Shown here: positions 1 to 64,000 of the stretch, in pieces | Layout of the letters: each line of letters begins with the position of its first letter | Numbering within the stretch: the stretch's first letter is position 1 | Origin: a virus | DNA: 64,000 nt | Reading direction: 5' to 3' (one strand) | IMG/VR virus record: IMGVR_UViG_3300014656_000015 | Position numbers and translations under genes: made by a program | Notes under the pieces: model-generated | The model's input: only the letters and a program-made list of their open reading frames with translations | Databases searched by the model: none | Told to the model about the DNA's origin: nothing

Positions 1-45
1 GACACGGAGTTCGATCGCGCTCACCATCCACGCTCCTGGATCAGT

Positions 46-495
46 CTATCGTTCATCCCTGTCCTCCTCCCCTCTCAGCCGCACGTAAGCGGCGACGGCG
101 GCACGCATGGCGTCCCAGGCCGTTGGTGACTCGCCATCAGCATCCTGCTCAAAGACTAGGCCATCGACGTACCATGTCCACTGCGATCCACTCCGATACA
201 CTTTGATGTTCCACCCGGCCAGCGAATCGGCAAGCACCCACCGTTTGTGCGGGAAATCTTGCCACTCCCACCCATCGACCTCACCCCCGGTCTCGGCCGC
301 GAGCCTGATCCGCAGATCGGCGACCTCGACCCACAGGCTATGGAGGACAGTCTCACAACGGCACGCGAGACAGGGGTCAAGCGCATCAGCATCACAGTCG
401 CACCCGTAGTCCTGGAGCAGGCCCAAAACAAGCGCTAACTGGGTCGGATTACCCTCAGCGTCACACTGTCTGATCATCTCGTTCCATTCACTCAT
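46..495 (-). CDS. hypothetical phage protein
   Basis: Start taken at MSEWNEM (ATG 495), overlapping the upstream stop; Cys cluster plus Trp-rich C-terminus. Confidence 0.6.
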   Translation of the reverse strand: MSEWNEMIRQCDAEGNPTQLALVLGLLQDYGCDCDADALDPCLACRCETVLHSLWVEVADLRIRLAAETGGEVDGWEWQDFPHKRWVLADSLAGWNIKVYRSGSQWTWYVDGLVFEQDADGESPTAWDAMRAAVAAYVRLRGEEDRDER

Positions 496-805
496 CACGG
501 CCTTCTTTCTCCCTCTGCAGCGTCTTGCTCGGACCCATGTCCTCCAGTACCTGCTCCGCGAGATGCTCCCGCGCGGCGAGGTGGCTCTGGTCATCGATCC
601 CGAGCACCCAACGACCGATCGGACACGCGCTCGACAGGTAGCTGTGGTCGCGGCACTGCTGCGGTCTCCGCTCATAGATGCCGCAGAACACGAATGCGGC
701 CGAGCCTCGCCGAGCCTCGACGATGTGCGGGCACGGCATCGTCTCGGGATCCGTGACGAGTGGACTCATACGTCGGCAACAATCACCGCAATGGAGACAA
801 ACCAT
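488..805 (-). CDS. YkgJ-like CxxCxxCC Fe-S/Zn cluster protein
   Basis: MVCLHCGDCC...PCPH...CGIYERRPQQCR motif; GGAGG RBS upstream of ATG 805. Confidence 0.75.
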   Translation of the reverse strand: MVCLHCGDCCRRMSPLVTDPETMPCPHIVEARRGSAAFVFCGIYERRPQQCRDHSYLSSACPIGRWVLGIDDQSHLAAREHLAEQVLEDMGPSKTLQREKEGRDE

Positions 806-918
806 GTTCTCGGACCTCCAATCCTCCTTTTCATCCCGCGAGATTCGCTTCAACCGACTGTGGCAATGACCCCTGGTCTCCACATGTCATGCCCCTCCCT
901 CCCCTGGTTCAGTCGGTA

Positions 919-1329
919 CTACAGGGACTCGAGCAGGGCCCGGAGCTCGTCGATACCCTTCTCCTTGAGGGACCCGGCCTCCTTCTCCGCGATGACCGCC
1001 AGGATCATCTGCTTCTTGTCCCGGGTCTCCTTCGCCTTCTTCGCCGCTTCCTGCTCCACCAGGCGCACCGCGATGATGTGCTTGACGATCTCGAAAGCTG
1101 TCTCGAGCTGCCGGTTCGTCTCGACGAGCCCCGGGTTGACGAAGTCCTCTTCATCCACAGCCTTCAGCGCCCGGTTCAGCGCCTTGGCCAGATCGTTGAG
1201 GTTCGCTACCCGATCCTTGTTAGAGGTCAATGGAAGTTCCCAGAGATCCTCCACCACCAGCTGCCCAACCGGAGTCGGGAAACGCAGCTTCCATCGTGAC
1301 GCCCTCTCGAATAGTTCCATTTCTTGCAC
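919..1329 (-). CDS. conserved phage protein, coiled-coil C-terminus
   Basis: FERASRWKLRF...VEDLWELPL pattern recalled from many phages, usually next to the following 668 aa gene. Confidence 0.75.
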   Translation of the reverse strand: MQEMELFERASRWKLRFPTPVGQLVVEDLWELPLTSNKDRVANLNDLAKALNRALKAVDEEDFVNPGLVETNRQLETAFEIVKHIIAVRLVEQEAAKKAKETRDKKQMILAVIAEKEAGSLKEKGIDELRALLESL

Positions 1330-1341
1330 CTTTCCCGTTCC

Positions 1342-3348
1342 TTAGAACGTGATGTTGATGGTGCGGGTAAACGCACCGGAGACCTTGGCATAGACATTGT
1401 TGCGCTGGGTCGAGCTGAAGCCCAACCCGCTGAGCTGCTCCCCCTCCTCCTCGGTTCGCATCCGATCCCCGAGGAGCTCGAAGACCTTGCGGTGCTCCCG
1501 CAAGTCATCGGAGAGGTACTCGTTGAAGAAGCCCCTCGAGCTGCCGTCCCGCCGGCACCCCTTGAGCATGAAGAACCAGTGTCGATTCCCCGTCGGCTTC
1601 CCATCCCAGTGATTCGGAGACAGCATGATCATCTGGACCGGGTGGAAACTCTGCGTCGGCAGACCCCACAGCTCCTTCATAACGGTCCGCATGGGGAGGG
1701 ATTCGACGATCCGGATCCCGTCTGCCTCGGTGTAGGTGAAACTGGCCACCCGCACCGTCTCCTTTGGCTTGACCTCACGATCACAGGCAAAGGTGGTCAG
1801 CACACCGTCGAACTCGAGCTCGACCTCGAACCCGACGTCGATCCGCTCCCGATGCGTGAAGTTGTGGACGCAGAGCCGGTACGTACCGGACCTCATCATG
1901 CTTCGCTTGGCGTAGGTGATGTTCTCGACCGCGTTCCTCGAGGTGTTCGGACCAGAGGCCATCACGTTCATGTCCACATCGAGCTCACCCCCAGTGGGAG
2001 ATCTCCTAGTACAGTACGAGATCTCGTAGCCACGGGGCTCCACGAGATGTAGATCCAGATCATCACTGTTGAACCAGGCCAGGGAGGCCCGGAAGTCCCC
2101 GGTCACGTCTCCCCCACGAGCCTTGACCCGCTCCTTGATCGAGTCCGCCAGGTCACCCCGATAGGTCCAGGAGAAGTTGTTGGGCCACTTGAAGAGATGC
2201 TTGGCCTCGGGATCGACGGGCGCGACCAGGTTGACCAGGCTGCCACCGTGCCGATTCTCCAGGAGGAGCTCGACCGACGTCGTCTTCGGGAGGATGTCCT
2301 GGATGAAGGACTCGATTGGGACAGCCTCGACCTTCTCCAGGCTCTTCGGGCTCTCCACAGTCCTGGAGATGAGCTCGTCGAAAACGTCGGCACCCAAGGA
2401 CAGCCTGGCGTCCCGATTGGCAAAGAGCACGTTGTTGATCGAGATGTCCGCCATCCGAGCGAAGCGGCGGCCGAGGGCGGAGCCGTAGCCCAGCTCCTCC
2501 ACCGCTTTGCGGGCCCGCTCGACCATGGCCTTGGTGACCAACGCCTTGGGCCGCCGGTAGTTCTGCGGAGCCACCTTGGCCTCAAACATGCGGACCGCCT
2601 CATCCAGGGTCTTGTCTTCAGACAGGTCCACCAGAAGCGTCCCGATGGCGCTGTTACGGATATGGGTGACGGCTGGGTGCAGGTCCTGGCGCCAGGTGAA
2701 GAACTCTCTCCATCTTTCCTCGTTGAGTCGAGCATAGGCATGCTTCACCTCGAGGAAGAGCCGGAGCACTGGTTTATGCTCCTCCCCCCGATACAACGAG
2801 CCCTGCTCGATGAGCTCGATCACGGTCTCGATGCTGTCGATGCTGATCTCCTCCAGGGCTCGGGCAAAGACGTCCCGTTGCGACCTCTTGTCAGCAAGGA
2901 CCGGGCCCCGGTCCTTGACGACGCAGTGCTGCGGCAGGACAAGGTGAAAGTGCTCCCAGGTCAGCACCTCCCCATCGACCTCCTGGTAATTCTTGTCCAC
3001 CCCAACAACCCGCTGGTCATGGAGCAGGACATTCTCGATGGGCGCGGACCGGACAAGCTCACTCATCGCTGCCGCCACCCTATCGTAGGGGTGGCCGACC
3101 TTGCAGTCCCAGATCGACACCAGTCTATTGTCGATCACGGCGACCAGGCTCCCCACGGCCCGGATGAAGGACCTGCACGCCTGGCAGTCATGCTCGGTCC
3201 GCTCCCGCATCACCGGGTTGGTCCCGGTCGGGAAGCTATCGAGGTAGGTGCTCCAGAGCACCTCCTTCTCCACCTCGGTTCGGAAGAGCGAATGCTCCCG
3301 CATCCGCTCGAACTGGCGGCTGACCGCCGTTTTGAGCTCACTGAACAT
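1342..3348 (-). CDS. conserved phage protein with N-terminal HDCxxC motif and C-terminal YfaP/DUF2135-like domain
   Basis: 668 aa ORF; EHDCQACRSFI, DDLDLHL, LDVDMN...AVENI motifs; GGAAAG RBS. Confidence 0.8.
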   Translation of the reverse strand: MFSELKTAVSRQFERMREHSLFRTEVEKEVLWSTYLDSFPTGTNPVMRERTEHDCQACRSFIRAVGSLVAVIDNRLVSIWDCKVGHPYDRVAAAMSELVRSAPIENVLLHDQRVVGVDKNYQEVDGEVLTWEHFHLVLPQHCVVKDRGPVLADKRSQRDVFARALEEISIDSIETVIELIEQGSLYRGEEHKPVLRLFLEVKHAYARLNEERWREFFTWRQDLHPAVTHIRNSAIGTLLVDLSEDKTLDEAVRMFEAKVAPQNYRRPKALVTKAMVERARKAVEELGYGSALGRRFARMADISINNVLFANRDARLSLGADVFDELISRTVESPKSLEKVEAVPIESFIQDILPKTTSVELLLENRHGGSLVNLVAPVDPEAKHLFKWPNNFSWTYRGDLADSIKERVKARGGDVTGDFRASLAWFNSDDLDLHLVEPRGYEISYCTRRSPTGGELDVDMNVMASGPNTSRNAVENITYAKRSMMRSGTYRLCVHNFTHRERIDVGFEVELEFDGVLTTFACDREVKPKETVRVASFTYTEADGIRIVESLPMRTVMKELWGLPTQSFHPVQMIMLSPNHWDGKPTGNRHWFFMLKGCRRDGSSRGFFNEYLSDDLREHRKVFELLGDRMRTEEEGEQLSGLGFSSTQRNNVYAKVSGAFTRTINITF

Positions 3349-3565
3349 CTGGTTCTTTCCCTTTCCTCAAGCAGGCATTACACTCCATCCATTGCCCCAC
3401 GAACGGGGGCCGGTTCGAATTTGCCATGTACAGCGCGGAGTGCCCGCACAGCAACTCGACTCTCCAGCAGCCCCTTCTCAGACCCCCGGGTAGCTTCTCC
3501 CCGACCTTGACGATCTTCCGGCTCGGGGGAACCCCTGGTATCCGATACTTGTCCAGGCTACCCAT
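3338..3565 (-). CDS. small Cys/His-containing hypothetical protein
   Basis: GGAGGAG RBS; LLCGH...CNAC; fills the gap in the operon. Confidence 0.55.
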   Translation of the reverse strand: MGSLDKYRIPGVPPSRKIVKVGEKLPGGLRRGCWRVELLCGHSALYMANSNRPPFVGQWMECNACLRKGKEPDVQ

Positions 3566-4007
3566 CGGACTCCTCCTGCTCACCCAGCCAGCAGCCCGTC
3601 GTCATCCACCTCAGTCCCTTCTGCGTCACGTAGCAAGCTCCGCCCCCATACGCATCGAGGCGCGGCCTGGAGCAGGTGAAGGCATACTCGAACCCAACTC
3701 CCTCCTGTATGTCGAACCGCCGAAGGTAGCTCTGGATGATGGTGGCAAGCGCCTCGACCTGCACCGATTCATCCGAACGTATCCAGAGGGATAGGGGACC
3801 CTTGGAAACCAGGACCCCGGTACCCCAGTTCAGGTCCGCTCCCTGCTCCGTGGCCACGGCGACGATCTCCTCGGGTAGCGCCCCCCGTCCATCCTCATCG
3901 TTAGCATTGTCGTCAACGGCCCGAAAGGCATCCAGCAACCACGTCAGCTGGGCCTCATCCGACACCTCGATTCGCATCGAAAGCAACGTATAGTAATCCG
4001 CCATCAC
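3558..4007 (-). CDS. hypothetical phage protein
   Basis: 149 aa ORF with overlapping start/stop coupling; CSRPRLDAYGGGA motif. Confidence 0.7.
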   Translation of the reverse strand: MMADYYTLLSMRIEVSDEAQLTWLLDAFRAVDDNANDEDGRGALPEEIVAVATEQGADLNWGTGVLVSKGPLSLWIRSDESVQVEALATIIQSYLRRFDIQEGVGFEYAFTCSRPRLDAYGGGACYVTQKGLRWMTTGCWLGEQEESDG

Positions 4008-4309
4008 TCCTCACTTCCCGAAGCCTCGCGCACACTATCCACGTCGACTTCACCCACGAACTGCGCGCGTCGAGACGGCAAGCCGCCGCAGTCATCCGGG
4101 TCGATCCAGGGCGGTGGATGATCCGGGTCGGCAATGGTGCGACCCGGTCCGGCGAGCACCAGGTGCCGCCGACCAAAGCAGGAGCTGTCCATCATCGTGT
4201 TCCGGTAGAGCAGCACATGATCCGTTGGTATCAAACGATCCACCAAGACCTGCACCGCCATCGGGGCGAAACAGTGCTCGTCGATCAACTCCTCATACTT
4301 GATCATCAT
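4004..4309 (-). CDS. hypothetical protein
   Basis: AGGAG RBS before MMIKYEEL; coupled to the next gene. Confidence 0.65.
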   Translation of the reverse strand: MMIKYEELIDEHCFAPMAVQVLVDRLIPTDHVLLYRNTMMDSSCFGRRHLVLAGPGRTIADPDHPPPWIDPDDCGGLPSRRAQFVGEVDVDSVREASGSEE

Positions 4310-4316
4310 GACGCTC

Positions 4317-4706
4317 CTAGCTGTGGAAGGACCAATGAGGTCCGGACTCCGAAGGGAAGTCGACACTGAGGCTACCGTCGCCGAACCCAGCCCCATTGTG
4401 GTAGATCATCCCCAGGGTAAACCAAGCAGCCCTGAGAGGCCGTCCGTCCGCATCGGGGTGCTGGCAGTAGACCATGAAGGAGAAGTGGCGGGCATCCATC
4501 GTGTCCCCCTCGGCCAGGGGATGGTCCGGCACGAGCAGATTGAGACTCTTGCCCTCAAGCTCCTGATCCCCGAAACGGGCCGCGTAGGCCAGTGCCTTCT
4601 CCAGCTTCTGCGTCAGCTCGATCCCGGGATGCTCCGCATCGAGCCTGGCGCACTCCTCCCGTACCCTGCCGAGCCGATACCCGGCCTCCGGTGTCATGTT
4701 CAGCAT
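4317..4706 (-). CDS. DUF4120-like protein
   Basis: GMIYHNG...SLSV...HWSFHS C-terminus; GGAAAGGAG RBS. Confidence 0.7.
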   Translation of the reverse strand: MLNMTPEAGYRLGRVREECARLDAEHPGIELTQKLEKALAYAARFGDQELEGKSLNLLVPDHPLAEGDTMDARHFSFMVYCQHPDADGRPLRAAWFTLGMIYHNGAGFGDGSLSVDFPSESGPHWSFHS

Positions 4707-4799
4707 GTCCTCTCTCCTTTCCTTTCATCCTAAAGAACTCAGTGGACAGACACGGTCCTACCAATAGGACCCGTGCTCGGCAGATGTTGCCGTGGTTCT

Positions 4800-4828
4800 C
4801 TTATACCCGGAGCAAGGAGGGGGTTGCG
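4800..4828 (-). promoter_or_regulatory. phage ATAAG-class promoter
   Basis: CGCAAC-N17-TATAAG on the minus strand, upstream of the accessory operon. Confidence 0.6.
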
Positions 4829-4835
4829 GAGAGGA

Positions 4836-5141
4836 TCAGATGGTCTGGCGTCGCTTGACCAGGGGGAGGCGCGTCTCCCGACGCAGCGGAGGTACGGGGA
4901 ACGGGGAGCCCACATACTGATAGGTGTAGGCCGAGGCGCGGACCAGGTTGAGGTAGGGGTGCTCGGGCCGCACCCGATCCCGGACCAGAATGGTCACCCG
5001 CTTCTCCGCGACACGCCGGACCATAACCCGCTCCCGCATCACGGTGTACCCATGGTGGTCAACGAAGGCTACCTCCGAGATCTGCCGAGTATCGCCTCGA
5101 TAGATCTGGCCGAGCCCCTCCCCAACATCGGTAGGTATCAT
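4836..5141 (-). CDS. hypothetical tail-associated protein
   Basis: ATGA-coupled directly downstream of the tape-measure-like gene. Confidence 0.6.
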   Translation of the reverse strand: MIPTDVGEGLGQIYRGDTRQISEVAFVDHHGYTVMRERVMVRRVAEKRVTILVRDRVRPEHPYLNLVRASAYTYQYVGSPFPVPPLRRETRLPLVKRRQTI

Positions 5142-8100
5142 GACGTTGCCCCTCCTACTCCAGCAGTGGCGTTCCCAGCAGGCGGAGTGGTCGGACCCCC
5201 ACCACCGTCCCCGGACGTATTGATTGAACGAATCGCGTCGATCAGCTTCTGGTTCCCACTGTTTTCCGCCACCGCGGTCGTGAGCTTCACCAGCCTCTGC
5301 AGCTCACGCAGCTGATCCCGGGCCACTTCAGGCATGGAACGCTGCTCCTCCGGTATGTTCCCACCCTGCCGCCCCAATCCGTAGCCCGCACCCTGCTCCG
5401 CCGACCTCTGGAGCCGCTCCGCTTCGGTGACACCACCCTTGATCATACCCGCGTCCTGCCTCAGCATCCGCTCCAGATCCGTCGCACCTACGCCAGGAGC
5501 CAACGTCCCCAGAGCGTTCCGTTTCTGGAGCTCGGCCATGACACCGGTCACGCCACCCTCCCCCTCCCGCTCCAGACGCCGCGCCATCTCGAGCTGGAAC
5601 CGGCGCTGGGCCGACACGCTGCCTTCCAGCTCCACACCAGCACCCTGGAAGATGCTTGCCAGCACCCTCCGACCCCGATCCCCCTGCTGATCCCCGAGCT
5701 CTCGATAGACCCGATTCATCCGGTTGATGGCGGCGGCATGGTACACCCCGGGTCCACCCTCCTCCTTGGACAGGACCCCGGCCAGGTTGGCACCTTCCTC
5801 GGTGTGGCCATACTTGATGAGCCAGTTCAGGAGACCCTCCCGATCCTGCTTGCCTTCGGACTGCCGCCCCACATGTGCCATGAACTCGTCCAGAGCGGCT
5901 CCCTCCACCCGCCCCTTGACGTCGTTCAGGTTCTGGCCAAGCCAGTTCTGCAGCTCCTTGGCCTTGATCTTGGCATTGGTATCGATAATGTCTCGGGCCA
6001 TAACCCTGCTACGCTCGAGATGACTAGCCATGTCCCGCATCGTCTCATCGTTATCGAGACCGAGCTGCAGCGCACGACGCTCCACGGTGCTCAGATCGGT
6101 GCCCTGGAACACGCTCGGGGCATTGGCCCCGCCACGGGCCTCCGCCAGCAAGCCGAGCTGAGTCCGAGCCTCTTCCCGACTGAGGCCGGCAATGGGGTCG
6201 TTGGGGTCCGCAGCTGCAGCCCTGATATAGCGCTGGAGCTCCCCACCGGGAGTGGCGGTGGCCGCAGTCATCAAACCGGCATAGTCCGGGCTGGACTGTC
6301 GCTCCCGAGCCCGGCCCAGCGCCCACGCCGCCACCCCGCCTCCCGCACCCCATGCCAGTATGCCAGCACCGGTTCCCAGAGCCGTAGCATTCTGCGCCCA
6401 CCGCCCCCCACTACGCTGCTGCATCCGGAGGATAAGGTTCTCCTGTTGTGCTTGACCACGCGCCAAGCGCTCCCCGAGCCCTTCAATACTAGTGCCGCCC
6501 ACGCCGGATAGTGGGGATTTGTAGCCTCCGGTGAGACTCCCCTCCGCTATCCCCAAAATGGCCGCCCGCTCCTCCCAACTCTTTCCCTCGGTCAAATGAC
6601 GAAACTCGGTAGACTCCCGACGCAGAAACTCGATCCGCTTGTTGAGGAAGTCGGCCCTAGCCTCCGTGGTCATCGAGGGGCGCAGAGCCATCGCGTCCCC
6701 CACCGACTCATAGCCAAAACGACCGCCAAAGCCGAAACCGGCTGCCTCCTTGTTGAGGACTACGGCCCGCGCCACATCGCTCTGGAGCCGTGACAGCCCA
6801 CCCGTATCAAGACCGAGATTGCTAGGAGTGATAGCTTGGACTCTGCCTGTCATCTGCTCCCAGTACTGCTGTTGCTGTTCCGGTGTCGCCCCCTCCCGAA
6901 GCTCGCCGTAGCGATACGCCCCCATTCGCTCCAGCCTGGTCTGCAAGCCGGGGGCTCGGATACCCAGGGCCACCCCGAGCCGCCCAGCCAGCGTGGTCGG
7001 TGCACCGCCTCCGGCCGGTACCGACCTGCGGAACGCAGCGAGCTCGGCATCGGTAGCCAGCGCCGCACCGGGCCCCATCCGTCCGGTCCGGGCCAGCTCG
7101 GTGGCTGCCTGCTGCGCCGCGGCGGAGACATGAGTGTTGACGGTGCCCTCGATCTCGGACGTGAGCCGATCCACTCGTTCGGTGAGGACAGTGACCATAT
7201 CATCGCCAACCTGGCGAAGCGGCCCCTCCACGTCACGCTCCCACATGTTGCTGACCCGGTTCCGGAGCCCGCGCAACCCGGTCCGCTCCCGCATCCGGCC
7301 CATGGCCTCGTTCTCCATGGTCTGCCGGAACCGGACCGACCTCTCCTCCATGATCGCGGGGAGCTCCCGGGTGTACTGCACCATGGCCTCAACCTGGGCC
7401 TGTGACATGTTCTGACTCCGACGGAGCCAGCGCTGCATGATGGGGTCCTCCAGGGACAGGCCCCGGGCCTGCTCGAAGTGCTGCCCGAGCAACCCCATCA
7501 TGACCCCCTCCCCACCCTCCTCGAGCAGCTGGCCCCGGAGCCGCTCCTCCTCCGCAAAGAACTCTGACCTACGACCCCCACTCTGCGCGATGTTGTGACG
7601 TGCAATGGTTCGTAGCTCCCGGATCGAGATCTGGCCCGATGCCGCCCGCTGCATCAGCTCCCGATTGATCCCACCGGTGGTCGGATCCCAGAGCCCGGCC
7701 AGCATGGGTCGCCCCACGCCTCGAGCAAAGAACCGGGTGTTGGTCTCCATCATCTGTCCCGCAAAGGCCTGGGCCGCCGCGGTGCCGGTCAGCCCGCCCG
7801 TCGCCTCGGACAGCATCTCCTCGGAGAGCGCGCCGGTCCCCACGGCGAGTGCAACGTTACCGGCCATGCCCTGGAGCGCGCCGGCACCGACCCTGCCCCG
7901 CATACCGTACATCCGACCCATCTGGGCGCCCTGCATCCCGATCTGCTGCATCTCGGCCATACCGATGCCGCTGGCCCCCGAGATCATCCTGGTCCGCATC
8001 AGGCTGGCACTGATGTCCTGGCCCCGGAAGAATCCCATGGAGCGCTGCTGCTCCAGGTACTCCGTCGCCCCCTCCAACGAGGTGTGCAGCGTCTCCGCGA

Positions 8101-8755
8101 TCTCCTTCAGCCCCCCGACCAGATCCCGGAACCGCTGCTTGAACTGCTGCGCGCCCTGCACCCCACGGTACAGCCGCATCTGGGAAGTCTTCTCGAGGAC
8201 CCGGGTCAGGTCGTCAACCTGGGCAAAGATGTCCTCACCCGCCATCTCCCGGATCATGGTGGAGACGTCACCCATCTCCCGGGACGAGAACCCCATACCG
8301 CCACGGCCACTGCCAACGCCCATGCGTTGGCCGAACTGCTGCCGCATCACCCGGTTCACGTTCTGCCGCTCCTGGAACCCGGCGTAGACATTCTCCCCAC
8401 CGAACTGGGCCACCTCGAGCGCACCGAGAGCCATCATGCCCGGGATGCCACCAGCAGCGGCCAGCATCGGCCCACCGATCCCGAAGAGTCCAGCGGCTCC
8501 GGCTCCCATGGCTCCCAGATTGCCCACAGTGCTGAGACCTCGACCCATGGTGGTGGCGAAGGCGAGACCCCCACCTACCATGCTCTCCGCGATGTGCTGG
8601 GAGGGGAAGGTGCCCATGGAGGCGTTGGGCAGCCCCATCGCCATCCCCATCATGCCGCCGTGCGGATTGATCATCTGGGAGTAGGCCGCGTTCCCCATGA
8701 ACATCTGCTGCTGCTGCATGGCCATCGCAGCGATCTGGTTCGACGTCATCGGCAT
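5138..8755 (-). CDS. tape-measure-like tail protein
   Basis: About 1200 aa, G/A/M/Q-rich helical sequence with Gly-rich hydrophobic segments; AGGAG RBS before MPMTSNQ. Confidence 0.65.
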   Translation of the reverse strand: MPMTSNQIAAMAMQQQQMFMGNAAYSQMINPHGGMMGMAMGLPNASMGTFPSQHIAESMVGGGLAFATTMGRGLSTVGNLGAMGAGAAGLFGIGGPMLAAAGGIPGMMALGALEVAQFGGENVYAGFQERQNVNRVMRQQFGQRMGVGSGRGGMGFSSREMGDVSTMIREMAGEDIFAQVDDLTRVLEKTSQMRLYRGVQGAQQFKQRFRDLVGGLKEIAETLHTSLEGATEYLEQQRSMGFFRGQDISASLMRTRMISGASGIGMAEMQQIGMQGAQMGRMYGMRGRVGAGALQGMAGNVALAVGTGALSEEMLSEATGGLTGTAAAQAFAGQMMETNTRFFARGVGRPMLAGLWDPTTGGINRELMQRAASGQISIRELRTIARHNIAQSGGRRSEFFAEEERLRGQLLEEGGEGVMMGLLGQHFEQARGLSLEDPIMQRWLRRSQNMSQAQVEAMVQYTRELPAIMEERSVRFRQTMENEAMGRMRERTGLRGLRNRVSNMWERDVEGPLRQVGDDMVTVLTERVDRLTSEIEGTVNTHVSAAAQQAATELARTGRMGPGAALATDAELAAFRRSVPAGGGAPTTLAGRLGVALGIRAPGLQTRLERMGAYRYGELREGATPEQQQQYWEQMTGRVQAITPSNLGLDTGGLSRLQSDVARAVVLNKEAAGFGFGGRFGYESVGDAMALRPSMTTEARADFLNKRIEFLRRESTEFRHLTEGKSWEERAAILGIAEGSLTGGYKSPLSGVGGTSIEGLGERLARGQAQQENLILRMQQRSGGRWAQNATALGTGAGILAWGAGGGVAAWALGRARERQSSPDYAGLMTAATATPGGELQRYIRAAAADPNDPIAGLSREEARTQLGLLAEARGGANAPSVFQGTDLSTVERRALQLGLDNDETMRDMASHLERSRVMARDIIDTNAKIKAKELQNWLGQNLNDVKGRVEGAALDEFMAHVGRQSEGKQDREGLLNWLIKYGHTEEGANLAGVLSKEEGGPGVYHAAAINRMNRVYRELGDQQGDRGRRVLASIFQGAGVELEGSVSAQRRFQLEMARRLEREGEGGVTGVMAELQKRNALGTLAPGVGATDLERMLRQDAGMIKGGVTEAERLQRSAEQGAGYGLGRQGGNIPEEQRSMPEVARDQLRELQRLVKLTTAVAENSGNQKLIDAIRSINTSGDGGGGPTTPPAGNATAGVGGATS

Positions 8756-8808
8756 CGGGTCGAGTCTCCTGGTCCAGCTTACCACGTGGAAGTGCGGGGA
8801 TGCAGCTC

Positions 8809-8832
8809 GTTATAAGAACTATGGAAAGGAGG
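8809..8832 (+). promoter_or_regulatory. ATAAG-class promoter plus RBS module
   Basis: GTTATAAGAACTATGGAAAGGAGG, nearly identical to 54203 and 54629. Confidence 0.8.
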
Positions 8833-8836
8833 AGAC

Positions 8837-9052
8837 ATGATCTCCTTGATGCTCTTCATCCCAACCCTTCTGGTCGCCTACGGCGGCCTGAAGGCCCTAG
8901 AGATGACCTGCACCCGCGTGCAGGCCGTCTTCGAGGCGGACCGCGTCTCGATGGCCGCGGTGTGTGAGCGGCACACCGCGGAGGAGGTTGCCCAGGTTCG
9001 GGCGACCTACAAAGACTGGATAGAAAGGAGGCTGCGGTCCCGCGACCTCTGA
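8837..9052 (+). CDS. small protein with N-terminal hydrophobic segment
   Basis: Framed by the promoter/RBS module and the hairpin+AATTCCTTAG end. Confidence 0.75.
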   Translation: MISLMLFIPTLLVAYGGLKALEMTCTRVQAVFEADRVSMAAVCERHTAEEVAQVRATYKDWIERRLRSRDL

Positions 9053-9063
9053 TCCCCCACCTC

Positions 9064-9092
9064 TGGCCCCGTCTCGCGGGCCAATTCCTTAG
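9064..9092 (+). terminator. hairpin + AATTCCTTAG cassette end
   Basis: TGGCCC...GGGCCA stem followed by ATTCCTTAG, as at 54595-54619 and 54924-54949. Confidence 0.65.
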
Positions 9093-9095
9093 CCA

Positions 9096-9225
9096 GCTAA
9101 GAAACGGGGACCGGACGGGCCACCCCATCCGGTCCCTCAATAGCCTCATTCACTCAGCCCTCCTCTGCTGAGCCCAACACGGACCCGACGAGTAGGCAGT
9201 TGATACGGCTCAACCACCTGCTTCA
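9096..9225 (-). ncRNA. candidate structured small RNA
   Basis: Between a TGAAAA-N17-TATAAG promoter (9228-9256) and a hairpin+TTTCTTAGC end; three hairpins; no convincing ORF. Confidence 0.5.
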
Positions 9226-9289
9226 TCCTTATACCCCGAGCCCGAGCCGGTTTTCATGCAAGAACAGCAAAATTGCTGGGATAAGGCCC

Positions 9290-9366
9290 ATGGGAGCTGA
9301 AGCGCAGGCGCAAGGGCGAAGTCCCGGCTCTCAGGCTTCGGAGCTGCCCCGGGGTGTTTCCTTTAG
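9290..9366 (+). ncRNA. candidate structured small RNA
   Basis: Between TGCAAG-N17-GATAAG (9257-9285) and TTCCTTTAG; 9-bp stem 9291-9299/9325-9333. Confidence 0.4.
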
Positions 9367-9558
9367 GTGCCCAAGCATCCACATCGCGTAGTTCGCAATG
9401 GCGTTACGCTCAAGCTGGAGCAGGCCCTCCCGAAAGTCGTTCCGGACCAGGCACTGCTCGTACTCCTGGATGGAAGCACGGACTCGAGCCAGGTCCGCGT
9501 CGGGTCCCTGCTCCTCGGACTCGACGGGACGGCGCAGGACAAGATGTGCACTGATCAT
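9331..9558 (-). CDS. hypothetical protein
   Basis: 75 aa ORF with protein-like composition, divergent from the ligase-like gene. Confidence 0.45.
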   Translation of the reverse strand: MISAHLVLRRPVESEEQGPDADLARVRASIQEYEQCLVRNDFREGLLQLERNAIANYAMWMLGHLKETPRGSSEA

Positions 9559-9616
9559 GGGAATCAGGTTACGATGAATGGGTACGGTTCACAACCGAAA
9601 TGGAACGGAGGCTGCG

Positions 9617-10792
9617 ATGCGACGATTCATGCAAAGAGGGGTACGGACCCCGCTGATAGTGGAGATAGGGGTACGTGGTCGCGTGGTCCGGGTCCGGCGC
9701 GGGCTCCCGGACCAGGACCTGGCGGACGGGGAGAAGTGCGAGGTCTGTGACTCCGAGACCGCGGCACTGCGCAGGGCCGATGCCCTCATCCTGCAAACGA
9801 TCCGAGGTGGCTACGGAGAGGTGGATGAGTCCGGGAGCTGGCTGCAGGGTGAAGAGTCCCGGTTCGACTTCGACTACCCGGACCAGCTGGACCACCTCGC
9901 CCGACCCCAACAGGTCGAAGACCTCGAAGCAACACCGCACCGGATACATGTAGTGGGACGCGGCACACGGGATACCCTGGTAATCTGGGGAAGCCAGAAT
10001 GGCCACCAGATCCGTAGTACGAGAGGGGCCCACCTACACCCACGCCTACCCTACATCGACCAAGCCCTGAACCGACTCCGAGTACCACCATGCTCCGTCC
10101 TGCGGGGCAAGCTCTACCTGAAGGACCGGGAGCTGCTCAGCCAGATCGTCCGAGGACCCCTACAGCAAAGCCTGAAGCTGCAACGCTCCATGCTTCCCGA
10201 CTCCCGACCCCGACTCTGCCTCTACCTGATCCTGTACTGGGATGGGGCCGATGCATTGGGGGACACCAGGGTCTGGTGCGAGAGGCTCGACGCGCTGTCC
10301 GGTGGTGCACCGGACATCGAGATGGCCCGAGTCCGCTCCGAGCCGGCACCACCCGTCTCAGAGCTGCCGGACCAAGGTTTCATCCTGACCCTGGCGGAAG
10401 CCGGTGGGGTAGCCGCATATGATCCGCTACGCAAAGGAAGCATCGATGGTGCGCTGTGGCAACCCGGGCAGACCCGCACCATGCTTGTAATCTACGACCC
10501 GGATGGCCGGGCCGGGTGGCGCTTCGGCGGCAGCGCGGAACGAGCCTCCACCACCCCGAAGCACCTGGCACTCTACGCGCCGGAGCCCGATGGACCCCGA
10601 TATGCCGGGGTGCTACCCATGACGAGCTGCGCCACCACCGACCTGGATCCGGACCGGGTCCTGACCAACGCGCAGCGCTGGAACGGGATCGTGGGCACCG
10701 CCCGGGTCAGGTACAGCGAAGAGGAGAGGGGAAAGCTGCTCAGGGCTCGGATGGTGCGGTGGCTCGGAGACGGTCCACCGGATCAGACCTGA
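9617..10792 (+). CDS. degenerate ATP-dependent DNA ligase-like protein with WGR-like N-terminus
   Basis: Ligase-like motif order (IRSTRG, VLRGKL, LYLILYWDG, ERL, RMVRWLGD) but the catalytic K/D/E residues appear absent; GGAGG RBS. Confidence 0.55.
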   Translation: MRRFMQRGVRTPLIVEIGVRGRVVRVRRGLPDQDLADGEKCEVCDSETAALRRADALILQTIRGGYGEVDESGSWLQGEESRFDFDYPDQLDHLARPQQVEDLEATPHRIHVVGRGTRDTLVIWGSQNGHQIRSTRGAHLHPRLPYIDQALNRLRVPPCSVLRGKLYLKDRELLSQIVRGPLQQSLKLQRSMLPDSRPRLCLYLILYWDGADALGDTRVWCERLDALSGGAPDIEMARVRSEPAPPVSELPDQGFILTLAEAGGVAAYDPLRKGSIDGALWQPGQTRTMLVIYDPDGRAGWRFGGSAERASTTPKHLALYAPEPDGPRYAGVLPMTSCATTDLDPDRVLTNAQRWNGIVGTARVRYSEEERGKLLRARMVRWLGDGPPDQT

Positions 10793-11349
10793 CGCGCTTC
10801 CTCCGGTGTAACGACACTATTGAGGTCCTCGGCTCCGACCTCCACGGTCTCCGTGGTCTCCACAGGCTCCGGGTCCGGTACCGAGAACTGGGCCCCGGCC
10901 TGTTCGGCCCGCTTTGCCAGGATCCGTCGCTTGGCCTCCTCCTGCATCTCTCGACGCTGGGCCACGGCCTCCTCCCGACCCTGCTCCGCCCTGCTGAGCA
11001 TGTCCTCCATGTGCTTCCGGCACATCTCGGCAAACTGCTCCTCCGAGATCCGACCCGTGGACTTCGCGATGTCGGCTAGCGCAAGCACGGTTGCGGACAC
11101 GTTCACGGCCCGGTTCACCAGCTCCTTCTGGTTCGCGTAGAGCGTGGGCAGGTTCATGGCCAGGACCTGGTCGATCTGACCTATAGCCTGCTCAAGCCGG
11201 GCCAGCCGGGCCGTCAGGCCCTGCCCCCCTTCCTTTCCGTGGAGGTCGGCTACCTGTTCCTTTCGCAGCTCCCGCTCCCCGGACACTAGCCTTTTTGGCT
11301 TTCGGACGCTTCGCCGTGCTCCTCTTCTGCCTTGTCTTTCTGGGCTCAT
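10783..11349 (-). CDS. hypothetical coiled-coil protein
   Basis: GGAGAGAGG RBS before MSPERQ; start uncertain because it overlaps the upstream gene. Confidence 0.6.
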   Translation of the reverse strand: MSPERQGRRGARRSVRKPKRLVSGERELRKEQVADLHGKEGGQGLTARLARLEQAIGQIDQVLAMNLPTLYANQKELVNRAVNVSATVLALADIAKSTGRISEEQFAEMCRKHMEDMLSRAEQGREEAVAQRREMQEEAKRRILAKRAEQAGAQFSVPDPEPVETTETVEVGAEDLNSVVTPEEARQV

Positions 11350-11608
11350 TCCTCTCTCCACTCCCGGATTCCGGAACCAGGATGTTCTCGATACGAGCTA
11401 TCTCATCCCGAATCGGCGCCATGCAACGCTTCTCGATCTCGGACAGTACATCGCTGAGCTCCCTGGTGCCGCCCTCGCCGTAGCGGTACGACACCGCCTG
11501 TTGCGGGGTACGTTGCTCATCTCCGGTCAGGAGCAGCTCGTACACCGCTATCCGCAGCTTCAGCGCGGCGTAGCGTTCCATGAGCTCGGCGAACTTCATG
11601 GGCTGCAT
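11192..11608 (-). CDS. hypothetical protein with basic tail
   Basis: Starts 2 nt after the preceding stop. Confidence 0.6.
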   Translation of the reverse strand: MQPMKFAELMERYAALKLRIAVYELLLTGDEQRTPQQAVSYRYGEGGTRELSDVLSEIEKRCMAPIRDEIARIENILVPESGSGERNEPRKTRQKRSTAKRPKAKKASVRGAGAAKGTGSRPPRKGRGAGPDGPAGPA

Positions 11609-11609
11609 C

Positions 11610-12275
11610 CTACGCCCGCAACAGGTTGAGGAAGGTCTTCTCCAGATCGGCCCCCGTTGACAGATCCTGATAGATCCGGTGCAACGGGTAGTAGAGCCGG
11701 ACCCACAGCTTCCGCTCCTTCCGCATCAGCTCGCCGCCGTGGTTCTTCAACTGCTCCCGAATAGTGGCGGTGTGGATGCTCTCCCTCGGCGTCTTCATGT
11801 AAATATCGGCATCCGTGTTCAGGCGGACGAAGAAGCGAGTCATGACCCGCGCCCAGTTCTGGTACGTCAAGCGGAACAGAAGCGCGTCCCCCAAGGAGTC
11901 CACTGGCCACGCCTTCCGACATATCGGGCACACCGCCTTCATGAGCCTGTACGAGATCAGCTCATGAGGAATGATACCTGGACACGCACGATCCGGGCAA
12001 GGCCGGGCCGGCTCGTCGCACTCCCCGGACCCCGACTTGCCGCTGCGGTGCACGACGAGCGACCCGGGGAAGTGAGTGTGCTGGCTCCGCTCCTTTCCGA
12101 AAAGGAACTCGAGCTTGTAGGTAGCCTTGATGGTCTTGGGGAACAGGTTGCGCAGTGCGGCCCGACGCTGCTCGATACTCTCGAGCTCCTCCGCCGAGAG
12201 CTCCGGGATCGCTTCACCCCGGGCCTGTCTCAGCATCAGCGCCATGTCCTCACGCGGACCAAAGAACTGGCTCAT
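11610..12275 (-). CDS. Zn-finger-containing hypothetical protein
   Basis: CPDRAC...CPIC; AGGAG RBS. Confidence 0.75.
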   Translation of the reverse strand: MSQFFGPREDMALMLRQARGEAIPELSAEELESIEQRRAALRNLFPKTIKATYKLEFLFGKERSQHTHFPGSLVVHRSGKSGSGECDEPARPCPDRACPGIIPHELISYRLMKAVCPICRKAWPVDSLGDALLFRLTYQNWARVMTRFFVRLNTDADIYMKTPRESIHTATIREQLKNHGGELMRKERKLWVRLYYPLHRIYQDLSTGADLEKTFLNLLRA

Positions 12276-12284
12276 CGTCCTCTC

Positions 12285-12953
12285 CTACGAGGTCCGCACG
12301 AGGTGGGCGCCCTTCTGCCGTTTGCCCGCCTCGCCGATCTTCCCTTCAGGTGCGACTCGTAATGAGTGTGGTTCCAAAGGGTAGGAAACCACCTCGCCGT
12401 TAACAACTTCCCCTCCGATTTTATTACGGTTTTTGCCCCCCCTCGGTTTCCCGGGGGAGGCTGGCTGGGACCGGCCCGCGTTCGGAATGGGGGCCGTGGG
12501 GTGCACCTGGATCTCTCTCCTATGTTCTAACAATACGGTGGCCATGTCAAGAAAACGACACAGCTCGAGCACGGAATCTCGCAGGGCCTCGGACCAAAGC
12601 TGGAAGTTCCAGGTATAACCCAATCTACCGTCGCCCAGGGCCATGTACTGCTGACAGATGTGCAGACGCCATTTGGGGTCGCCCAGCGTCTGCTGCCTCC
12701 GCTCCTCCCGCAGGAGCAAAGCAACTACCCAGATCCAGGACGACTCATCGTGGATGCGGAGAATGAGCTTGAGCCCGCCGCTGCCGATCACGCTCGACTT
12801 CGTCTGGAACCGGGTACCGACACGGGTCAGCGCCAGCTCCAGCTCCTCGACAAGAGACGGCTCAGTTGGGGCCGACACCGGCGGACTGATCCCCGTACTC
12901 GAGCTCGGACTGGGCTCCGACTTCTGACTCGGCTCGTTCCGCTCCGTGTCCAT
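12285..12953 (-). CDS. hypothetical protein
   Basis: 222 aa ORF within the operon. Confidence 0.7.
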   Translation of the reverse strand: MDTERNEPSQKSEPSPSSSTGISPPVSAPTEPSLVEELELALTRVGTRFQTKSSVIGSGGLKLILRIHDESSWIWVVALLLREERRQQTLGDPKWRLHICQQYMALGDGRLGYTWNFQLWSEALRDSVLELCRFLDMATVLLEHRREIQVHPTAPIPNAGRSQPASPGKPRGGKNRNKIGGEVVNGEVVSYPLEPHSLRVAPEGKIGEAGKRQKGAHLVRTS

Positions 12954-13158
12954 CGTCAGCCCCCTTCCTGCGGAGCCGGGCCAGACCCTCCCGGACCTCG
13001 TCCCAGGTCGCGCTCGCCCGGAACGTCAGCTTGCCGGTCCTGGCCCTCGTCTCGAATCCGGTGTCGGTCACCACCAGAGCCCCGTAGGTCTCCGGCTCCG
13101 TCTCCTGATCCTCGGTCAACAGCCCCGAAACGTAGAGCTCCCTCTTCTCCCGCAACAT
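12862..13158 (-). CDS. hypothetical protein
   Basis: Strong AAGGAGG RBS before MLREKR; overlaps both neighbours. Confidence 0.45.
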   Translation of the reverse strand: MLREKRELYVSGLLTEDQETEPETYGALVVTDTGFETRARTGKLTFRASATWDEVREGLARLRRKGADDGHGAERAESEVGAQSELEYGDQSAGVGPN

Positions 13159-13699
13159 TCCTGCCTCCTTCCCATAGAAGCTGGACCATGATGCCCAGCT
13201 CGGCCTTTCCAATGACCTGCCTCCGACTCCTGCAACACATCAGGATCAGCTGCTCCGTACGCAGCCCCTGCACCTCCACCAACGGTAGGTTGAACAGGCT
13301 GATCACGCGCTCCGGATGCGTCTCCCCGATCCACCCCATCACCTCGACCACGGAGCCGCAGAACCAGCCAACACCGTACAGACCTCGAGACGCCGCCGCC
13401 GTGAAGATGCGATGTATCGACTCGAGCGGGGCATCGCCGGACCGCTCCTCGAGCTCCTCGAGCCGCACGTGCTGCAGCAGACCCCAAGGATCCCGTATCC
13501 GTCGGGTCTCCTCGGCGCCCAGCAGGGCCTCCGCATCCTCCCTGCCGTGGTACACCACCCGGATCCGCACCGTCTCCCCACTACCGGTCACATGCAGCTC
13601 GGAGACATGATCGCCGAGGCACAGCGCCGCGGCCACCGCCTCGATCAAATGGTCCCGAGACGGGACCTCGTTCAACATGAAGGAGCGTTCCAGCCTCAT
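12956..13699 (-). CDS. hypothetical protein
   Basis: 247 aa ORF coupled to the RHH gene; C-terminal ~65 aa is probably run-on. Confidence 0.65.
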   Translation of the reverse strand: MRLERSFMLNEVPSRDHLIEAVAAALCLGDHVSELHVTGSGETVRIRVVYHGREDAEALLGAEETRRIRDPWGLLQHVRLEELEERSGDAPLESIHRIFTAAASRGLYGVGWFCGSVVEVMGWIGETHPERVISLFNLPLVEVQGLRTEQLILMCCRSRRQVIGKAELGIMVQLLWEGGRNVAGEEGALRFGAVDRGSGDGAGDLRGSGGDRHRIRDEGQDRQADVPGERDLGRGPGGSGPAPQEGG

Positions 13700-13869
13700 A
13701 GCTGCCTGACCTCCGGCTTCTGCTCGTCGTGCACCCGCTGCAGATTCCGCACGAAGTCCTCGATAAGGGCCGTGATCGTCACCCCTCTGAGCTCGGAGTA
13801 GTACAGTAGCCAGTCCTTCAGACCGGCATCCAGCCTACAGCTGAGCCTGGCTGTCTTCTGCCGCCGCAT
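13696..13869 (-). CDS. ribbon-helix-helix DNA-binding protein
   Basis: TARLSCRLDAGLKDWLLYYSELRGVTITALIEDFV fits an RHH strand-helix-helix pattern. Confidence 0.6.
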   Translation of the reverse strand: MRRQKTARLSCRLDAGLKDWLLYYSELRGVTITALIEDFVRNLQRVHDEQKPEVRQL

Positions 13870-14239
13870 CCGCCACCGCCAACACATCACCCAACTCGAT
13901 CACGAACTCGTCGGGACCGATACAGTGTTGTCGCCGCAAGGCCTGACCCGTGTGGGTCTCCTTGAGGTACCGGATGTACAGGACCCGGTCCCCGACCCTG
14001 ACCCCTGCCTCGGACAGCGGGATCACCACACCATCCCGACAAATCGGGTAGCGTCGGCTCACCTCGCCGGAGTGATCCACGGCGTGGAAACAGGTCCCGA
14101 CCGCCAGGACGGTACCCCACTGCCCGACGTGCTCCACGGACCCGGCCGGTACGATGACACCACTCTCGCGTACCTGCTCCCCATCCTCAGCCGGGTCGAA
14201 GCGGACGAGGAAGCGAGGCCCGAGCGGCCGGAACCCCAT
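13835..14239 (-). CDS. groES: GroES/Cpn10-like co-chaperonin
   Basis: FRPLGPRFLV, ESGVIVP, GTVLAVG, VRVGDRVLY motifs. Confidence 0.85.
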   Translation of the reverse strand: MGFRPLGPRFLVRFDPAEDGEQVRESGVIVPAGSVEHVGQWGTVLAVGTCFHAVDHSGEVSRRYPICRDGVVIPLSEAGVRVGDRVLYIRYLKETHTGQALRRQHCIGPDEFVIELGDVLAVADAAAEDSQAQL

Positions 14240-14634
14240 CAGTACCCCCCACCGAGATCGGTGGCATCGAGCGGGAGATCGGGGAACGCATCGAGCACTG
14301 GTTCCGGCACCGCGGTGGCACCCGTGGTGACGCCATCCGTCGGCAACGCGCCACTCCGCTTCTGTGTCGCGTCGGTCGAGTCCAACGCCGCCAGGATCTG
14401 CCCCTTCAGCTTCTCGTTGGGCTCCGCCTTCTTCTCCCAGACATCGGCCGGGAGCATCCAGACCCGATCCCGCCCGATCCGAATGCCGAGGGAAGACACG
14501 AGCCTGCCCTTGGAGTCGGTGCACTGCACCAGAAAGGTCTCGACCCGGACCGCACCGAAGAACTCGTTCGGTTTGCCTACTGGATGCCGGAGCAGCCGCC
14601 CCGTCGCACCACGACCCATGGAACCACGTGCCAT
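14239..14634 (-). CDS. hypothetical protein
   Basis: TGATG-coupled on both sides; GGAGG RBS. Confidence 0.65.
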   Translation of the reverse strand: MARGSMGRGATGRLLRHPVGKPNEFFGAVRVETFLVQCTDSKGRLVSSLGIRIGRDRVWMLPADVWEKKAEPNEKLKGQILAALDSTDATQKRSGALPTDGVTTGATAVPEPVLDAFPDLPLDATDLGGGY

Positions 14635-15095
14635 CACTTCCTCCACATTCTCTGCACAACGGCTCCGCCGGAGCCAACACCCAGCTCCAACCGGAGCCCA
14701 TTATCCAGGACCAGCGTCTTGATCACCCTGGAAGACTCGGTTCCAGGGAGAGAAAGAGATTCATTCTCGAACACGACTCGAGCCACTCCGTGATCACGAA
14801 GTACGGCGCCAACCAGCTCATTGCTGGGATTGATCTGATCGGGCAGACCCTGGCCCGTGAGGGCCGCGTAGAGCTCACGCACGGTGTAGAGCTCCGGATC
14901 GGACCCGGAGGCGGACAAGCGGTCCGAGCCCCTGAGCACGGGACGCACCGCACCGCGTGCATCGCACCGAGGACAGACCGTCTCGGCCATGGGGAGTCGG
15001 AGCAGCAGGTGTGCCGACGCCGGCTCGTGCTCGACCCCGGACAGGCCGAACGAGGCATCGCACCGATCGCACCGATAGCCACCGATTTTGATCAT
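14634..15095 (-). CDS. Zn-ribbon hypothetical protein
   Basis: CDRC...CPRC; coupled ORF. Confidence 0.7.
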   Translation of the reverse strand: MIKIGGYRCDRCDASFGLSGVEHEPASAHLLLRLPMAETVCPRCDARGAVRPVLRGSDRLSASGSDPELYTVRELYAALTGQGLPDQINPSNELVGAVLRDHGVARVVFENESLSLPGTESSRVIKTLVLDNGLRLELGVGSGGAVVQRMWRK

Positions 15096-15589
15096 ACCTG
15101 CTCTCCATAGCGGGACGGCAGCTCGCCTGGACCGAGCCCCTCGACCAGGAGCTCATCCTCGTCCAGGCCCATGTCCACACCGGACTCGGCCAGGATCGCA
15201 CCGAGGTCATCCGGAGCCAGCTCGCCCTCCGCCACTCTACGTTCAGCATCCCGAAGCAGGCTGGCCAGGGCCTCGGTGTCCACCATCCGCGGGACCCCGT
15301 GCACCGGTTGGTCCAGCAACTGCGCATCGAACAGAATCGAATCGTCTTCCTCCGGCTCCACCGGCATCCGAGGCGCCACGGTCCCCGGGGTGCGTGGACG
15401 TGGAGCTGGGGGCGCCGCCTCCTCGACCGTCTCCATGGCGCTATGCAACAGCGCCAGAAGCTGCTCATAGGTCTCCGGGGCGATCCGGATCTGGAACTCG
15501 TGGCCATCGACCTCCACCAACATGAACCGGGAGAGCCCGGCACGGATGTCCAGAGCCTCGGCCACACCCAGCACACGCACATCCTTCAC
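15092..15589 (-). CDS. acidic hypothetical protein
   Basis: GGAGG RBS before GTG 15589; D/E-rich C-terminus. Confidence 0.65.
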   Translation of the reverse strand: MKDVRVLGVAEALDIRAGLSRFMLVEVDGHEFQIRIAPETYEQLLALLHSAMETVEEAAPPAPRPRTPGTVAPRMPVEPEEDDSILFDAQLLDQPVHGVPRMVDTEALASLLRDAERRVAEGELAPDDLGAILAESGVDMGLDEDELLVEGLGPGELPSRYGEQV

Positions 15590-15834
15590 GGTCGACCTCC
15601 GTAGGGTGGTGCAATGGGCGATGTCATGACACGGGCCGAAAGGGACATTCCGAGCCGACCCAGAGCCTGCTCGATGGCTCCGAGCCGATCCACGGCCTCC
15701 GTCATCCGGATCAACAAGAAGCACTCCTGAGTCGACTCGTCATATGCCCGGCAGGCCGCTGTGCAAGGTTGGCGGCCAGCATGTAGCCAGCAATCGATTT
15801 TACGTGCTGGCTCCGCCTTTCGAAAGGGTCCCAT
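15586..15834 (-). CDS. small Cys-rich hypothetical protein
   Basis: CW...PCTAACRAY...EC; coupled ORF. Confidence 0.6.
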   Translation of the reverse strand: MGPFRKAEPARKIDCWLHAGRQPCTAACRAYDESTQECFLLIRMTEAVDRLGAIEQALGRLGMSLSARVMTSPIAPPYGGRP

Positions 15835-15835
15835 C

Positions 15836-16243
15836 TCAGTTCACCCCACCATTCCCCTGGACACGCAAGGCCCGCCGTGCCTCCAGGACCGTTGCGTCCG
15901 GATCCGCCACGGCCCGAACCACGGTCTCGAACAGGTTCCGAGTGGACAAGGCGAGCAGTGCGGTCAAATACTCCAGGTTCTTCGGGTCCGTGCTCTTCGG
16001 AACCAGACCGAACCGCACCAGGGCGGACCCTACCTGTGGAGACACGTCCTGGGCCAGGTGCAGCAGGAGAGCACGGAATCCCCGCATATCCAGGACCCGA
16101 TCCCCGAATGGCACCAGGATCAGATCCTCCGAGCTCCCGTCCCACCCGCACAGGGCACAGTGCACCGGACGCACGCCTACCACGACAACATCCTTGTCAT
16201 CGTAGGGGTACCGGCAATTCGGGCATATCGTCAGCGTCGCCAT
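15836..16243 (-). CDS. Zn-ribbon hypothetical protein
   Basis: CPNC...CALCGW. Confidence 0.7.
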   Translation of the reverse strand: MATLTICPNCRYPYDDKDVVVVGVRPVHCALCGWDGSSEDLILVPFGDRVLDMRGFRALLLHLAQDVSPQVGSALVRFGLVPKSTDPKNLEYLTALLALSTRNLFETVVRAVADPDATVLEARRALRVQGNGGVN

Positions 16244-16617
16244 CTTCGTCTGAGAGCCTCTCTCAATTGACTACGGAAGCTGGGTGCGGCGTGCTCCGTC
16301 ACCACCAGGGGGCCACGTTGCCGCTCCGCAACCAGCGCCTTATGGATGTCCTCTTCCTCCCGCCGCTGCTCCTGCTCCACGTAAGGCAGCAACGCCTTCC
16401 GATAATTGGTAAACGCGCTCCGCACCGCGGTCGCCGAGCTCTCCGGTGAGGTCAATACGGCCTGCACCAACAAGAAGGTCTCCAGGAACCGGGCCGTCTC
16501 CTGACGCATCTGAACCAGCAAGCAGAGGGCCTCCATGACAGACCCCGGCTCGGGCGGACGCTCTATGGTCCGCAGATAGAGGTTGGCCCTGGCCCAACCG
16601 AGCGGGGTCCCTAACCA
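16231..16617 (-). CDS. tail assembly chaperone, frameshifted C-terminal (gpT-like) segment
   Basis: The -1 frame is open from the slippery site (KWLGTPLGWARANLY...) through to the stop at 16231. Confidence 0.7.
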   Translation of the reverse strand, partial: WLGTPLGWARANLYLRTIERPPEPGSVMEALCLLVQMRQETARFLETFLLVQAVLTSPESSATAVRSAFTNYRKALLPYVEQEQRREEEDIHKALVAERQRGPLVVTEHAAPSFRSQLREALRRRWRR

Positions 16618-17567
16618 TTTCCCAACACCTCGGGCAACGACAGCTTGCGGACCCGATCATCGAACCACTTCCCGTTGAGCTGGATCAACGAGATGAATCG
16701 AAGCGGGCGCTCCAGGATGAAGTCGAGGCGTTTGAGGAACCCCTCCTTGACGAACTGGCCGTTGGACCGAAACGCGGGTAGCACCATCTGCGTCTTCGGG
16801 TCCTCGTAGCTATACAGGGACGCCGCCAGCTGCATGAAACCGAGCCGGTCCTGGAGGTACATCGGGCTCCCCGTGGCCTGGTACAGCATCTCCAGGATGT
16901 CCTGGGTGTCGCCGGGGGTCAACGATCGAAAGGTCACCGTGATCCGGTCATTGATCCGAACCCGCTGCCGAGCCTCGCCGTGCAGGATCAGGGTCTCCCA
17001 GTTCAAGGACTCCGCGTTCGTCTCGACCCACTCCTTGTACTTCTCCCTCCGCTCCCTGCCCTCCCGCCCCGTACCAAAGATGGCCTCGAGCTCGGCTTGA
17101 ACCTCCTGCTGCAGCAGACGATCCATCTCATCGTCCTGAAGCGCGTCACGGACCTCCCGATCCTTGTCCCGATCCGGAGTATCCGGAACGACGGGCGGGG
17201 GCAGGGGTCCCACCGGCGGGGGCTGCTGCATTGCCTCGTCCAACGCCTGGAACCCAGCCGCGGCCTCGTCCCGAGTCATCCGGTTCGGCTTGGGGACGGC
17301 CAGCTCCGTGATCGGGACACCGGCCCCGGCACGCATCTGGGCCGGGGGCATGCCCGGTGTCGGCGGCTGCTTCAGCGCCCACGGTGGTATGACCCCGTGT
17401 GACGGCTGAACATAGCTCTGGGGCGACCCGGTTCCGAGCTGCACCTCACCGTCCTGGGGTGATGCCGGCCTACCACGCGGGGGGAAGTCCGGAGGCTGAG
17501 CCTGCCGGGCCCGGGCCATCACCAGCTCCATCTCCAGTTGCCGTATTCTCTCCTGTTCGTCCGCCAC
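16611..17567 (-). CDS. tail assembly chaperone (gpG-like) with Pro-rich N-terminus
   Basis: ITVTFRSLT motif; ends ...EVLGNG* over the slippery site. Confidence 0.7.
   Translation of the reverse strand: MADEQERIRQLEMELVMARARQAQPPDFPPRGRPASPQDGEVQLGTGSPQSYVQPSHGVIPPWALKQPPTPGMPPAQMRAGAGVPITELAVPKPNRMTRDEAAAGFQALDEAMQQPPPVGPLPPPVVPDTPDRDKDREVRDALQDDEMDRLLQQEVQAELEAIFGTGREGRERREKYKEWVETNAESLNWETLILHGEARQRVRINDRITVTFRSLTPGDTQDILEMLYQATGSPMYLQDRLGFMQLAASLYSYEDPKTQMVLPAFRSNGQFVKEGFLKRLDFILERPLRFISLIQLNGKWFDDRVRKLSLPEVLGNG
16617..16623 (-). other. programmed -1 ribosomal frameshift slippery heptamer G GGA AAT
   Basis: X XXY YYZ pattern in the correct frame, one codon before the TAG of the upstream ORF. 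Confidence 0.75.
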
Positions 17568-17760
17568 TTCGGCTCCCTTTCTCCCGGATCAGGTAATCCC
17601 CGAACAACCGCTCCCGGACCAGATTCAGGAATGCGACCTGGGGTACCGTCATCGGCATGAGGCCGTAGCTCACCAGGTGCTCCCAGAGCCGACCCGTTTC
17701 GGCACGGAGACCTCGGTGGATCCAGACTTCCTCGAGCTGCTTCTCGGTGATCAGCCCCAT
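17470..17760 (-). CDS. hypothetical protein, probably leaderless
   Basis: ATG 6 nt after a sigma70-like -10. Confidence 0.55.
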   Translation of the reverse strand: MGLITEKQLEEVWIHRGLRAETGRLWEHLVSYGLMPMTVPQVAFLNLVRERLFGDYLIREKGSRSGGRTGENTATGDGAGDGPGPAGSASGLPPAW

Positions 17761-17766
17761 GCCCGG

Positions 17767-17795
17767 ACTCTAAGTCGGGCCGATCCCGCTGTCAA
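17767..17795 (-). promoter_or_regulatory. sigma70-type promoter
   Basis: TTGACA-N17-TAGAGT. Confidence 0.75.
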
Positions 17796-17825
17796 GGAGA
17801 AATGTGCGGACACTGTACACCCAGA

Positions 17826-17869
17826 TCAAAAAGTCGGACCCGTGCCGTTATAAGCATGCTGGAAAGGAG
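17826..17869 (+). promoter_or_regulatory. ATAAG-class promoter plus RBS
   Basis: TCAAAA-N17-TATAAG...GGAAAGGAG. Confidence 0.7.
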
Positions 17870-17876
17870 ACAAACA

Positions 17877-18134
17877 ATGTCTCAGGTAGGAACCTGGTTC
17901 CGAGCCCTGGTGCTCGGAACACTATACATGGCAACGAACCTCGCTCGGGGAATGAGCGAGGAGAATGCCTGGCAGCTCGCTGCCAGGCGGACACTGGCGG
18001 GGTGCCCGTCCCGCCACTTCGAGCCCGACCTGGAAGAGATCGGCATGGAGCTCAGCTCCACCATGATCCGCTTCCGGGACGGGACCGCCACCCGGACCCC
18101 TACCGGGTGGAAGCTCGCCAAGTTTCCCACCTAG
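17877..18134 (+). CDS. small accessory cassette protein
   Basis: MSQVGTWF; framed by the promoter/RBS and GCCGC hairpin+TTCCATTAGC. Confidence 0.7.
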   Translation: MSQVGTWFRALVLGTLYMATNLARGMSEENAWQLAARRTLAGCPSRHFEPDLEEIGMELSSTMIRFRDGTATRTPTGWKLAKFPT

Positions 18135-18248
18135 CCGCATCCCGCGGCACTTCCATTAGCACCCTATTGGTTGCCCCATTCCAGTCCATAACAATAGAAA
18201 CGGTCGGAATCATTGAGCTCTATTGGCCGCTTATTGATCACTAAAGGC

Positions 18249-18292
18249 GTAAAACGAGGAGGCTATCGTGTCATAAGAATTATGGAAAGGAG
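18249..18292 (+). promoter_or_regulatory. ATAAG-class promoter plus RBS
   Basis: GTAAAA-N17-CATAAGAATTATGGAAAGGAG. Confidence 0.75.
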
Positions 18293-18300
18293 CACAAACA

Positions 18301-18633
18301 ATGCTCACAGACCTCAGGGAGGAGGAGGTTGTGGAGATCCGCAACTTCCTCAGCGAGAGAGAGGCGCAACGCCGCGCCGCTCTGTCGCCCGTAGAACGGG
18401 CGATAGAGGATTATGATTCTGAATCGCCTCGATCGATCGTGAGATTGATCGAGGCAGTTGAGGAGCAGGAGCGCGCCGAGAGGCGCGCGGATCTGGTGCC
18501 CAAGCTGATCGGGGGCGCCGCCCTAGTCGGCCTCATCGGCGCCGAGGTCCTCGCCATCCGGGCGGCCCTCAAGGCCCCCCGGACCCGGCGCGGCGCGATC
18601 ATGCGCGCCGCCATCAAATGGCTCACCCGCTAG
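18301..18633 (+). CDS. accessory cassette protein with a C-terminal TM helix
   Basis: LIGGAALVGLIGAEVLAI segment; ends at hairpin+TTTCCCTTAGC. Confidence 0.75.
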   Translation: MLTDLREEEVVEIRNFLSEREAQRRAALSPVERAIEDYDSESPRSIVRLIEAVEEQERAERRADLVPKLIGGAALVGLIGAEVLAIRAALKAPRTRRGAIMRAAIKWLTR

Positions 18634-18699
18634 CAGAGCGGGGTCGGAGCTCCCTCCCCAGCCGCACTCGCGGCATTTCCCTTAGCACGGTATAAGCAA

Positions 18700-18778
18700 T
18701 GTGTGGAAGCAGTGCTCACCTCCCCCATAGCCAGGGGTGTCCCCCTTTGAAGCGGAGCGCTGCTTCCACATCTCTTAC
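18700..18778 (+). ncRNA. candidate hairpin sRNA with a C-rich, anti-SD-like loop
   Basis: Follows TATAAG (18691); 16-bp stem TGTGGAAGCAGTGCTC/GAGCGCTGCTTCCACA; loop begins ACCTCCCCCAT. Confidence 0.55.
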
Positions 18779-18780
18779 CT

Positions 18781-18886
18781 GGCTAAAAGAAGGGCCCCGG
18801 GGATGAGCCGGGGCCGGATGGAAAGGAGGGGGGACCGGCGCGGGAGGGGACTGCGCCGAGTCCCCTGGTAGAGTAAACGAAGCCTA
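18781..18886 (-). ncRNA. candidate anti-RBS sRNA or 3'UTR-derived RNA
   Basis: Contains CCTCCTTTCCAT between hairpins; ends in hairpin+TTCTTTTAGC. Confidence 0.45.
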
Positions 18887-19489
18887 TCACGGGTCCCGGC
18901 GTTGCGCCAGGGCCCGCGCAACGGGTGCGTAGCTCCGACGATGTTGCGGGGAGGCCCCGTAGGCCTGGAGCGCCACGAGGTGGGTCGGCGTGCCGTAGCC
19001 CATGTTGGTCTCAAAGCCGTAGGGCTCGTAGGTGGGATCCGCGGCGAGACGTCGCATCATGGAGTCCCGGGCCACCTTGGCCAGCACACTGGCCGCAGCA
19101 ATGCTGGGGACCGCAGTGTCCCCATTCACGATGCAGCGTTGCCGCAGCTTCGGAATGCCACGAAAGGGCCGAGCCCCGTCAACATAGAGCTTGGCGTCTG
19201 GGAACCGCTCCCAGCACCGGGAGACCAGGTGGACCCCGAGCCAGGACCATGCCTGATCCACCCCGAGCCGGTCCAGCAGCCTGGGGCCGGTGGCGGCCAG
19301 GCACCAGTACTTGGCCTCAGCCACGATCCGAGGCACGACAGCTTCCCGCTGCTCCGCGCTCATCTTCTTGGAATCCCGGACCGCCTCGATCCGTTGATCC
19401 ACATCCAGGATCACGGCCCCCATCACCAGGGGGCCGGCAAGGGCCCCGTTCCCCACCTCGTCAACCCCGAGCACGAGGTATGTACTCAT
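18887..19489 (-). CDS. rnhB: ribonuclease HII
   Basis: GVDEVG, DSKK, VDG, SIAAASVLAKVARD, GYGT..H, HRRSY motifs intact. Confidence 0.95.
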   Translation of the reverse strand: MSTYLVLGVDEVGNGALAGPLVMGAVILDVDQRIEAVRDSKKMSAEQREAVVPRIVAEAKYWCLAATGPRLLDRLGVDQAWSWLGVHLVSRCWERFPDAKLYVDGARPFRGIPKLRQRCIVNGDTAVPSIAAASVLAKVARDSMMRRLAADPTYEPYGFETNMGYGTPTHLVALQAYGASPQHRRSYAPVARALAQRRDP

Positions 19490-19598
19490 CCCTCCACCTC
19501 AACTTCCACAGCCACCACTGCAGGAGGCACCTCATGCTATCACTCAACAAACGGAGCATGCCGAGCACGTAAAGCAGCTTCCAGAAAACCGTGTTCAT
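19461..19598 (-). CDS. small hydrophobic hypothetical protein
   Basis: AGGAGG RBS; fills the gap between neighbours. Confidence 0.35.
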   Translation of the reverse strand: MNTVFWKLLYVLGMLRLLSDSMRCLLQWWLWKLRWRDEYIPRARG

Positions 19599-19612
19599 CG
19601 CTTCCCTCCTAT

Positions 19613-20680
19613 CTATGTCTCGATGCTCGGCCGATACTCGTCCCGAGTCATATCCCAGGTCCACGCCACGGCATCCGACGCCGTCTGCACATCAGGAGGT
19701 ACTCGAAGCAGATACCGACGCCGGATACCGTCGTGCTCCGTCGCATCGGTAACCTCGACCGCGACCAGCGGCTCGTCATCGGGCAGCTCCAACCGATAGA
19801 GGCAGCCCCGTTCGTCACGGGACACGACCCGCGCCCCGTCCAGGACTCGCTCCAGCCCGACCCTCTCGATCATGACACGCCGAATCTCAGCGTTAGACTC
19901 ACTCAACACCTCGTCTCGGGTCAGCTCGTCGGAGCACAGGATCACCCGTTCCGGTACCCGAACCCCGTGCCAAGCGTAAACACCCCAACCATCGGGGTAA
20001 CCAATAGCCAGGGCATCGGGACAGTGAAGCCGACCGCGCTCATCGAGATGGAGCGAGGTCGGCAGTGGGGTCACCACAGCAACATCGCTGCATGGCCACC
20101 ACCACCCGATCAGCGAAGCGAGCCGGATCAACCCATCCAGCGGTGAGATGTCGATCCCGCAAACCTCACCGAAATAAATATAGAATCCAAGCCAGGGCGC
20201 ATCATGCACCCCGTAGGCAACCCAATTGACCGAGTCCCAGACCACGGCCCGAACCGAGTCCAGGACCGAGCCCCAAACCGAGTCCAGGACCGAGCCCCGA
20301 ACCGAGTCCAGGACCGAGTCCAGGACCGAGTCCAGGACCGAGGCCCGGACCGAGGCCCGGACCGAGCCCCGGACCGAGTCCAGGACCGAGGCCCGGACCG
20401 AGGCCCGGACCGAGGCCAGGACCGAGGCCAGGACCGAGGCCCGGACCGAGAAGCTACGGAGCACTACGGTACAAAGCACACCGGCCATCGGCGATGTGCT
20501 CTTCACTATCTGTGTCGGAGGCAGTAGGCCACCGGCCCGGTAGGCAGCGTTGATCGCTGGGCGAACCCGACGCAGGTCGATTCGACCGTCTCCCGTCGCT
20601 AGGCCGATCCGGGTCCAACGCTCGGCATAGACCGGCAGGAGCGCCTCCTGCTCAGAAGTCAGTGCCTCAATCCGCGACAC
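19613..20680 (-). CDS. DUF6745-like protein with SVxx tandem repeats
   Basis: LHLDERGRLHCPD...YPDGWGVYAWHGV, NAEIRRVMIE, YLLRVPP, AVAWTW motifs. Confidence 0.85.
   Translation of the reverse strand: MSRIEALTSEQEALLPVYAERWTRIGLATGDGRIDLRRVRPAINAAYRAGGLLPPTQIVKSTSPMAGVLCTVVLRSFSVRASVLASVLASVRASVRASVLDSVRGSVRASVRASVLDSVLDSVLDSVRGSVLDSVWGSVLDSVRAVVWDSVNWVAYGVHDAPWLGFYIYFGEVCGIDISPLDGLIRLASLIGWWWPCSDVAVVTPLPTSLHLDERGRLHCPDALAIGYPDGWGVYAWHGVRVPERVILCSDELTRDEVLSESNAEIRRVMIERVGLERVLDGARVVSRDERGCLYRLELPDDEPLVAVEVTDATEHDGIRRRYLLRVPPDVQTASDAVAWTWDMTRDEYRPSIET
20228..20449 (-). repeat. 12-nt tandem repeat, about 18.5 units, encoding SV(R/L/W)(A/D/G)
   Basis: Directly visible (A/C)GGACCGAG(T/G/C)CC array. 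Confidence 0.95.
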
Positions 20681-20987
20681 GACGAAGCTCCGTGGGGTGA
20701 TACTCCCGCTGCCGCACCACCCGGTACAGGCCCGGATCGAGGTCGATCCAGGCGTGCTCCTCATGCTCCAGCCGCGTTGCCTCACGCACCCGAAGCAGCA
20801 TTGCGGCCTGCGCGACGTAGAGCGCCGCCGCGATGGCGGGGACCGCATGGGCGTGCCCCGTCGCCTCGCCCTCCGCGAGAATCAGCCGGCCACGCCCGTC
20901 CGGCTCGACCTCGGTGTACTCCTCGGACATCTCGCTCTCGTCCATCCGGACAAGCAGCACGTCTCCCTGTCTCACCTGCTTCATCAT
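20667..20987 (-). CDS. conserved partner of DUF6745 proteins
   Basis: RQGDVLL, LAEGEATGHAH, HEEH, YRVVRQREY motifs; GGAAAGGAGG RBS. Confidence 0.85.
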   Translation of the reverse strand: MMKQVRQGDVLLVRMDESEMSEEYTEVEPDGRGRLILAEGEATGHAHAVPAIAAALYVAQAAMLLRVREATRLEHEEHAWIDLDPGLYRVVRQREYHPTELRRVAD

Positions 20988-22252
20988 TCCTCCTTTCCAG
21001 CCATATAGGTGTGTCCCATAGGCTTCGTCGGTAGATCCGGTCTCACGATGGTGGGCCGGCGCCATGCTGTCTTCCGCAGAGTCCGTCCCGGCCCATGGGG
21101 TTGATTCACGAAGGCACCCTTGCGTACATGGGAGTAGGCCAGCTCCCTGCCCCCTCCCTCCCCTGCCTTCCAGCTCTTCGAGACCCGATAGCTCGAGGTC
21201 AGCGTTCCACCGACCCAACGCTCCCAGTCCGTGAACTGTCTAGCGGCCTCCCGCTTCTTCATCCGCTTCCGCTGCCTCTCCGGAGCCGGAGCATGGCCCT
21301 GCCTCTTGATGATATCGGCTCCTGGCAAGGACAGGTAGAGCAACAGATTCAGCAAGAATAGCGACAGATAGGCATAGAACTGGGAGTCGAGCACGGGATG
21401 ACCGCACACGATATATGCGGAGCGGTGCGTCCGGTCCGCGTCCCGAACGCACTCCTCCCAGCCCCGGATCGTATCGCACGCCTCCTGGATCGAATGCTCG
21501 GTCATCGCGAAGTCGGAGACGGAAAAGGACCAGCCCGGGCCCTCCTCAGGATGCATGGAGGCCCCCACACTGGACAGGAGCAGAGTACGCCGGGTCCGCT
21601 CGAGATCTACCACATACTCCTCGTATTCGGAGACCAACAAGGCCTCCAAGGTGACCGCCATCCCCTGCTCCTGGTAGGCGAACGCGCCTGGCGGGAGTAG
21701 GATGCCGAAGGCCGGAAGCGGGAGTCGGATACTATCGGGGTCCGTGACCTTCAACGTTGTGTCGTGAAGCGCCGAGACCAGATCCAGACTCGGCTCGATC
21801 CAGCACGGGGTATCCGATAGCTCGAACATCTTGAAGATGAGGTAGCCTACGGACACCGAGCCCCACTCGAGACGGGACGGCCCAGAACCCCCTACTGAGC
21901 CCCGTAGCAGATCGACACAATCCAGCCCGGCCCCAGTACGCCTCCAACGATGCGTGCATAGCTGCAACAGGTGGCTCATCCCTACCGGGACCTCACCCCC
22001 GGACACCGCGAGGAGCTCCCACATCAGGAAGGCCAGGGCCGGCTTGATGAAGGGCTGTCCCTTCAACCCGACACTGTTGGCCATCCTGACCATCCAATCC
22101 CGCTCCTGTCTCGTCGGGAGCTCGCGTACCTGACGAGAGCCCAGCTCCCGGCCCTGGACATGAGCCAGCAGCTTGAGCAATTTGGGGTTGTCCGGCCCCA
22201 GGACCTCGCCGAGCTCCCCGAAATCCAATCGAATACTTCCATTCTCCTTCAT
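20984..22252 (-). CDS. hypothetical phage protein
   Basis: 422 aa; C-terminal HVRKG..NQPHGPG...WRRP motif; first gene after an ATAAG promoter. Confidence 0.75.
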   Translation of the reverse strand: MKENGSIRLDFGELGEVLGPDNPKLLKLLAHVQGRELGSRQVRELPTRQERDWMVRMANSVGLKGQPFIKPALAFLMWELLAVSGGEVPVGMSHLLQLCTHRWRRTGAGLDCVDLLRGSVGGSGPSRLEWGSVSVGYLIFKMFELSDTPCWIEPSLDLVSALHDTTLKVTDPDSIRLPLPAFGILLPPGAFAYQEQGMAVTLEALLVSEYEEYVVDLERTRRTLLLSSVGASMHPEEGPGWSFSVSDFAMTEHSIQEACDTIRGWEECVRDADRTHRSAYIVCGHPVLDSQFYAYLSLFLLNLLLYLSLPGADIIKRQGHAPAPERQRKRMKKREAARQFTDWERWVGGTLTSSYRVSKSWKAGEGGGRELAYSHVRKGAFVNQPHGPGRTLRKTAWRRPTIVRPDLPTKPMGHTYMAGKEE

Positions 22253-22257
22253 GGGTC

Positions 22258-22332
22258 ACTCCTTTCCACAGTAAGGAACCCAACTGCTTATAACGATAAG
22301 CAGCTAAGAGTTGGGCGCGAGACGCGCCCGAA
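22258..22332 (-). promoter_or_regulatory. hairpin+CTCTTAGC end fused to an ATAAG promoter and RBS
   Basis: Minus strand GGGCGCG..CGCGCCC AACTCTTAGCTGCTTATCGTTATAAG...GGAAAGGAG; same junction as 54595-54660. Confidence 0.75.
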
Positions 22333-22348
22333 GGAAGGTAGGAATGGA

Positions 22349-22624
22349 TCAGGCCGCCTGTATCCGAGCAGGCCTGCGCAGACGAATCGTGGCGGGACGC
22401 GAAAGCTCGAGGCGGGAGAGCCGGCGCAGCTCCTGGTTCCGGGCCAGCTCGGCCTCCCTGCGGAACCACTTCTCGTAGCGCTCCTGCGTCATCGTGGATC
22501 CGTCGTCCCAGTGCGGTGGCATCTCGGTCTCCCAGTAAAGCCCGCAGCGGCAGACCCCGTTATCGGCTCGTGTCCCCGGGCGATACCCTGGGCACGGCTC
22601 CTTCTTCCTCTCCTTTGTCGACAT
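22349..22624 (-). CDS. small hypothetical protein
   Basis: GGAGG RBS; MSTKERKK, Cys motif. Confidence 0.5.
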   Translation of the reverse strand: MSTKERKKEPCPGYRPGTRADNGVCRCGLYWETEMPPHWDDGSTMTQERYEKWFRREAELARNQELRRLSRLELSRPATIRLRRPARIQAA

Positions 22625-24647
22625 CGTTGTCTCCCTCCACCAGGACCCGCTCCACGATGGACCGACCCTGGCCAAGCTCGTACACCCTCCGGAACCTGGG
22701 TAGGCTCGACACGATTGTCGCGCCGTACCCCTTCTCGATCAATCTGGAATCGGCAATCACGATGACGCCGACATCGGTCTCCGACCGGATGAGGCGGCCC
22801 GCACCCTGACGCAGGGCAAGCGTGGCCATGGGCACGCTGAGATCCATGAATACGTTGCCGCCGCTCCGCTGCACCAGCTCCTGTCTCGCGTCGAAGATGG
22901 GGTCGTCGGGGACCGGGAACGGGATCTTGTCGATGAAGAGCCCGATCAGTGCGTTGCCAGGAACATCGACTCCTGTCCAGAGACTGGCCACACCCAGCAT
23001 AATGCTCCTCTCATCCTCCCGGAACCGGATCAAAAGGGTGTCCAGCGGGGCCTCCCCCTGTACCTGGACCCGTATCTCCGGGGGCAGACGTGGCACCAAT
23101 GCCTCCCGCACCACCTTCAGCCGGGACCAGCTCGTGAACAGGAGCAGGGAACGGCCGCCGCAAAGCTCGACGAGCTCGAAGCACAGATCGGCCAGGCTCT
23201 TGTTGTAGAAGTCGATGTCCTCCTTCCCCGACTTCTTACCGGGGGGCTGCGGGAACCCGGGTGGAATGTACAGCACGCCCTGATTGGACAGATCGAACGG
23301 GGACGGGACGATGAGCCGGACCACCCCGGTAGGGGGCAGGCCTAGCTCCTCAGCGATGTAGTCGAAGCTGTCCTTCACCGTCATCGTGGCCGATACGAAG
23401 CAGACACTGTGCAGGCCACGGTGGAACAGGCGACGGTTCAGGATGGGGCCCACCGCGATGGGCCTGGCCTCGAAACGGTCCCGGCGCGGGTCGGCGGAGC
23501 TCCCATCCTTCTCCTTCCAGTAGATCCAACCCAGATCCTGTTCCAGGCCCAGACTCTTCTCGAGACGGTTCCGGACCACAAGGGTGCGCTCGATACATTT
23601 CCGCACCCGCTCCACCTCCTTACGTATCCGGTCCGGATTGTCACCGATGTCCTCGACTCCGCCCTCGCTTACCTTCTGAATCCTGCTGGCAAGGACCGCT
23701 TCGACCCGGTCCACCACGGCCAGGGCCGCATCGGAGTCCTCGAACCACTCCCCCGGTGTCTTCGACACGTTCCCCGTCTTGATCAGGTCACGGGCCTGTG
23801 AATAGAGCCGGTTCCGCAGCTCCTCCAGCTCCGCCACCAGCTTGTCCTGCTCCAGCTCCCGGGCGAAACCAATGAGCGCCCGGAACGAACCATAGCTCAG
23901 GGTCCAGCCCAGCACGTTCCTGGCAATGTCGGGGAGCTCATGGGCCTCATCGAAGATGACGATGTCGTGTGCCGGCAAGTGATCCGTCGCCAGCAGGTAA
24001 AGATAGTGGTTGCATACCACAACATCAACGTTCCGGGCCCGATTCCATGCCTGCCGTGAGAAACAGCTCGTCTCGTAATGCCCGCAGGCCCGGCCCAGAC
24101 ACTCATCGCCTTGCCGGCTCACCAGTGGCCAGACCCAGGGGTTGGTGCTGAGCTCCACCATGTCGCCCGAGACTGTGGATTCGAGCCACTTCTGGATCGT
24201 CTCGAGCTCCTCGACCTCCTGCTTCCGCAACGTGACCCGACCCCGGGACACGTTGTGGCGAAGCGAGGCGTAGGCGTCCCGACACAGGTAGTTGTTCCGC
24301 CCCTTCAGAAGAGCGTAGCGAAAGTTCCACGGCAGGACGCGCTGCAAAAAGGGCAGATCCTTGTTCACGATCTGGCCCTGCAACCCCTTCGTTGCTGTGG
24401 AGATGATGGTATGGACCGTGCCCGACCTACTCGGGTCCCGCATGAATCGAATCGCGGGAACCAGGGCCGCCAGGCTCTTCCCGCTGCCAGTCGGCGCCTC
24501 ACCGACCAGGTGGGTGCCGGTCTCGAACGCATTCAGGAACGCATCGGCCAGCTCCACCTGGCCCGACCGATGTCGGTAACTGGACAGGGTCCTGGAGAGG
24601 GTGCCCCCCTCCCCGAAGACCTGCCACATCGGACTCGTTGTCTCCAT
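22560..24647 (-). CDS. dinG: DinG/YoaA-family ATP-dependent Fe-S DNA helicase
   Basis: APTGSGKS, KGRNNYLC, Fe-S cysteines, DEAH, SAT, SPFD, LFTS, QGAGRLIR motifs. Confidence 0.95.
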   Translation of the reverse strand: METTSPMWQVFGEGGTLSRTLSSYRHRSGQVELADAFLNAFETGTHLVGEAPTGSGKSLAALVPAIRFMRDPSRSGTVHTIISTATKGLQGQIVNKDLPFLQRVLPWNFRYALLKGRNNYLCRDAYASLRHNVSRGRVTLRKQEVEELETIQKWLESTVSGDMVELSTNPWVWPLVSRQGDECLGRACGHYETSCFSRQAWNRARNVDVVVCNHYLYLLATDHLPAHDIVIFDEAHELPDIARNVLGWTLSYGSFRALIGFARELEQDKLVAELEELRNRLYSQARDLIKTGNVSKTPGEWFEDSDAALAVVDRVEAVLASRIQKVSEGGVEDIGDNPDRIRKEVERVRKCIERTLVVRNRLEKSLGLEQDLGWIYWKEKDGSSADPRRDRFEARPIAVGPILNRRLFHRGLHSVCFVSATMTVKDSFDYIAEELGLPPTGVVRLIVPSPFDLSNQGVLYIPPGFPQPPGKKSGKEDIDFYNKSLADLCFELVELCGGRSLLLFTSWSRLKVVREALVPRLPPEIRVQVQGEAPLDTLLIRFREDERSIMLGVASLWTGVDVPGNALIGLFIDKIPFPVPDDPIFDARQELVQRSGGNVFMDLSVPMATLALRQGAGRLIRSETDVGVIVIADSRLIEKGYGATIVSSLPRFRRVYELGQGRSIVERVLVEGDNDVDKGEEEGAVPRVSPGDTSR

Positions 24648-24658
24648 CTCGCTTCCTC

Positions 24659-26395
24659 TCAGAGTTGTTCAATGCTGCCCAGAAGCAGGGAGTGTATGCT
24701 CCGGACCAGGAACTCTCGGTGCTGCGGCTTGCCACGCCAGGACCAGGGGCAGTGCCAGGGCAGCCGAAGGTAGAACTGGGCCCTGGACCTGATGATCAGA
24801 TCAGCCACGATGTCCGAGAGCCGGATCAGCTGACCCCCGGGATCGGACTCACACAGCTTCGGGTCGACAGAGTAGAAATCGCTACTACCCCGGTATCGAA
24901 GCAGGGACCGGGCCAGCAACACCAGGACATCGATGTGATCGATGTCGGGCACGATCCCTTGCTCCAACCCGTTGGCCTCGTCGATCCGCCCATTGATACG
25001 AAAGACGCCGGCCATGAACCGACACAGCCCCTGCGGGATACGGCCAAGGATGCGGCCCATGCATCGATCCTTGAGGGACTCCAGCAAAACGCTTGGCGTG
25101 TACTCGGAGTGTGTCTGATAATACACGATGTCGAACCCGCCCGGAGCCTTGCTTCCGGTCAGCGCCATACCGGTGACAGGCTCTGGCCTGGTCCCGAACA
25201 TCCGAACGGCCCGAGCCTCACGAGCCGGATGGGGCTCCGGACCCATGCGCCACGACAACGGGTCGTCCGGATCGATGAGCTTGGTCCGGAACCAATCCTG
25301 CAGCAGCGTGTTCGCATCGGGCTGCATCACGCACAGTGCCATGTAGGAGTGGCGCAGCGCCTCGGCCCCGACATGTCCGTAGTGATCCAGGCTGGTCCCA
25401 GACGTCCGAAAGGGATCCTGAGCCTGCTTGTTGACCTCGTAGTCATGTGACACCGGCTGGAACCGGGATCGGACCAGCTGGGCCAGCGGTGCTGTAGGAA
25501 TCCAGATGTTGGGATAGTGCGCGGCATCCAGCTCGGGCCAGAAGCAGCGATCGAACTCGAGCTGGATCATGCTGTAGAGTATCCACTCCTTCACCCTCCG
25601 CTCGATGAACACCTTGTGCGGCCAGCAAGGATCCGCAGCGCTGTCTCCGAGCAGCCGGACCAGAAGAAGCTGGAGGCTGTCCACGTATCGCACGTAGACG
25701 CTGCCTCGCTCCACCTGCTTGCCCGCCACGACGCGCTTGTTACCGGAATGTTCCTTACGCTTCCCATCCGCGTAGCTGGCCCAGAGCGTCACCAGGCTCA
25801 CAGTGGAGAGCGCCTTCCACTCCTGGTAGAGGCCCTCCAACCCGAATTTGACCTCATCCGGTATCTCTCCGTACTGGCTGTAGGGTCGGAGCAGCTCCAC
25901 CACCTTGTGCCGGATCCTCCCGGGGCCGGCCAGCAGCTCCTTGCGCCGATTCTCGGGGCATAGCGGTACCCCGCTCCGCAACGCCTCGAGCCGCTTCTCC
26001 GTGACGGCGTGGCGCGCCTGCCACCTCTCCTCAGCCGAAAGCACCCGGATCGGATCGGAACGATCCGGCTCGGGCTCCGTGGCTGGCTCCGGAGGACCCT
26101 CAACCACGTCGGGCTCAGGTACCGGGTCCTGCGGGAGGTCCGGAGTGGGCGCTGCGGCAGGCTCCGGACCCTGTTTCGCCTCGGGCCGACCCTTCTTGCC
26201 GAACAGGCCAAAAGCATCGACTATCTCCTGCAGCATGGTTTCGGGGTGCCCCGAGTAGTTTGAGCTGGCCTCGAACAGACCCTCCAGTATCCTCTGGGCC
26301 AGTTCCCGAACCTGCTCCTTGTTGAGGTCGATCGTGACTGTGAACCGTGCGGTGTGACCCGACAAGCCGCGTACACCCACCCTGTCCTCCTCCAT
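24659..26395 (-). CDS. large hypothetical protein
   Basis: About 580 aa; GGAAAGGAGG RBS before MEEDRV. Confidence 0.75.
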   Translation of the reverse strand: MEEDRVGVRGLSGHTARFTVTIDLNKEQVRELAQRILEGLFEASSNYSGHPETMLQEIVDAFGLFGKKGRPEAKQGPEPAAAPTPDLPQDPVPEPDVVEGPPEPATEPEPDRSDPIRVLSAEERWQARHAVTEKRLEALRSGVPLCPENRRKELLAGPGRIRHKVVELLRPYSQYGEIPDEVKFGLEGLYQEWKALSTVSLVTLWASYADGKRKEHSGNKRVVAGKQVERGSVYVRYVDSLQLLLVRLLGDSAADPCWPHKVFIERRVKEWILYSMIQLEFDRCFWPELDAAHYPNIWIPTAPLAQLVRSRFQPVSHDYEVNKQAQDPFRTSGTSLDHYGHVGAEALRHSYMALCVMQPDANTLLQDWFRTKLIDPDDPLSWRMGPEPHPAREARAVRMFGTRPEPVTGMALTGSKAPGGFDIVYYQTHSEYTPSVLLESLKDRCMGRILGRIPQGLCRFMAGVFRINGRIDEANGLEQGIVPDIDHIDVLVLLARSLLRYRGSSDFYSVDPKLCESDPGGQLIRLSDIVADLIIRSRAQFYLRLPWHCPWSWRGKPQHREFLVRSIHSLLLGSIEQL

Positions 26396-26396
26396 T

Positions 26397-26831
26397 TCAT
26401 CCTCCTTTCCGCACTGGTTGGTGCATCCGCTGCATCTGCCAATGCACGTCTCTTCGAAGCTCGAGCATCGCCCGATACTCCGGATTATCTGGATTCTTAC
26501 CGCGTAGATCGGTCCCCAGGAACTGAACAGCCAGGTCAAGCTCGGCCAGGAGCTGCGTCGGCAGCGAGCCCCGATGCTCCTGAAGGTCCTGGACCACACG
26601 TCTGATGCCAGTCCGGTTCCGAAGTACCCAGGTCAGGGTCCCACGAACCCTGGGTTTGATCAGGGCGCCTCCGTATCTGGCGATCACCAGGTCCAGCACA
26701 TCCTTTCGTCTGCCTGGCATGCTCATCTTGACGTAGACTCGGAGCAGCCCCCCATCATTCGTCTTCCGCTCCGTACTGACGTTGAACAGTCCCCGGGCCG
26801 CCATCAACCCTGCAAAGAAGGCTGTGTGCAC
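26397..26831 (-). CDS. LAGLIDADG-fold protein, probably nuclease-dead
   Basis: AFFAGLMAARG helix followed by the typical DVLDLVIARYGG...TWVL pattern; AGGAGG RBS. Confidence 0.55.
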   Translation of the reverse strand: MHTAFFAGLMAARGLFNVSTERKTNDGGLLRVYVKMSMPGRRKDVLDLVIARYGGALIKPRVRGTLTWVLRNRTGIRRVVQDLQEHRGSLPTQLLAELDLAVQFLGTDLRGKNPDNPEYRAMLELRRDVHWQMQRMHQPVRKGG

Positions 26832-26849
26832 AGTGCTCCTCCTGTTTTT

Positions 26850-27190
26850 TGAACCCTAGTTAGAACTCTAAAGTAGTATATTATATATTATACATACTAT
26901 ATAACACATACAGAATGATCCATGATCAGTATATCTTGATCAGCCAGCCCTGATCACAGTCAAGTAGTATATTTAGTTCTATCCTGTACATGACATGGTG
27001 CTATGGTACAAAACCCCGATATGAGGCGCGTCTAACTAGCTGAAAAGACCTAAACCGCATCGGTCAAAAGTGGCTGTTTCGCTGTCAACTCATGCAAATG
27101 CCCGATGAAAACGACAGTTGGGCCTGATCAGGTGCCTAGAGTGCTCACTGCCGTTTTCATCGGGCATTTCTACCGTCGGTGCGTGATCAA
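26850..27190. other. AT-rich intergenic region, candidate replication origin
   Basis: The most AT-rich stretch in the window; TGATCA at 26923/26937/26951; AAGTAGTATATT direct repeat; long inverted repeat. Confidence 0.5.
27096..27169. repeat. 23-bp inverted repeat (22/23 match)
   Basis: AAATGCCCGATGAAAACGACAGT ... ACTGCCGTTTTCATCGGGCATTT. Confidence 0.9.
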
Positions 27191-27198
27191 GACGGTTC

Positions 27199-27615
27199 CT
27201 ACATCGGGTCCCACCGCCTGATCACGAAGCTGTAACGTGGTCTGTCACCGGTCCGGATCACACAGTGTACATCGAACGCTGCCCGATCAAGCTCCCACCC
27301 GTCCCCACAGTGCTGTGCAGCCTCGTCCAGGTACTGCTCCCAGTTCTTGGGCGGAATCTCCTTGGGGAGGTCCCACAGCATCCGAGCCACTACCAGCTTC
27401 TTGCCATGCCTGGAGGAGCGAATCAGCTGGGCCGAGGCATCCAGCACGGTTCCGTCCGACATGAGATCCGAGAACTGCTCCTGCGTCATCTCGATCCGGA
27501 GAATCTCGGATCGGCTCCTGCAGTCGGTGACAGCCAGCACCCAGCGCTCCCTACGAGGGTAGTCCAGCTCCAGGTTGCATTCGGTTCGTATCTCCTCATC
27601 ACCTGGAAATCTCAT
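27199..27615 (-). CDS. hypothetical protein
   Basis: ATGA-coupled; GGGAGG RBS. Confidence 0.7.
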   Translation of the reverse strand: MRFPGDEEIRTECNLELDYPRRERWVLAVTDCRSRSEILRIEMTQEQFSDLMSDGTVLDASAQLIRSSRHGKKLVVARMLWDLPKEIPPKNWEQYLDEAAQHCGDGWELDRAAFDVHCVIRTGDRPRYSFVIRRWDPM

Positions 27616-28382
27616 CCTGTTCCTCCCTTCCTTTCGCAAATCTCGGCCAAGGACTCGATCACATGGTACATCGTGCTCCTCGCCGCTTCCTTCCAGTACT
27701 CGTTCCGGTGCTCATCCTCGAGCTCCTCCTCGGTGAAGAAGGTACGTAGATCCAGAGACCCGGTCCGGGCCTGCTCGAAGAGCCGGGTCAGCACAAGGGG
27801 CAGGAGCGGGCTCGTGAAGTCGTACCGGTCCTGGGCCCCGCTCACCTCCAGCGCCATGACACCGGCCAGCTGTTCCTTGCTGACACCATGAAAAGCCTCG
27901 GACTCCTTGACAACGGTCTCCGCCCAACCATCAAGCCTGGAGATGATGACCCGCTGCAGGAGCCTTGATTCCTCCGGATCACCGGTCCAGTTGAACAGGG
28001 CGCCGGCGTGGTGCGTCCCGGATACCCGAAGCAACAATCTGGCGTCCTCGAGCGGGAGCAGGCCCTGGTCGTACTCTATGGCAACCCGGCACAGATAGCC
28101 GGTGCAGACAGCGGGCCGGTACGCCTCGTGCACCGTGCATCGGGACCGGCCATCCACCATCTGCTGGAAGTAGCACGGCATGATGATACGATGTGACCGT
28201 CCCCTGGCTGCCGCAGCGGTGTCCGCAAGTGAGGACCCGCCTGGTTCCGAGAAGACCCCGGGGGCTATTCCGTGCTCCCGACACATCCGCCCCGCCTCCT
28301 CCTCCGAGACATGTGCGATCAGGATGCGGCAGCAGATGCCGCAGTACGAACAGATCTCATCGATTCGTTCCGTGTTCGACAT
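27612..28382 (-). CDS. YkgJ-like CxxCxxCC protein
   Basis: CSYCGICC...PCYF...CTVHEAYRPAVCTGYLC. Confidence 0.75.
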   Translation of the reverse strand: MSNTERIDEICSYCGICCRILIAHVSEEEAGRMCREHGIAPGVFSEPGGSSLADTAAAARGRSHRIIMPCYFQQMVDGRSRCTVHEAYRPAVCTGYLCRVAIEYDQGLLPLEDARLLLRVSGTHHAGALFNWTGDPEESRLLQRVIISRLDGWAETVVKESEAFHGVSKEQLAGVMALEVSGAQDRYDFTSPLLPLVLTRLFEQARTGSLDLRTFFTEEELEDEHRNEYWKEAARSTMYHVIESLAEICERKGGTG

Positions 28383-28387
28383 TCGCC

Positions 28388-28828
28388 CTACTCGTCTTCC
28401 TCTTCCTCTTCCTCCTCTTCCTCCGATCCCTTCGGACCAAGCAGCTGGCGAAGCGGAATCCGAGTAGGGGTGCCGCCACTTGACTCCGGCGATACTTGCC
28501 GCGGCGTCGAGGCGCGGAGACCTAACATGGCGTATCCAATCTTGTCCGCCCACGGACTCTCGTCGAACGCGGCTGCGTCACCCTGCGAGATCCGGTTGTT
28601 CTTGTCCATGTCCCGGATCATGATGAGCGCCTCCTCGTAGCGCTCCGGAGCTATCCCGTTCGGCCACAACGCCCGCATCGCGGCGGCACTGGCCCACGTC
28701 GAGTCCCCATAGGCCCTGTTCTTGCGGTCCACGAGAACGGCGGCGTCCAGCGCCATCTGGAGCCAGGCCACATCCTCGATTCCGGTCTCCTCCTGGATCG
28801 CGCTCAGGAGCTCCGGGTCGATCCTCAT
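28388..28828 (-). CDS. MazG-like nucleotide-modification-associated protein (DUF1599/Nmad1-like)
   Basis: RKNRAYGDS...DKNNRI...ESPWADKIGYAML; acidic tail. Confidence 0.7.
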   Translation of the reverse strand: MRIDPELLSAIQEETGIEDVAWLQMALDAAVLVDRKNRAYGDSTWASAAAMRALWPNGIAPERYEEALIMIRDMDKNNRISQGDAAAFDESPWADKIGYAMLGLRASTPRQVSPESSGGTPTRIPLRQLLGPKGSEEEEEEEEEDE

Positions 28829-30066
28829 CTTGCTCCCTCCTCATCGCTGCACCTCGACGATCTTGATACCACACAGCCCCGTCCGGCTCGAACGATGAAC
28901 CCCTTCTGCAAGGGTCTCCTCACCGCGTTCCGAACGTAGCGAGACAGGTCTCCCTTCTTCCTCTTGGTAGCCTTGATCCTCTCCTCACCGAAGATGGAGA
29001 TGGCCAGGTCCTCGAGGTTGACCGGATGGTCATGGTAGACCCTATGCAGGATTGCCACGAGCATGGACTCGAACTGCGTCAAGCCACGTGGTGTGAGACC
29101 AGGCTTCCCAACCAGATCCCTGGCCTGCTTCAACAAGTCCAGTGACTTCTCACTTCCCATCACTTCCTCCTCCTTCTCTTCCTTGCCTCGAGACTTCGGT
29201 AAATAAGCCTCTAGCGTGTCACAGCGACTCCCATCGACCCGAGCCACGATTCCCCAATGGGTTGGTAGTGGGAGTCGTGGAGTGCTATAGCCCTCCCGTA
29301 CCCCCAACACGAAGGCACGACGCCTGTGTTGTGGAACCCCATACCCAGCCGCATCCAGGACGTCGGCACAAACATTGAAGCCTTGCCGGTTGGCCTCTGT
29401 GAAGAATGCCTCCCGGAGCTCCCGGAACGCGTCCTGGGTCAGGAGCGGCGGCACGTTCTCCATGGCAAAGCCGCTCGGCTCCAGCTCACCAATCACTCGC
29501 AGGAACTCGAGGATGAGGTTGTTGCGTGGGTCCGTGGGGCTTTGCTTGCCTGCCTTGGAGAAGCCCTGGCACGGCGGTCCTCCGAAGACTATCGAGACCT
29601 CACCCTTGCGCATCCCGAGAGCATCGAGGAGCAGGGACCCGGTGACCTTCCTGATGTCACCGATCACCATTACTCTGCACCCACCACTCCTCACCATGGA
29701 ATTCGCACCGAATATGGCTGGGTCGTCCAAGGCAGGCCACTTCTCCCCCCCATTACTCCTCCTGGCCTCTTTCCTGACCTCCTTCTCGAACCGGGCCCGG
29801 TCCGCCTCCTCCACGAAGAGCCAGCGCCCACCCGGAGCCCCCAGGTTCAGGACGTAGGTGGCGGCTGCCGTCACGTCCCGCTCGACCGCTGCAATCACGT
29901 CGATCCCACCCTGGTGCATGCCCAGGGAGAAGCCGCCGCAGCCAGCGAAGAGGTCGATGCCGGTCATCGGGAGCTCCGGGGCCGCCGGGAGCAGGATGCC
30001 ACCCGGGCTCAGCTCGTAACCAGGCGGGGCAAAGCTGTAGTTCTGCACAGCCACATAGGGTGTCAT
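28825..30066 (-). CDS. C5 cytosine DNA methyltransferase N-terminal part (motifs I-VIII) fused in frame to an unrelated ORF
   Basis: DLFAGCGG, GGPPCQGFS, ENV, GVPQHRRR present; motifs IX/X not seen; internal RBS+ATG at 29160. Confidence 0.85.
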   Translation of the reverse strand: MTPYVAVQNYSFAPPGYELSPGGILLPAAPELPMTGIDLFAGCGGFSLGMHQGGIDVIAAVERDVTAAATYVLNLGAPGGRWLFVEEADRARFEKEVRKEARRSNGGEKWPALDDPAIFGANSMVRSGGCRVMVIGDIRKVTGSLLLDALGMRKGEVSIVFGGPPCQGFSKAGKQSPTDPRNNLILEFLRVIGELEPSGFAMENVPPLLTQDAFRELREAFFTEANRQGFNVCADVLDAAGYGVPQHRRRAFVLGVREGYSTPRLPLPTHWGIVARVDGSRCDTLEAYLPKSRGKEEKEEEVMGSEKSLDLLKQARDLVGKPGLTPRGLTQFESMLVAILHRVYHDHPVNLEDLAISIFGEERIKATKRKKGDLSRYVRNAVRRPLQKGFIVRAGRGCVVSRSSRCSDEEGAR

Positions 30067-30299
30067 GCGACCTCCCTCAGATAATTCGAGAGGTCCTGCC
30101 GTTGCTCGAAGTTGAGATGGTAGTGCATGACCTCTGCCAGCACCGCGTAGGCCACGGATGGTGGCAACTCCTGTAGTCCATTGAATGTATCGGAGCGGTT
30201 CCCATTGACGAAGGTGGTGGCCAGCTCCTCAGCCCTACACGCTATCCATGTAGCCCGGGCCCGACACCCAATGGGCACCTGATTCTCATCATCCATCAC
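30063..30299 (-). CDS. hypothetical protein
   Basis: ATGGAAAGGAG RBS, downstream of TATAAG at 30335-30340. Confidence 0.7.
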   Translation of the reverse strand: MMDDENQVPIGCRARATWIACRAEELATTFVNGNRSDTFNGLQELPPSVAYAVLAEVMHYHLNFEQRQDLSNYLREVA

Positions 30300-30394
30300 T
30301 TTCTCCTTTCCATCGCATCGAAGACGCTCAGGCCCTTATACCAGGATCGAGATCGGTGTCGCGCACCGGCCCCGGCTCGTGCTACGATACTGCG

Positions 30395-30922
30395 ATGACC
30401 TTCCTCGAGTACTTCAGCGAGTCGGTACGGCACATCTACCTGGTGGAGCGTTCCGAGTCCAGGTTGATGCGGCTGTGTAACCTCGGTCTCCGCATCACGA
30501 ACCGGCTCGGGTGGTCCAGCATCAAGAACTTCATGACGGCGTACTGCACCACCATCGCCCGTACCATCTATGCCCACCCACGCTGGCCCCGGGACATGCA
30601 GCCGCGTCCCCTGATGGTTCACGAGCTGACCCACGTGTTGCAGTGGAGCCTGCTCTACGCCCTGCGCTATCTCCTCAGCAAGAGGTGGCGGCTGCGCTAT
30701 GAGAGCGAGGCGATCCAGACCGAGATGCTCTGCTTCGATTATTGTCGCACCACGGACTACATCAGGGCTCGGGCCGAGGACCTCGTCGACTACGGGCTTG
30801 GTAAGGAAGAGGCATCTAGTCATCTGGTCCTGCTCCTGCTCCACGCACAGAAGCGTGATGAGCTGGAGCCCAACGCCAGGAAAGTATGGGAGGCATATCG
30901 TGCCTGGAATCGCACGGGGTAA
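30395..30922 (+). CDS. HExxH zincin-like metallopeptidase (DUF4157-like)
   Basis: MVHELTHVLQ...YESEA; extended -10 TGCTACGAT 6 nt upstream. Confidence 0.75.
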   Translation: MTFLEYFSESVRHIYLVERSESRLMRLCNLGLRITNRLGWSSIKNFMTAYCTTIARTIYAHPRWPRDMQPRPLMVHELTHVLQWSLLYALRYLLSKRWRLRYESEAIQTEMLCFDYCRTTDYIRARAEDLVDYGLGKEEASSHLVLLLLHAQKRDELEPNARKVWEAYRAWNRTG

Positions 30923-31316
30923 GACCAGGGTCCGGATCGTCCTGCAGAAGGAGACCAGGACTTTCCTGGATCGTGAGCTGCAGCGGATCTGGTACAAGCA
31001 CGGATTGCGCATCGGGCTGAGCGAGCTGATGGAGCTGCTCGTGGAGCAGCACCGGTGCAACGTGGACCGGGCCCTCACCCAGGAAGATGAGGCCATCATC
31101 CTCCTGTTCAAGGAGCGGGAGCATGTCCGGAAACGTTCTCTTCTGGGGCGATCCGCCACCGGAGAACGCCAGCTTCCAGGAGCTGGTCGAGTACCTCAGG
31201 CCGAAGTCCCGGGACGAAGTGCTCCGGTGGAAACCGCGGCCCAGGACTTCCCAGCCGACGACCTCGAACAAGAGCTCGGATCCCCTGCTGGACTCCCTTG
31301 GGCTGACGCGGGATGA
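30900..31316 (+). CDS. putative RHH-like DNA-binding protein
   Basis: GGGAGG RBS before GTG; TRVRIVL...IGLSELMELLV. Confidence 0.5.
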   Translation: MPGIARGKTRVRIVLQKETRTFLDRELQRIWYKHGLRIGLSELMELLVEQHRCNVDRALTQEDEAIILLFKEREHVRKRSLLGRSATGERQLPGAGRVPQAEVPGRSAPVETAAQDFPADDLEQELGSPAGLPWADAG

Positions 31317-31593
31317 CTTCCTTCGCCTTGCCGAGGATGAGCCCGATCTGTGGGAAGCGAACGAGCTCGGGCTGATTCAGGACCGTGCCGTGCCGCCTCG
31401 GCTCCTCCCCGACCTCGTACAGCGCTGGGTCGAAGGCAGAGCATTGAAGAGGAGGACCCGAACCACGCCGAGCCCTGCGGCCCCAAGCACGGGGGTCACC
31501 ATCCCAGCATGGTTTGGGACACCCACAGTCCAACCCGAGCCGCCACGTACCGGACCGGATCCCGACGATAACTGGTGGGAGAAACGAAGCTAG
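31123..31593 (+). CDS. hypothetical protein
   Basis: AAGGAG RBS before MSGNVLFWG. Confidence 0.6.
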   Translation: MSGNVLFWGDPPPENASFQELVEYLRPKSRDEVLRWKPRPRTSQPTTSNKSSDPLLDSLGLTRDDFLRLAEDEPDLWEANELGLIQDRAVPPRLLPDLVQRWVEGRALKRRTRTTPSPAAPSTGVTIPAWFGTPTVQPEPPRTGPDPDDNWWEKRS

Positions 31594-32909
31594 TAGGTGG
31601 AGGGACCCACCCCGATGCCCTGACCGTAGACGTGGGGCTGGGTGCCCTGATCCAGCAGCTTGGATGCCCCGTACATGCCCAGACCCAACCCGAGCGGAAC
31701 CGTAGCTATTGCCCCACCCAGGCCCATACGGAGCCAGGGAACGCCCTTCGAGGTGGCTTGCGTAGCGGCAGTACCCGCTGTGGGATCGATGATTGGACCC
31801 GTGAAGGAAGCAGGAGCCGTACCCTTCCCCAGAGCTTCCCGTAGAACGGGTAGGGGAGCCTCTGCACCAGCAGCGGGACCGGGGAGCGGAAGATTGCCCA
31901 TATCCCGGTGTGCCTGATTGAGATTGAAGCTGCCGGGTTGCCGCAGCGCCTGTTCACCACCTGCAACACGGAAGGCTGCGGGGGGTGCCGTGGGCGGGTT
32001 GGTCCCCGACATCGCTTGCATCAGACCTCGATTCGTCCCCGCCTCAATTGGTGCGGCGGAGCCACCCCTGCTCATCAACTGTGAGAGGGAAGGAGGCTCA
32101 CCTACTGCAGGTGTTGGAGGCGCAAGGCCCTCTGCCAGGGGTCGTGGCGGGGGCTCCTTACCTATGAGACGAGAGAGTAGCCCCTGCTCGGGGGTAGCGG
32201 TCACCGGTGCTTCCGCTTCGAGACGAGAAATGAGACTCTCCGGCCCCGGACCGGGCGCGCCACGCGCTCGAGCCGCCAGCAGATCCCGCGGTTTTCCGCT
32301 CTTCCCGGAACGTATGATCCAGTCCGCATCTTCAACGCCGATACCCTCGAGCTCGGCCAGGCGTTGTGCCCCGGGTGCGAGTCCACGTGGAGCGGGGGCT
32401 GCAACCGGAGGAGACGGTGCTCGAGCCACACTCCCGGCTACGGGTACCGGAGCTCCTGATACGGGACGGGGGCCGGGCCCTGGGGGTGCCACCGGCACTT
32501 TGGGTGCGGCCAGGACTCCCCCACCCGGAGGCATCGCCGCGGGCCGAGGCGCAACAACGGAAGCCGGAGCTTTCGGTGCAATCAGCGAGGCCGGTGCCCT
32601 GTAGGCACGCGGCATTCCTAGCTCCTTGACGGCCTGGCTGGCCAATCCTTGCGCTCTGACGTTCCTGGCACTGGCCACAGCGGCGTCCATGATACCAGTC
32701 ATGCCACGGGGACGAGTGAGGGCCTTGACGACGCCACCTGCCGCCGCCGCACCCCTCGCTACAGTGGAGGGCCCGAGCCCTATCTTCACCATCTCGAGTC
32801 GAGCCAGGCTCTGCCCCATCAGCACGGAGTCAGCGGTGCGCTGGCTCAGCGCGGCGAGCTTGACGAAGTGCTCCTGGGAGAGCTGACTGAAGAGCTCGGC
32901 GTCAGTCAT
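31590..32909 (-). CDS. Pro/Ala-rich putative internal virion protein
   Basis: Coupled to the tube gene; VKLA and VKIG sites; C-terminal Gly-rich hydrophobic segment. Confidence 0.65.
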   Translation of the reverse strand: MTDAELFSQLSQEHFVKLAALSQRTADSVLMGQSLARLEMVKIGLGPSTVARGAAAAGGVVKALTRPRGMTGIMDAAVASARNVRAQGLASQAVKELGMPRAYRAPASLIAPKAPASVVAPRPAAMPPGGGVLAAPKVPVAPPGPGPRPVSGAPVPVAGSVARAPSPPVAAPAPRGLAPGAQRLAELEGIGVEDADWIIRSGKSGKPRDLLAARARGAPGPGPESLISRLEAEAPVTATPEQGLLSRLIGKEPPPRPLAEGLAPPTPAVGEPPSLSQLMSRGGSAAPIEAGTNRGLMQAMSGTNPPTAPPAAFRVAGGEQALRQPGSFNLNQAHRDMGNLPLPGPAAGAEAPLPVLREALGKGTAPASFTGPIIDPTAGTAATQATSKGVPWLRMGLGGAIATVPLGLGLGMYGASKLLDQGTQPHVYGQGIGVGPSTY

Positions 32910-33634
32910 CACGCGGCCTCGGAGATCTCCTCGGCGGCGGACTCGAGCCCGGTGAGCAGGCTGACCGCACGCACATTGACCGGCTTCATCCGTTCGTACT
33001 GCAGACCAACGCTCTCCTGAACCACCATGCCCTGGGAGTCCACAGCCCACTGGTGCGCCGGGACCGTGACCTGCTCGAAGTAGACCGCACCCATCGTGTC
33101 AACGTTCGAGTTGCGCACGTACATCAGGATGCCGATGGGCTGGTTGAAGAGGTCCGATGCCAGGTTCAGGAACAGGTTCTCGTAGCCTGGCGGGACCAGG
33201 ACGTCGTGCGGGTTCGGGTTGACGACCGTGGTCGGGTAGACCTGCGGGATCTGGATCCGACCCGTGAGGTCCTGATAGTAGGCGTAGAGCACGCGGAGCA
33301 GGCTCATCCCGTCGTAGTAGACCCGGGTCAGCGAGAGCTGCCCCGTGGACCGCCCCGCGATCTGGTAGCTCCGCTCACTGCCCAGCTCCCAGATCCGGAC
33401 GAACTGCTTGTTCTGCTGCAGCGCGACGTTCTGGATGATACCGAGCGGATACACGATGTCCGAGGTGCCCCGGGTCGAAACGTCACTGATGTCGTTGGCC
33501 AGCGCCATCGAGGCGAGGCGTGGGGGTCCAGCAGCCAGCATGGTGTAGCCGCCAGCGATGTAGCGGCCATCCACGAGGCCCCGCTGAACGTAGTGATTCA
33601 TGGGGTCCCAGCTATCGAAAGGTCCACCTGCCAT
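32909..33634 (-). CDS. tail tube-like protein
   Basis: Downstream of the sheath; RIWELGS..SYQI.G...LSLTRV, VQESVGLQYE pattern. Confidence 0.7.
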   Translation of the reverse strand: MAGGPFDSWDPMNHYVQRGLVDGRYIAGGYTMLAAGPPRLASMALANDISDVSTRGTSDIVYPLGIIQNVALQQNKQFVRIWELGSERSYQIAGRSTGQLSLTRVYYDGMSLLRVLYAYYQDLTGRIQIPQVYPTTVVNPNPHDVLVPPGYENLFLNLASDLFNQPIGILMYVRNSNVDTMGAVYFEQVTVPAHQWAVDSQGMVVQESVGLQYERMKPVNVRAVSLLTGLESAAEEISEAA

Positions 33635-33667
33635 TGTTCGGCCTCCGTTACCCTACTGTAGCACTAC

Positions 33668-34459
33668 TCAAGCCCTCTTGAAATGGAGATCTCCGGTCTC
33701 CTTGCTGGTGAGGGGGGCGAGTAGGATGCCGCCCTTCCTGGCAAGACGCTGACTATCGGCGCGGTCCATGATCATGGAGAAGGCTCGGCTCGTCAACTCC
33801 CGACCCAGCTGGGTCCGGGATGGCGGAACGTAGGCGGACCCGCCCGGCATTACCTGGGTGCTGGTGTAGAGATCGGTGCCTTTCGGTGCGATCTCCCGCA
33901 CAATTTCCTTGGCCTCGTCCTCCGTTACCCGCTCCGTCTTCATGCTCCGAGCCAGATGGGAGAGGGCGGTGGATCCGGCCCAGGTCCCGATGGTGCGGGT
34001 ACCGAGCTGGGCCACGGGGTGCAGCCGGGTCCTGGCCAGCACCGCTGCCAGCAGATCCATGGTGGGCGGGATCGCGTAGGTGCCCGCCATGGCCACGAGC
34101 TGGGCCCGTGCCTTAGTATCCACTGGACCCCGTGCCTTCAGTGCCCGGTACGCTTTGAGCGAGACCGTGGCCTCGTCCAGAACCCCGGGGATGGCGGCCA
34201 GTGCCCCGATGAGAGGCATGGTGGGACCCGGAGGGGCGCCGCCGCCCAGTGTGGATACGAGCTGGCCCGCGACGGTTCCGGTACGGGCCGAGCCCGAGAC
34301 GACTCGACCCACGTAGTGGAGCTTCGGTAATAGCTTCCCGCTCTCCGCGGCATGCGCCGCTTCGTGTGCTACCAGGGCGGGGGAGTACAGGGATTGTTCC
34401 GTCTCCACAGCGATCTTGCGGAGCTCGTCGGCAAAGCCTGCTGCGCCTACCCACTCCAT
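33668..34459 (-). CDS. putative packaged zinc metallopeptidase
   Basis: GFADELRKIA tag followed by AHEAAHA and a downstream DEA. Confidence 0.65.
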   Translation of the reverse strand: MEWVGAAGFADELRKIAVETEQSLYSPALVAHEAAHAAESGKLLPKLHYVGRVVSGSARTGTVAGQLVSTLGGGAPPGPTMPLIGALAAIPGVLDEATVSLKAYRALKARGPVDTKARAQLVAMAGTYAIPPTMDLLAAVLARTRLHPVAQLGTRTIGTWAGSTALSHLARSMKTERVTEDEAKEIVREIAPKGTDLYTSTQVMPGGSAYVPPSRTQLGRELTSRAFSMIMDRADSQRLARKGGILLAPLTSKETGDLHFKRA

Positions 34460-34474
34460 CGGCTCCGTTCCGGA

Positions 34475-37400
34475 TCAGATGACCAGCTCGAGGTCGATGC
34501 CGTTGAGTGGGCTCTTGACGCCAAGGTAGCAGGTGCCCCGGGCCCTGGTGGGATCCGTGGCGCTCTGCTCCAGGCTGTTGATCCGAGCCGTGTTCACCGC
34601 CTTCTTCTCGTCGGTCAGCCAGAGGCTCAGGCCCTCCGAGATCATGCTGAGCCCATCCAGGAACGCCTGCGTGATGTTGTTCCGACCAATGTACCGGCGG
34701 AGCCCGGCCCGGTAGAACTTGGCGCAGAAGTCGACCACCTTCACCACACTCTGCTCCCGGGTCTTCCAGGAGGTGGAGTCAGTTGTGACCTGATGCCTCG
34801 AGTAGACCGGACCCGTGTCCTCGCCGGCCTGGATAATGATGTCGGCGCCACCCGCCGCCATCTGGTTCATCTGCCTGCGGGTGTACCGATCCGAGGTTCC
34901 GGTTACCCGGGTGAAGCCCGCCATGGTCCGCTTGGTCAGCGGGGTGTCCGGGTCGAGCCCGGCCACCTGGCCCACCTTGGCCGCACAGGCGTAGAACCCG
35001 TCCACGGCTTGCTCCACGCCATCCACCGTGGCATAGAGCTGGTTCAGGTAGAGCATCCACATGCGCCGATCGAAGAAGCTGGTGCCGCGGTTATATACCG
35101 TGGTCACCTCGTCGTCCTTGTCCGAGATCGTGGCACCGCGCACCTTCACGCTGAAGCTCTCCGAGACCAGGGCAGCGGGGAAGGTGCCGGTGGCGTAGAA
35201 GCTGTCGTCGTTCTCGCCGGCTGCGAACACGATGTTGGTCTGCACGATGGTACCGCCGAGGATGGCCCCCGTGATGTTCCAACGATACGCATCGTAGGCC
35301 ACGTCCAGGAAGACGCCGTCGGACACGGCAATCGCGGTCGGATCGATGCCGAGCGCCTGCAGCGCAGCGGTCAGCGTCGGGATCTTGGTGTCGAACGTGG
35401 TCGTGGTCGGCACCGTGTCACCATCGTTGCCGCTGACCACGATCTCGTCCACCTTGCGCGTGGGCACCGCGAGGTGGAAGGCGCAGATCCGCTCCCCGCC
35501 CATGTCCGGGTCGCTCATCGCATCGACATGGGTCTGCATGATGGTGGCCACGTCGAGGTCGGAGCACATCGGTGCGATGCCGTAGACCTCCTTGGACTCG
35601 AGGAAGTCGAGGGCCGAGGCGAAGCCGGTTATGGTGCCGTCCGGCTTGTCCGCGGAAACCTCGTGCACCCCGAGCCCATAGATACGGGTATCCGGTGCGT
35701 TCAGCATGGCGATGTAGAGCCCGTAGGCCAGCGGGTTCTCCGGGGAGACCGGGGGCAACGCCGCCTCCAGCGCGTCGTAGCTGTCGAAGCCGTAGGTGGT
35801 TGGGTTCGTGGCCTGCGACGTCACGTCGGTCCGCAGTGCGTTGAACATGAGGTAGAGGTTGACCGCGACGGTGACGATGGGCTGGCCCAGGCTGTCCCGG
35901 AGGATGTCGTGCTTGATCCAGACATCGCCATTCGTGTCCACCATCAGATCCGGGGTCGGTACGGTCACACCCCACTGCGTGCTGCTCACCGCGTCCAGGT
36001 TCTTGGCAATGATGTACCACGTGGTGTAGGTGGCCGTGGTTGCCACCTCCCGATCCAGCTTCACGTACCCCGACACGGCCCCAGGGTGCGTCTCGATGAC
36101 GTAGCCGAGCAGTGCATTGTCCGCATAGAGCGCATCGCCTTGCCGCACGTTGAACGCGGTGCCGTAGTACGCACCTGCCGTCATGCCGAGCCCGTTCGGG
36201 GACGCGACGAGACCGGTCGATTCGGTGTGGAGCTCGATCTTGCTCTCGTAGCCACTCGTGGTCGACGTCAGCTTGACCAGGTTGGCGCCCGTGATCGAGG
36301 CGATGCTCGCCCCCAGCACGTTGTTGATCTGGGTCTCGATGGCAACGCGGGGACCCGCCCCACCGGTGGCCAGGAGCTGGGTATACGCGGTCACATGTGC
36401 ATTCAGGAACGCTTCGTTCAGTGAGTCCAGGGTGACCCGGATCGCGTTGTTCGGGTTGGCCGCGGCAGCCGCGGTCGGATCCGCACCGTAGACGAGTCCG
36501 ATGTAGTTGCCGGCCGGGGCCACGTTGCCGCTGGCGTCGGAGCGGAACGCGATGTTGACGCTCCACCATGCCTGGGACGCCACGTTGAGCTGAGAGATGA
36601 TGGCCGCGATGTCAGCGGCTCCCGCAACGGCACAGATCTGCGAGCTGCCGTTGACACTGATCGTGATGTTGGAGGTGTGCGGGAAGGTCCAGGCTGGGCC
36701 AGTGGAGTCCGTCGAGATGACCGGGTCGCCGCAGAGCGTGACGGTCTGCTTCCCGCTTCCGTCCACCTGAAGCACCAGGGTCTTGCCGTGCAGCGCCTTG
36801 CCCGTGCTGACATCGGTGGTACCCGTATGCGTCGCCGCACCCGGTGTAGCCAACAGGTTCTCGTTGAGGTCGAGGAGCGGGGTGAGCAGGTCCCCATCAC
36901 CGTCGTTGACGACCGTGATCGTGGAGCCGCGCCGCAGGAAGCTCTGGGTTCGCAGCGCCTCCAGGTTGTAGGAGGTCAGGTTCATGAAGGCCCGGATCGA
37001 GCTCTCGATGATGTCGCGCTGCGTCCCGAGGCTCTTCGGATCCGGGAAGCTGCTCTGCTTGAGCAGGATCTTGTCCTGGATATAGGAGCCCACCCCGTAG
37101 TAGGTGTAGCCCTTGCCGTACCCAAGCTGATCCGGGGCATCGAGCAGGGTCCCACCCACGATCTGGATCGTCTTGTCCGCACCGGTCCCCGTGGTTCGCA
37201 GCTGCAGGTAGATCTTGGCCGTGGCCGGATTGGTCCAGGTGTACGCGTAGAACCCGGAGGGGGCCACGGTAGCCGTGTTGATGGCAGCCGCCACCTGGGC
37301 CGCGGTGAGTGCCGCCGTGTTCGGCATGGTGAAGCTCTGCAGCGGACCCCCGTTGACCCGGAGCGTGAGCGTCTTCAGCGCCATCGCCGTGTACAGGGAC

Positions 37401-37606
37401 TGGTCCTTGGGAGCCGTCGCCACGGCGGGGCCATCCACCAGGATGTCGGAGTTGAGCTGCCCCGAAGCTGTGTTCAGCTCGTAGATCTCGTAGCATGCCC
37501 CCACAATCATGGCGGCAAGGGATGGGACGACAATGGTCGGCACATCCGTGGTATAGGTCTGCGTTACCCTGACATCGGGCTCGGCAAGCTCAGGAATACT
37601 CGCCAT
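34475..37606 (-). CDS. tail sheath protein
   Basis: 1043 aa; N-terminal PDVRVTQ; C-terminal SRHQVTT...REQSVVKVVDF...YIGRNNIT...PLNGIDLEL. Confidence 0.9.
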   Translation of the reverse strand: MASIPELAEPDVRVTQTYTTDVPTIVVPSLAAMIVGACYEIYELNTASGQLNSDILVDGPAVATAPKDQSLYTAMALKTLTLRVNGGPLQSFTMPNTAALTAAQVAAAINTATVAPSGFYAYTWTNPATAKIYLQLRTTGTGADKTIQIVGGTLLDAPDQLGYGKGYTYYGVGSYIQDKILLKQSSFPDPKSLGTQRDIIESSIRAFMNLTSYNLEALRTQSFLRRGSTITVVNDGDGDLLTPLLDLNENLLATPGAATHTGTTDVSTGKALHGKTLVLQVDGSGKQTVTLCGDPVISTDSTGPAWTFPHTSNITISVNGSSQICAVAGAADIAAIISQLNVASQAWWSVNIAFRSDASGNVAPAGNYIGLVYGADPTAAAAANPNNAIRVTLDSLNEAFLNAHVTAYTQLLATGGAGPRVAIETQINNVLGASIASITGANLVKLTSTTSGYESKIELHTESTGLVASPNGLGMTAGAYYGTAFNVRQGDALYADNALLGYVIETHPGAVSGYVKLDREVATTATYTTWYIIAKNLDAVSSTQWGVTVPTPDLMVDTNGDVWIKHDILRDSLGQPIVTVAVNLYLMFNALRTDVTSQATNPTTYGFDSYDALEAALPPVSPENPLAYGLYIAMLNAPDTRIYGLGVHEVSADKPDGTITGFASALDFLESKEVYGIAPMCSDLDVATIMQTHVDAMSDPDMGGERICAFHLAVPTRKVDEIVVSGNDGDTVPTTTTFDTKIPTLTAALQALGIDPTAIAVSDGVFLDVAYDAYRWNITGAILGGTIVQTNIVFAAGENDDSFYATGTFPAALVSESFSVKVRGATISDKDDEVTTVYNRGTSFFDRRMWMLYLNQLYATVDGVEQAVDGFYACAAKVGQVAGLDPDTPLTKRTMAGFTRVTGTSDRYTRRQMNQMAAGGADIIIQAGEDTGPVYSRHQVTTDSTSWKTREQSVVKVVDFCAKFYRAGLRRYIGRNNITQAFLDGLSMISEGLSLWLTDEKKAVNTARINSLEQSATDPTRARGTCYLGVKSPLNGIDLELVI

Positions 37607-37622
37607 GTTGCACCTCTCCTGG

Positions 37623-38465
37623 CTATGGGCTTTCCAGCTGATCCGCTCCGATTACCAAGGTGACCGTGAACGGATCCGTGTCCATTGGCTCGACTTCCCA
37701 GTCCGCGCCCGGTTCCGTGTTGGGGCGCTTCCTACCTTGAGGAAATTCTACAGCACCGCCCCCGGCTTGCACATAGCCCGTACCACGACCCCCCATATTT
37801 ATCATGGGAGTGTGGCGCTGCGACGGGTCCGGGGCAGCGGTGAGCGCGAGCTCGATGCTACGGAGCACGTGCGTCATCTTTTCCGTAACGGTGACCCCGT
37901 AGTGAAAGGCCATCGGGGTGGCAATGTTGGTGTTGATCACCTCGGGCCAGGTCGCACCCTGCACGAGCTGACCCGGGTCCGAGGGTGGGTTCACCTGGAT
38001 GCGCTGCCCCACATCGTGAAACCCACACTTCATCAGGATCCTGCGGAGCGCCCAGAGATGGACCGCGCAGAACCAGGCCAGCATCATCGACTCGTATCGC
38101 TCCTTGGCCAGGCAGTTGACGAAGAGGTAGCCCGTACACAGGTCCACGTGGGTCCGCGCCCCCGTGCTCATTTGCTCGTACAGGAGCTGGTCCATGCCGA
38201 GCCCCTGGAAGCCGACCGCGGACACGTTGACGACGATGACCGGCATCTTTTCCAGGACCTCCTGGTTGACCGGGAAGTTGGAGGTGATGCGGAGCTCGGA
38301 CGAGGACTCCTCCCGGTTGAAACGGAACGAGCCTGGAGGCGCGGATTCGAACAGCTTCTGGAAGAACAGGATGGCGAGGCGCTCCGCGTGCAGGATGGGG
38401 TTGACGGCCCAGCTGCTGATCGGACCCGATGGTCGGTCCGGAGCCTCACCGATCTTCCCGGTCAC
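37623..38465 (-). CDS. putative tail completion/neck protein
   Basis: Upstream of the sheath; EKMPVIVV, NCLAKERYES pattern. Confidence 0.55.
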   Translation of the reverse strand: MTGKIGEAPDRPSGPISSWAVNPILHAERLAILFFQKLFESAPPGSFRFNREESSSELRITSNFPVNQEVLEKMPVIVVNVSAVGFQGLGMDQLLYEQMSTGARTHVDLCTGYLFVNCLAKERYESMMLAWFCAVHLWALRRILMKCGFHDVGQRIQVNPPSDPGQLVQGATWPEVINTNIATPMAFHYGVTVTEKMTHVLRSIELALTAAPDPSQRHTPMINMGGRGTGYVQAGGGAVEFPQGRKRPNTEPGADWEVEPMDTDPFTVTLVIGADQLESP

Positions 38466-38979
38466 GTCGCTCCTGTCCTTCCCGGTATGCCTCCTCCATG
38501 AGCTTCTTCTTTTGCTTCTGCATCTCGTGATACAGGAAGCCGGTCGCGGCCCCGCCGACTACGGGGAGACCTACGGCCAGTGCCTTGCCTAACCTGGAGG
38601 CTTGTGGCCGGGCATAGGGCTTTGCCAGCAGCTTGAGCGCACGATGCGCACCGTAGCCCAGTCCGGATCCGAGACCGATGACACCGGCGGTCAGCAGGGC
38701 CTGTCGCAGCGTGTCCCGGTTCATGGGTAGCGGATCCGGCAGCTCGGTCGCCAGCTTCCGGAGCTCGTCGGCGAAGCCGGCCGCCACGGGTCGTGCGAGC
38801 GCGCCGGTCTTCCGACGCTCCTCTTCCTCCCCCCTCTGCCTCAGCACCGCCGGGGCCTGCTGCAACGCCTCGGTCCCCAGCTCCTTCATTGGCTGCCGGG
38901 GAAGGTGCGGTAGCCGTAGATGAGGAAGGCCCCTGTATGAAGAGGGCCCGGGCAATGCCAGCTCTTCCAGGAGACGCAT
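38446..38979 (-). CDS. putative internal head protein with Gly-zipper helices
   Basis: GFADELRKLA tag followed by two GxxxG-rich hydrophobic segments. Confidence 0.65.
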   Translation of the reverse strand: MRLLEELALPGPSSYRGLPHLRLPHLPRQPMKELGTEALQQAPAVLRQRGEEEERRKTGALARPVAAGFADELRKLATELPDPLPMNRDTLRQALLTAGVIGLGSGLGYGAHRALKLLAKPYARPQASRLGKALAVGLPVVGGAATGFLYHEMQKQKKKLMEEAYREGQERRDREDR

Positions 38980-38984
38980 CGTGC

Positions 38985-39866
38985 TCACTGATTCCCCCAA
39001 CCCCGGAGCATGTGGTCGCACAGCACCGGGTCATCGGTGGCCTCCAGGCTGTGCGGGTTCGTGTAGGTCCGGGGTGGATTGGCCTCGAAGTTACGGATGT
39101 CGTCCAGGTTCACGGGCAGCCTGTACACGATGTCGGACTCCGGCAATTCGTGAATCACGAACTCCTGATGCAGTGTGGCCCGGAGCCGTTCCGTGCTGGA
39201 CAGGCTCGTCACCTCCCAGCGCCGATTCTCGGCCTCGATCAACACATCGTGTGGCTTGATCGGGGGAAAGAATGGCATGCGTCCCGTCGTGTTTCGCTCC
39301 TGCGTCTCCCCGGTTGACGTCATCCGAGTATGCTTCGGGCTCGGGTCGATCTGGAGCCGGCTCAGGATCGGGGAATGGTACCCACGCGTGAACCCCTTCC
39401 CGTAACAGGTCAAGCAGTTCGATCGTAGCTTGCTGCCGGTGACCGGGTCGTAGCAGTTGGGGCAGCGCTGACCAAAGGTCCGGACCGGGTAGACCAGGAC
39501 GGCTCGGCCAATGTATTCCTGGAACAGCAACGCCTCCAGCCGCCGAACCTCGATGGCCTCCAGGTTGGGCCGGGGCTCGCGGGCCGCGATGTCGGAGTAC
39601 GTCGTCTGGCTCGAGACGATGTGCCGGATCCGTATCCGGTAGAACAGGGTCCGCCACCGGTGAAAGGGGAGGGAGCGAATGTCCCGGTACTGGTACTTGT
39701 CCGAGAACTCCTGGCTGAGCTGGTCCCAGGGCCCGCCCGGGGACTCGCTACGTTCCACCACGAAGCCATAATCCAGCGGGTCCTCGACCGTGCTCTCGAT
39801 CTCCCAGAAGAGATCGAGGCAGTCCACGAGGAAGGATTTGACCCGGAGCTTTCGGACTACAAGCAT
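38985..39866 (-). CDS. putative neck/head-closure protein with Zn finger
   Basis: GQRCPNCYD...CLTCYGKGF..GY; located in the neck cluster. Confidence 0.65.
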   Translation of the reverse strand: MLVVRKLRVKSFLVDCLDLFWEIESTVEDPLDYGFVVERSESPGGPWDQLSQEFSDKYQYRDIRSLPFHRWRTLFYRIRIRHIVSSQTTYSDIAAREPRPNLEAIEVRRLEALLFQEYIGRAVLVYPVRTFGQRCPNCYDPVTGSKLRSNCLTCYGKGFTRGYHSPILSRLQIDPSPKHTRMTSTGETQERNTTGRMPFFPPIKPHDVLIEAENRRWEVTSLSSTERLRATLHQEFVIHELPESDIVYRLPVNLDDIRNFEANPPRTYTNPHSLEATDDPVLCDHMLRGWGNQ

Positions 39867-41173
39867 CAGTCTACCGCTTTGTTCCTGAGCCTCTTCCTGT
39901 AGGTCGCCATCGCGTCATCCAGGAGTTGGTTTGTCAGCGGACCCGGGGGTGTTGGCTCCAGCATCCGCTGAAGACGCATCTCCTTCTGAGTCACACGGAC
40001 CAACTTTTCGATCGGGCTGGACATAGTCAGGGTGTGCCCGCCGAAGGCACCCAGTCCAGCCCCGATTACAGCACTGTTCAGGGCGGCTCGGGCCCTATCC
40101 CCGGGTTTCTTGTTCTTGGAGTTGAGAGCCGCGAGTCCCCCCATTACAGGTGCAGTAATCCCAGCCCCGATCAGAGCACCCCTACCGGATCCCTCCTTTG
40201 ACTGGTTCCAGTTCTCATAGGTCCGGAGCACGCCCCGTTCCGCCGCAGCCGCCACCTTGGTCCTGAACGGGATCTGCTTGACCCTGTGTACCTGTTGCGC
40301 AAGGGGACGCTTCAACGCCTCCACGGCCTGCTGCACCAGCCGATTCGCCTCCTCGGGGGAGACGGTGCGGGACCCGCTCTTCTGAAGCTCACGCAGCGCC
40401 ATGATCTCGTCGAGCAGGGTACCCGGGATGGTATCCCCCTTCAACTGACGGAGCTGGGTCAGGTCCTTCTCCAGGCCGGTCAACCGCTTCTGCGCCACAT
40501 CTCGTCCGGACCGTTCCATGCGGGAACCGAGTCCGAAGCCTCCGGTACGCTTGGCCAGGTGATAGCCTCCGGCCATGCCGCCGCCACCGCCAAGGATCGC
40601 CCCCAGAGTGGGCGCGACACGACGCAGCCCGGGTGCGAGCCGGCCCAACCCGGCCCCTGCCAGCGCACCGAGCCCGGCCCCGACCGCGGAGCCGCCTAGG
40701 GCTCCCAGGGCCTGACCCGCTCCCTCCCCCCGTGCCCGCCCCTCCTGCGCTGCCTCCTCCGGATCGAGCGGCGTCCGCCTTGGCTCGACCTGGTGATGGT
40801 AGAGATGTTGGGGGCCGGCCATCTGCATCTCGAGGTCCGGCTCCTCCTGCTGACGCATCAACATGGCCAGCCGGAGACTGTTCGGATAGATCATCGACCC
40901 ATAGGGGTCATAGCCGAAGTCCTGGGCCGTCTTGGAGAAGATGATGGGGTCCGTGTCCGGGTGCTCCCGGTCCGGCTTCCGCTCCTGCATCCCCTCCGTA
41001 TCCTCGATGTGTGGCTTCGTGGAGAGCTTCTCGTCTGCTACGGCCTCGGCTCGAGACAGGTCCTTGGCCTCGGGCAGCTTCATGCCCCGGAGGATACGAT
41101 CGATTTGATCCGCGGCCGTCTTCGGCTTGCCGATGACGAACTCGTCGAGGTTCTGTGCTCCGGTGCGGGTCAT
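39866..41173 (-). CDS. putative internal head protein with Gly-zipper segments
   Basis: KTA, KSG, KVA, KEG sites; two pairs of Gly-rich helices. Confidence 0.65.
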   Translation of the reverse strand: MTRTGAQNLDEFVIGKPKTAADQIDRILRGMKLPEAKDLSRAEAVADEKLSTKPHIEDTEGMQERKPDREHPDTDPIIFSKTAQDFGYDPYGSMIYPNSLRLAMLMRQQEEPDLEMQMAGPQHLYHHQVEPRRTPLDPEEAAQEGRARGEGAGQALGALGGSAVGAGLGALAGAGLGRLAPGLRRVAPTLGAILGGGGGMAGGYHLAKRTGGFGLGSRMERSGRDVAQKRLTGLEKDLTQLRQLKGDTIPGTLLDEIMALRELQKSGSRTVSPEEANRLVQQAVEALKRPLAQQVHRVKQIPFRTKVAAAAERGVLRTYENWNQSKEGSGRGALIGAGITAPVMGGLAALNSKNKKPGDRARAALNSAVIGAGLGAFGGHTLTMSSPIEKLVRVTQKEMRLQRMLEPTPPGPLTNQLLDDAMATYRKRLRNKAVD

Positions 41174-41174
41174 C

Positions 41175-42407
41175 TTACTTTCCCTTCCTGATGGCCTTGA
41201 GACCGAGCCGACCCAGGCTCTCCGCGGGGACACCGAGGAAGGCACCGGCTAGCAGGCCCTTCTTGAGACCGCCACCCACCGCACCTGCCGGGTGCTCCCG
41301 CCCCGCACGTTCGGTGCGCAGCATGTGCTTGAGGTCGGCCAGCCGCTCCTCCTCCTTGTAGGAGGGATCCCGCTGGGCCCGGAGCGCGTGCTCCTGGATG
41401 TCCCCGATCAGCTTCAGCTCTTTCGAGCTCGGCACCTCCTTGCCGTAACGCTTCTGGTGCGCGATTCGCTTGACCATTTCGTACCCGCCCAACGCACCGG
41501 CCCCGATGCCCATGGCGGCGAGGTGCCCCTTCATGCCCAGGGCACTCTCCTTGGCCAGCATCGCTTCCCGGAGCGAGCCCTGCTTCACCGCTGCCCCCTG
41601 CTGCCCCATCTGCTGCTCGCGCTGCATCGCTTCCTCAGCCTGCTGCTTCTGGAGCGCGGCGTTCTGCTCCGCCTTCTCGGCTTGGTTCACCTCACGCTGT
41701 GCCTTCGAGGTAGCCGGCTGAGCCTGCTGCTGTTGCTGTTGGGGCTGGCCCGTTTGATCCTGCATCCCCATTTGCGCCGCCTGTTGCTGCGCGTCACCCT
41801 GCAGCGCCTGGATCGTCTGTTGCTGCTGTGCCTCGATCTGCTGACGCTCAGCCGGAGAGTACGCCGCGACCTGCTTCAGCTGCTGCGCGAGCTGGTCCGC
41901 AGCCTGCATCAGCTCCTGCCGGTGCTGCTGCTGGTTCATGGTCTCCGCCATCGCCGAGTCCTGGGCCTGGATCGCCTGCATCGTCATGGCTTGCCGTGCG
42001 GCAGCCTCCTGCTGGAGCTGGAGCTGGAGCTGTTGCGCCTGTTGCGCCTGCGCCATGCTCTCCTGCTGCGCCTGTGCCAGCATGGCCTCGGCCTCGTCGT
42101 TTCGGGCCTGAAGCTCCTGCACGGCTTGCTGCAACATGGCGCGTTCCGACTCCATCTCCTGGAGCTGGACGGCGCGAGCCATCTCCGGGTCCTGCAGCGC
42201 CTCGAGCTCCTCCGGAGCCAGCTCGACATCACCCTCGACCTGGGCGTGCTTCTGGATCATGTGCTCGAGCCGGAGCCGGGCCAGGCCTGCCGTCTTGGTC
42301 AGCTCCTGTGGAGCGGGCCGAGCCAGGTTGTGGAACGAGGTCATGAAGCCGGCCGCGACTCCCCACGGAATGGGCTCACCATTGACGTACTTGTCCAATG
42401 CCGACAT
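41175..42407 (-). CDS. Gln-rich coiled-coil virion protein
   Basis: Poly-Q coiled coil; KTA, KHA, KQG sites; C-terminal Gly-zippers. Confidence 0.7.
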   Translation of the reverse strand: MSALDKYVNGEPIPWGVAAGFMTSFHNLARPAPQELTKTAGLARLRLEHMIQKHAQVEGDVELAPEELEALQDPEMARAVQLQEMESERAMLQQAVQELQARNDEAEAMLAQAQQESMAQAQQAQQLQLQLQQEAAARQAMTMQAIQAQDSAMAETMNQQQHRQELMQAADQLAQQLKQVAAYSPAERQQIEAQQQQTIQALQGDAQQQAAQMGMQDQTGQPQQQQQQAQPATSKAQREVNQAEKAEQNAALQKQQAEEAMQREQQMGQQGAAVKQGSLREAMLAKESALGMKGHLAAMGIGAGALGGYEMVKRIAHQKRYGKEVPSSKELKLIGDIQEHALRAQRDPSYKEEERLADLKHMLRTERAGREHPAGAVGGGLKKGLLAGAFLGVPAESLGRLGLKAIRKGK

Positions 42408-42416
42408 CTCGTCCTC

Positions 42417-42902
42417 CTACGTATCCAGGATCACGACCCACCGCTCGGTCGGATCATGACTCGATTCGATGCGGACCACGTTGGCCAAGGCGATCAAGGC
42501 CTGGGTCTGGTCCGCGGCGGGTGCCACGTTGAACCCGAGCGCGGCGTTCCCCGTTCCGGTATTGCGTACGATGATGGCGGGGTCGCTGAACAGGCGGAGG
42601 TAGCGATGCTTCGTGCCCCGACCCGGAGGGTGCGACGTGTCGTAACGCTCCGGAACGTGGAGCGAGGCGACCCCCGCCATGCCGGCCGTGGCCAGGATCT
42701 GAGCCAGGATCTCGTCCGCGGTCCAGTTCCGGCCAAGGGCCGGTGCGAAGGTCACGGTCCGGTCCACACCGCCAGCGTTGACGATGAGCGTCAGCCCGTC
42801 GACATTGGCTCCGCTTGGGTGCAGATTGACCGTGCCCAGAACGGCCCCATTGAGGAAGTCAACGAGCTCCCGTTCCGTCTGGAATCGTCTGCTGCTCCAC
42901 AT
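42417..42902 (-). CDS. virion structural protein
   Basis: MWSSRRFQTE; resembles the insertion-domain repeats of the sheath (LTLIVN...TADEILAQI). Confidence 0.65.
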   Translation of the reverse strand: MWSSRRFQTERELVDFLNGAVLGTVNLHPSGANVDGLTLIVNAGGVDRTVTFAPALGRNWTADEILAQILATAGMAGVASLHVPERYDTSHPPGRGTKHRYLRLFSDPAIIVRNTGTGNAALGFNVAPAADQTQALIALANVVRIESSHDPTERWVVILDT

Positions 42903-42907
42903 TCGTC

Positions 42908-43432
42908 CTACCCCGCTGTCTCGTCGGAGAACCCATGGATCAGAAGCAGCTCGGAGTGCGCCCCGACCCCGGAACCCATCATCTGGGAGATGTTCTCGGC
43001 GATCTTCGTGTCCCGTATCCAGGGGTCCCACTGACTCCGCATGATCCCGATCCAGCTCTGGAGCAGTGGGGTCTTGTCGGAGACCGCCACGTTGAGCCCG
43101 CCGTCGCTGAACGGCAGGTGATTCCTGGTTTGAAGGATGCCGACCTGGGCCAGGAGGTGGGCCACGGAGCCCGTGAGTAACGGATGTGCCCAACCCCTGG
43201 AGATGAAGTCCTCCACCGTGTAGATGCCCAGGGGTGGCGGACGCGAGCTGAACTCGGAGAGCGCGCCCATGACGGCGAACGCGATCATCATGTCCGAGCT
43301 CTCCTCACCATCCACGAGCCGGTTCAGCTCGGCGAAGTCCCGAACGAAGAGGCGGACCTGTGCCACGACGTCGTTGAACGTTGCCGACGCCCCGGGTATT
43401 GCAGGTCTCGACAGGCCCTGGAGCCTAGCCAT
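42908..43432 (-). CDS. putative head-tail adaptor
   Basis: VRLFVRD..ELNRL...FSDGGLNV pattern; just downstream of the capsid genes. Confidence 0.6.
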   Translation of the reverse strand: MARLQGLSRPAIPGASATFNDVVAQVRLFVRDFAELNRLVDGEESSDMMIAFAVMGALSEFSSRPPPLGIYTVEDFISRGWAHPLLTGSVAHLLAQVGILQTRNHLPFSDGGLNVAVSDKTPLLQSWIGIMRSQWDPWIRDTKIAENISQMMGSGVGAHSELLLIHGFSDETAG

Positions 43433-43724
43433 GCCCCTTCTTCACCTTCCTGGACCGCTTCGAGTCCAGCACCTCGGCATCATCGGGGTCCGCCTCGACC
43501 GGTGCCGATGTCTCGGGCGCCTCCTGCTGAGTATACCATCCCGGGACGTGGTCCACGCTCACCTTGGACGCATGGATCCAACCCGAGATCCTGGCGAGTG
43601 GGATCTGGTCCGGCAGCTCACAGCTCTGACCAGCCTCGACGATGAATCCGTCGATGGCCAGGGCCTCAGGCTTCCGTTGCGGCAAGTAGGGCGGGGTCCG
43701 ATCCGTCAGGTTGTGGATCCTCAT
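43425..43724 (-). CDS. hypothetical virion-region protein
   Basis: ATGA-coupled ORF. Confidence 0.6.
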   Translation of the reverse strand: MRIHNLTDRTPPYLPQRKPEALAIDGFIVEAGQSCELPDQIPLARISGWIHASKVSVDHVPGWYTQQEAPETSAPVEADPDDAEVLDSKRSRKVKKGHG

Positions 43725-44269
43725 GACAGAAGCTCCGCAAGCTCCGCCTTCTTGAGCTTGCTCAGGTCACTTGCGGTGCGCCCGGTGCGCTCCACCGCCA
43801 TCTCCACCAGGGTGCTCTTCGTCAACGCCATCAAATCGTCCGGCCCCGCACCCTCGTCCCCATCGTCTTCGGGCTCCTCATCGAGGAAGCCCAGGACATC
43901 CTCGGAGCTCGCGGCCACCAGTTCCTTAACTGCCTCCGGCTCCTTGGGCGCCTCCGGCTCCTTGGGCGCCTCCGGCTCCTCGATCCGTTCGGGCTCCTTC
44001 GGTTCGGGGACCGGCACATCGGCAGCGCCGAAGCCAAAGATGGGTCCGGACGGCCCCCCGACACGGACCTGGATGCGTCCATCGATCTGCAGCTGATGCA
44101 GGCGGTCCCAGTGCCGCCTGACCTGCTCCTCGCTCAGCTCGATCCCCCGGTTGCGGGCGATCCGCAGAGAGCCGAAGAGGAAGGGCGATACCCGGTTATA
44201 GGGCGCCGCCACCCGAGCCGCCTTGGTGGCGATCTTGCGTCCCGTGTTGTGCACATAGTACTTGGTCAT
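43721..44269 (-). CDS. hypothetical protein with C-terminal Rho-N/HeH-like motif
   Basis: LMALTKSTLVEMA...LSKLKKAELAELL; EPEAPK repeats; GGAGG RBS. Confidence 0.65.
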   Translation of the reverse strand: MTKYYVHNTGRKIATKAARVAAPYNRVSPFLFGSLRIARNRGIELSEEQVRRHWDRLHQLQIDGRIQVRVGGPSGPIFGFGAADVPVPEPKEPERIEEPEAPKEPEAPKEPEAVKELVAASSEDVLGFLDEEPEDDGDEGAGPDDLMALTKSTLVEMAVERTGRTASDLSKLKKAELAELLS

Positions 44270-44279
44270 CTCAACCTCC

Positions 44280-44319
44280 AAAAAAGAGGGCGCGGCGCCG
44301 TGTCTGGCACCGCGCCCTC
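44280..44319 (-). terminator. intrinsic terminator after the major capsid gene
   Basis: GAGGGCGCGG...CCGCGCCCTC stem followed by T6. Confidence 0.85.
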
Positions 44320-44349
44320 AAGGCGCTCACAGTTGTTCTCCACCGGGGC

Positions 44350-45474
44350 CTAGTAGAAGTAGACCCTGGGGAAGTACACCTCGTCCTCGACCCGATGGTT
44401 CATGGCGCCGAGGTCTTCTTCGTCCACCGGTGTCACGGAGCCCGCCGCCACGATGCCGTCCGCGTCGGTAGCCGTGGCATCACCGCTGAACAGCTCCATC
44501 TTGCGGACCGAGGCCACGTTGATGATGGACATCGCGATGGTCTCCCAGGCCTGCCACGTGATCTGGTTGAAGTGCTTGTCGATGAAGAACTTGGTGGCGT
44601 TCAGCACGTAGAACCGCCCCAGGAACTCCTCATCGGTGAAGCCGTACACGTTGCCGGGCCGAAGGATGTCGGTCTTGATGGTGCGGATGTAGCCGCGACC
44701 CACGAGCTTCTCGTAGGTGTAGCCGTCCACCGCGGTCTCGCTCTGCAGCTTGTCGCCGAAGTCCTCGACGGTCCACGTGTTGATCGAGTCGAAGTCGTAC
44801 TCGGTCAGCAAGATGCGGGTGCAGCGGAGCTTGTTTCCGTCCAGCAGCTGATGCAGCCGGACCGCATCGTCCCGCTGGAACGGCCAGACCCTGGCGTCGT
44901 TGTTGATGTCGGCCCGGGCCAGGATGCCCTTGCGGACCGAGCTCTCGACCACGGTGCCCGCCGTGATCGTGGTCTCGTGGAGCGAGGTGACCGCGCCGCC
45001 GTTGGCCTCTTGCTGCAGGGCCTGGACCGCGGCCTCGCAGTGCGTGAGGAACTCGAGGTCTTCGACCTCCTGGATGTCCTTGGCCGAGTTGTCCTCCACG
45101 ACCTTGGTGATCTTCATCCGGTACGCCTGGAGCTCCTCCTCGTAGGCCTCGAACCGCTCCGACGAGATGGTCAGGAACGGGATCTCGACCCGGGGCGCAC
45201 GGATCAGCCGAGCGTCGGGCTGGCCGCGGAACGGCAGGACCATGGCCCGGCTCTCCGGCTCGAGCTGCTCGATGATGGTCAGCGTGTCCTGATGCACGCT
45301 GGGCTTGCACTCCTCCGGGGTCACGTTCTTCGGCTCGATGATCTTGCCGCAGAACCGCTCCTCACGGAGGTGGTCCCGGATGTACTCGCCGCCCAGCTGG
45401 GCATGCTTGGCCTTGCCCTCCGGGGTGTCGAGCTTGCCGAGGAAGTTCATGTTGTAGAATGTGACGTCGGACAT
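44350..45474 (-). CDS. major capsid protein (HK97-fold)
   Basis: 374 aa; IRDHLREERFCGKII, DIQEVED..FL; position after scaffold/decoration genes; strong RBS and terminator. Confidence 0.8.
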   Translation of the reverse strand: MSDVTFYNMNFLGKLDTPEGKAKHAQLGGEYIRDHLREERFCGKIIEPKNVTPEECKPSVHQDTLTIIEQLEPESRAMVLPFRGQPDARLIRAPRVEIPFLTISSERFEAYEEELQAYRMKITKVVEDNSAKDIQEVEDLEFLTHCEAAVQALQQEANGGAVTSLHETTITAGTVVESSVRKGILARADINNDARVWPFQRDDAVRLHQLLDGNKLRCTRILLTEYDFDSINTWTVEDFGDKLQSETAVDGYTYEKLVGRGYIRTIKTDILRPGNVYGFTDEEFLGRFYVLNATKFFIDKHFNQITWQAWETIAMSIINVASVRKMELFSGDATATDADGIVAAGSVTPVDEEDLGAMNHRVEDEVYFPRVYFY

Positions 45475-45493
45475 TGTGCTCCTCCTTCCTTCC

Positions 45494-45955
45494 TCAGCTC
45501 GCCGTGTACAGGAACTGGAGCCAGTCCCCGTTCGAAGCCGCGGTTCGGATGACCTGCCCGATGACCGGGTTCGCGCCAGCCGCGTGGGTCTGCAGCCCGC
45601 TCTTGGTCAGCGTCAGGTAGGTGACGTCGGCCACCTCCAGGATCGCACCGAGCGCTGGGGGTGCAGCCGTGTTGAAGATCTTGGTCTCGCCCAGGAAGGT
45701 GCCACCCATGATGAGCGGGACCTTGCGGGCGCCCTGCGTGTCGGACCTGCCCTTCTCGCTCCACAGCACGAAGGGTCCCGGCCGGACGCCGGGGTTGGCC
45801 GCACGGACCACCTTGTTGGTGGCGTTGATCGTGAGCCATTCCCCGTGCTCGAGCGGGTTCGCGTTCTCGAAGTTGAGAAGCGTCAGGTCGTTGGGCTCGT
45901 ACCTGCGAATGAGGAGCCCGATCGAGGGGCTCTTCAGTCTGAATGTCTGGACCAT
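45494..45955 (-). CDS. capsid decoration/cement-like protein
   Basis: 153 aa beta-rich protein immediately upstream of the MCP. Confidence 0.6.
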   Translation of the reverse strand: MVQTFRLKSPSIGLLIRRYEPNDLTLLNFENANPLEHGEWLTINATNKVVRAANPGVRPGPFVLWSEKGRSDTQGARKVPLIMGGTFLGETKIFNTAAPPALGAILEVADVTYLTLTKSGLQTHAAGANPVIGQVIRTAASNGDWLQFLYTAS

Positions 45956-46006
45956 CTCACCTCACCTTTTCCTTCACAGTTGGGTCGTTTCCAGCCCGGT
46001 GCCCTC

Positions 46007-46369
46007 TCAGCCCATCACGAAGCTGTCCAGATCCTCCCCAGCACCCGGAGGAACGTCCCCCGCATGCCCGAGAGGCCGACCGCTCGCACTGAGCTCGACA
46101 GCCTGCTTGACCAGCTCGAGCTTGCCCTCGGCAGCCTTTCCCAGCAGGAAGATACGGGTCTCTTCCGGGGTACGACCGCTGTCGAGCCCACGAGCATGGA
46201 TCGTCTCGGCCAGCTTGGTGACCTCGTTGCTCAGCTGGAACTGAGCCAGCTTCACGCGGAGGCTTCGGTTCTCGCTGACGAGTCGATCCCGTTCGCTGGC
46301 CACCTTCAGCATGGCCTCTGCCCCGAGCCGGAGCATGCGCTGAACATCCACAGAGCTCAGCTTCTCCAT
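46007..46369 (-). CDS. head scaffold-like protein
   Basis: Coiled coil; KLS, KVA, KLA sites. Confidence 0.6.
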   Translation of the reverse strand: MEKLSSVDVQRMLRLGAEAMLKVASERDRLVSENRSLRVKLAQFQLSNEVTKLAETIHARGLDSGRTPEETRIFLLGKAAEGKLELVKQAVELSASGRPLGHAGDVPPGAGEDLDSFVMG

Positions 46370-46381
46370 TCTCCGCCTCCT

Positions 46382-47461
46382 TCAGGCCCGGACCGAATCC
46401 GGATTGTGGTCTGCGGTCGGAGCGGATCCAGCCTGCCCCACCTTCCGCATCCCGAGCCTCGATGCTACCTTGCATGCCTGGCAGGGCTCGTTCGAGCTGT
46501 CCGTACTGCAGGTGCAGCCCCGGCTCGCCAGCTTCTGCAGGATCGACCGGGCCGCGGCCACCTTGGCCCCGGCTTCGTCGACCACATCGGCACCCAGCGC
46601 ATTGTCCAGCGTCTTGTCGGTGGCACTGGACATGGCGGGTTCCTCGAGCACCTCGCCCAACTGCTTCTTCGGCACTGCCATGGCCTCTGCCTTCGTGAGG
46701 TCGATCGCGGCCTCATTCGACTGCAGCGCCTTCTCCTGGCTCGTGACCTCGGCAGGACGCTTCACCTGATCCGGCTGGTCCTCAGGGAAGCCGGTGCCTT
46801 TCACGTGAGAGGTCTGGATGTCCGCGGCCTCGCTCTCCGCCGCGGCCTTACGGAGCTGCAGCGCGGCCCGCTTCATACGGGTCACGATGCTGCTCTCCTT
46901 GGTGCTGCCCTGGAAGTGGAGCGGGTTGGGCGGCATCTCGATCTCGGCGTCGGTCTTCGGACTGGCCGCCGCCGCAAGCGGGTTCGCACCGGGCTCCATC
47001 TTGTCGGACGGGCCCGGTACCTTGGCTTGCCCCAGCAGATCCTGGGGCATGGCCTCGGTGTGCGGCTGGTCATGGTCGGTGGGAATCGTGTTCGGGCCAT
47101 GCCCCGGGCCCGAATCGGCCCCGGCCTCCGTCGCCGTCTTCAGACGGGGGCCGGACGGGAACTGGATCCGGTGGAGGTGGTCCGCGAGGTAGGTCATGGC
47201 CCCGGCCAGCTTGGCCAAACGGGCCGAGCTGGTCTTCTCCTGCTCCGAGACCTGTTCCTCCCGAGCCTCATCCTTCACCTCTTTCTCGGCGCATTCCGCG
47301 CAGAGCTCTTTGCCCTCCACCGCCGGTCGGCCGCACTTCTTGCAGGTGGTAGCACCCTCCTGCGCATCGGCAGCATCTTCGGCGATCTTGGACAGACCAA
47401 TCGAGCCGCTCTCGTTGAGCGCGGCTTCGATCAGGTCCTTGATCGTGGGAGCTGGCATCAT
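46382..47461 (-). CDS. head scaffold/core-like protein
   Basis: Low-complexity sequence with many K-x-A sites and Cys pairs. Confidence 0.65.
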   Translation of the reverse strand: MMPAPTIKDLIEAALNESGSIGLSKIAEDAADAQEGATTCKKCGRPAVEGKELCAECAEKEVKDEAREEQVSEQEKTSSARLAKLAGAMTYLADHLHRIQFPSGPRLKTATEAGADSGPGHGPNTIPTDHDQPHTEAMPQDLLGQAKVPGPSDKMEPGANPLAAAASPKTDAEIEMPPNPLHFQGSTKESSIVTRMKRAALQLRKAAAESEAADIQTSHVKGTGFPEDQPDQVKRPAEVTSQEKALQSNEAAIDLTKAEAMAVPKKQLGEVLEEPAMSSATDKTLDNALGADVVDEAGAKVAAARSILQKLASRGCTCSTDSSNEPCQACKVASRLGMRKVGQAGSAPTADHNPDSVRA

Positions 47462-47473
47462 TTCCTCCTCGAA

Positions 47474-47755
47474 TCAGACTGCCTGCGGCGGTGGAACGGC
47501 GCCCTGACCCTGGGTCAGCGCGTTAGTCGTTCCGGGTACCTTGGTATGGACCGCCGTGTAGTTGGTCTTCTGGAGAGTGGTGCCCTGCAGCGCCTTCCCG
47601 ATCACCTTCTTCGCGGTGATCGGGGTGTTCTGCAGAGCGTTCTGACCACCGAGGAGCCCACCCGGAGTCGGAGGAGCCTTGATCGCGGGGCTGCTCACCG
47701 CCGCGATCTTCTCCAGCTCATCCAGGAATGCTCCCATGGTCACCATCTCCAACAC
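47474..47755 (-). CDS. small putative internal head protein
   Basis: GAFLDELEKIA tag near the N-terminus. Confidence 0.65.
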   Translation of the reverse strand: MLEMVTMGAFLDELEKIAAVSSPAIKAPPTPGGLLGGQNALQNTPITAKKVIGKALQGTTLQKTNYTAVHTKVPGTTNALTQGQGAVPPPQAV

Positions 47756-47762
47756 GGTGCGC

Positions 47763-48644
47763 TCAGTCCGCCACCGGGTAGCCCAGGGAGGCCAGGTACT
47801 CGAGGGCGGCTCCCTCGATCCGGCTCTCGAAGTCGCCGGCCACCTTCTCCTGCTCCTGTGCCGGAGGCGGGGTGATGTTGCCGTTGACGTCGACCCAGCC
47901 CGCCTCGGCCAGCTTCTCGACGGCCTTGCGGGTCACCGCCTCCTCGATGGCCGAGCTCTTCTTCTCCCGAAGCGCCTGCACACCCCGGTAGCCACCGTAG
48001 CCAGCACCACCGACGGCTCCGGCGGCACCGACACCTGTGGCGACCTGGGAGCCGATACCAGCTGCCCTGGAAAGACGCTCGAGGCCCTTCCGGTAGGTGT
48101 TCCCACCCTTGGCAACGTCACCCTTGGCACCACCCAAACGGTGAATGATGGCCTTCTCGATATCGCTGAGGCCACCTTTGCGCCCACGCTCCGTCACGGC
48201 CTTCTCCGCAGCGGAGCCCACACGTCCCAGGGTTGACTCGTAGGCTTGACCCGGGGCCTTCTTGACCGCGGAGAGCGCCCTCCCGAGGCCACCCTTGACT
48301 GCCTGGTACGCGTCGCCGGCTCGGCCCGCCTCCTTCTCGATGTTGCCCAGCTCCTGGGTGAAGGCGTGGGCCATGACGCGTCCGCCGAAGTCGAACTCGG
48401 CGAACTTCTCGATGGCCTCCGGATCCGCCTCGCCCTCGGGGGCTGCTTCACCACTGTAGAGCTCGGAGGCGGTCTTCAGGATCTCCTCGTCCGAGTACTG
48501 CGAGAGATCGACGCCCTTGGCCGCGGCGTCCTCCGCCAGGAGATAGACCTGGGCCATCTTCTCCAGCTCGTCCTCGGTCGCGGCAGGGGCCTCGGCGGAG
48601 GCAGTCTTGGTCGTTCCGTACAACTCACTCAGAAACTGGTCCAT
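47763..48644 (-). CDS. head core/scaffold-like protein
   Basis: KTA, DELEKMA, KFA, KEA, KLA, KVA sites; Gly-zipper insert. Confidence 0.7.
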   Translation of the reverse strand: MDQFLSELYGTTKTASAEAPAATEDELEKMAQVYLLAEDAAAKGVDLSQYSDEEILKTASELYSGEAAPEGEADPEAIEKFAEFDFGGRVMAHAFTQELGNIEKEAGRAGDAYQAVKGGLGRALSAVKKAPGQAYESTLGRVGSAAEKAVTERGRKGGLSDIEKAIIHRLGGAKGDVAKGGNTYRKGLERLSRAAGIGSQVATGVGAAGAVGGAGYGGYRGVQALREKKSSAIEEAVTRKAVEKLAEAGWVDVNGNITPPPAQEQEKVAGDFESRIEGAALEYLASLGYPVAD

Positions 48645-48714
48645 GTTTCGTTTCCCTTCTCGTTTGTCCGATCACCACTAGCGGATCAGGCGATCCTCGG
48701 TTACCGAGTAGGTC

Positions 48715-50964
48715 CTACGCCACCCCGCCGATTCTTGCAAGAGCCCCAGCCATCTTGAGCCCCTGCAGATCACAATGCTGATCGACGTAGTCCGAGGCCG
48801 GATCCCCTGTGTAGGCCCTGTTCAGATACGTCGTCGGCATCGTCCTCAGCATTGATTCAAGCACGGCAGCCCCCCTCTTGGCAAGACCCGAACGGATCGG
48901 GTCGTGGCCGAGCACGGTCTCCAGGAGCTCGGGCTCCTGCAGAATGGCGTCCTGGGTCAGGGCGGCGACCTTGTAAATCAGATCTCGGCGGTAGCCTCGG
49001 TACAGCCCCCCGATCTTCTTCAGGAGCTCCTGCTCCTCCACATCATCCTTCTTCTCGGCCGCGGCCCCGTCCCGGCCCTTGGCCACGGTCATGACGGTGC
49101 GTCGGTGCAGGGGTGGGCCGAAGGCGCTGCGTCCCATGATCATGGGAAGTAGCATTCTAAGAAAGTGAGGCAGGGTTCGATCCGGCAGATCGAATGGCAA
49201 CGGCTCCTCACCAGGACCGAAGGTGCGGTCCTCCCGATGCAGGCTGTCCGCCAGGCCGGGGCGGCCCATGGCGATGATGATGATGCGCTGGAACTCCTTG
49301 GGCTTGAGCACGATGCCGGCACCACCCGCGCTGGCCAATGCAGCCGGTACGTCCCGGGCCATCGCATCCTGCGTCTCGAGCGGGAGCTCGGGCTCCGCGT
49401 TCTCCAGATCCGGCAGCTTGGCCTCGAAGTTGGACTTCACCCGCTTCTCGATCTCGGCGTCCTTGTCCAGGGCGACCTTGGGCGCGGAACCCTGCTTGGC
49501 GCGCTGCGCGAGCTCGGTCCGGACCCGCTTGAGGTAGTTGTTGATCCTGGCCTCGGTGGCCGGGTCGATGTCGTTGAAACCGAGCTCCTCGATGCCACCT
49601 TGCGCCCTCTTTTCCGTGACGGATGGGCTCGATCTCTGCGCTCGGAGCAGGGCCCTGACCTTACCAAGATCGACATCGGCGCGACGATTCACGAACTGTA
49701 CCTCGTAGCCCGCATCACGCGCCGCGCCAATCACCTTGTTTGCCGCAGCCCGCTCCAATGCAATGGAGTGACGTTCCAGATTCTTTCCATCCAGAGCCAG
49801 GTGTGTGGCGCCGCCCAGGCCCAACGCACCTAGCGCAGTGGTCAGTGCGGTAACGCGCCGATTCCCACCACCATAGCCCATCCTCCCACCAGCCAGCCCA
49901 CCCGCAACCGCACCCATTGCGGGTACGGCAACGCGCACCGCGGTGCTCGCCTGCCTCGCCGCACGCTCCGCTGCGTCCGGTGAAAGTACCCGAATCGTTT
50001 CCTTAGCCATCTTCGTCTCCCCACGGGACCAGACCTCGTGCACGTGGCTCGAGGCGATGGTGGTACCCTGATCACAACTAGCGCACTTCTTGTGGCCAGG
50101 GCGTAGCGGGCACTCCCCGGCCAACTTGGCCAGGACGTAGCTGGTCTTGTCCGCACCGATGAAGACCACGCTCAAATCGAAGAAGCGCGGGTGCAGGTTG
50201 ATCATCTTCACCTTGCGCCCGTCCGGATAGATCTTGCGAAGCTGAGTGCGGATGTGCTCGCAGTAGTCCGACGTTGTCGGGCTCAGCCCGCGAATGGGGA
50301 GGCGGCGGTGTTCGGCCAGGTCGATCTGGGGGTTGCCCGTGATCCGGGACCAGTCGGTGCAGTAACCGCAAAGGTCGAATGGAACCTTGCAGCCCATACT
50401 GACGCTAGGAAAGCCACCGGCGTCGATGCGGGACAGGATATCGGAAGCACCACGCTCCAGCGCTCGGGCACGATCGAAGGCCGCGATCAGGAGGACGCGG
50501 TGCATACGATCGTCCCACAGCACGTAGACCAGATCTCCAAAGGCCCTGTTCGGATCCTTGTTCTTGTGGTGGGCGAAGGTCTTGGCGTTGTAGAAGGTGG
50601 GAAAGCCCCACTCCCACCGCTTACCCTCCGCAACTTGCTGCTGGTAACTCATCCGTTCCCAGCCCGGAGGAGTGTGTATCAAGGAGGGCTTGTTCAGCCC
50701 CATCGGCATGCGTTCAGGGAAGTCATCTCCGTTACTATTATCGCCCCAATACTCGCCGCCACCCATCGCGCTGATCAGGGCGTAGAGCAGGTTGTCGTCC
50801 TTGGGCAGCTCCTTCATCACGGCCTGGATCCGCTCGAGCTGGGGCACCGAGACGGTATCGGCAGCCGTCTTCAGAAGATGGGCGTTGTTGTAGCCGGGAT
50901 GGAGCAGGTGGAGGTGCTCCCCCCTCTCATCGAGGGTGGGGAACTGGCACTGCTTGACGATCAC
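48715..50964 (-). CDS. putative prohead protease with Zn-finger insertion and long C-terminal extension
   Basis: FAHHKN, VSMGCKVPFDLCGYC, CEH, FFDLSVVFIGAD pattern; upstream of scaffold/MCP genes. Confidence 0.7.
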   Translation of the reverse strand: MIVKQCQFPTLDERGEHLHLLHPGYNNAHLLKTAADTVSVPQLERIQAVMKELPKDDNLLYALISAMGGGEYWGDNSNGDDFPERMPMGLNKPSLIHTPPGWERMSYQQQVAEGKRWEWGFPTFYNAKTFAHHKNKDPNRAFGDLVYVLWDDRMHRVLLIAAFDRARALERGASDILSRIDAGGFPSVSMGCKVPFDLCGYCTDWSRITGNPQIDLAEHRRLPIRGLSPTTSDYCEHIRTQLRKIYPDGRKVKMINLHPRFFDLSVVFIGADKTSYVLAKLAGECPLRPGHKKCASCDQGTTIASSHVHEVWSRGETKMAKETIRVLSPDAAERAARQASTAVRVAVPAMGAVAGGLAGGRMGYGGGNRRVTALTTALGALGLGGATHLALDGKNLERHSIALERAAANKVIGAARDAGYEVQFVNRRADVDLGKVRALLRAQRSSPSVTEKRAQGGIEELGFNDIDPATEARINNYLKRVRTELAQRAKQGSAPKVALDKDAEIEKRVKSNFEAKLPDLENAEPELPLETQDAMARDVPAALASAGGAGIVLKPKEFQRIIIIAMGRPGLADSLHREDRTFGPGEEPLPFDLPDRTLPHFLRMLLPMIMGRSAFGPPLHRRTVMTVAKGRDGAAAEKKDDVEEQELLKKIGGLYRGYRRDLIYKVAALTQDAILQEPELLETVLGHDPIRSGLAKRGAAVLESMLRTMPTTYLNRAYTGDPASDYVDQHCDLQGLKMAGALARIGGVA

Positions 50965-50967
50965 CGC

Positions 50968-51432
50968 CTAGTCCCCACCACTGTCTCCAGCACTTCGCAT
51001 GAGCCCCGATGTGATCTGGGGTATGGGCAACTGCTCCAGGATGGTGGGACGCCTCATCTTGTCCTCCGCACCGGCAATATCGGCCATGGTCCTCGGGTCG
51101 ATGTACTCGTCCTGATACATGGTCCGCTTGACCCAGGACGAGGCCACTACAGGATCCTGGGCCAGAGTCGGCGATGCGTTGTGAAGCGTGTTGAACAAAG
51201 TCCGAACCCTCTCCGCCGGCTCCCTGGTCAGCTCCGGGTTATATGCCAGCATGCCCTTGAAGCCACGTTCCCTGCCGATGTGGTTCTTGATCGCGCGATA
51301 CGCCTCGGTCATGCCGAGCAGCGCTACCGGTGCGGCAACACTGACCGCCATCTCACGGCCAAAGCTGCCCCAGCCCGCGGCCCGCTTCTCGAGGTCCTCG
51401 TCTGCCAGGAAGTCGTTGATCGGATTGCTCAT
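50968..51432 (-). CDS. putative internal head protein
   Basis: FLADEDLEKRA, hydrophobic helix, then FNTL..ASPTLAQDP. Confidence 0.7.
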   Translation of the reverse strand: MSNPINDFLADEDLEKRAAGWGSFGREMAVSVAAPVALLGMTEAYRAIKNHIGRERGFKGMLAYNPELTREPAERVRTLFNTLHNASPTLAQDPVVASSWVKRTMYQDEYIDPRTMADIAGAEDKMRRPTILEQLPIPQITSGLMRSAGDSGGD

Positions 51433-51434
51433 GG

Positions 51435-51824
51435 TCAATACGCCATCCCTGTTCGTGGGTCCCAGAGCGCCCTGGTCTGGGCGACCCTGGCCTGGAACTG
51501 CCGCTTCTTGGCGCCGAGGTAGGCACCGACCGGATCATTCATGGCCTCGTTGGCCATGCCTGCACCGACAATGGGGGGTGCGGCCAGCACGGTGCCCGCC
51601 GCGATGGCCCCGGGCACGCCGCCGCCCGCCGCGTGGTACGCACCCTTGCCGGCGCCCATCGCGGCGCCATGCGCGGTGCGCAACGCGCCCTGGGCACCAC
51701 GCACCAGCTCCCGACCCGCCTCCGCGGCCACCCCAGCGGTCTTCGCCATGCCGAGATCCTGATCGACGAGCTGGCGCACCACGGCCCCGGTCAGAAAGAG
51801 CTGATCATAGTCGGCAAGCGTCAT
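51435..51824 (-). CDS. Gly/Ala-rich putative internal head protein
   Basis: AKTAG followed by a Gly-zipper; ATGA-coupled. Confidence 0.65.
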   Translation of the reverse strand: MTLADYDQLFLTGAVVRQLVDQDLGMAKTAGVAAEAGRELVRGAQGALRTAHGAAMGAGKGAYHAAGGGVPGAIAAGTVLAAPPIVGAGMANEAMNDPVGAYLGAKKRQFQARVAQTRALWDPRTGMAY

Positions 51825-52714
51825 GGCGCACACCTCTCTCGTAGCAGACCCTGCAGCTGCTCCCGCTGCTCCCCCAGCTTCTCCTTGGCCGCGAGCAGCG
51901 TGTAGTAGGAGCGGGCCGCTGCGGCAAACTTCTCGAAGCTGCGGCAGAGCGGGTGGGATCGGTCCAGGACGAGGTAGTCCGCACCGCTCCGACCCGCCTC
52001 CACCGATGGCACGTCGCGGACATGGGCCTGGACCTGCTTCAGGGCCAGCTTGGTCAGGGCCGGGGTCGGCGAGAGCTGGTCGAAGGCCACGCTCAGACTG
52101 GCCGGGCTCACCCCGTCCAGGATGGCCCGCCTCGACTCGACGCACATGTCCTCCGCCGCGTCCACGTAGGCCGCGTACTTGGACATGAGCTCGGAGCCGA
52201 CCACGTCCTCCGCCGTCTTGACCCGGGTCCACAGCACGAGCAGGTCCCGGTTCGGGGAACGGGGCGGGTAGTCGGCACCGGCCGACGCCCTCTTCTCCAT
52301 CTCGAGCGACTCGTCCTCGAGGAGAGCGCTCCCCGGCACGAACCGCTCGACGTCATGGAGGAGTCTGGCTGTCTTCATGATAGCCGCTCCTTCCTCTCCT
52401 GATGGCGTATCTGTCTCGAGCAGTGCGGCTACCCGGTGCGGATCCGCTGGCCCGCCCAGGAAGTCCACGACTCGATGCGATCCGGCCATCTTCGGAAACG
52501 CTGCGGCAAAGGCCGCGTTGTTCGTGAACTCGACGACACGCTGGACCTGTTCCCGTCCCAGGTCGTGTCCCCGGAGAACCTCGACGACGGCATCGGTCAA
52601 CGGCATCTCCCTTGATCCGTGCAGAGCAGCGGCCCGCTTCCCCAGACCTTGCAACACCCTTGGATCGACCGCTGCGGAACCAACCATGGAGATCTCTCCT
52701 GGCTCCAGGTACAC
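51821..52714 (-). CDS. putative head protein
   Basis: EQVQRVVEFTNNAAF; KTA, KRA, KFA sites. Confidence 0.7.
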   Translation of the reverse strand: MYLEPGEISMVGSAAVDPRVLQGLGKRAAALHGSREMPLTDAVVEVLRGHDLGREQVQRVVEFTNNAAFAAAFPKMAGSHRVVDFLGGPADPHRVAALLETDTPSGEEGAAIMKTARLLHDVERFVPGSALLEDESLEMEKRASAGADYPPRSPNRDLLVLWTRVKTAEDVVGSELMSKYAAYVDAAEDMCVESRRAILDGVSPASLSVAFDQLSPTPALTKLALKQVQAHVRDVPSVEAGRSGADYLVLDRSHPLCRSFEKFAAAARSYYTLLAAKEKLGEQREQLQGLLRERCAP

Positions 52715-52753
52715 TTACCCCTGGTATCTTAGGTGTAACACAGGTGACGTGTC

Positions 52754-53509
52754 ATGGGAAGTCAACCGGATCTCATAACGATAGAGGAAGCCGCGGAGCT
52801 GCTGGGTCAGGACCCGAAGCACATCCACCAGCTCTGTGCGGACGGACGGATACGGAGGACCCGGGTCGGGGATGCCGTGCTCGTCCCACGTGGCGACGTG
52901 ATCGAGGTGCGTCGGATGGATCTGGGCACGGAGGATCCAACTGAACGGATCCTGGCCCTGGAGCACCGCGTGGCCCGACTCGAGTCCGCGCTCACCCTCC
53001 TGTTCGACGTGATGAACATGGGCAAGGATAGATTCGGGCCAATGTCCCGGGACCAGTTGGAGCATCTCTACTCCCAGGCCTGTCTGCTGGATCGGGAGCG
53101 GAGCTGGGACCTGCCCACTCTGATCGGGCAGGCCGAGACCTTCATCCGAATCACGGAGACCGAGCTGGTGCGGATCAACCGCATCGTGAGCGTGGACGAT
53201 AGCTGGCGGCCCTTCTTCAATCTGTGCCTGCGCATGCTGCAGCATGTCCAGGAACACCCCGAGCTGGGACAGAACCTGGAGCTGCAGCGGGCCCGGGCCC
53301 TGCTCCTTACCGGCCGCGACAACCTCCGGCTCTGCGCCACCCTGCTAATTGAACGGGCGCATCGTACCGAGAGCAGCGAGAAGGTGCTGGCCCGGGTAGC
53401 CGCTGTAGACCTGGACGCGTTCGATGTCCTGATCCGCAAGCATCACTCCGACCACCAGTGGCGGCGCACCGACCACCTCCGGCTCCTCGATCCTGCAAAA
53501 TCGGAATGA
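52754..53509 (+). CDS. excisionase-like HTH DNA-binding protein
   Basis: LITIEEAAELLG....IHQLCADGRI..TRVG...LVPRGDV. Confidence 0.8.
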   Translation: MGSQPDLITIEEAAELLGQDPKHIHQLCADGRIRRTRVGDAVLVPRGDVIEVRRMDLGTEDPTERILALEHRVARLESALTLLFDVMNMGKDRFGPMSRDQLEHLYSQACLLDRERSWDLPTLIGQAETFIRITETELVRINRIVSVDDSWRPFFNLCLRMLQHVQEHPELGQNLELQRARALLLTGRDNLRLCATLLIERAHRTESSEKVLARVAAVDLDAFDVLIRKHHSDHQWRRTDHLRLLDPAKSE

Positions 53510-53583
53510 TTCCTGTGATAAGGGGTCTGTAGGCCCAATCCCAGGCTTCTTTGCTGCAAAGTGGCCGCTGGGATTGGGATAAG
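53494..53583 (+). promoter_or_regulatory. two tandem ATAAG-class promoters
   Basis: TGCAAA-N17-GATAAG at 53494-53522 and 53555-53583. Confidence 0.7.
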
Positions 53584-53642
53584 AACAATGAGTGGTCGAG
53601 CATTCTCCTTGCTCCGCACCACTCGGGAAAGGAGACTGTGAA

Positions 53643-54140
53643 ATGAGTGAGGAGAAGAGGGAGTGGCCGTCCATCCTGGACGCCGCTCTCGACGACCCCG
53701 CCGCGACAGCGGCGGGGGCAGTTCTGGGGGCGGCCATCCTGGCCGTCCCCACGATGTTGGTCTGCCGGTACCTCGAGGCCAGCCCCGTCGTGACGGGGTT
53801 GAGCACCGCAGGTGCCGGCCTGGCGGGCGCCGGTGGCGGCGCGACGGCGGTGGCGGCGAGTCGCCGCCGGTCGGTGCGGCGCACAGCGACCTCGGTGGCA
53901 TCGGCCATCGAGGGGGAGCTCGACACCTTCGACCGCCGGATCGCGGCGGTCGAGGGCCGGCTGGGGGCGGGGGACACCACTGTCAGGGTGGTGTTCCCAG
54001 ATGTCGCCGAGAGCCTCGGCGGTCTGCCGGAGACTGTCCGGCAGATTCGGGACATCCTCGAGGGTGCCCCGGACCCCGAGCCCCCGCCCAAGGCCACCGT
54101 CAAGAAGGGCAAGGGCGGAGACGCCCAGCCCACCGCGTAG
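53643..54140 (+). CDS. accessory membrane protein (two TM segments plus coiled coil)
   Basis: GGAAAGGAG RBS; ends at hairpin+TTTCTTAG. Confidence 0.7.
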   Translation: MSEEKREWPSILDAALDDPAATAAGAVLGAAILAVPTMLVCRYLEASPVVTGLSTAGAGLAGAGGGATAVAASRRRSVRRTATSVASAIEGELDTFDRRIAAVEGRLGAGDTTVRVVFPDVAESLGGLPETVRQIRDILEGAPDPEPPPKATVKKGKGGDAQPTA

Positions 54141-54202
54141 TCCCACCTTCCGTTCCCACCCTCGGTCCCACCTCGTGGACCGATTTCTTAGGGGTCTATA
54201 TG

Positions 54203-54660
54203 GTTATAAGAATTATGGAAAGGAGGCAGAAATGCCAATGATGTATCGTGTGGACGTTGTCGGAGTGTACGTACGCTCCGACACGTTCGGCCTGCTGTTC
54301 TCTCGCGCCAACGAGGCGCTGGCGTGTGGCCAGGCCCTCCGGGAGATGCTCCCGGGGGTTGTCGTTACGGTAAGTCGGGTGACAGCGGACGGAGGCTGTC
54401 CGCTGATCCTTCTCACCAACTTTCCAGGGGGGGCGACGGCGGTCGTGGAGGGGGCTCCGCCCCCATTCTACGACTGTGAGGGGGCCCAGCTCCTCCCCAT
54501 CGAGAGATGGGAGGAGCTGCGAAACCGCCTCCTTCTCGATGTGGCACACCACAAAGGCACTCTCCACCGAGAGTGCCAGATTCACATTCCCTAGGCCCGG
54601 TTCTGGGCCAATTCCTTAGCTGTATATCGTTATAAGAATTATGGAAAGGAGGCAGAAATG
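54203..54660 (+). repeat. exact 32-nt direct repeat (promoter+RBS+ATG) at 54203-54234 and 54629-54660
   Basis: GTTATAAGAATTATGGAAAGGAGGCAGAAATG occurs twice. Confidence 0.95.
54232..54594 (+). CDS. accessory cassette protein
   Basis: MPMMYRVD; framed by the cassette signals. Confidence 0.75.
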   Translation: MPMMYRVDVVGVYVRSDTFGLLFSRANEALACGQALREMLPGVVVTVSRVTADGGCPLILLTNFPGGATAVVEGAPPPFYDCEGAQLLPIERWEELRNRLLLDVAHHKGTLHRECQIHIP

Positions 54661-54924
54661 TCTCAGAAAGAGGAGTTCCTGGCGGCGCTGGAGTGGAGGG
54701 TCGAACGGGCGACCCCCACAACCAGTCAGTGGAGCCCCCTCGGAGCCAGCCAGCACGGCTGGTTCCAGGAGGCGGTGGCGGCGGGGAACGTCCTCCTCGC
54801 CGCGGGATGGGCGGCTGACGTAGCCGCCCAGTTCCGTTCGGAGACTGGGGAGGGTCGGGTCGCGGACCTCCTCCTCGAGGAGAGGGCGTGGCAAGTCGCC
54901 GCGCTCATCGATCTGCTCACCTAG
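54658..54924 (+). CDS. accessory cassette protein
   Basis: Framed by the cassette signals. Confidence 0.75.
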   Translation: MSQKEEFLAALEWRVERATPTTSQWSPLGASQHGWFQEAVAAGNVLLAAGWAADVAAQFRSETGEGRVADLLLEERAWQVAALIDLLT

Positions 54925-54992
54925 CCCCGTTCCGGGGCCAATTCCTTAGTCGTGTATAGGTATAAGAATATTGAGGAAAGGAGGTACACATC

Positions 54993-55313
54993 ATGTACTT
55001 CATAGAAGTTGAGGCGAAGTGGAACTCGCCGTTCGCGGCGAGCCTGGAGATTGAGAACCCGACTGATGCGCTTCGGGTCGCCGAGTGGCTCTCGAAGAGA
55101 GCCGATCGAGCTTGTATCTCCTGTCACGCCCGGACCCCTGTGATGTTTCAGGGCAGCAGTATCCGGCTGCTGTCCTACGAAACCTTCTACCTGGTGGACG
55201 AGGAGGGGGTCCCCGAGGAGTGGACTCTGCTGCTCGAAGCGGCAGAGGAGTACCTCAAAACAGCCCATCACCTCAAAGTCTGCCGTGAACTGGACCCCAA
55301 CCAGGTCTGGTAG
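54993..55313 (+). CDS. accessory cassette protein
   Basis: TATAAG...GGAAAGGAGG upstream; GCCTC/GAGGC hairpin+AATTCCCTTAG downstream. Confidence 0.75.
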   Translation: MYFIEVEAKWNSPFAASLEIENPTDALRVAEWLSKRADRACISCHARTPVMFQGSSIRLLSYETFYLVDEEGVPEEWTLLLEAAEEYLKTAHHLKVCRELDPNQVW

Positions 55314-55342
55314 CCCACCCGCCTCACTCCGAGGCAATTCCC

Positions 55343-57199
55343 TTAGGCCACTATACCCGGAGCGAACTCCACGCTGCCCGGGAAGAGTGGGATGATGATG
55401 TCGGGACGCGGCCGCACGATCATGCTGGCCAGGAAGCAGTAGAGGATGGAGTGGAACGTGTCATCACTCTTGCCTCGGGTCAGCTTGTACTGCGTCATGT
55501 GGAGCCGGGCATTGTACTCGGCAAAGATGTTCAGCATGTCGGCGGCGAAGGGTTCCTCCCACTCCTTCCAGGCCGGGAACCGGATCCGCTGGTTGCGGAT
55601 CGCGCTGAAGATGTCGCTCATGATCTCGGTACGGTGCAGCATGAAGCGGCCCAGCTCGGGCTCCCACTTGATCTTGGTCTTCGGGTTGCCCGTGTACTGG
55701 TACCGGGCGACCCGGGACGCACCGAAGTTCCGCATGAGCCAGTCATTGCGGTCGAAGCCGCCGCCGTAGTCCGAGCCCAGGATCTTGAAGTCAACCGCAT
55801 GTAGCAGCTTGGCGATGCGCCGGAGCTGGCGTCTCGGGTCCAGATCCTCCCCCACGAAGCGGTGTGCAAAGAAGATCTGGAAGATGCCGTCGATGTACCC
55901 ACCTAACGTAAGTAGTGAGAATGACGCATCTTCCCCGGTCCCGTGATCCAGTCCGGCAAAGACCCCGCTCTCGCACCGCTTCGCGGTCTCCAGCACCGCC
56001 CCGATCCGGATGGTCTCATTGCAGCACCGGATGATGTGGCTGCGCTTGAGCGGGCGCTGCCCCGCGTCGTGGGACAGCCCGAGCACCTCGTTGTTGAACT
56101 GGGTCTCGTCGTACTGTTCCAGGTGTGTCAGGATCTCGGTCCACTTCTCCCCTTGCATCCAGGGCACCATGAGCTGGGAGATGTGGTAGCCCTCGAAGGT
56201 GACCCGGTTCTCGTTGTCCGCGGTGACCGGCTGCAGCGAGACCCACTGCGCCAAGGGGTCGGCGGGGTCGATAGGTTCCCCGCACCGAGCACAGATCGGT
56301 CCCTCCTTGCCGATGTTCTTGATCCCGAGCAGGTTCCAGTGCCAGGAGGAGGGGTCGTTCGGGACGCCATGGTGCTGGCACGGCACGGCCCACTCGTTCT
56401 GGGTCGAGAACTCGGTCCAGTACTTGTGGATCGAGTTGTCCAGGCTCTTCGGCGTGCCAGCATAATCGAAGAGACCCCAGTGGGAGTGCGACGTGCACTG
56501 CTCGATGACCGGCACCGATGGGCCATGCACGTCCTGGAACTCGTCGATCTGAACCTTGTCGCTGGCAATGCCTCTGGCCCGGTCCGCGGAGAGGAAGGCG
56601 TAGCGCACCCGGACCTGGGAACGGTTCCGGAACTGCTTGAAGAACACGTTCTGGCTCAGGTTCCGGTTCACCATGTACTGGAGCTCGGGGCTGATCTCCA
56701 GCGGGTCCTTCAGCCGATCCACGCTGAAGACCTGGGCCTGGGCCGCGGTCGGGCACACATAGAGCGTCTTGAAGGCGGGCACGATGGCGCTGTACGCGAT
56801 GGCGCTGTTACCGAGGTAAGTCGACTTCTCGCTCTGCCGGCTGTAGACCAGGAGCTTGCGCCGGGCCGGGGAGTCGTAGACCGTCTTGAGGTAGCGCCGA
56901 CCCTCGAAGCTGAAGGGGGTGATGGCGCCCTCGATCGGGAGCTTGATGGCGAACTCGGTGAACTCGGACGGGGTGACCTCGACCTGGCGCAGCTTCCGCA
57001 GGGACTCGAGCTCCTGCTCGAACAGGATGCTCTCCATCTCGGCGCTGGCCAGCTCATCCTCCTCCTGTAGCAGGAGGGCCTCGAGCTCATCCTCCAATCC
57101 CTGGTCCAGCTCTTCCTGCGCCAGGACCCGTTTCGAGTCGAGGTAGAAGTCCCGGACCTCTTCGGAGGCAGCAGCCATCCCCTGCAGGACTTGAACCAT
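55343..57199 (-). CDS. terL: terminase large subunit (GpA-like); 5' end disrupted by an IS
   Basis: SRQSEKST Walker A variant, DRARGI, IDEFQD Walker B, GTPK, VPC Zn segment, AGLDHG nuclease motif, DDTFHS. Confidence 0.9.
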   Translation of the reverse strand: MVQVLQGMAAASEEVRDFYLDSKRVLAQEELDQGLEDELEALLLQEEDELASAEMESILFEQELESLRKLRQVEVTPSEFTEFAIKLPIEGAITPFSFEGRRYLKTVYDSPARRKLLVYSRQSEKSTYLGNSAIAYSAIVPAFKTLYVCPTAAQAQVFSVDRLKDPLEISPELQYMVNRNLSQNVFFKQFRNRSQVRVRYAFLSADRARGIASDKVQIDEFQDVHGPSVPVIEQCTSHSHWGLFDYAGTPKSLDNSIHKYWTEFSTQNEWAVPCQHHGVPNDPSSWHWNLLGIKNIGKEGPICARCGEPIDPADPLAQWVSLQPVTADNENRVTFEGYHISQLMVPWMQGEKWTEILTHLEQYDETQFNNEVLGLSHDAGQRPLKRSHIIRCCNETIRIGAVLETAKRCESGVFAGLDHGTGEDASFSLLTLGGYIDGIFQIFFAHRFVGEDLDPRRQLRRIAKLLHAVDFKILGSDYGGGFDRNDWLMRNFGASRVARYQYTGNPKTKIKWEPELGRFMLHRTEIMSDIFSAIRNQRIRFPAWKEWEEPFAADMLNIFAEYNARLHMTQYKLTRGKSDDTFHSILYCFLASMIVRPRPDIIIPLFPGSVEFAPGIVA

Positions 57200-57206
57200 G
57201 GTGCTC

Positions 57207-58418
57207 TCAGGTGAACACATAGCGGCCTGCTTCCTGTTTCGCAGAGGACAGTTTCACGACGGCCATCAGACCGACGTCAGCGCTCCCCTCTCCACAGGCT
57301 GTCACGGCACGGGCTGCCGCGATGTTTCTCAGGTTTACGGCGGCATTAACGTCGCGGTCATGGACGACGCCACACCCTGGACAGGACCACTTTCGGACGG
57401 ACAGCGGGAGGCTCTCGACAACGTGGCCGCAGTCGGAGCACATCTTCGACGACGGGAACCAGCGGTCAACCATGACAACCTCGGAACCTGCGAGCGGGGC
57501 CTTGTAGGTGAGCTGCCGCCTCATCTCCGACATGCTGGCATCGGCGACCGACTTGGCGAGGTGATGGTTCTTCAACATCCCGCTGACGTTCAGGTCTTCG
57601 ATGCCGATCCATCGGAAGTCTCGGACGAGCCGAGACGTCAGCTTGTGGGTCACGTCGCTTCGGATGTTGGCGATACGCTCGTGGACGCGCTGAATCCTCG
57701 CCTTCGTCTTGCGCCAGTTCTTTCCGCCTTTCGTCCGCCTCGACAACTCGCGCTGAAGTCGCTTGAGCCGCTTCTCATGGAACCGCAGGGCGCGCGGAGC
57801 TTCCACCTTCGCCCCGTCGGAGAGCACGGCGAGGTCTCGAACCCCGAGGTCTATGCCACACACCGCGTGAGTCTTGCAGGCGTGCGGGTACGACCAGCGG
57901 GAGTGATCAACCTCGACCTGGACGGAGACGAACCAGTGGTCGACGTGCTTCGTGAATCGGGCCGACAGCACCTTACCGGGGAATCGAAGCGTCTCCCTCA
58001 TGCGGAGCCAGCCGAGCTTCGGGACGCGGACACGACGGCCATCAAACGTCAGGGCTCGCGCCTCGATGGCGAACCCTTCAAGGCACCGCCCACGCTTCTT
58101 GAATCGAGGATACCCAGGCTTGGAGTTTCCAGCCTTGATGCGTCGGAAGAAGTGGCCGAAGGCAGCGCCGAGGTCAGCGAGTGCCTGGTTCGTGACCTTC
58201 CAGGGAAGCTCGGCCATCCACGGAAAGTCATCGGCCTTGCGGGCGTTCAACTCGGTGTTGAGCTGCTGCCACGACGGCTTCTCTCCGCCGTTGTAGAGTT
58301 CTTGCCAGCGGGCGAGGCCGTGGTTCCACACGAACCTCGCCGTCCCGGCGCACCGCTCGAAGAACGACGCCTGGACGTTGTTCGGATCGAGCTGAATACG
58401 CTGGCCGAGGATGGTCAC
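57207..58418 (-). CDS. tnpB: RNA-guided endonuclease TnpB
   Basis: GTARFVWN, PRFKKR, GIDLG, IEDLNV, SSKMCSDCG..CPGCG, DRDVNAA; RuvC D-E-D intact; GTG start overlaps the RHH stop. Confidence 0.95.
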   Translation of the reverse strand: MTILGQRIQLDPNNVQASFFERCAGTARFVWNHGLARWQELYNGGEKPSWQQLNTELNARKADDFPWMAELPWKVTNQALADLGAAFGHFFRRIKAGNSKPGYPRFKKRGRCLEGFAIEARALTFDGRRVRVPKLGWLRMRETLRFPGKVLSARFTKHVDHWFVSVQVEVDHSRWSYPHACKTHAVCGIDLGVRDLAVLSDGAKVEAPRALRFHEKRLKRLQRELSRRTKGGKNWRKTKARIQRVHERIANIRSDVTHKLTSRLVRDFRWIGIEDLNVSGMLKNHHLAKSVADASMSEMRRQLTYKAPLAGSEVVMVDRWFPSSKMCSDCGHVVESLPLSVRKWSCPGCGVVHDRDVNAAVNLRNIAAARAVTACGEGSADVGLMAVVKLSSAKQEAGRYVFT

Positions 58419-58552
58419 CGCTTTTTGTCCATCAGGTCGTGGAGGGCCATGCGGACGACTTCCCCCAGGGAGACGCCCAACCGCTTTGCCTCTAGACGAA
58501 GCCAGGCCAGGAGGGGAGGGTCGAGGTGGATTTCGAGTGGCTGTTTCCTCAT
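58415..58552 (-). CDS. CopG/ribbon-helix-helix protein (45 aa, not in the ORF track)
   Basis: MRKQPLEIHLDPPLLAWLRLEAKRLGVSLGEVVRMALHDLMDKKR; GTGA-coupled to tnpB. Confidence 0.75.
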   Translation of the reverse strand: MRKQPLEIHLDPPLLAWLRLEAKRLGVSLGEVVRMALHDLMDKKR

Positions 58553-58559
58553 GCTCAAG

Positions 58560-58588
58560 AGCATATATGCCAGTAAGGGCAATGTCAA
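58560..58588 (-). promoter_or_regulatory. sigma70-type promoter of the IS
   Basis: TTGACA-N17-TATGCT, 7 nt before the RHH ATG. Confidence 0.8.
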
Positions 58589-58644
58589 TAGCAATGTTCA
58601 ACTTGGCTGTTCTCAGGTGAACAGCCGAGGTCAGCTTGACATCA

Positions 58645-58683
58645 TTGACGAATACGGAGTTCGTCGATAGGGGATAGAGGCAT
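58645..58683 (-). pseudogene. probable original 5' segment of terL (MPLSPIDELRIRQ)
   Basis: Joins in frame to V57190 if the IS is removed at the TCAA junctions. Confidence 0.5.
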
Positions 58684-58686
58684 GGT

Positions 58687-58732
58687 ACCAAAGTCCGGGG
58701 TGTCCTGGGTATAAGGTCTGGACGGAAAGGAG
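58687..58732 (+). promoter_or_regulatory. ATAAG-class promoter plus RBS
   Basis: ACCAAA-N17-TATAAG...GGAAAGGAG. Confidence 0.75.
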
Positions 58733-58738
58733 ATCTAG

Positions 58739-59158
58739 ATGCCCACGATAACGGACGCTGCCCTGGCCAACTGGCTCAACGAGCTGGAGCACGGGAAGCA
58801 GACACTATGCTGTCAGCTCCCGGGACCCCTGTGGGTGCTGATCGACGGATGGCAGGGAGCCGTGCTGTCCGAGTGGTACTCCGCCAGCTTCGATCTGGAG
58901 CCCCGGGATGAGGGGGTATCGGTGTACTTCGACAACCCGGACGACGCGGACCAGGTTTGCCGCGAGCTCTATCTGAAAGGGAGGAAGCGGGAGGAACGTA
59001 TCCGGGCTCTTCGCAACCTGGTCCGGGGTCCCATCCTGTCGCTGACCGAGCGGGATCGGTGGCAGCGGATCGAGGCGGAGCACCTGGATCGGGTTATGGA
59101 TCGTCACACGAGATCCAGACTGCAGCGCCTCTTCGGCAAGGGAGGCGAGCATGGATGA
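58739..59158 (+). CDS. accessory hypothetical protein
   Basis: First gene after the promoter/RBS. Confidence 0.75.
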   Translation: MPTITDAALANWLNELEHGKQTLCCQLPGPLWVLIDGWQGAVLSEWYSASFDLEPRDEGVSVYFDNPDDADQVCRELYLKGRKREERIRALRNLVRGPILSLTERDRWQRIEAEHLDRVMDRHTRSRLQRLFGKGGEHG

Positions 59159-59516
59159 GCGTTGTGCCGCCAACCTGTCCTGGTTGGACGACGTGATCGA
59201 CCGTATCAACGGCTGGTTCAGCGATCGGTTCACGTTGACCAACATGCGGCAGAGTGCCATGGACCATCCGATCCACGGCAACGTTGTCCTGCGCCGCTAC
59301 AGCATCGTGTTCCACGGCGGCAAGTTCGAGCAGGAGATCGAACCGGAGGAGGGGGAGGAGATCGAGGAGTTCATCAAGGAGGAGTGGGACGACACACCGT
59401 GCTGGCCCGGACCTGTCATGACCTACACCGATGGGGAGTGGGACTTCTGCGAGTGGGGCAACGGCCCCGATGGGTCCCCGGAGTTCTGGATCTTCCTGGA
59501 TCCACTCGCGGAGTAG
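59151..59516 (+). CDS. acidic accessory hypothetical protein
   Basis: GGGAGG RBS; ends at GAGGAC/GTCCTC hairpin+TACTTAGC. Confidence 0.7.
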   Translation: MDERCAANLSWLDDVIDRINGWFSDRFTLTNMRQSAMDHPIHGNVVLRRYSIVFHGGKFEQEIEPEEGEEIEEFIKEEWDDTPCWPGPVMTYTDGEWDFCEWGNGPDGSPEFWIFLDPLAE

Positions 59517-59558
59517 GGGACGGAAGGAGGACTGGGGGGTCCTCTACTTAGCTCAGTA

Positions 59559-60800
59559 CTAGATCTCTCCGGCTTCGAACGCTTTGAGGATACGTTTCCG
59601 TGTCCCCGGTGTCGGGGTCTGACCATAGACAAAACCGAAGGGGCTGAGCGTCTCCACTTCCCCTGTCCGAAGTTTGAGCATTCGCTCCCGCACCTCCGGA
59701 GGAAGCGTGGCAAGACGTGTACTTTCTCGCATCAGCACTTCAGGACTCTGGTGTACGCCCCGCACGACATGGCCCTTCTTTTTTGGTAAGGCGCGCAGCA
59801 GAGCAGAGGAGGAGAACGGACCCAACGCCACTCCTTCTTCAGCAAGCTGCGCAATCTGAGGGCGCATACGGTGTAAATAGGCACCCTCCACTCTTTCCTT
59901 CAAGCCTTCGACCGGTTTCTCCACCACCCAATCCTTGCCGAGGGAACCGGTTCTTGAGAGCGCCTGGCCCTTGATCACGGCCTCGTCCATTTCGTGAGAA
60001 CGAAGCAGAGCGTCAAGGCTTTCCCTGCTCTGACCACCAACATCCCGTAGCATCGGACTCACAGACGGTGCTTCTATCGTCACCGGACGGTGGCCGACAA
60101 CAAGGGGTGCCCCTCCCACATTGATCGTCACGGGTCGAACCCCGGACATGTACCCCTCACCCATGCGAGCCAGGCGAAGCTGCTCCCCGACCTCCTTGGC
60201 TCGAGATGGCTGCCCCATCAGTTTCTTGCCCAGCTCACCACCCAGCTCACGAACAGACGGCTGCAGCCGATCCACTCCATGCCTCTCCGCCAAGCCCTGG
60301 AGACCCCTATGGATACCCCTTGTCTCCTTGCCGTAATCCAGAACCCCATGCTGAAGCAACCGACTCACGTCCTCCGCACCGAGTTGCCCCGCCCGCAAGA
60401 CGCGCTTCCACGCTGCCAACGCAGCTTTCTCCATGCCTTCACCAGCTGCTTTCCCCATCGCATCCCGATTGGTACGGGCCACGGCACGCTCCAACGCGGT
60501 TCGTTCCTGGTGAAGGGCTGGTGCGGAGGCACGACGTAGATTCGGAGCGCTACGTGCCGCGGCACGATTCAGGAGCCGCAACGCGGCCGGCGGCGGGTAC
60601 ATCGCTGTGGTGAGCGCGATCTTCTCCAACTCGTCACAGAAACCGTAGGCACGAGCCGCCTCCTTGGATCGGACGCGCTCCGGCAGCTTCTCGTCCTTGG
60701 GGGTGTGCCGCTCCCACTCCTTCACCACACCGGGCTCGATTTCACCTCGGGCCTTGGCTGCGTGGAAGAAGCGGCGTTGGGCCTCCGATTTGAAAGGCAT
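59559..60800 (-). CDS. putative internal head protein
   Basis: MPFKSEAQRR...KLPERV module, GFCDELEKIA tag, SHEMDE motif. Confidence 0.7.
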   Translation of the reverse strand: MPFKSEAQRRFFHAAKARGEIEPGVVKEWERHTPKDEKLPERVRSKEAARAYGFCDELEKIALTTAMYPPPAALRLLNRAAARSAPNLRRASAPALHQERTALERAVARTNRDAMGKAAGEGMEKAALAAWKRVLRAGQLGAEDVSRLLQHGVLDYGKETRGIHRGLQGLAERHGVDRLQPSVRELGGELGKKLMGQPSRAKEVGEQLRLARMGEGYMSGVRPVTINVGGAPLVVGHRPVTIEAPSVSPMLRDVGGQSRESLDALLRSHEMDEAVIKGQALSRTGSLGKDWVVEKPVEGLKERVEGAYLHRMRPQIAQLAEEGVALGPFSSSALLRALPKKKGHVVRGVHQSPEVLMRESTRLATLPPEVRERMLKLRTGEVETLSPFGFVYGQTPTPGTRKRILKAFEAGEI

Positions 60801-60804
60801 CGCC

Positions 60805-61038
60805 TCACCCCCGTGTAAAGGTCGTGTCCACACTCCGCATCGGGGGAGCTGACGATGGTGTTGCCGCGTACCGACTCTTCCGGAGCAGCAAGCGTTCGAT
60901 CTCCTCCTGGGTTTTCCCGCTCGGTACGGGCCGGGCCGGCGCCCGCCGAATCACACTTCCGAGACCGGCCGGGGGCCGGGTCACCAGCGCGATCTTCTCC
61001 AGCTCGTCACGGAACCCATTCAGGACTGCGGGATGCAT
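60805..61038 (-). CDS. small putative internal head protein
   Basis: MHPAVLNGFRDELEKIA. Confidence 0.65.
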   Translation of the reverse strand: MHPAVLNGFRDELEKIALVTRPPAGLGSVIRRAPARPVPSGKTQEEIERLLLRKSRYAATPSSAPPMRSVDTTFTRG

Positions 61039-61400
61039 TGCTCCACCTTGTCCAGGGCCCGGGTCAGGAAGGTCTCATCGGGGAGGCCGCCCCGAGCCAG
61101 GCCGAAGAGTGTCAGGCACCACCCATGAAACTCCGGTATCCACTCCACCCTCAACTCGTTCATCGGATCCCCGAGGTGGTACGACTCGATCATACAGTCC
61201 CAGATCCGGTAAGGGAAGACCTCGGGCCATGGCGTCCCCCGCACCCGTCGGTACAGGTGCACGATCAGATCATCGACGGACCCCATGTACTCCACCAGGA
61301 AAGTCTGGTAGCGGTCCGCAGCGATGCGGTGCTCCAGGACGGGTTGGGTCTCGGGAGTCGAGCCGACGAACCCGTCCGGGCTGGTAGCGGTTATCGACAC
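61020..61400 (-). CDS. hypothetical protein
   Basis: AGGAG RBS before GTG. Confidence 0.6.
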   Translation of the reverse strand: MSITATSPDGFVGSTPETQPVLEHRIAADRYQTFLVEYMGSVDDLIVHLYRRVRGTPWPEVFPYRIWDCMIESYHLGDPMNELRVEWIPEFHGWCLTLFGLARGGLPDETFLTRALDKVEQCIPQS

Positions 61401-61430
61401 GGTGCGCTCCTGTGTATATAGGGGTAGGGC

Positions 61431-62297
61431 CTAGAACACGATCTCCTCATCTTCCTCCTCCATCGAGGCCGGCGGGGTGTAATTGCCCCGTGTCAGCTCC
61501 TTGACCGCGGCCACCTCCGGCTTGACGTGACGCATGCGGAACGTGGAGAACGCCTCCAGCACGTCCTGGGTCGCATCCGTCGTCGCCTCGATCCCCTCCT
61601 GGGCCCACTTGGCGGCTCGGACATAGGCCAGGAAGGCCCGGGCATGCCGCTCCCCGACCGGTCTGTCGGCCATCTGCTGGATGAACATGTGGGCCAGGTT
61701 CCTGGCATCGGTGAAGACCCGGTTCCCCTCGACCCGGCGCAGGTCCGCCATCCCCATCTTCCAGAGGAGGAGCCGGAGGCCGGCGGAGTCCTTCGTGTTC
61801 AACGCGATCCGGAGCCACTCCTGGTTCGGGGTCTGGCGCTGCCCGACGAACTCGCCCCAATCCAGCGCGCTCATCGCGCTGCGGTTCCAGAAGTAGTGCT
61901 CGAACAGCCGATAGACCTCGGGCCGGATCATGGACCCGAATCGCATCTGGAGCCGGCGCACCGCGGCCTCGGGCCGAACCGGAGACAGGATCATGCTCTC
62001 CATGGCCTGCCGCAGCTCGGGCTCCTCCAGAATGGCCTTGGCCCGAGCCATGTCGTGAGTGTTCTGCCACGCCTCCTGGATGCCCTCCATCCGCAGGAAG
62101 CTCTGAGACGGGTAATGGTCGGGGGAGGCCGGGCAGAACGGGATCGGGAAGCGCATGCCCCGCTCCAGCTCCGTCACGTCGTTCTCAGTCATCCCACCCA
62201 GATCGAGCATGGTGAGCATCTCGGCGATGGCCAGCGATGTGTGGCAACGCCTCGAGACGTAGTACTTGGCGTAGTAGACAGCGGGGTGCTTGACCAT
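61431..62297 (-). CDS. hypothetical protein in the packaging region (terminase small subunit candidate)
   Basis: 288 aa helical ORF; extended -10 upstream; function inferred from position only. Confidence 0.6.
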   Translation of the reverse strand: MVKHPAVYYAKYYVSRRCHTSLAIAEMLTMLDLGGMTENDVTELERGMRFPIPFCPASPDHYPSQSFLRMEGIQEAWQNTHDMARAKAILEEPELRQAMESMILSPVRPEAAVRRLQMRFGSMIRPEVYRLFEHYFWNRSAMSALDWGEFVGQRQTPNQEWLRIALNTKDSAGLRLLLWKMGMADLRRVEGNRVFTDARNLAHMFIQQMADRPVGERHARAFLAYVRAAKWAQEGIEATTDATQDVLEAFSTFRMRHVKPEVAAVKELTRGNYTPPASMEEEDEEIVF

Positions 62298-62333
62298 GTC
62301 AGGAGGAGCGTAGCACAGGATGAGGACAGGGTT

Positions 62334-64000
62334 CTAGGCGGATAGCAGGGAGCGGACCCGATTCCGATTGGCCGCAGCCAGCGGTTGCAAGGTCTCCGCC
62401 GCCACCTTCTCCTGGGACAGGAGCAGGGTACGGAGACCGCGGCAGACCTCGTCGAGCCGCTCCATCGCGCTCTTCGCGCTGCTCTCCGGAACCTCGTCCA
62501 GACCCAGACGGGACGCGAGCAGGAGATGCGCGAGCCGGCTCACGGTCTCCTCGAGCGCGGGCAGGTACTGCACGAAGAGCCGCACGTTCTCCGGGTTGAG
62601 GAAGCCCAGGGACAAGATGTGATCCACCGTGGACACGTCCTGGAACGCGGCGGCCTCCTTCACGAGATGCGTGGTGCGCGGCAACGCTTCCCAGAGCTTG
62701 CGAACCTCGGTGCGGGCCGCGGCCAGCTTCTCCCGATGCTGCGATCCGTCACCGAGGACGCGGCAACCCCGGACCCGTACCCGGTACCGCTTGCTAGCCG
62801 TCTTCAGCATCTCGGCGGCCCGTGACTCGGACAGACCCAGACCCACCGCCAGGAACATGGCATCGCTGTGCTCCAGGGACCGGGTCCACCTGGACCCGAT
62901 CTTCTGCAGGGGCTCCCCCTCGAAGCTCCAGGTCGAGCCGTCGGAGCGCACACTGACGATGGAGGCGTCCCGGAGCATGGACTCCTTCACGAAGTCGGCG
63001 GCCTGATCCACCAGGGGTATCACGTGCTCCGGGAACGGGGCCCAACGCACCGTGTCCGGAATCGCGTAGGTCTTCCCTTCATCGTCCTCGTCAACTTCGG
63101 TCAGCTCGCGGAGGCCCGGGACCAGGCTCAGCTTCAGTGGTTCCCCCTCCAAGGTATGGCACAGCAGGAGCACCGGCCCCTCCTCGGTGCGGGTCGCGCC
63201 TTCCATCTGGACCGGCTGGAACGCGATCACGTTGCCGGTCGAGGCCACATGGTAGAAGAAGCCCTGCTGCGGTTTTCCGTCCGCCCCACGCTCCAGTGGA
63301 TTGGCCCTGATGATGTTGGAGCCCTTGCCGACCAGACTGCCCACGATCTGGTCCTGGATGCCGCATTCGGATCCGTTGGTGAACAGCTTGTAGGTCTTGG
63401 TGGTTCCGTCAAACCCGATGACATCGGGGAAGACCCATCCCATCAGCTCCCGACCATCCCTGGACTTGACCCGGTACTCCCCGAAGCTCTCGATGGGCTC
63501 GATTCGATCCGACTCGAGCTGCTCCCGGACCACGGGCTGAGTCGAGACGGTGCGCTCCCCCACCTCGTCCACGCTCTCCACGATGTCGGGACCCGCGAGC
63601 CCCTCCATCTCGAAACGATCCGTCTCCACCTGCTCCGGCTCGAAGCTATCGACGGACGCCGTCTTCAAGATGTAGGTCTCGCCACGCCGACTGACCTGGA
63701 TCAGGTCTGGCACCCGGCGCGCTGCCAACTTGACCACCTGGTCCGTTGTGAGCGGGCTCGCCGTCTTCAGGATCTCCAGGCTGGGCCGGCTCGCCGGGTT
63801 CGCTGCCAGGTACAGGAGCAGGTCCGGGTCCTTGCCGAGCTCGGCCTGCAACCGGCCCAACGCCTCCTTGGTCATGGTGGGAAGCAGCGAGGCCAGGAGC
63901 GAGCGGTCCGAGCCCATCTTCATCGTGCTGTTGTGGATCTCCCCACTCATGTCTCCGTAGTGCCGGGACTCCGTGGGCGGATGCAGCGACGCCTGCATCG
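62334..64000 (-). CDS. large putative head protein, 5'-truncated by the window edge
   Basis: At least 554 aa with many KTA/KLA/KEA/KVA sites; TVDHILSLGFLNPENV. Confidence 0.75.
   Translation of the reverse strand, partial: MQASLHPPTESRHYGDMSGEIHNSTMKMGSDRSLLASLLPTMTKEALGRLQAELGKDPDLLLYLAANPASRPSLEILKTASPLTTDQVVKLAARRVPDLIQVSRRGETYILKTASVDSFEPEQVETDRFEMEGLAGPDIVESVDEVGERTVSTQPVVREQLESDRIEPIESFGEYRVKSRDGRELMGWVFPDVIGFDGTTKTYKLFTNGSECGIQDQIVGSLVGKGSNIIRANPLERGADGKPQQGFFYHVASTGNVIAFQPVQMEGATRTEEGPVLLLCHTLEGEPLKLSLVPGLRELTEVDEDDEGKTYAIPDTVRWAPFPEHVIPLVDQAADFVKESMLRDASIVSVRSDGSTWSFEGEPLQKIGSRWTRSLEHSDAMFLAVGLGLSESRAAEMLKTASKRYRVRVRGCRVLGDGSQHREKLAAARTEVRKLWEALPRTTHLVKEAAAFQDVSTVDHILSLGFLNPENVRLFVQYLPALEETVSRLAHLLLASRLGLDEVPESSAKSAMERLDEVCRGLRTLLLSQEKVAAETLQPLAAANRNRVRSLLSA

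Follow-up and report, generated by a model that had tools for sequence, protein, structure and literature searches.

A candidate ORF-less transcription module with a long hairpin as its only cargo in a large high-GC phage

The gap that separates a 110-aa phage ORFan (+ strand) from the convergent rnhB (- strand) holds an element that we read, with moderate confidence, as a minimal ORF-less transcription module. It lies in a variable region of a ~198-kb high-GC phage, and a long hairpin would be its sole cargo, serving mainly as a terminator and insulator. The window, by which we mean the whole stretch of 64,000 nucleotides that was analysed (IMG/VR record IMGVR_UViG_3300014656_000015), comes from a metagenomic contig of 197,587 bp and 64% G+C. 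The contig is identified as that of a phage by its terminase large subunit, its phage-type DinG-like helicase and its many ORFans. Three contigs with this rnhB or this locus were found and all represent the same genome, with 1 mismatch in 4.5 kb and 0 at the locus. The three are identical there and offer no variation to compare. The features of the locus are listed in Table 1.

Table 1. Features of the hairpin locus and of its two flanking genes (positions in the window)
Feature	Position	Strand	Properties	Basis
110-aa ORFan	18301..18633	+	final protein gene in the + strand cassette array	ORF list
Terminator of the 110-aa gene	18661..18688	+	5-bp GC hairpin (18661-18674) and tail of the hairpin+CTTAG class	terminator scan
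Phage-type promoter motif GGTATAAG	18689..18696	+	exact 8-nt extended consensus	matrix from other sites
Long hairpin	18701..18771	+	17 pairs (two G-U, one of them terminal), 37-nt loop	RNA folding
C-rich 5' side of the loop	18717..18732	+	predicted mostly single-stranded	mean unpaired probability 0.71
Inner 5-bp hairpin inside the loop	18733..18746	+		MFE and centroid structures
Tail after the hairpin	18766..18780	+	like the phage terminator tails, with C in place of the G of TTAG (CTTAC, not CTTAG)	
rnhB convergent terminator	18783..18815	-	8-bp GC stem (18793-18815) and T-rich tail; right-hand module boundary	terminator scan
rnhB (RNase HII)	18887..19489	-	convergent neighbour	Pfam RNase_HII 1.7e-26

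The two boundaries of the element are set by terminators. The terminator of the 110-aa gene is weak, with a hairpin energy of -9.9 kcal/mol; its tail ends with TTAGCAC at 18688 and ranks 5 of 127,870 on the tail matrix described below. The rnhB terminator has a hairpin energy of -18.1 kcal/mol and is the strongest T-tract terminator in the region. The ~92 nt between the two terminators consist of GGTATAAG, 4-6 bases, the long hairpin and a pyrimidine-rich tail. The 110-aa ORFan belongs to no Pfam or PHROG family, and no homologs were found among 5.8 billion proteins. One cassette further upstream, the terminator and TTAGCAC after the 85-aa gene (18135-18170) are a near-copy of the stretch 18661-18696 after the 110-aa gene, with a core of 20 nt and 2 differences at 18143-18162. 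This terminator is followed on its 3' side by CCTATTGG, a degenerate version of the GGTATAAG promoter.

The long hairpin is real and far from chance. Positions 18702-18717 pair with 18755-18770 in 16 pairs with one internal G-U (U18713-G18759), just as a sequence-only reading of this DNA had described the stem, and a terminal G18701-U18771 adds a 17th pair. The loop comprises the 37 nt from 18718 to 18754. Its first C-run takes part in alternative pairings in suboptimal structures, and TCTCTTAC stands at 18771-18778. On the + strand the hairpin folds with -39.2 kcal/mol (z -4.9), on the - strand with -44.3 (z -5.5), and the 80-nt RNA from the predicted start with -38.3 kcal/mol (z -5.6). In each of these three fold tests 0 of 200 shuffles folded as stably, and the hairpin was retained when it was folded with 200 nt of context.

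The element had also been called a gene-less cassette, and this description holds. Neither the ORF list nor the sequence contains a credible ORF or RBS between 18697 and 18780, and no tRNA or tmRNA was found in the hairpin region. The sole ATG of this interval, at 18699, opens a small ORF of 36 codons, which was rejected because it has no RBS, begins upstream of the predicted transcription start and lies inside the stem. Rfam gave no match at the gathering score, and a search of 18100-18950 at E<=10 returned unrelated weak matches only. A second copy of the hairpin was found neither in the 64-kb window nor in the 42.6 kb of the relative described below, which has a protein gene behind the same promoter. 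The stem 16-mer had 32 single chance matches in IMG/VR and no paired arms, a two-arm pattern search of 185,579 species genomes gave 0 matches, and blastn of the region 17.7-19.0 kb against GenBank phages gave no match.

The accessory units of this phage follow a common grammar, in which a G[GT]TATAAG promoter and a short leader that contains a GGAAAGGAG RBS precede the gene, and a GC hairpin with a tail that ends in CTTAG comes after it. Of the 11 TATAAG sites in the window, 8 have a GGAAAGGAG RBS and a start codon within 4-30 nt downstream, and 12 GC hairpins in the phage precede a conserved tail ending in TTAG. At the hairpin locus TATAAG occupies 18691-18696, three bases past the end of the previous unit (18688), in agreement with the sequence-only reading, which had placed it right behind the preceding cassette. 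On a promoter matrix that was trained on 9 other sites, with the studied site left out, it ranked 15th of ~128,000 positions. All the sites that outranked it are intergenic and stand before an RBS or a structured leader. The spacing from promoter to hairpin is 4-6 nt and there is no evident -35 box. Taken as a -10-type element, TATAAG would place the transcription start at ~18701-18703, where the stem begins, or possibly up to ~6 nt earlier if a phage polymerase initiates inside the motif. Two further units with a promoter of this class, a hairpin+TTAG end and no obvious protein gene were seen in the window, at 9100-9233 (-) and 9281-9368 (+). The former ranked 8th on the promoter matrix and has a possible 18-codon ORF behind GGAGG, which was seen by eye only.

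The tail after the hairpin was scored with a matrix trained on 12 other tails, again with the studied one left out. On the + strand it ranked 16 of 127,870, right behind the recognised terminators, whereas the - strand tail of the hairpin ranked only 207th, which marks the + strand as the functional orientation. There are 5 T among 11 nt of the tail, and the generic terminator scan did not pick the hairpin with its tail. The G of TTAG, otherwise invariant in the tails of this phage, is missing from it. Like an intrinsic terminator, the element has a GC-rich stem that is followed at once by a pyrimidine/T-rich tail in the correct orientation. It differs in its dimensions, with a stem of 17 bp and a loop of 37 nt compared to stems of 5-13 bp and loops of 3-8 nt in the other terminators of the phage, in the tail itself (CTTAC, not CTTAG), and in that the hairpin follows a promoter and not a stop codon. 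Since two independent motif matches occur in the right order and orientation, ~75 nt apart, the element looks like a genuine + strand promoter-to-terminator unit.

A scan of IMG/VR for the 21-nt promoter-leader consensus yielded a single relative, IMGVR_UViG_3300045116_000607 (G001), with 42.6 kb. G001 is collinear with the window from ~18.9 to 57 kb, has a TerL that is 83% and an rnhB that is 57-59% identical, and shares the promoter and the hairpin+CTTAG grammar. Its corresponding locus (L039) begins with a homolog of the 110-aa gene (52% identical), a homologous terminator, a 34-nt spacer, GGGTATAAG and an RBS. Behind them lie a RadC-like JAB-domain gene of 159 aa (Pfam 1.7e-35), a small hairpin with its CTTAG tail and, at once, the rnhB terminator, which is kept in G001 with compensatory stem changes. 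The GGGTATAAG that drives the RadC-like gene is syntenic with the promoter at 18689-18696. The hairpin of the window occupies the exact slot of the 5' UTR, RadC gene and terminator of G001, with the same promoter in front, and its tail is the positional counterpart of the tail that ends the RadC unit, immediately ahead of that of the rnhB terminator. Neither a RadC gene nor a remnant of one was found in the window. That the hairpin itself is a remnant of RadC or of its 5' UTR was rejected, because there is no similarity and the alignment is unreliable.

G001 also contains a tandem duplicate of the 110-aa-gene cassette (L039 1-420) with the end of a paralog, the same terminator and GGGTATAAG. 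In this duplicate the start of RadC stops after ~19 codons and is followed by the CATAAG promoter of the next copy. Since G001 carries a tandem unit copy with a truncated RadC start, the cassettes of these phages recombine, and the comparison of the two genomes indicates that the locus is a variable region, with duplication, truncation and exchange of cassettes. The gene adjoining rnhB in the window (19613-20848, -) encodes a DUF6745 protein, has ~17-24 tandem 12-nt repeats in its N-terminal half (20204-20491), and is missing as a whole from the collinear G001. The TerL ORF has 1029 aa in G001 (L037 6376-9465, -) and 625 aa in the window (55343-57220, -); an insertion of ~1.2 kb splits the TerL similarity in G001 and could be an intein or a homing element.

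The other searches for relatives were made with single proteins and in metagenomes. The best non-self match of rnhB among 5.8 billion proteins was only 46% identical. In single-protein scans of IMG/VR no true relative was found, neither with the helicase nor with rnhB, which matched only an unrelated 43%-GC contig, and two metagenome scans gave nothing useful. Genomes with a TerL of 52-60% identity were rejected as relatives, having either no rnhB or no synteny and cassette grammar. L045 and L046, which have only rnhB in common, were also rejected, as were L040 and L041, which are chance motif matches.

In the ORF-less module that we favour, RNA polymerase that starts at ~18701-18703 and ends at ~18775-18780 would make a transcript containing nothing but the hairpin. 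This stem-loop RNA, roughly 70-80 nt long, would be very stable, and such a small hairpin RNA is probably made. The first role of the hairpin would be that of the terminator of the module. It would also block + strand transcription before it enters the convergent rnhB, both that from the module promoter and the read-through of the weak upstream terminator (-9.9 vs -38 kcal/mol). The module would have arisen by cassette replacement or cargo loss, through recombination among repeated regulatory sequences as in the PeSL cassettes discussed below, since G001 holds the RadC-like gene in the same slot. It is not a plain deletion scar, because a crossover between the flanking terminators would also have removed the promoter. 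A replacement by a different cargo is possible, including an RNA with its own function. The 17-bp stem and the 37-nt structured loop, unlike those of the other terminators of the phage, speak against the terminator role, and a structured loop of 37 nt is not needed for termination. The intact consensus promoter and the perfect stem could reflect selection for the RNA itself.

Such a function had been proposed by the sequence-only reading, namely that an sRNA with an anti-SD-like loop silences host or phage RBSs. In the form considered here, the hairpin RNA is the cargo and acts in trans as an anti-leader (anti-SD) sRNA. Its C-rich loop would pair with the shared leader or with host RBSs and lower translation; the leader targets would be the TATGG and GGAGG blocks of the TATAAG-class mRNAs, resulting in a class-wide shut-off. 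We consider this reading unlikely. The anti-SD-like core CACCTCC is indeed present at 18717-18723, but it is no signal in itself: the heptamer occurs 20 times in the window, where 19.5 occurrences are expected by chance. When the loop was scanned for duplexes along both strands of the window, the best non-self site had -29.6, no better than the -29.4 to -32.1 reached by shuffled loops, and the leaders were far from the top with -10 to -17. No target beat the shuffled loops, and the proposed silencing of RBSs has no more than a weak hint in its favour.

The direct comparison with 12 leaders was more favourable. The loop segment, on the side of the loop that is predicted to be mostly unpaired, gave a mean duplex energy of -13.1 kcal/mol. 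It thereby beat 99.8% of the shuffled loops (mean -8.3; 0.2% reach the value of the loop, p ~0.002) and 96% of the natural C-rich 17-mers of the window (mean -9.9; 4% reach it, p ~0.04), which places the leader pairing only moderately above the controls. In sequence, the 5' side of the loop comes close to an antisense copy of the shared leader of the phage, only with a shorter middle. The corresponding rare bipartite pattern CCTCC-N1-3-CCATA, in a test designed after the loop was seen, occurred 5 times vs 0.37 expected; 3 of these occurrences correspond to real leaders on the opposite strand. The only other non-leader match to this pattern is CCTCCTTCCCATA at 13164-13176 (+), which on the - strand is RBS-like and lies inside or beside the gene 12956-13699. 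An intact promoter and a perfect stem fit with selection for an sRNA. However, the predicted leader pairing is weaker than that of a 16S-type anti-SD reference, and therefore the hairpin RNA would need to be abundant to compete with ribosomes. Since the hairpin is absent from G001, the only relative, it is not a conserved regulator of the lineage, and the loop conservation in relatives to which the sequence-only reading had looked is not seen. In these duplex models the pairing of loop and leader is a hint and gives no support for the silencing of RBSs.

Gram-positive bacteria possess regulatory RNAs with C-rich loops, such as 6C RNA, RsaE/RoxS and RNAIII, in which an unpaired C-rich loop is complementary to G-rich RBSs. 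The window hairpin is similar in that it is predicted to present an unpaired C-rich stretch complementary to such RBSs. In contrast, it has a single C-rich loop in one long stem, matches no sRNA family in Rfam, and shows neither conservation nor a standout target. The window RNA is not a member of the 6C RNA, RsaE/RoxS or RNAIII families; by analogy, it may work like C-rich-loop RNAs. For the trans-acting reading, the 6C RNA work offers a precedent of C-rich loops versus G-rich RBSs (PMC6486639).

A perfect 11-nt antisense of the leader lies 50 nt away on the other strand, in the rnhB 3' UTR, and anti-leader sequences may therefore be a theme of the locus. This exact antisense of the leader/RBS, CCTCCTTTCCA on the - strand, is found at 18816-18835 (-) between the stop codon and the terminator of rnhB. 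G001 has it unchanged (L039 1455-1475), whereas the terminator stem beside it differs by compensatory substitutions. Read on the + strand, the region looks like an RBS, with no start codon after it in either phage. It is conceivable, although we hold it to be distinctly doubtful, that the hairpin loop and CCTCCTTTCCA both pair with the 5' leader common to the TATAAG-class mRNAs and bring about a timed, class-wide shut-off of translation. T4 RegB cuts early mRNAs at GGAG sites, and an anti-leader RNA, if true, would be its RNA-based counterpart. Elsewhere in the two phages (53578-53650, + in the window; L037 4464-4545 in G001), a GATAAG/TATAAG promoter is followed by a leader hairpin with the loop ATTCTCCTT. 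This loop is conserved in both phages, whereas the stems differ yet still pair. It is complementary to AAGGAGA of the RBS ~12 nt downstream and is a candidate for a cis-acting anti-SD loop or translational control element.

The element could be simpler than the promoter-bearing module that we favour. As a plain fail-safe or bidirectional terminator, it would carry an inactive TATAAG that stems from partly self-complementary flanks and the shared TAAG/CTTA. The position of the hairpin between convergent genes, the weakness of the upstream terminator, a T-rich stretch also on the - strand side and the weak pairing of the outer flanks in the folds (TATAAG region with the CTTAC tail) are consistent with this. 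We nevertheless think it quite unlikely, as the site agrees in all positions with the 8-nt extended promoter consensus and ranks among real promoters, and G001 has a promoter at the same position. For a bidirectional function the - strand tail is poor (rank 207), and rnhB already owns the strongest T-tract terminator of the region. Convergent terminators elsewhere simply abut (window 9080-9110; G001 L039 1390-1454).

A function at the DNA level was also considered: a cruciform, a site for recombination or of the attC type, a miniature inverted-repeat mobile element, or a signal for replication or packaging. It would suit a long near-perfect inverted repeat at a junction where the gene content of relatives differs, but we hold it to be very improbable. 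The sequence is single-copy in 64 kb, is absent from G001, IMG/VR and 185,579 species genomes, and has neither a target-site duplication at its flanks nor a recombinase among the neighbouring genes scanned. A better candidate for an origin is the AT-rich region at 26.85-27.2 kb, which contains a 23-bp inverted repeat of its own. An integron attC site was rejected, since the arms lack the RYYYAAC/GTTRRRY cores and the scanned neighbours include no recombinase. The 23-bp inverted repeat of the AT-rich region (27096-27169) is 96% complementary with 28 nt between its arms and stands beside an AT-rich tract with repeated TGATCA.

Phage morons, as defined by Hendrix and colleagues, are autonomous promoter-gene-terminator units inserted between phage genes. 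The window unit is like a moron in being self-contained between two genes, in differing among relatives and in having its own predicted promoter and terminator. Morons, however, carry a protein gene by definition, and the window unit has none. The closest described system to the window module is the PeSL (promoter-early stem-loop) cassettes of the T4-type phages RB49 and phi1, which combine a promoter with a stem-loop that serves as terminator (Arbiol et al. 2010, PMC2839356). PeSLs are short repeated intergenic modules that flank non-essential ORFans in variable regions, and it is precisely at them that related genomes diverge in gene content; their recombination inserts, deletes and replaces cargo, and the units stay transcriptionally insulated (PMC2839356). 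The window unit likewise has a promoter at its 5' end and a stem-loop with a tail at its 3' end, both of predicted activity. The same terminator and promoter flank a RadC-like gene in G001 and only the hairpin in the window. The motifs are different, since the window has the -10-like G[GT]TATAAG and a hairpin with a CTTAG tail, whereas PeSLs have sigma-70 consensus promoters with AT-rich upstream regions. The window genome, moreover, is high-GC and unrelated to T4. A unit that consists wholly of one long hairpin does not occur in the available part of the PeSL description (PMC2839356).

The element would reveal a new regulatory principle only in case its RNA does act on the shared leader. The locus helps to define the promoter and terminator signals of this phage and, for annotation, such units should neither be called genes nor dismissed as spacers. 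If our main reading is true, the locus would be a clean example of accessory cargo shuffling in large uncultured phages. Self-insulated modules would then recombine at shared regulatory sequences in a PeSL-like manner, with a different motif set and in an unrelated high-GC lineage, and the same slot would hold a protein gene in one phage and an RNA hairpin alone in another.

Follow-up and report, generated by a model that had tools for sequence, protein, structure and literature searches.

The stretch of DNA analysed here (the window) comprises 64,000 nucleotides of the IMG/VR virus record IMGVR_UViG_3300014656_000015. It is part of a 197.6-kb contig of a large phage, has a GC content of 63.6% and carries a gene for the terminase large subunit. 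The locus of interest is a 253-nt gap between two convergent genes, a 110-aa ORFan on the plus strand to its left (18301-18633) and rnhB on the minus strand (18887-19489), which encodes an RNase HII of 200 aa (Pfam PF01351, E = 1.7e-26) and is the last gene of a minus-strand operon. The 106 nt between the rnhB stop codon (TGA, 18889-18887, minus strand) and the end of the terminator tail form the 3'UTR of this operon (18781-18886, minus strand), which the original prediction had proposed to be a trans-acting small RNA directed against the phage's own ribosome-binding sites. Read in the direction of rnhB, the candidate RNA consists of a 5' hairpin with the C-rich loop AGUCCCCUCCC (18830-18865), shared by the MFE and centroid structures, an unpaired linker of 14 nt, CCUCCUUUCCAUCC (18816-18829), an intrinsic terminator hairpin of 8 G-C pairs with a 7-nt loop (18793-18815), found by the terminator scan, and a U-rich tail that includes TTAG, CUUCUUUUAGCC (18781-18792), evident from the sequence and from the same scan. 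On the minus strand, the hairpin at 18815-18793 with its tail CTTCTTTTAG conforms to the hairpin plus TTAG grammar with which units of this phage end.

The leader consensus described below is matched exactly, as its reverse complement, by positions 18818-18829 of the linker. In the predicted fold of the terminated minus-strand RNA, which has an MFE of -45.3 kcal/mol and folds better than shuffled sequence (z = -4.1), the probability of being unpaired is 0.91-1.0 for every base of the motif. The claim that a minus-strand copy lies downstream of rnhB, between two hairpins and ahead of a U-rich terminator tail, was therefore upheld, with the motif unpaired at 0.91 or more. As in 3'UTR-derived small RNAs, the element lies in a coding gene's 3'UTR and uses that gene's intrinsic terminator, and its accessible linker matches three leaders at 12 of 12 positions and five further ribosome-binding sites (RBSs) at 11 of 12. 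Neither a TATAAG box nor a sigma70-like box was found in the 3' end of rnhB, so that a separate short RNA could come only from processing. Searches of Rfam with E-values up to 10 returned nothing relevant, RsaE/RoxS included; the sole hit was a chance-level match to BjrC68 inside rnhB (14.4 bits, with the cut-off at 39). ARAGORN reported neither tRNAs nor tmRNAs. Small open reading frames between 18699 and 18890 (three on the plus strand, of 44, 35 and 17 aa, and one of 35 aa on the minus strand) were rejected as proteins because of wrong-frame codon scores, which range from -0.09 to -0.41 per codon as compared with +0.27 to +0.35 for real small cassette genes. The 3'UTR region is non-coding on both strands.

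The leader, ATGGAAAGGAGG, occurs exactly at 18818-18829, 8821, 54215 and 54641, all on the plus strand, and at 11 of 12 positions at 18282 (+) and 30302-30313 (-), in accordance with the sites originally reported. With up to one mismatch there are 11 hits in the window against 0.37 expected, a number that none of 100 shuffles reached. A start codon and an open reading frame come after 8 of the 10 other copies. One functional example is found at 54641-54652 (+), where motif and repeat scans identify the arrangement TATAAG-AATT-ATGGAAAGGAGG-N5-ATG, and further functional copies lie at 8821, 54215, 18282, 17859 and 30302(-). The plus-sense copy at 18818-18829, located by motif search, is an orphan: no ATG, GTG, TTG or near-cognate start codon is present in the 15 nt after it, as had been claimed. 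Functional copies form the 3' part of a repeated module of ~38 nt, composed of TATAAG, 4 nt, (A/C)TGGAAAGGAGG, 4-8 nt and a start codon, which is present in at least 6 copies (repeat family D2). A second leader copy that is not an RBS, ATAGAAAGGAGG, was noted at 9020-9031 (+); it matches at 11 of 12 positions, is followed by CTGCG as at 9600, falls within the last 11 codons of a 71-aa open reading frame (8837-9052) and has no start codon after it.

The original prediction had regarded the motif as the RBS specific to the cassettes, a view that did not survive a survey of gene starts in the window. The form (A/C)TGGAAAGGAG is the RBS consensus at ~14 gene starts on both strands, those of the rnhB operon included, and the core GGAAAGGAG precedes ~14 gene starts, some of which have no adjacent promoter; the copies at 9600, 13164 and 20989 lack a neighbouring promoter and retain the motif. 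The motif is thus a generic maximal Shine-Dalgarno (SD) sequence. Position 1 of the 12-mer is A, C, G or T among functional copies, and TGGAAAGGAGG is constant, in the phage as well as in the five grammar-sharing contigs described below. Most functional leaders differ from the consensus by 1-2 nt; the copy at 18818 is perfect. The sequence GAAAGGAGG, with the anti-SD CCUCCUUUC, is the class-level SD consensus in several bacterial classes (PMC10783764, Table 1). Most simply, the leader would be a maximal SD that pairs with a long 16S rRNA tail, and the class-level consensus together with the variable position 1 means that its conservation needs no small RNA. If the leader is such an SD, the minus-strand tract almost copies the 16S rRNA tail. 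To complement the cassette RBS and to carry a strong SD on the opposite strand are, in other words, one and the same statement.

A transcription unit of the phage closes with a compact G-C hairpin followed by a pyrimidine-rich spacer and TTAG. The count of strict hairpin plus TTAG sites is not above that of shuffled sequence by number alone, and the sites given here were listed by a relaxed scan. The module grammar is seen at 8811, 17849, 18272, 22292(-), 54205, 54631 and 54961. A composite of terminator stem-loop, promoter and SD is repeated beside small genes (families D2 and D16), for which no Pfam family was found and the one tested of which is an ORFan. This recalls the PeSL elements of T4-type phages, in which a terminator stem-loop, a promoter and an SD flank ORFans and crossovers were mapped to the interval from the -10 box to the SD (PMC2839356). 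The repeated composite modules beside small ORFans are common to both (PMC2839356, PMC4122927), and such crossovers could leave an orphan leader. The present modules differ in using the phage's own TATAAG promoter with a hairpin-TTAG end, in belonging to an unrelated lineage and in being known from sequence, with no minicircles or recombinants observed.

The rnhB operon begins (22329-22252, minus strand) in the same manner as the plus-strand cassettes, with a hairpin, CTCTTAGC, TATAAG, GGAAAGGAGU and ATG. In its start region (22259-22329, minus strand), the hairpin lies at 22329-22313 and is followed by CTCTTAG, by TATAAG at 22292-22287 and by the RBS GGAAAGGAGT ahead of the ATG at 22252. This start and the proposed targets share the module hairpin-TTAG-TATAAG-GGAAAGGAG. 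A motif search also located an internal RBS of the operon, CTGGAAAGGAGG, which matches the leader at 11 of 12 positions (20989-21000, minus strand). As judged from sequence, the 3'UTR could pair within its own transcript, because the operon's RBSs GGAAAGGAGU (22268) and CUGGAAAGGAGG (20989) match the leader at 10-11 of 12 positions. Since the rnhB operon and the targets share the TATAAG promoter type and the RBS type, regulator and targets are not placed in different temporal classes, and the idea of an early-to-late switch acting on a cassette regulon is not supported. The shared promoter and RBS argue against such a switch and not against feedback; the RNA would be expected to hit its own operon.

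Several further features of the operon and of neighbouring units were noted. The first gene of the operon (20984-22252, minus strand; 422 aa) is listed in the contig table with a precomputed AcrVA2-like hit (PF26125), although a Pfam scan at E <= 0.01 assigned it no family. At least 16 tandem 12-nt repeats (20204-20491) lie within the N-terminal part of a DUF6745 gene, and one assembly ends inside this array. Just past the plus-strand cassette island, a sigma70-like match was found on the minus strand (17767-17795; TTGACA, 17 nt, TAGAGT; 10 of 12 positions), so that two or three plus-strand cassettes would be flanked by the rnhB operon end on one side and by the next minus-strand promoter on the other. 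A gene-less TATAAG unit at 9096-9226 (-) folds well (z = -3.8), has the SD-like sequence AGAGGAGG in the loop of a hairpin and is closed by a 13-bp hairpin with CGUUUCUUAGC. A proposed plus-strand unit at 9287-9372 folds no better than shuffled sequence (z = +1.6), and no homology was found between the gene-less units.

On the plus strand, the gap opens with the unit end of the 110-aa gene, a hairpin at 18661-18674 and TTAG at 18682-18685, directly followed by a promoter-like TATAAG box at 18691-18696. This junction (18661-18696) is built like those at 54594-54636 and 54924-54966. It leads into a long hairpin with a 17-bp stem and the tail AUCUCUUACC, a gene-less unit at 18701-18771 (+) with a fold z-score of -4.9. 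From the likeness of its tail to other unit ends, this hairpin probably ends plus-strand transcription before the 12-mer is reached; if so, the motif is transcribed solely as part of the rnhB 3'UTR. In a plus-strand RNA starting at 18699, the motif is predicted to be mostly paired. The gene-less unit as a whole (18691-18782, plus strand), consisting of TATAAG, the long hairpin with CACCUCCCCCAU exposed inside it and the tail AUCUCUUACC, abuts the rnhB terminator head-to-head and is itself a candidate small RNA of ~80 nt.

The composition of the linker is not exceptional for its position. Pyrimidines make up at least 75% of the 12 nt preceding the hairpin at 8 of 10 compact unit ends; 9.3% of background 12-mers are as rich, and binomial arithmetic puts the probability of such an outcome at ~2e-7. 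A recurrent box, YCCCACCY, is visible at unit ends directly 5' of the terminator hairpin, and C/U-rich boxes were recorded at 9050-9063, 18122-18133, 18647-18660, 54138-54161, 54582-54593 and 54912-54923 on the plus strand and at 22349-22330 and 18829-18816 on the minus strand. The box may be part of the phage's termination signal. Given that 8 of 10 unit ends are pyrimidine-rich, a pyrimidine tract is to be expected at the position of the rnhB linker.

Its exact sequence is another matter. The duplex of the rnhB linker with the leader has an energy of -19.7 kcal/mol, which corresponds to z = -5.4 relative to shuffles of the same box, and none of 300 shuffles was as good. The other nine unit ends gave z-scores from -1.7 to +0.9, that is, nothing beyond composition. 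Complementarity to the leader beyond composition is unique to the rnhB end among the 10 unit ends, and a general design in which the 3' tract of each unit pairs with its own 5' SD was rejected on the same ground. Duplex energy did not lend itself to the prediction of targets. At a limit of -13 kcal/mol, an 18-nt linker probe found ~500 sites in the window, in line with the 457-606 found by shuffled probes, and many G-rich coding sites outscore the true leaders, whose duplexes reach -21 to -23 kcal/mol. Target prediction of this kind was dropped because it is non-specific in a GC-rich genome, where the seed performs as shuffled seeds do.

Relatives of the locus are scarce. No DNA match to the window was found in the phage collection, and a phage tblastn search returned distant RNase HII sequences only. 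In IMG/VR protein searches, rnhB gave one hit of 36% identity and the 110-aa protein none; among 5.8 billion proteins, the next-best match to the rnhB product is 47% identical, and the 110-aa protein matches itself alone. No syntenic relative of the locus was found in protein and DNA searches. Three independent assemblies are identical across the gap and in the rnhB protein, with a single difference at 18054. A metagenome scan returned 20 single hits, none of them BLAST-related to the window.

The exact cassette pattern is likewise absent from IMG/VR. A degenerate pattern identified five contigs that share the grammar (GC 52-57%, 134 kb in total), among them IMGVR_UViG_3300018080_000397. These contigs carry TATAAG-N4-NTGGAAAGGAGG-N3-8-start, with the N4 spacing fixed there as in the phage, and one of them (G005) encodes a terminase ~63% identical to that of the window and has a hairpin-TTCCTTAGC junction. 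The shared module therefore defines, by its promoter-leader grammar, a wider group of uncultivated phages. No inverted leader copy was found in the 134 kb of the five contigs, each of which is only 19-33% complete, and every leader copy in them precedes a start codon, bar one mismatched copy that is probably due to chance. The RNase HII loci of contigs G001-G003 were uninformative: they encode a different version of 275 aa that could not be aligned, and same-strand genes follow directly after it.

Taken as a whole, these observations are best explained by a leader copy of recombinational origin that now fills the pre-terminator tract of the rnhB operon, its anti-SD potential being a by-product; we give this reading a probability of roughly 40%. 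The end of the rnhB message would then be a hairpin, a 14-nt unpaired C/U tract, a G-C terminator hairpin and a U-rich TTAG tail. The leader copy would have arrived by recombination among the terminator-promoter-leader cassettes, as the 5' end of a plus-sense unit whose promoter and gene were lost. It is proposed to persist since its complement offers the minus-strand terminator module a fitting pyrimidine-rich tract. Pairing with the RBS leaders would exist in sequence as a by-product and would not amount to a dedicated early-to-late switch. Both the recombination origin and the absence of a selected regulatory role are inferred from several features of the locus. The cassette-type unit end and TATAAG box 120 nt upstream on the same plus strand are in keeping with a cassette remnant. 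In addition, a k-mer scan and inspection of the sequence revealed that the 24 nt at 18805-18828 (+) are a composite of two blocks of the 30302(-) cassette, 30378-30366 and 30314-30303. Order and orientation of the blocks are kept, and the 51 nt holding that cassette's TATAAG are omitted. The composite is suggestive of a recombination scar, a reading that both it and the non-RBS copy at 9020 fit. Its 13-nt flank match is a common GC-rich word, and 12-mers match by chance often enough here (8 observed as against 4.0 +/- 2.8 in shuffles) that the estimate of ~0.01 for such a match immediately ahead of another leader is rough and post hoc.

Three points speak against a mere remnant. The copy matches the consensus perfectly, whereas a decaying copy would be expected to have drifted. 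Unpaired linkers beside terminators are the typical position of small RNA seeds, and in the predicted fold the copy would occupy exactly such a linker. Lastly, the rnhB end alone among the 10 unit ends complements the leader beyond composition. An origin by recombination is compatible with later use as a regulator.

The foremost alternative, which we consider serious but less likely than not, is that the RNA does function against the leaders, its unpaired CCUCCUUUCCAU pairing with the consensus leader/SD of phage mRNAs and thereby lowering their translation. The active form could be the full-length mRNA or a processed 3' fragment that its two hairpins stabilise. Its targets could be other units, reached in trans, or, as in icaR, the operon's own RBSs (22268 and 20989) in cis, and it would imitate the 16S rRNA tail and so compete for SD sites. 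Much of the original prediction that pointed this way withstood analysis: the tract would be transcribed with rnhB, is followed by a terminator, is predicted to be single-stranded (unpaired at 0.91 or more in the terminated RNA) and complements the consensus at 12 of 12 positions, uniquely among unit ends beyond what composition explains (z = -5.4, 0 of 300 shuffles). What did not stand are the cassette-specific target and the temporal switch. The hairpin-linker-terminator shape (z = -4.1) and a second C-rich loop, CCCCUCCC, within the 5' hairpin also favour a functional RNA, as do the precedents of the icaR 3'UTR anti-SD (PMC3868564), RoxS/RsaE and the c4 RNA of P1/P7 (PMC12197685). Against it, the locus is a singleton and the five grammar-sharing contigs (19-33% complete) are without an inverted copy; promoter class and RBS type are common to the supposed targets, and the RNA's own operon would be hit; no internal promoter for a separate small RNA was found; C/U-rich tracts are generic at unit ends; and the C-rich seed has ~500 equal or better partners, as many as shuffled seeds have. 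Furthermore, if TATAAG is a -10 box, the fixed N4 spacing implies that promoter-adjacent mRNAs would start at positions 2-4 of the 12-mer and be without the AU. The more specific proposal that the 3' end of the rnhB operon, as a stable fragment of ~100 nt or as the mRNA tail, exposes CCUCCUUUCCA and so mimics the 16S rRNA tail towards maximal SD leaders is unlikely. If true, it would constitute an RNA-based brake on the phage's own strongly translated small genes.

Known systems resemble parts of this arrangement. In Staphylococcus aureus, an anti-SD in the 3'UTR of icaR mRNA acts on the single SD of the same message, as demonstrated by mutation, toeprinting and RNase III assays (PMC3868564). 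The rnhB 3'UTR is similar in that a C-rich anti-SD lies in the 3'UTR of a coding message and could pair with RBSs of the same transcript (22268 and 20989). It differs in that the transcript is a 3.5-kb operon and the complement fits a genome-wide consensus. With RoxS/RsaE it has in common unpaired C-rich loops or linkers, followed by an intrinsic terminator, that are complementary to G-rich RBSs (PMC5419742, PMC6158497). Unlike these RNAs, it is of phage origin, has no Rfam match, no independent promoter that could be found and no conservation, and its seed equals the whole SD consensus, not a short CCCC. The c4 RNA of P1/P7, a phage product matured from a longer transcript, blocks translation of a phage mRNA by pairing around its RBS (PMC12197685); it targets one operon (ant) by dedicated sequences, whereas the present candidate faces a genome-wide SD consensus. 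In T4, the endoribonuclease RegB shuts off a class of phage mRNAs via a shared SD motif, GGAG, a logic that matches the proposed switch (PMC1702504). RegB is a protein nuclease and the candidate here an RNA, for which no temporal class difference could be shown.

A role of the motif on the plus strand is improbable. Here, the transcript from the TATAAG box at 18691 would pass the long hairpin, and the orphan SD would act as a 30S-binding stabiliser of the STAB-SD kind or as a decoy carried by an antisense RNA to the 3' end of rnhB. The cassette-type promoter context 120 nt upstream on the same strand is in keeping with this, and the region folds well on the plus strand (z = -3.8 and -5.0). Agaisse and Lereclus are said to have described, in 1996, a GAAAGGAGG-type sequence as the STAB-SD of cry3A, and the orphan SD GAAAGGAGG is of the same sequence type. 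The resemblance extends to an SD with no start codon after it; the STAB-SD of cry3A lies in the 5'UTR of a translated message (PMC12970973). No plus-strand gene follows the present copy, and with no coding sequence downstream to stabilise (the small open reading frames are non-coding and rnhB lies opposite), the STAB-SD-like role fails. The long hairpin with its tail AUCUCUUACC resembles, moreover, a unit end ahead of the motif, which would be mostly paired in a transcript from 18699.

Less probable again is a site recognised in the DNA, with the 12-mer near the transcription start acting as an operator for a phage regulator or as the crossover point in cassette exchange; the orphan would be a landing site or spare. 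In its favour, TATAAG and leader are held at a constant N4 spacing in the phage and in the five contigs, and in PeSL modules crossovers fall between the -10 box and the SD (PMC2839356). Against it, no candidate binding protein was identified, and the leader copies at 9600, 13164 and 20989, which keep the motif with no promoter beside them, fit an SD role at the RNA level better. Pure coincidence, in which a pyrimidine-rich pre-terminator tract happens to equal the complement of the leader, draws on the rule of pyrimidine tracts here and on a leader that is nearly all purine but is hardly credible, as none of 300 same-box shuffles reaches the observed pairing and exact copies of the 12-mer are far above expectation.

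3'UTR biology has so far been described mainly in bacteria, and to our knowledge there is no prior case of the 3' end of a phage message titrating a genome-wide ribosome-binding consensus. A functional tract would thus be the first such phage case known, with T4 RegB, a protein working through the SD sequences of early genes, as the known comparison, and it would link 3'UTR biology to the timing of phage genes. If the anti-SD potential is a by-product of recombination, the locus still documents PeSL-like cassettes with a promoter and terminator grammar of their own, found in at least five other contigs and belonging to an uncultivated phage lineage, together with a pyrimidine-rich box before terminator hairpins that had not been noted previously.

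What the first reader, a model, noticed from the sequence alone, without database searches (positions are those of the whole stretch)
33668..61038. Portable F-x-D-E-L-x-K-[IL]-A tag on unrelated proteins: candidate capsid-targeting and cleavage signal
Seen: GFADELRKIA (34409-34438), GFADELRKLA (38749-38778), AFLDELEKIA (47702-47731), GFCDELEKIA (60615-60644) and GFRDELEKIA (60988-61017), with variants EDELEKMA, AFTQELGNIEKEA and FLADEDLEKRA. The codons differ synonymously, so selection acts on the protein. The sequence after the tag is different each time (peptidase, Gly-zippers, short basic peptides). Shorter K-x-[AG] sites are dense in head-region ORFs. Established: T4 internal proteins use an N-terminal capsid targeting sequence removed by the prohead protease. 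Inference: a modular load-and-release system in which the tag docks cargo into the prohead and the 48715-50964 protease cuts at K-x-A, delivering effectors on infection. It could be engineerable for protein delivery.
Basis: partly seen in the sequence, partly recalled or inferred. Interest (0 to 1): 0.85.

Follow-up and report, generated by a model that had tools for sequence, protein, structure and literature searches.

The report
Shared N-terminal address tag, phage head
Five unrelated proteins of this uncultured ~200-kb phage carry the same nine-residue tag (F-x-D-E-L-x-K-I-A), which marks a whole phage clade and most likely loads proteins into the capsid and is trimmed by the head protease, as phage T4 does with a different tag, though no cut or packaging has been measured.

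Summary
Observation confirmed. F-x-D-E-L-x-K-[IL]-A occurs five times in the window, all in minus-strand ORFs whose remaining sequences are unrelated (about 1e-4 copies expected).

The tag is a signature of one phage clade. A DNA-pattern scan of IMG/VR gave more than 119 stretches.
- The tag lies within 15 residues of the ORF start in 65 of 132 cases, against 1 of 92 for the reversed motif.
- 38 of 49 tag-bearing contigs encode this window's capsid-protein family, against 0 of 49 control contigs.
- Tagged proteins fall into about 116 unrelated clusters, including SNF2 helicases, MazG, GNAT and pyrophosphatase enzymes.

The 749-aa ORF starts with a T4 gp21-like head protease domain (Z 6.2, invariant His and Ser). 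The tag's core, K-(I/L/V/M)-A, is enriched 3- to 6-fold and positionally conserved in the protease, scaffold and two other head proteins. It is not enriched in the terminase or tail-region proteins. T4's own L/I-x-E code gives the same pattern.

Best reading (about 0.5): a T4-CTS-like capsid-loading tag ending in a lineage-specific protease site. Cleavage, packaging and delivery are inferred, not shown.

This is a new variant of a known kind. The scan noted the same E-K-x-A code before in another 197-kb phage (e1-5804088).

The parts
34409..34438 (-). Tag copy 1 (GFADELRKIA), residues 8-17 of ORF 33668-34459 (263 aa). An invariant HExxH follows at 34352-34366.
   Evidence: (21.2 bits)
38749..38778 (-). 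Tag copy 2 (GFADELRKLA) in ORF 38446-39021. The cargo has two Gly-zipper hydrophobic helices and belongs to the commonest cargo family (10 members). In relatives the Phe sits at residue 7-16; the start codon here is ambiguous.
47702..47731 (-). Tag copy 3 (AFLDELEKIA) at the N-terminus of a 93-aa Pro/Gly/Lys-rich protein (47474-47755, likely start 47737). The gene lies between the scaffold-like gene and the 359-aa head protein and is conserved in close relatives.
   Evidence: (26.7 bits)
60615..60644 (-). Tag copy 4 (GFCDELEKIA) in ORF 59559-60833 (likely start 60800). It follows a ~50-aa KSEAQRRFF...HTPK..LPERV module and precedes a 350-aa domain of unknown function.
60988..61017 (-). Tag copy 5 (GFRDELEKIA), residues 8-17 of a 77-aa basic orphan ORF (60805-61038).
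   Evidence: 23.5 bits
48715..50964 (-). 749-aa head protease. The T4 gp21-like domain is about residues 40-290 (50095-50964), with invariant H132/H133 and S189. It is followed by a Gly-rich linker and a conserved C-terminal domain. That domain carries a tag-like [EL]-L-x-K-[IVM]-[GSA] at 49006-49032, conserved in 12 of 12 relatives.
47763..48644 (-). 293-aa scaffold-like protein with conserved E-K-hydrophobic-Ala sites at 48552-48575, 48327-48365 and 47835-47852. The central site is a canonical tag in some relatives.
46382..47461 (-). 359-aa acidic head protein with Cys pairs and six positionally conserved K-hydrophobic-Ala/Ser sites, including an N-terminal tag-like GLSKIAED (47375-47398).
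51821..52714 (-). 297-aa conserved head-module protein with conserved K-hydrophobic-Ala sites (5.3-fold enriched in relatives).
44350..45474 (-). Major capsid protein. Its N-terminus carries EGKEK-IA in 17 of 26 relatives, but KAKHA here (45397-45420).
55343..57220 (-). Large terminase subunit. It serves as a context marker and as a negative control for the K-hydrophobic-Ala motif (0.76-fold).

Best explanation
The tag is this clade's counterpart of the T4 capsid-targeting sequence.

A short amphipathic helix, [small]-F-x-D-E-L-x-K-I-A, usually starts 3-10 residues after the initiator Met. It is appended to otherwise unrelated proteins.

It copies a segment that the prohead core proteins carry themselves. 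These are the scaffold-like 293-aa protein, the 359-aa protein and the C-terminal domain of the protease. I infer that tagged proteins are therefore co-assembled into the scaffolding core of the prohead.

The tag ends in K-(I/L/V/M)-A. I infer that this is the recognition site of the phage's T4 gp21-type serine protease. After assembly the protease would dismantle the core and trim the tag. The cargo would stay in the head and leave with the DNA at infection.

Shown here:
- the tag, its N-terminal position and its portability;
- its restriction to phages with this head module;
- the protease fold and its conserved Ser and His;
- enrichment and positional conservation of K-hydrophobic-Ala in head-core proteins only.

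Inferred: docking, cleavage and the exact scissile bond, presence in virions, and ejection.
For: (1) Five copies against about 1e-4 expected.

(2) N-terminal bias. Across IMG/VR, 65 of 132 tags lie within 15 residues of the first possible start codon. For the reversed-motif control the figure is 1 of 92.

(3) Portability. 159 non-redundant tagged ORFs fall into 116 BLAST clusters. Pfam domains begin a few residues after the tag. Cargo includes SNF2 helicases, MazG, GNAT with glyoxalase, and InPase.

(4) Coupling to the head module. 38 of 49 tag-bearing contigs encode this MCP family, and 9 of 11 among those at least 90% complete. Of 49 control contigs, none does. There are 3-9 tags per genome, mostly near the head genes. 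In the window there are none in 1-33 kb and five in 33-61 kb.

(5) Protease. The model matches T4 gp21 (5jbl_A) at Z 6.2, rmsd 3.6, 128 residues aligned; the next chain scores 3.7, and herpesvirus proteases also appear. H132/H133 and S189 are invariant. S189 aligns to T4 gp21 positions 140-141 (…GVSS), which I recall, unchecked here, as the catalytic Ser140 region. tblastn hits a Gordonia phage 'capsid maturation protease'. Inteins sit at the His motif and near the Ser in two relatives.

(6) K[ILVM]A code. In the window's head proteins 16 are observed against 3.6 expected; in non-structural proteins, 4 against 4.8. In relatives the enrichment is protease 3.3x, scaffold 5.1x, p359 5.6x, p297 5.3x and MCP 3.7x. 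Terminase is 0.76x and the 1043-aa protein 0.94x. The sites are column-conserved.

(7) Positive control. T4's known [LI]-x-E code gives gp22 2.8x, gp21 2.7x and gp68 2.5x, against terminase 1.2x.

(8) T4 precedent for a CTS on diverse internal proteins (PMC3012670; Mullaney & Black 1996, cited in PMC10052503).
Against: - There is no proteomic, structural or genetic datum for any tagged protein. No cultured phage carries the tag. The nearest cultured relative, Salmonella phage Arash, lacks it in the last 50 kb of its genome that I scanned (130820-180819, which includes its head module); the other ~131 kb was not examined.
- The window's own MCP lacks the K-hydrophobic-Ala site that most relatives have.
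- The enrichment counts in relatives are inflated by shared ancestry.
- About a quarter of the tags are internal, for example after the KSEAQRRFF module. This fits a cleavage or linker site as well as it fits an address.
- The protease assignment rests on a model of mean pLDDT 67, a moderate Z and no Pfam hit.
- A K/A-type site would be a large change from the Glu-specific T4 and phiKZ-type proteases.
- Several cargos are small membrane-like proteins that could act elsewhere.
Confidence: 0.5

Rival explanations
1. The motif is only a protease processing site, with no address function. Tagged proteins would reach the prohead, or meet the protease, by other means. The conserved F-x-D-E-L part would then be just an extended substrate-recognition sequence, for example for timed activation or removal of pro-forms such as the HExxH protein.
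For: The K-hydrophobic-Ala core is shared with many internal sites in head proteins. Some tags are internal, lying between modules. The HExxH motif starts about 15 residues after the tag, which would suit a pro-enzyme.
Against: A pure cleavage site does not explain the strict near-N-terminal position, 65 of 132 against 1 of 92 in the control. It also does not explain why nine residues are conserved when the head-protein sites conserve only three or four. In T4 the same short peptide does both jobs.
Confidence: 0.17
2. The tag is an uncleaved docking helix for another shared partner, such as the portal, the 359-aa or 297-aa head protein, a phage chaperone or the virion RNA polymerase. It would recruit proteins to a complex without proteolysis.
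For: The tag has amphipathic helix character, with F, L and I on one face, and was modelled as a helix at low confidence. The same motif is conserved in the scaffold and in the protease C-terminal domain, which must bind partners.
Against: It does not explain why the short K-hydrophobic-Ala core alone is enriched many-fold at many positions in exactly the proteins that a prohead protease normally degrades.
Confidence: 0.15
3. The tag is a membrane-targeting, secretion or degradation signal unrelated to the capsid. Many cargos have Gly-zipper or hydrophobic helices.
For: Gly-zipper and transmembrane-like cargo is common.
Against: Soluble enzymes such as SNF2 helicase, MazG, GNAT and InPase carry the same tag. 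The motif also sits inside the scaffold-like and protease proteins. The tag is acidic and amphipathic, not signal-peptide-like. It is tied to one capsid lineage across GC 0.34-0.70, and so probably across different hosts.
Confidence: 0.05
4. The copies arise by chance, or are a remnant of recent paralogous duplication.
For: Some pattern hits outside the clade are chance. Two hits look like transketolase-type proteins and one like a terminase by eye; none was run through a family search.
Against: Five copies against 1e-4 expected. Codons differ. Cargo parts are unrelated. The tag is conserved in relatives whose MCP is only about 30% identical. The forward-versus-control contrast is 38 of 49 against 0 of 49.
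Confidence: 0.02

Closest known systems
Phage T4 capsid-targeting sequence (CTS, MKTYQEFIAE) on internal proteins IPI-III and Alt, removed by prohead protease gp21 (PMC3012670; Mullaney & Black 1996)
   Same: Both are short N-terminal peptides shared by otherwise unrelated, fast-evolving proteins. Both phages have a gp21-fold protease encoded beside scaffold and MCP genes. In both, the tag ends in the short motif that is also over-represented in scaffold and core proteins.
   Different: There is no sequence similarity. The presumed site is K-(I/L/V/M)-A rather than (L/I)-x-E. The tag starts 3-10 residues after the Met rather than at it. The protease carries a ~450-aa C-terminal extension. There are more cargo families, including large enzymes. 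Nothing has been tested experimentally.
Proteolytic maturation in phiKZ-like giant phages (SPN3US gp245, motif A-x-E; PMC10052503, PMC7411985)
   Same: A T4-type protease trims N-terminal propeptides from many head and ejection proteins. The protease has a C-terminal propeptide. Some propeptides are short (20-24 aa).
   Different: Those propeptides are mostly long (111-254 aa) and share no portable tag. The cleavage motif is different.
Phage P1 Dar system (DarA, DarB, Hdf; PMC9024508, PMC12810830)
   Same: Large enzymes, including a helicase/methylase, are packaged in the head and injected for counter-defence. The tagged SNF2 helicases here would be analogous.
   Different: As far as I recall, P1 loading depends on an ordered protein hierarchy, not on a common short tag. 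I did not check this in the papers.
Encapsulin cargo-loading peptides
   Same: A short portable peptide directs unrelated cargo into an HK97-fold shell.
   Different: Those peptides are C-terminal and are not cleaved, and encapsulins are not viruses. Here the genome encodes a terminase and a prohead protease, and the tag is N-terminal.
   Same: It reports the same Glu-Lys-(Ile/Leu/Val/Thr)-Ala signal in head-assembly proteins together with a T4-type protease.
   Different: It concerns a different genome. This report adds the full nine-residue tag, its clade-wide distribution, the controls and the cargo census.

Membership tests
T4-type capsid-targeting-sequence (CTS) system | The same short N-terminal peptide sits on otherwise unrelated proteins | tested here: met
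   Five ORFs in the window. 159 tagged ORFs form 116 clusters. 65 of 132 tags are N-terminal, against 1 of 92 in the control.
T4-type capsid-targeting-sequence (CTS) system | The phage encodes a gp21/assemblin-fold prohead protease in the head module | tested here: met
   5jbl_A at Z 6.2, rmsd 3.6, 128 aa, next chain 3.7. Invariant His and Ser. Gene order is protease, scaffold, MCP. Strength is moderate: model pLDDT is 67.
T4-type capsid-targeting-sequence (CTS) system | The tag ends in the protease's cleavage motif, which also recurs in scaffold and core proteins | tested here: inconclusive
   K[ILVM]A is enriched 3- to 6-fold and column-conserved in head-core proteins only, like [LI]xE in T4. 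No cleavage has been observed.
T4-type capsid-targeting-sequence (CTS) system | Tagged proteins are in the virion, with the tag removed | not testable with these tools
   No cultured clade member and no proteome.
T4-type capsid-targeting-sequence (CTS) system | The tag is sufficient to load a foreign protein | not testable with these tools
   This needs an experiment.
T4-type capsid-targeting-sequence (CTS) system | Sequence likeness to the T4 CTS and a Glu at P1 | tested here: not met
   The tag is F-x-D-E-L-x-K-I-A. Glu before Lys is frequent but not required, as in LSKIA, GAKVA and LQKLA.
Peptidase S77 (T4 gp21) sequence family | Match to the Pfam or PHROG protease model | tested here: not met
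   No Pfam family at E<0.01, and only a weak unknown PHROG. PDB profile search found nothing. hhalign against T4 gp21 gave low probability.
Peptidase S77 (T4 gp21) sequence family | Catalytic Ser and His conserved | tested here: met
   H132/H133 and S189 are invariant in 12 divergent relatives. hhalign places S189 opposite T4 gp21 positions 140-141 (…GVSS); that this is T4's catalytic Ser140 is my recollection, not checked here.
Encapsulin cargo-loading peptide | C-terminal uncleaved peptide on the cargo of a non-viral nanocompartment | tested here: not met
   The tag is N-terminal. The genome has a terminase, a T4-type prohead protease and a phage MCP; the portal lies outside the window.

The most novel reading that the evidence does not exclude
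The nine-residue tag is a clade-wide, sequence-readable address for injected proteins in a large, uncultured, globally distributed group of ~180-210-kb RNA-polymerase-encoding phages. In this reading the protease itself is the receptor. Cargo, scaffold and the protease's own C-terminal domain would all dock through the same [D/E]-E-L-x-K-I-A helix in its substrate groove. One Lys/Ala-specific T4-fold protease would then both load and release a swappable arsenal of enzymes (SNF2 helicases, MazG, GNAT, pyrophosphatases, an HExxH protein). This would give a new cleavage specificity and a predictable catalogue of early-acting effectors.
Probability: 0.15. Interest if true: 0.75.

Novelty: new variant of a known kind. 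Interest (0 to 1): 0.6.

Why it matters
If the reading holds, a nine-residue string would be enough to list the proteins that a whole uncultured clade of ~200-kb phages packs into its heads and probably injects. Host take-over and counter-defence factors are expected in that set, so it would give a direct catalogue of candidates. Those already seen include SNF2 helicase, MazG, GNAT, InPase and HExxH proteins.

It would also add a second, sequence-unrelated example of the T4 load-then-trim logic, with a different protease code. That bears on how prohead proteases change specificity. It would also offer another small tag for loading foreign proteins into capsids in laboratory phage work.

If the reading fails, the tag is still a sharp marker for this clade and a conserved short linear motif that needs an explanation.

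Tried and rejected
- Full-text literature searches for the motif strings found nothing relevant. The single hit was a protein-design paper.
- tblastn of a 21-aa tag peptide against cultured phages gave no match.
- Cultured relatives are distant: Salmonella phage Arash and Vibrio phages D69, D181 and D148, with MCP about 27% identical. The last 50 kb of Arash has no tag and only a weak K-hydrophobic-Ala signal, in gp225. Its published virion proteome lists 116 proteins without N-terminal peptide data, so it could not be used.
- Pfam and PHROGs gave nothing for any of the five tagged ORFs, the scaffold-like protein, p359 or p297.
- Foldseek against PDB gave no significant match for the protease model. 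Only VIA-align singled out T4 gp21.
- The HExxH cargo gave a low-confidence model (pLDDT 60). Fold and Atlas searches returned only generic helical bundles, so 'peptidase' stays a motif-level guess.
- FLADEDLEKRA at the start of ORF 50968-51438 is rejected as a tag copy.
- I considered a retained Glu-P1 specificity, with the cut after the E preceding K. I rejected it because many conserved sites lack that Glu.
I compared the properties of the hits instead.
Full report
**What the window is.** It is a GC-rich (about 64%) piece of an uncultured large phage. No whole genome is held for it. Most genes run on the minus strand.

Recognisable genes:
- a large terminase subunit at 55343-57220 (phrog_675, E 8e-54);
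- a major capsid protein at 44350-45474 (phrog_2522);
- a helicase, a C5 methylase and a TnpB in the rest of the window.

The nearest cultured phages are distant. They are Salmonella phage Arash and Vibrio phages D69, D181 and D148, with MCP about 27% identical. Earlier notes of this scan place a fused RNA polymerase just beyond the window's end, also Arash-like.

**The observation.** From the amino-acid composition of the window's proteins, about 1e-4 such matches are expected.

The DNA of the five copies differs at synonymous positions. The sequences after the tag are unrelated to each other. A profile built from tag instances scores the five at 20-27 bits, and nothing else in the window scores above 3.5 bits.

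After choosing plausible start codons, the Phe lies at residue 4-9 in three ORFs. In the 424-aa ORF it lies about 54 residues in, behind a separate KSEAQRRFF module. Its position is uncertain in ORF 38446-39021, whose relatives have it at residue 7-16.

**The tag is a clade-wide feature.** Twenty-one IMG/VR loci related through the 749-aa protein also carry the tag. GC ran from 0.24 to 0.70. Many stretches came from 100-210-kb contigs, and several contigs had 2-4 copies.

The extended consensus is hydrophobic-x-hydrophobic-[A/S]-[A/S/G]-F-x-D-E-L-x-K-I-A, with no conservation downstream.

Two controls make this more than a count:
- The reversed motif gave 92 stretches, each with a single copy, mostly on ordinary 10-50-kb contigs. 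Only 1 of 92 reversed matches lies within 15 residues of an ORF start, against 65 of 132 forward matches.
- 38 of 49 forward contigs encode a homologue of this window's MCP, many at E below 1e-100, and 9 of 11 among contigs at least 90% complete. None of 49 reversed-control contigs does.

The forward contigs without the MCP are mostly fragments or evident chance hits. Two such hits look like transketolase-type proteins and one like a terminase by eye; none was run through a family search.

Complete genomes of the clade are 186-209 kb. They carry 3-9 tagged ORFs each, mostly near the head genes.

**Cargo.** 159 non-redundant tagged ORFs fall into 116 BLAST clusters, with a median cargo length of 116 aa.

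Where Pfam recognises the cargo, the domain begins a few residues after the tag:
- two SNF2 helicases;
- a MazG-like protein;
- a GNAT plus glyoxalase protein;
- an InPase pyrophosphatase, which also occurs behind the KSEAQRRFF module.

In the window, the 263-aa cargo family has an invariant HExxH and Glu, but no fold or family support. The commonest cargo family is a small protein with two Gly-zipper helices.

**The protease.** The N-terminal ~290 residues of ORF 48715-50964 are conserved in 12 divergent relatives, with invariant H132/H133, S189 and an FFD-S-V-FIGAD strand.

An AlphaFold model was built from that alignment (mean pLDDT 67; the core scores 80-95). Its best match among 48,161 PDB representatives is T4 gp21, 5jbl_A, at Z 6.2, rmsd 3.6 Å and 128 residues. 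The next chain scores 3.7. Varicella-zoster virus and human cytomegalovirus proteases also appear.

hhalign against T4 gp21 is weak. It nevertheless places S189 opposite T4 gp21 positions 140-141 in AGWIPGVSS; that this is the catalytic Ser140 region is my recollection, not checked here. tblastn links the domain to Arash gp222, Bacillus phage G gp19 and a Gordonia phage 'capsid maturation protease'.

Two relatives carry inteins, one inserted at the His motif and one about ten residues after the Ser. As far as I know, inteins typically sit at active sites of essential enzymes.

The remaining ~450 residues are a Gly-rich linker and a conserved C-terminal domain.

**A short code in the head proteins.** The tag's last three residues, K-(I/L/V/M)-A, occur 16 times in the window's eight head-module proteins, against 3.6 expected from per-protein shuffles. 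The corresponding figures are 4 against 4.8 in 18 non-structural proteins, and 3 against 3.0 in the downstream structural block.

Enrichment in homologues from relatives (no more than 70% identical to the window):

| Protein family | Enrichment |
|---|---|
| Protease | 3.3x |
| Scaffold-like | 5.1x |
| p359 | 5.6x |
| p297 | 5.3x |
| MCP | 3.7x |
| Terminase | 0.76x |
| 1043-aa protein | 0.94x |

They are not independent, because homologues share sites.

The sites are column-conserved:
- three in the scaffold-like family; the central GR-x-MAH-[A/S]-[F/Y]-x-[D/Q]-E-L..K-x-A is a canonical tag in some lineages;
- six in p359, including an N-terminal tag-like site;
- a [E/L]-L-x-K-[I/V/M]-[G/S/A] site in the protease C-terminal domain, in 12 of 12 relatives;
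- EGKEK-IA near the MCP N-terminus, in 17 of 26 relatives, though not in the window's own MCP.

As a positive control for the method, T4's known gp21 code [L/I]-x-E is enriched 2.8x in gp22, 2.7x in gp21 and 2.5x in gp68. It is only about 1.2-1.4x in the terminase, sheath and portal.

**Interpretation.** The anatomy matches T4's system point for point (PMC3012670; PMC10052503 and its reference 30):
- a short N-terminal peptide on diverse proteins;
- a gp21-fold protease beside the scaffold and MCP genes;
- a short motif common to the tag and the core proteins.

I therefore read the tag as a capsid-loading address that ends in the protease site. Confidence is about 0.5 for the whole chain. It is higher for 'head-associated signal' and lower for the exact cut.

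The scissile bond is unknown. A retained Glu-P1 specificity is unlikely, because many conserved sites lack a Glu before the Lys.

The main rivals are a cleavage-only site, an uncleaved docking helix for another partner, and a membrane or degradation signal. They are listed with their tests in the Rival explanations section. None explains the N-terminal bias, the nine-residue conservation and the head-protein enrichment together as well as the main reading does.

**Novelty and limits.** The mechanism class is known from T4, and more loosely from phiKZ-like phages and P1. I found no literature on this tag, on this apparent K-hydrophobic-Ala code, or on the clade that carries them.

The scan had already noted the E-K-x-A code in another 197-kb phage (e1-5804088). 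I re-tested that idea here on this genome and its relatives. Everything beyond sequence statistics and a moderate fold match remains inference.

Noticed in passing
window 57207-58691 (-): A TnpB/IS605 OrfB-type gene (OrfB_IS605, Cas12f1-like TNB and HTH domains) abuts and overlaps the 5' end of the terminase gene (55343-57220).
   Followed up: partly
L002:8700-11729 and L005:9857-12982: Two relatives have inteins in the head protease. One carries Hint and LAGLIDADG domains and is inserted at about residue 199, near the catalytic Ser. The other is inserted at about residue 130-175, at the His motif.
   Followed up: partly
window 60645-60800 (-); also L057, L030, L100, L034, L084, L065, L127, L125, L072: A ~50-aa N-terminal module (M-P-F-K-S-E-A-Q-R-R-F-F ... 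H-T-P-K-D..L-P-E-R/K-V) precedes the tag on proteins with different C-terminal domains, including an InPase. One 64-aa ORF consists of the module plus the tag alone. The module is not in Pfam. It may be a second portable unit.
   Followed up: partly
L094:5376-7902 (-): A tandem array of five or six small ORFs, all starting M-I-D/N-F-S/T-A-F-x-D-E-[FLM]-x-K-I-A. It resembles the hypervariable internal-protein loci of T-even phages.
   Followed up: no
window 49800-50000, 47900-48100, 38500-38700 (-): Gly-rich hydrophobic (Gly-zipper-like) segments recur in the protease linker, the scaffold-like protein and the tagged cargo. Their role is unknown.
   Followed up: no
window 1342-3348 (-): A 668-aa protein matches phrog_1735 (unknown function) end to end at E 1e-259. 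This is an unusually strong match for this otherwise orphan-rich genome.
   Followed up: no
window 19613-20848 (-): A 411-aa protein has a C-terminal DUF6745 domain (E 2e-55).
   Followed up: no
L079:4908-5855, L114:7832-8947: Two proteins that look transketolase-like by eye (not run through a family search) contain F-x-D-E-L-x-K-I-A, apparently by chance. A bare pattern scan therefore gives some false positives outside the clade.
   Followed up: partly

Follow-up and report, generated by a model that had tools for sequence, protein, structure and literature searches.

TnpB is the ancestor of Cas12, and the elements that carry it are known to maintain themselves through cleavage of sites they have left empty. 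The TnpB guide derives from the right flank of the element, and the rules for TAM, guide and homing have been reviewed, together with the target motif of ISDra2, which is TTGAT (PMC13565253). Two further groups are relevant here, the IS1341 group, which encodes TnpB but no transposase, and the IS607 family, which integrates after GG and ends in GG (PMC13565253). More recently, Moon, Zedaveinyte, Wiegand and Sternberg have described Arc-containing elements of the IS605 family, many of which carry tnpA and in which arc is divergent from tnpB; Arc, a ribbon-helix-helix (RHH) protein, acts as a repressor of IS605 promoters (bioRxiv 10.64898/2026.09.24.754181).

The locus described here lies in a window of 64,000 nucleotides, the whole stretch of DNA that was analysed, and its carrier is a large groundwater phage. 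On its sequence, the element is a transposase-less insertion of the IS200/IS605 type, of the tnpB-only (IS1341) kind, non-autonomous and equipped with an arc gene. With ISDra2-type elements it shares homology over the full length of TnpB, an RNA scaffold that overlaps the 3' end of tnpB and runs to the right end, hairpin ends without inverted terminal repeats, the lack of a target duplication and insertion on the 3' side of a short motif that has AT at its end. It differs from them in having no tnpA, in following NCAT rather than TTGAT, in an extra left-end hairpin (H1), in being phage-borne and placed on start codons, and in the coupling of arc to tnpB. The IS1341 group likewise has TnpB without a transposase and is presumably mobilised in trans, whereas the clade to which this element belongs adds arc and an antisense open frame as long as the element and, at 60-70% identity, was found only in phage-like contigs. 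As in the Arc-containing IS605 elements, a small RHH protein is encoded beside tnpB, but here arc is co-directional with tnpB and overlaps it, tnpA is missing, and the RHH protein is a putative repressor. IStrons, in which a group I intron is combined with IS605 or IS607, also place a TnpB element in genes without inactivating them; unlike in them, no group I intron was detected here over 50000-64000.

Anatomy of the element

The extent of the element is based on family alignments, on two copies of a related element in one phage genome (L297 and L302) and on comparison with the empty site of L001, and its parts are as follows.

57177..58681, minus strand: whole element, 1,505 bp, comprising left end, arc, tnpB, omega-RNA scaffold and right end
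58647..58665, minus strand: hairpin H1 of the left end, 6-bp stem, clade-conserved with compensatory changes
58605..58626, minus strand: hairpin H2 of the left end, direct-orientation counterpart of the right-end hairpin, with the inverted repeat I18 at 58602-58629
58560..58588, minus strand: element promoter, near-consensus sigma70 (TTGACA, 17 nt, TATGCT)
58415..58552, minus strand: arc, 45-aa ribbon-helix-helix protein (Pfam RHH_1, 3.4e-5, above cut-off)
57207..58418, minus strand: tnpB, 403 aa (Pfam OrfB_IS605, Cas12f1-like_TNB, HTH_OrfB_IS605)
57177..57319, minus strand: omega-RNA scaffold, overlapping the 3' end of tnpB and extending to the right-end GGGAT
57198..58670, plus strand: antisense open frame of 490 codons, spanning nearly the whole element and clade-conserved

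By family comparison, the left end lies at G 58681, directly abutting CCAT, and only 129 nt of it stand ahead of arc. The right-end terminus is T 57177; in the 13 sites compared, the right end reads AGTC-N4-10-GGGAT and is followed by unrelated flank, so that conservation among relatives ends after GGGAT. Repeat analysis revealed subterminal hairpins of like orientation at the two ends and no inverted repeats joining the termini; the ends are linked instead by the direct repeat D1 (58597-58623 against 57191-57217, 78%). Target and right end have only the dinucleotide AT in common, with no target-site duplication, and neither a second copy nor a solo end was found within the 64-kb window.

An earlier, sequence-only reading of this DNA had recognised a TnpA-less RHH-TnpB element placed head-to-tail against terL, in agreement with the Pfam matches and with the absence of any tnpA, and its sigma70 promoter at 58588-58560 is likewise borne out. 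The RuvC triad of TnpB (D190, E274, D356) and its zinc finger (C327, C330, C346, C349) are invariant in relatives, and the protein matches the solved TnpB structures 8exa/8h1j with full-length homology (E 4.5e-73); these and 8bf8 we take to be structures of ISDra2 TnpB. The stop codon of arc overlaps the start of tnpB (GTGA). The promoter layout is repeated in the relatives L014, L028 and L029, and with about 7 nt between the -10 box and the ATG of arc, the element mRNA is probably leaderless. Arc itself probably holds the element's own promoter low; transcription of terL would then come about by read-through from the phage promoter. With regard to the omega RNA, its fold has 32 pairs, 22 of them with compensatory changes (RNAalifold, 12 relatives), and the last covarying helix of the scaffold includes 57190-57183.

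No ORF between 58681 and 57177 encodes a Y1 (HUH) tnpA. Moreover, tblastn with HUH/Y-motif ORFs of other loci, query ORFs that are unconfirmed against Pfam, gave no match in the 64-kb window, and neither did the ORFs that precede tnpB in the closest cellular relatives, which served as the check for an IS607-type transposase. Since no transposase was found in the window, mobility would depend on an unseen TnpA. Membership of the IS607 family was rejected, as the target ends in CAT and the element in AT, not in GG, and no IS607-type transposase match was found in the window. An IStron was rejected because Rfam gave no group I intron match on the 5' side; over 50000-64000 (E up to 1) the search returned no group I intron or known Rfam family, bar a weak Yfr1-like match elsewhere.

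Insertion site and the start of terL

The best explanation of this locus, and one that we consider likely, is that an arc-tnpB insertion sequence occupies 58681-57177 within the start codon of terL, that the ATG has been rebuilt, and that the empty allele is its predicted target. The features around the insertion are the following.

58739..59158, plus strand: divergent neighbour gene, 139 aa, beginning 54 nt away from the original terL ATG
58682..58685, minus strand: CCAT, target/TAM-like motif abutting the left end on its 5' side; the AT of this motif supplied the first two bases of the original terL ATG
58642..58683, minus strand: 13-codon ORF MPLSPIDELRIRQ followed by a stop, made of the old terL initiation region with its AT and left-end sequence
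55343..57178, minus strand: terL, large terminase subunit, 611 aa (Pfam GpA_ATPase; phrog_675, 7e-54)

Judged by comparison with relatives, the insertion split the terL start codon into AT and G. L001 holds the nearest terL relative (83% at the amino acid level) and, once 58681-57177 are removed, is collinear with the window up to the terL ATG, with the same divergent layout of the neighbour gene. Every clade member ends in GGGAT, so that the terminal AT and the flanking G re-form the native ATG (57178-57176) and leave TerL intact; the protein begins MAAASEEVRDFY. The native start is placed at ATG 57178, rather than at 58683 or 57199, because TerL relatives begin MAAA(P/T)E...FY: that of L001 starts MAAAPEQVRDFY (MAAAPEQ) and has an in-frame stop three codons upstream, that of P0126 starts MAAATEPIGDFY (MAAATEP), and other relatives follow the pattern M-x10-12-FY. 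A start at 57178, offered by the sequence-only reading as its third alternative, is therefore closest to the data. That reading had also named, as evidence that would speak against it, homologous TerL proteins beginning at MAAASEE, and with regard to the start position this is how the proteins of L001 and P0126 begin. The right end of the element adjoins terL head-to-tail, and the omega-RNA scaffold now precedes the terL start. The terL genes of L001 and of many other relatives carry an intein.

With the same anatomy, TerL might be translated mainly from ATG 57199 or 57220, which would add 7 or 14 N-terminal residues from the right end, a reading that we regard as unlikely. Both codons are in frame with no stop before terL, the former standing 7 nt after the tnpB stop as had been correctly calculated, and gene callers picked one or the other (57199 in P0122, giving 618 aa, and 57220, giving 625 aa). 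Furthermore, the Shine-Dalgarno sequence before ATG 57178 is poor, with a G-run abutting the ATG and the region paired in the scaffold, so that translation could begin at one of the upstream codons. However, the conserved TerL N-terminus begins at 57178, and a weak ribosome site is native to terL too, both in L001 and in the rebuilt window site. Nor are the upstream ATGs conserved right-end features: ATG 57199 belongs to a variable part of the right end, occurring in only some relatives and missing from several. The proposal that the right end supplies the start codon survives in so far as the element contributes the AT of the terL ATG, but ATG 57199 is not a purpose-made rescue codon.

Mobility of the clade and placement of the ends

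The filled allele is present in several samples. Contigs of other studies span both junctions (the right by X3, 57062-57371, and the left by X5, 58622-58852), the filled site is also found on a 197.6-kb contig, and the neighbour protein is encoded on two contigs, both of them filled. In the search for an IS-free allele, the exact left-flank pattern had 0 matches in viral contigs, and no excision or circle junction was seen in the contigs of four runs, contigs being a form of assembly that drops rare variants. No record exists of the 611-aa TerL, nor of the exact TnpB as a called gene. L295 was rejected as an empty site: its gene table looked empty, but the contig ends inside tnpB.

Across the clade, NCAT precedes the left end in 13 of 13 independent insertions, the motif being inferred and confounded with start codons, and in all of these sites hairpin H1 is preceded, at 15-19 nt, by an invariant CAT. 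NCAT, and not TCAA, is the likely target motif. The thirteen flanks all differ, and the element is absent from the collinear L001 site. Two copies (L297 and L302) occur in one phage genome, where they are 91% identical and have common sequence only from the CAT boundary to the GGGAT boundary. The homologues found number several thousand. In cellular species genomes identity is 50% or less, a phage collection gave only two short 71% matches, both inside tnpB, and a scan of metagenomes added three close relatives and no more.

That this is an immobilised passenger, or an element co-opted by the phage, is rather improbable. TnpB would then no longer serve to retain the transposon and would act either solely against related phages, as a weapon, or in the regulation of terL, the latter role being conceivable because scaffold and guide cover the terL initiation region. 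Consistent with such a fate are the lack of TnpA in the window, the finding of none but filled alleles in several samples, the restriction of the clade at 60-70% identity to phage-like contigs, and the relative L014, which has lost its left-end hairpins. Conversely, the window copy keeps hairpins at both ends, its nuclease residues are intact, unlike those of known domesticated TnpB regulators, and the at least 13 independent sites together with the two copies in one genome argue for recent mobility.

The left end might also be drawn only from hairpin H1 (about 58666), so that the 15 nt after CAT would be phage sequence, the target a pyrimidine-rich, anti-Shine-Dalgarno-like string, and the product of the empty site would read MPLSP-MAAAS. 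In most relatives the other strand of these 15 nt does read as a ribosome site for the neighbour gene and could be native, yet several comparisons make this placement very improbable. The same segment is present in L302 without a leftward gene; the left flank of that copy consists of the 3' end of an ORF on the same strand, which assigns the first 15 nt after CAT to the element. In L118 and L119 the H1 stem is long, comes within 8-9 nt of CAT and shows a compensatory change; in the window, CCAT keeps the fixed distance and no leftward gene is present there; and L001 is collinear with the window.

Scarcely credible, finally, is the model of the sequence-only reading, in which an element bounded by TCAA (58644-57191) interrupts a terL extension MPLSPIDELRIRQ-VLQG-MAAAS, with a rescue start at 57199 (the start used in the P0122 gene call) and a guide from 57190: its frame arithmetic holds and TCAA does occur at both proposed junctions (58648-58645 and 57194-57191), but 57190-57177 are conserved despite unrelated flanks and form a covarying helix, the clade-conserved H1 falls outside the proposed left junction, TerL relatives start MAAA..FY without such an extension, and ATG 57199 is missing from several right ends. 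With the ends at 58681 and 57177 by family comparison, the left junction had been misplaced by 37 nt and the right one by 14 nt.

Predicted guide and possible homing

Under the preferred reading, an arc-tnpB insertion within the terL start codon, the guide would be encoded as follows.

57157..57176, minus strand: flank predicted to encode the guide, covering codons 2-7 of terL and the G of its start codon

The guide-encoding flank would be terL itself, in a register predicted from 57176. That the flank is terL had been recognised before; the 20-nt guide given at that time was out of register, its first 14 nt (57190-57177) being the covarying scaffold helix. In the proposed mechanism, the guide carried by the complex of TnpB and omega RNA would be a copy of terL codons 1-7, taken from 57176 downward, and the complex would need NCAT. 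An IS-free allele, with CCAT ahead of the terL start, would be cut, and the occupied allele, with GGGAT in that position, would be spared. Cutting of the empty allele (CCAT and terL codons 1-7) would follow from the established TnpB rules, while any avoidance of self-cutting would hinge on position -3, where the target motif has C and the right-end terminus G, the one difference between them that is invariant. By such cutting the element would be regained after its excision, and co-infecting relatives that lack it could be converted or excluded, a homing-like role that may fairly be inferred from published TnpB biology.

Homing endonuclease genes, terminase inteins and intronless homing of the T4 SegF type offer the nearest parallel, as each is a selfish nuclease in or on an essential phage gene that leaves the gene unharmed, with the empty allele predicted to be cut. 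Here, in contrast, recognition would be RNA-guided, the gene is saved by rebuilding of its start codon and not by protein or RNA splicing, and homing is predicted. The case shows how such an element can sit where an essential phage gene is most sensitive, without coding cost, and its predicted guide target is the start of terL in any relative that lacks the IS. Were it active, it would parallel, by RNA guidance, the homing endonucleases and inteins already crowding terminase genes, with an effect on phage-phage competition and gene flow. Literature searches on TnpB-driven phage competition and on start-codon targeting gave nothing specific.

At the level of the clade, 12 of the 13 sites are on a start codon. 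More tentatively, the phage-borne arc-tnpB clade may be built for translational transparency in tightly packed phage operons, a possibility to which we give somewhat less than even weight. Its target CAT, the complement of ATG, would bring it onto start codons. The terminal AT would re-form whichever start or stop codon spanned the site, and the left end would bear an outward ribosome-binding site for the displaced gene. Furthermore, the stop-free antisense frame, which starts 21 nt inside the right end and stops just before the neighbour's ATG, would let operon ribosomes read across the element. The terL insertion would then be a rare sense-oriented case, in which a gene-drive nuclease is coupled to the start of an essential gene. 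These habits of the clade, namely start-codon docking, an outward ribosome site and a stop-free back strand, suggest design rules for operon-neutral insertions that can be tested with reporters.

Gene order and boundaries of the element

The window comes from a large phage of groundwater metagenomes, with one contig of 197.6 kb, in which an arc-tnpB element is found at the start codon of the terminase gene terL.

Features at the terL start (window positions)
58739, plus strand: start of the divergent neighbour gene, 139 aa
Between the start of the 139-aa gene and ATG 58683: intergenic DNA, 54 nt
58683, minus strand: ATG of a 13-codon ORF
Between the 13-codon ORF and the promoter, minus strand: two hairpins
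58588-58560, minus strand: near-consensus promoter
58552-58415, minus strand: RHH (arc) gene, 45 aa
58418-57207, minus strand: tnpB, overlapping the RHH stop
Between tnpB and the terL reading frame, minus strand: 30-nt gap

A Pfam search found all three TnpB domains in the tnpB product, which matches solved TnpB structures (E 4.5e-73) and retains D190, E274, D356 and four zinc cysteines, residues that are invariant in 25 relatives. The terL product is a gpA-type large terminase (domain search; phrog_675, 7e-54). The stretch from tnpB to terL showed no terminator-like site on the minus strand. At 60699-60755 on the plus strand, Rfam gives a weak Yfr1-like match (27 bits against a gathering score of 38, E 0.06) that is probably due to chance.

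The boundaries were defined by comparing 13 insertions with unrelated flanks. At the right end, AGTC is followed by 4-10 variable bases and GGGAT, after which similarity ends, and the window's right end is therefore T 57177. The variable bases pair and covary with an upstream segment (GCAGG/CCTGC in the window, TCGAG/CTCGA in the relative L024) within a fold of 32 pairs, 22 of them compensatory; thus 57190-57177 belongs to the omega-RNA scaffold and not to the guide, which leaves the 20-nt guide that a sequence-only reading had started at 57190 unsupported. At the left end, CAT lies 15-19 nt before the conserved hairpin H1 in 13/13 sites. Since the window's H1 (58665-58647) falls outside the left junction of that reading and the right end is T 57177, junctions at TCAA (58644 and 57191) are not supported either. 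Furthermore, two copies in a single phage genome, L297 and L302, are 91% identical and share sequence from directly after TGTCAT through GGGGAT; L302 is flanked on the left by the final part of an ORF on the same strand, so that the bases after CAT are the element's own. Removal of 58681-57177 from the window leaves an intergenic region that is collinear with L001, the nearest terL relative, and ends in the terL ATG. On these right-end, left-end and L001 comparisons, the element is put at 1,505 bp (58681-57177), with an insertion point, as judged from the alignments, after CCAT, splitting the terL start codon between AT and G. As the element ends in AT, ATG 57178 is rebuilt, while the left copy of AT and the first G of the element form the ATG of the 13-codon ORF.

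The genome carrying L297 and L302 (IMGVR_UViG_3300025117_000031, 154 kb) has one copy that takes the place of the final two codons of a CxxC-rich ORF of 125-145 aa (..CLECH-MK to ..CLECH-SI). A contig of sequencing run X5 holds a copy, ~87% identical over window 57176-57331, that reaches the same right-end terminus and then enters unrelated sequence with a 14-nt motif like the 3' arm of the window's H1; this joint could be a tandem junction, a circle junction or chance.

The translation start of terL

The TerL of L001, 83% identical to the window's, has MAAAPEQVRDFY as its N-terminus; a stop lies in frame three codons before it. The relative P0126 starts with MAAATEPIGDFY, and most other TerL relatives have M, 10-12 residues and then FY, a pattern that the window TerL read from ATG 57178, MAAASEEVRDFY, fits exactly. 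Among the TerL relatives compared, MPLSPIDELRIRQ and MVQVLQG have no counterpart, and the proposed N-terminal coding extension of terL is accordingly unsupported. With regard to the suggested rescue ATG at 57199, it does sit in the right end and in frame, but is absent in several relatives. Gene callers place the terL start at 57199 or 57220, and ATG 57199 may be used for translation because the bases before 57178 resemble a ribosome site poorly and take part in the base pairs of the scaffold. The observation of the sequence-only reading was confirmed in part, and its interpretation supported in part.

Selfish elements have landed repeatedly in terL of this phage group. In L001 (1230-2470) and in P0125, P0135, P0139, P0143, P0145 and P0150, the ATPase domain of the terminase contains an intein whose endonuclease is of LAGLIDADG type (PF14528, PF14890); the intein is common to the nearest relative and many others, and missing from the window's terL.

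Predicted targeting and occupancy

A TnpB guide is a copy of ~16 nt of the DNA immediately past the right end, the TAM is the motif 5' of the left end, and the TnpB complex cuts the excision-emptied site, whereby recombination restores the element (PMC13565253). The predicted guide would be 57176-57157, corresponding to terL codons 1-7, with CCAT as the predicted TAM, and cleavage of an IS-free allele would fall at the terL start; in the occupied allele, GGGAT replaces CCAT. By our reading of the alignment, L001 differs from the predicted guide at three of the corresponding 20 nt and might therefore escape cutting. Arc proteins are repressors of IS605 promoters (bioRxiv 10.64898/2026.09.24.754181), and, if Arc represses the element promoter, terL would be expressed mainly by read-through across the element from a phage promoter. 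The filled site recurs in contigs of other studies and on two long contigs, so the insertion is tolerated. As the contigs examined showed no empty allele or excision joint, and no transposase gene was found within the 64-kb window, activity, TAM specificity and homing are what we infer.

Affiliation and insertion sites of the clade

All the defining features of IS200/IS605 that were tested are present except an in-element TnpA, which the IS1341 group also lacks by definition; the element is an IS200/IS605 member of IS1341 type, with arc, and is neither IS607-like nor an IStron. Phage-borne TnpB, Arc and restorative homing have all been published before. A limited literature search found no paper on start-codon docking with codon rebuilding or on TnpB-mediated phage-phage competition. 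TnpB relatives at 60-69% identity were found only in phage-like contigs, and identity in representative cellular genomes was at most 50%. In the loci of the nearest cellular relatives (L199, L201, L202, L209 and L220; 43-50%), a ~220-aa ORF ends at the tnpB start and the right ends finish in GGAACGG, an arrangement that resembles the IS607 type with a serine recombinase.

At 11/13 sites, a leftward gene of 96 to >440 codons has the CAT as its start codon; the window's CAT overlaps the start codon of the rightward terL, and that of L302 is placed two codons ahead of a stop. Another leftward gene's stop is found 0-12 nt past the right end in 8/11 sites; elements therefore usually lie antisense in the operon seam between two genes. 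A segment that reads as a GGAG-type ribosome site precedes the neighbour's ATG by 7-13 nt in eight of the 11 tabulated left ends, L304 adding, by our reading, a ninth, and in the locus L014 the terminal AT re-forms an overlapping stop codon. Together with the antisense frame described below, these habits suggest that the element may have been moulded so that polar effects are avoided. The L014 element (819-870; same locus in L015-L023), from a phage present in 23 contigs, lies two genes from a different terminase type (Terminase_6N/6C) and has kept arc and tnpB but lost both left-end hairpins, its left end being reduced to 15 nt and the promoter; it is probably immobilised.

Additionally, a frame free of stops (445-514 codons) runs antisense across nearly the whole element in 11/12 clade elements, including the window (57198-58670, plus strand), L014, L024, L028, L029, L118, L119, L120, L302 and L304. 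In 8/12 elements the frame opens with an ATG 21 nt in from the right end; its stop lies 4-78 nt before the left boundary. A reverse-strand tnpB protein has been described in a cyanophage (preprint 10.64898/2026.02.14.705889). The tnpB genes of two copies in AT-rich phages contain none of the three codon types that give antisense stops, against ~18 expected from flanking genes, and other tnpB genes of similar G+C contain 5-14.
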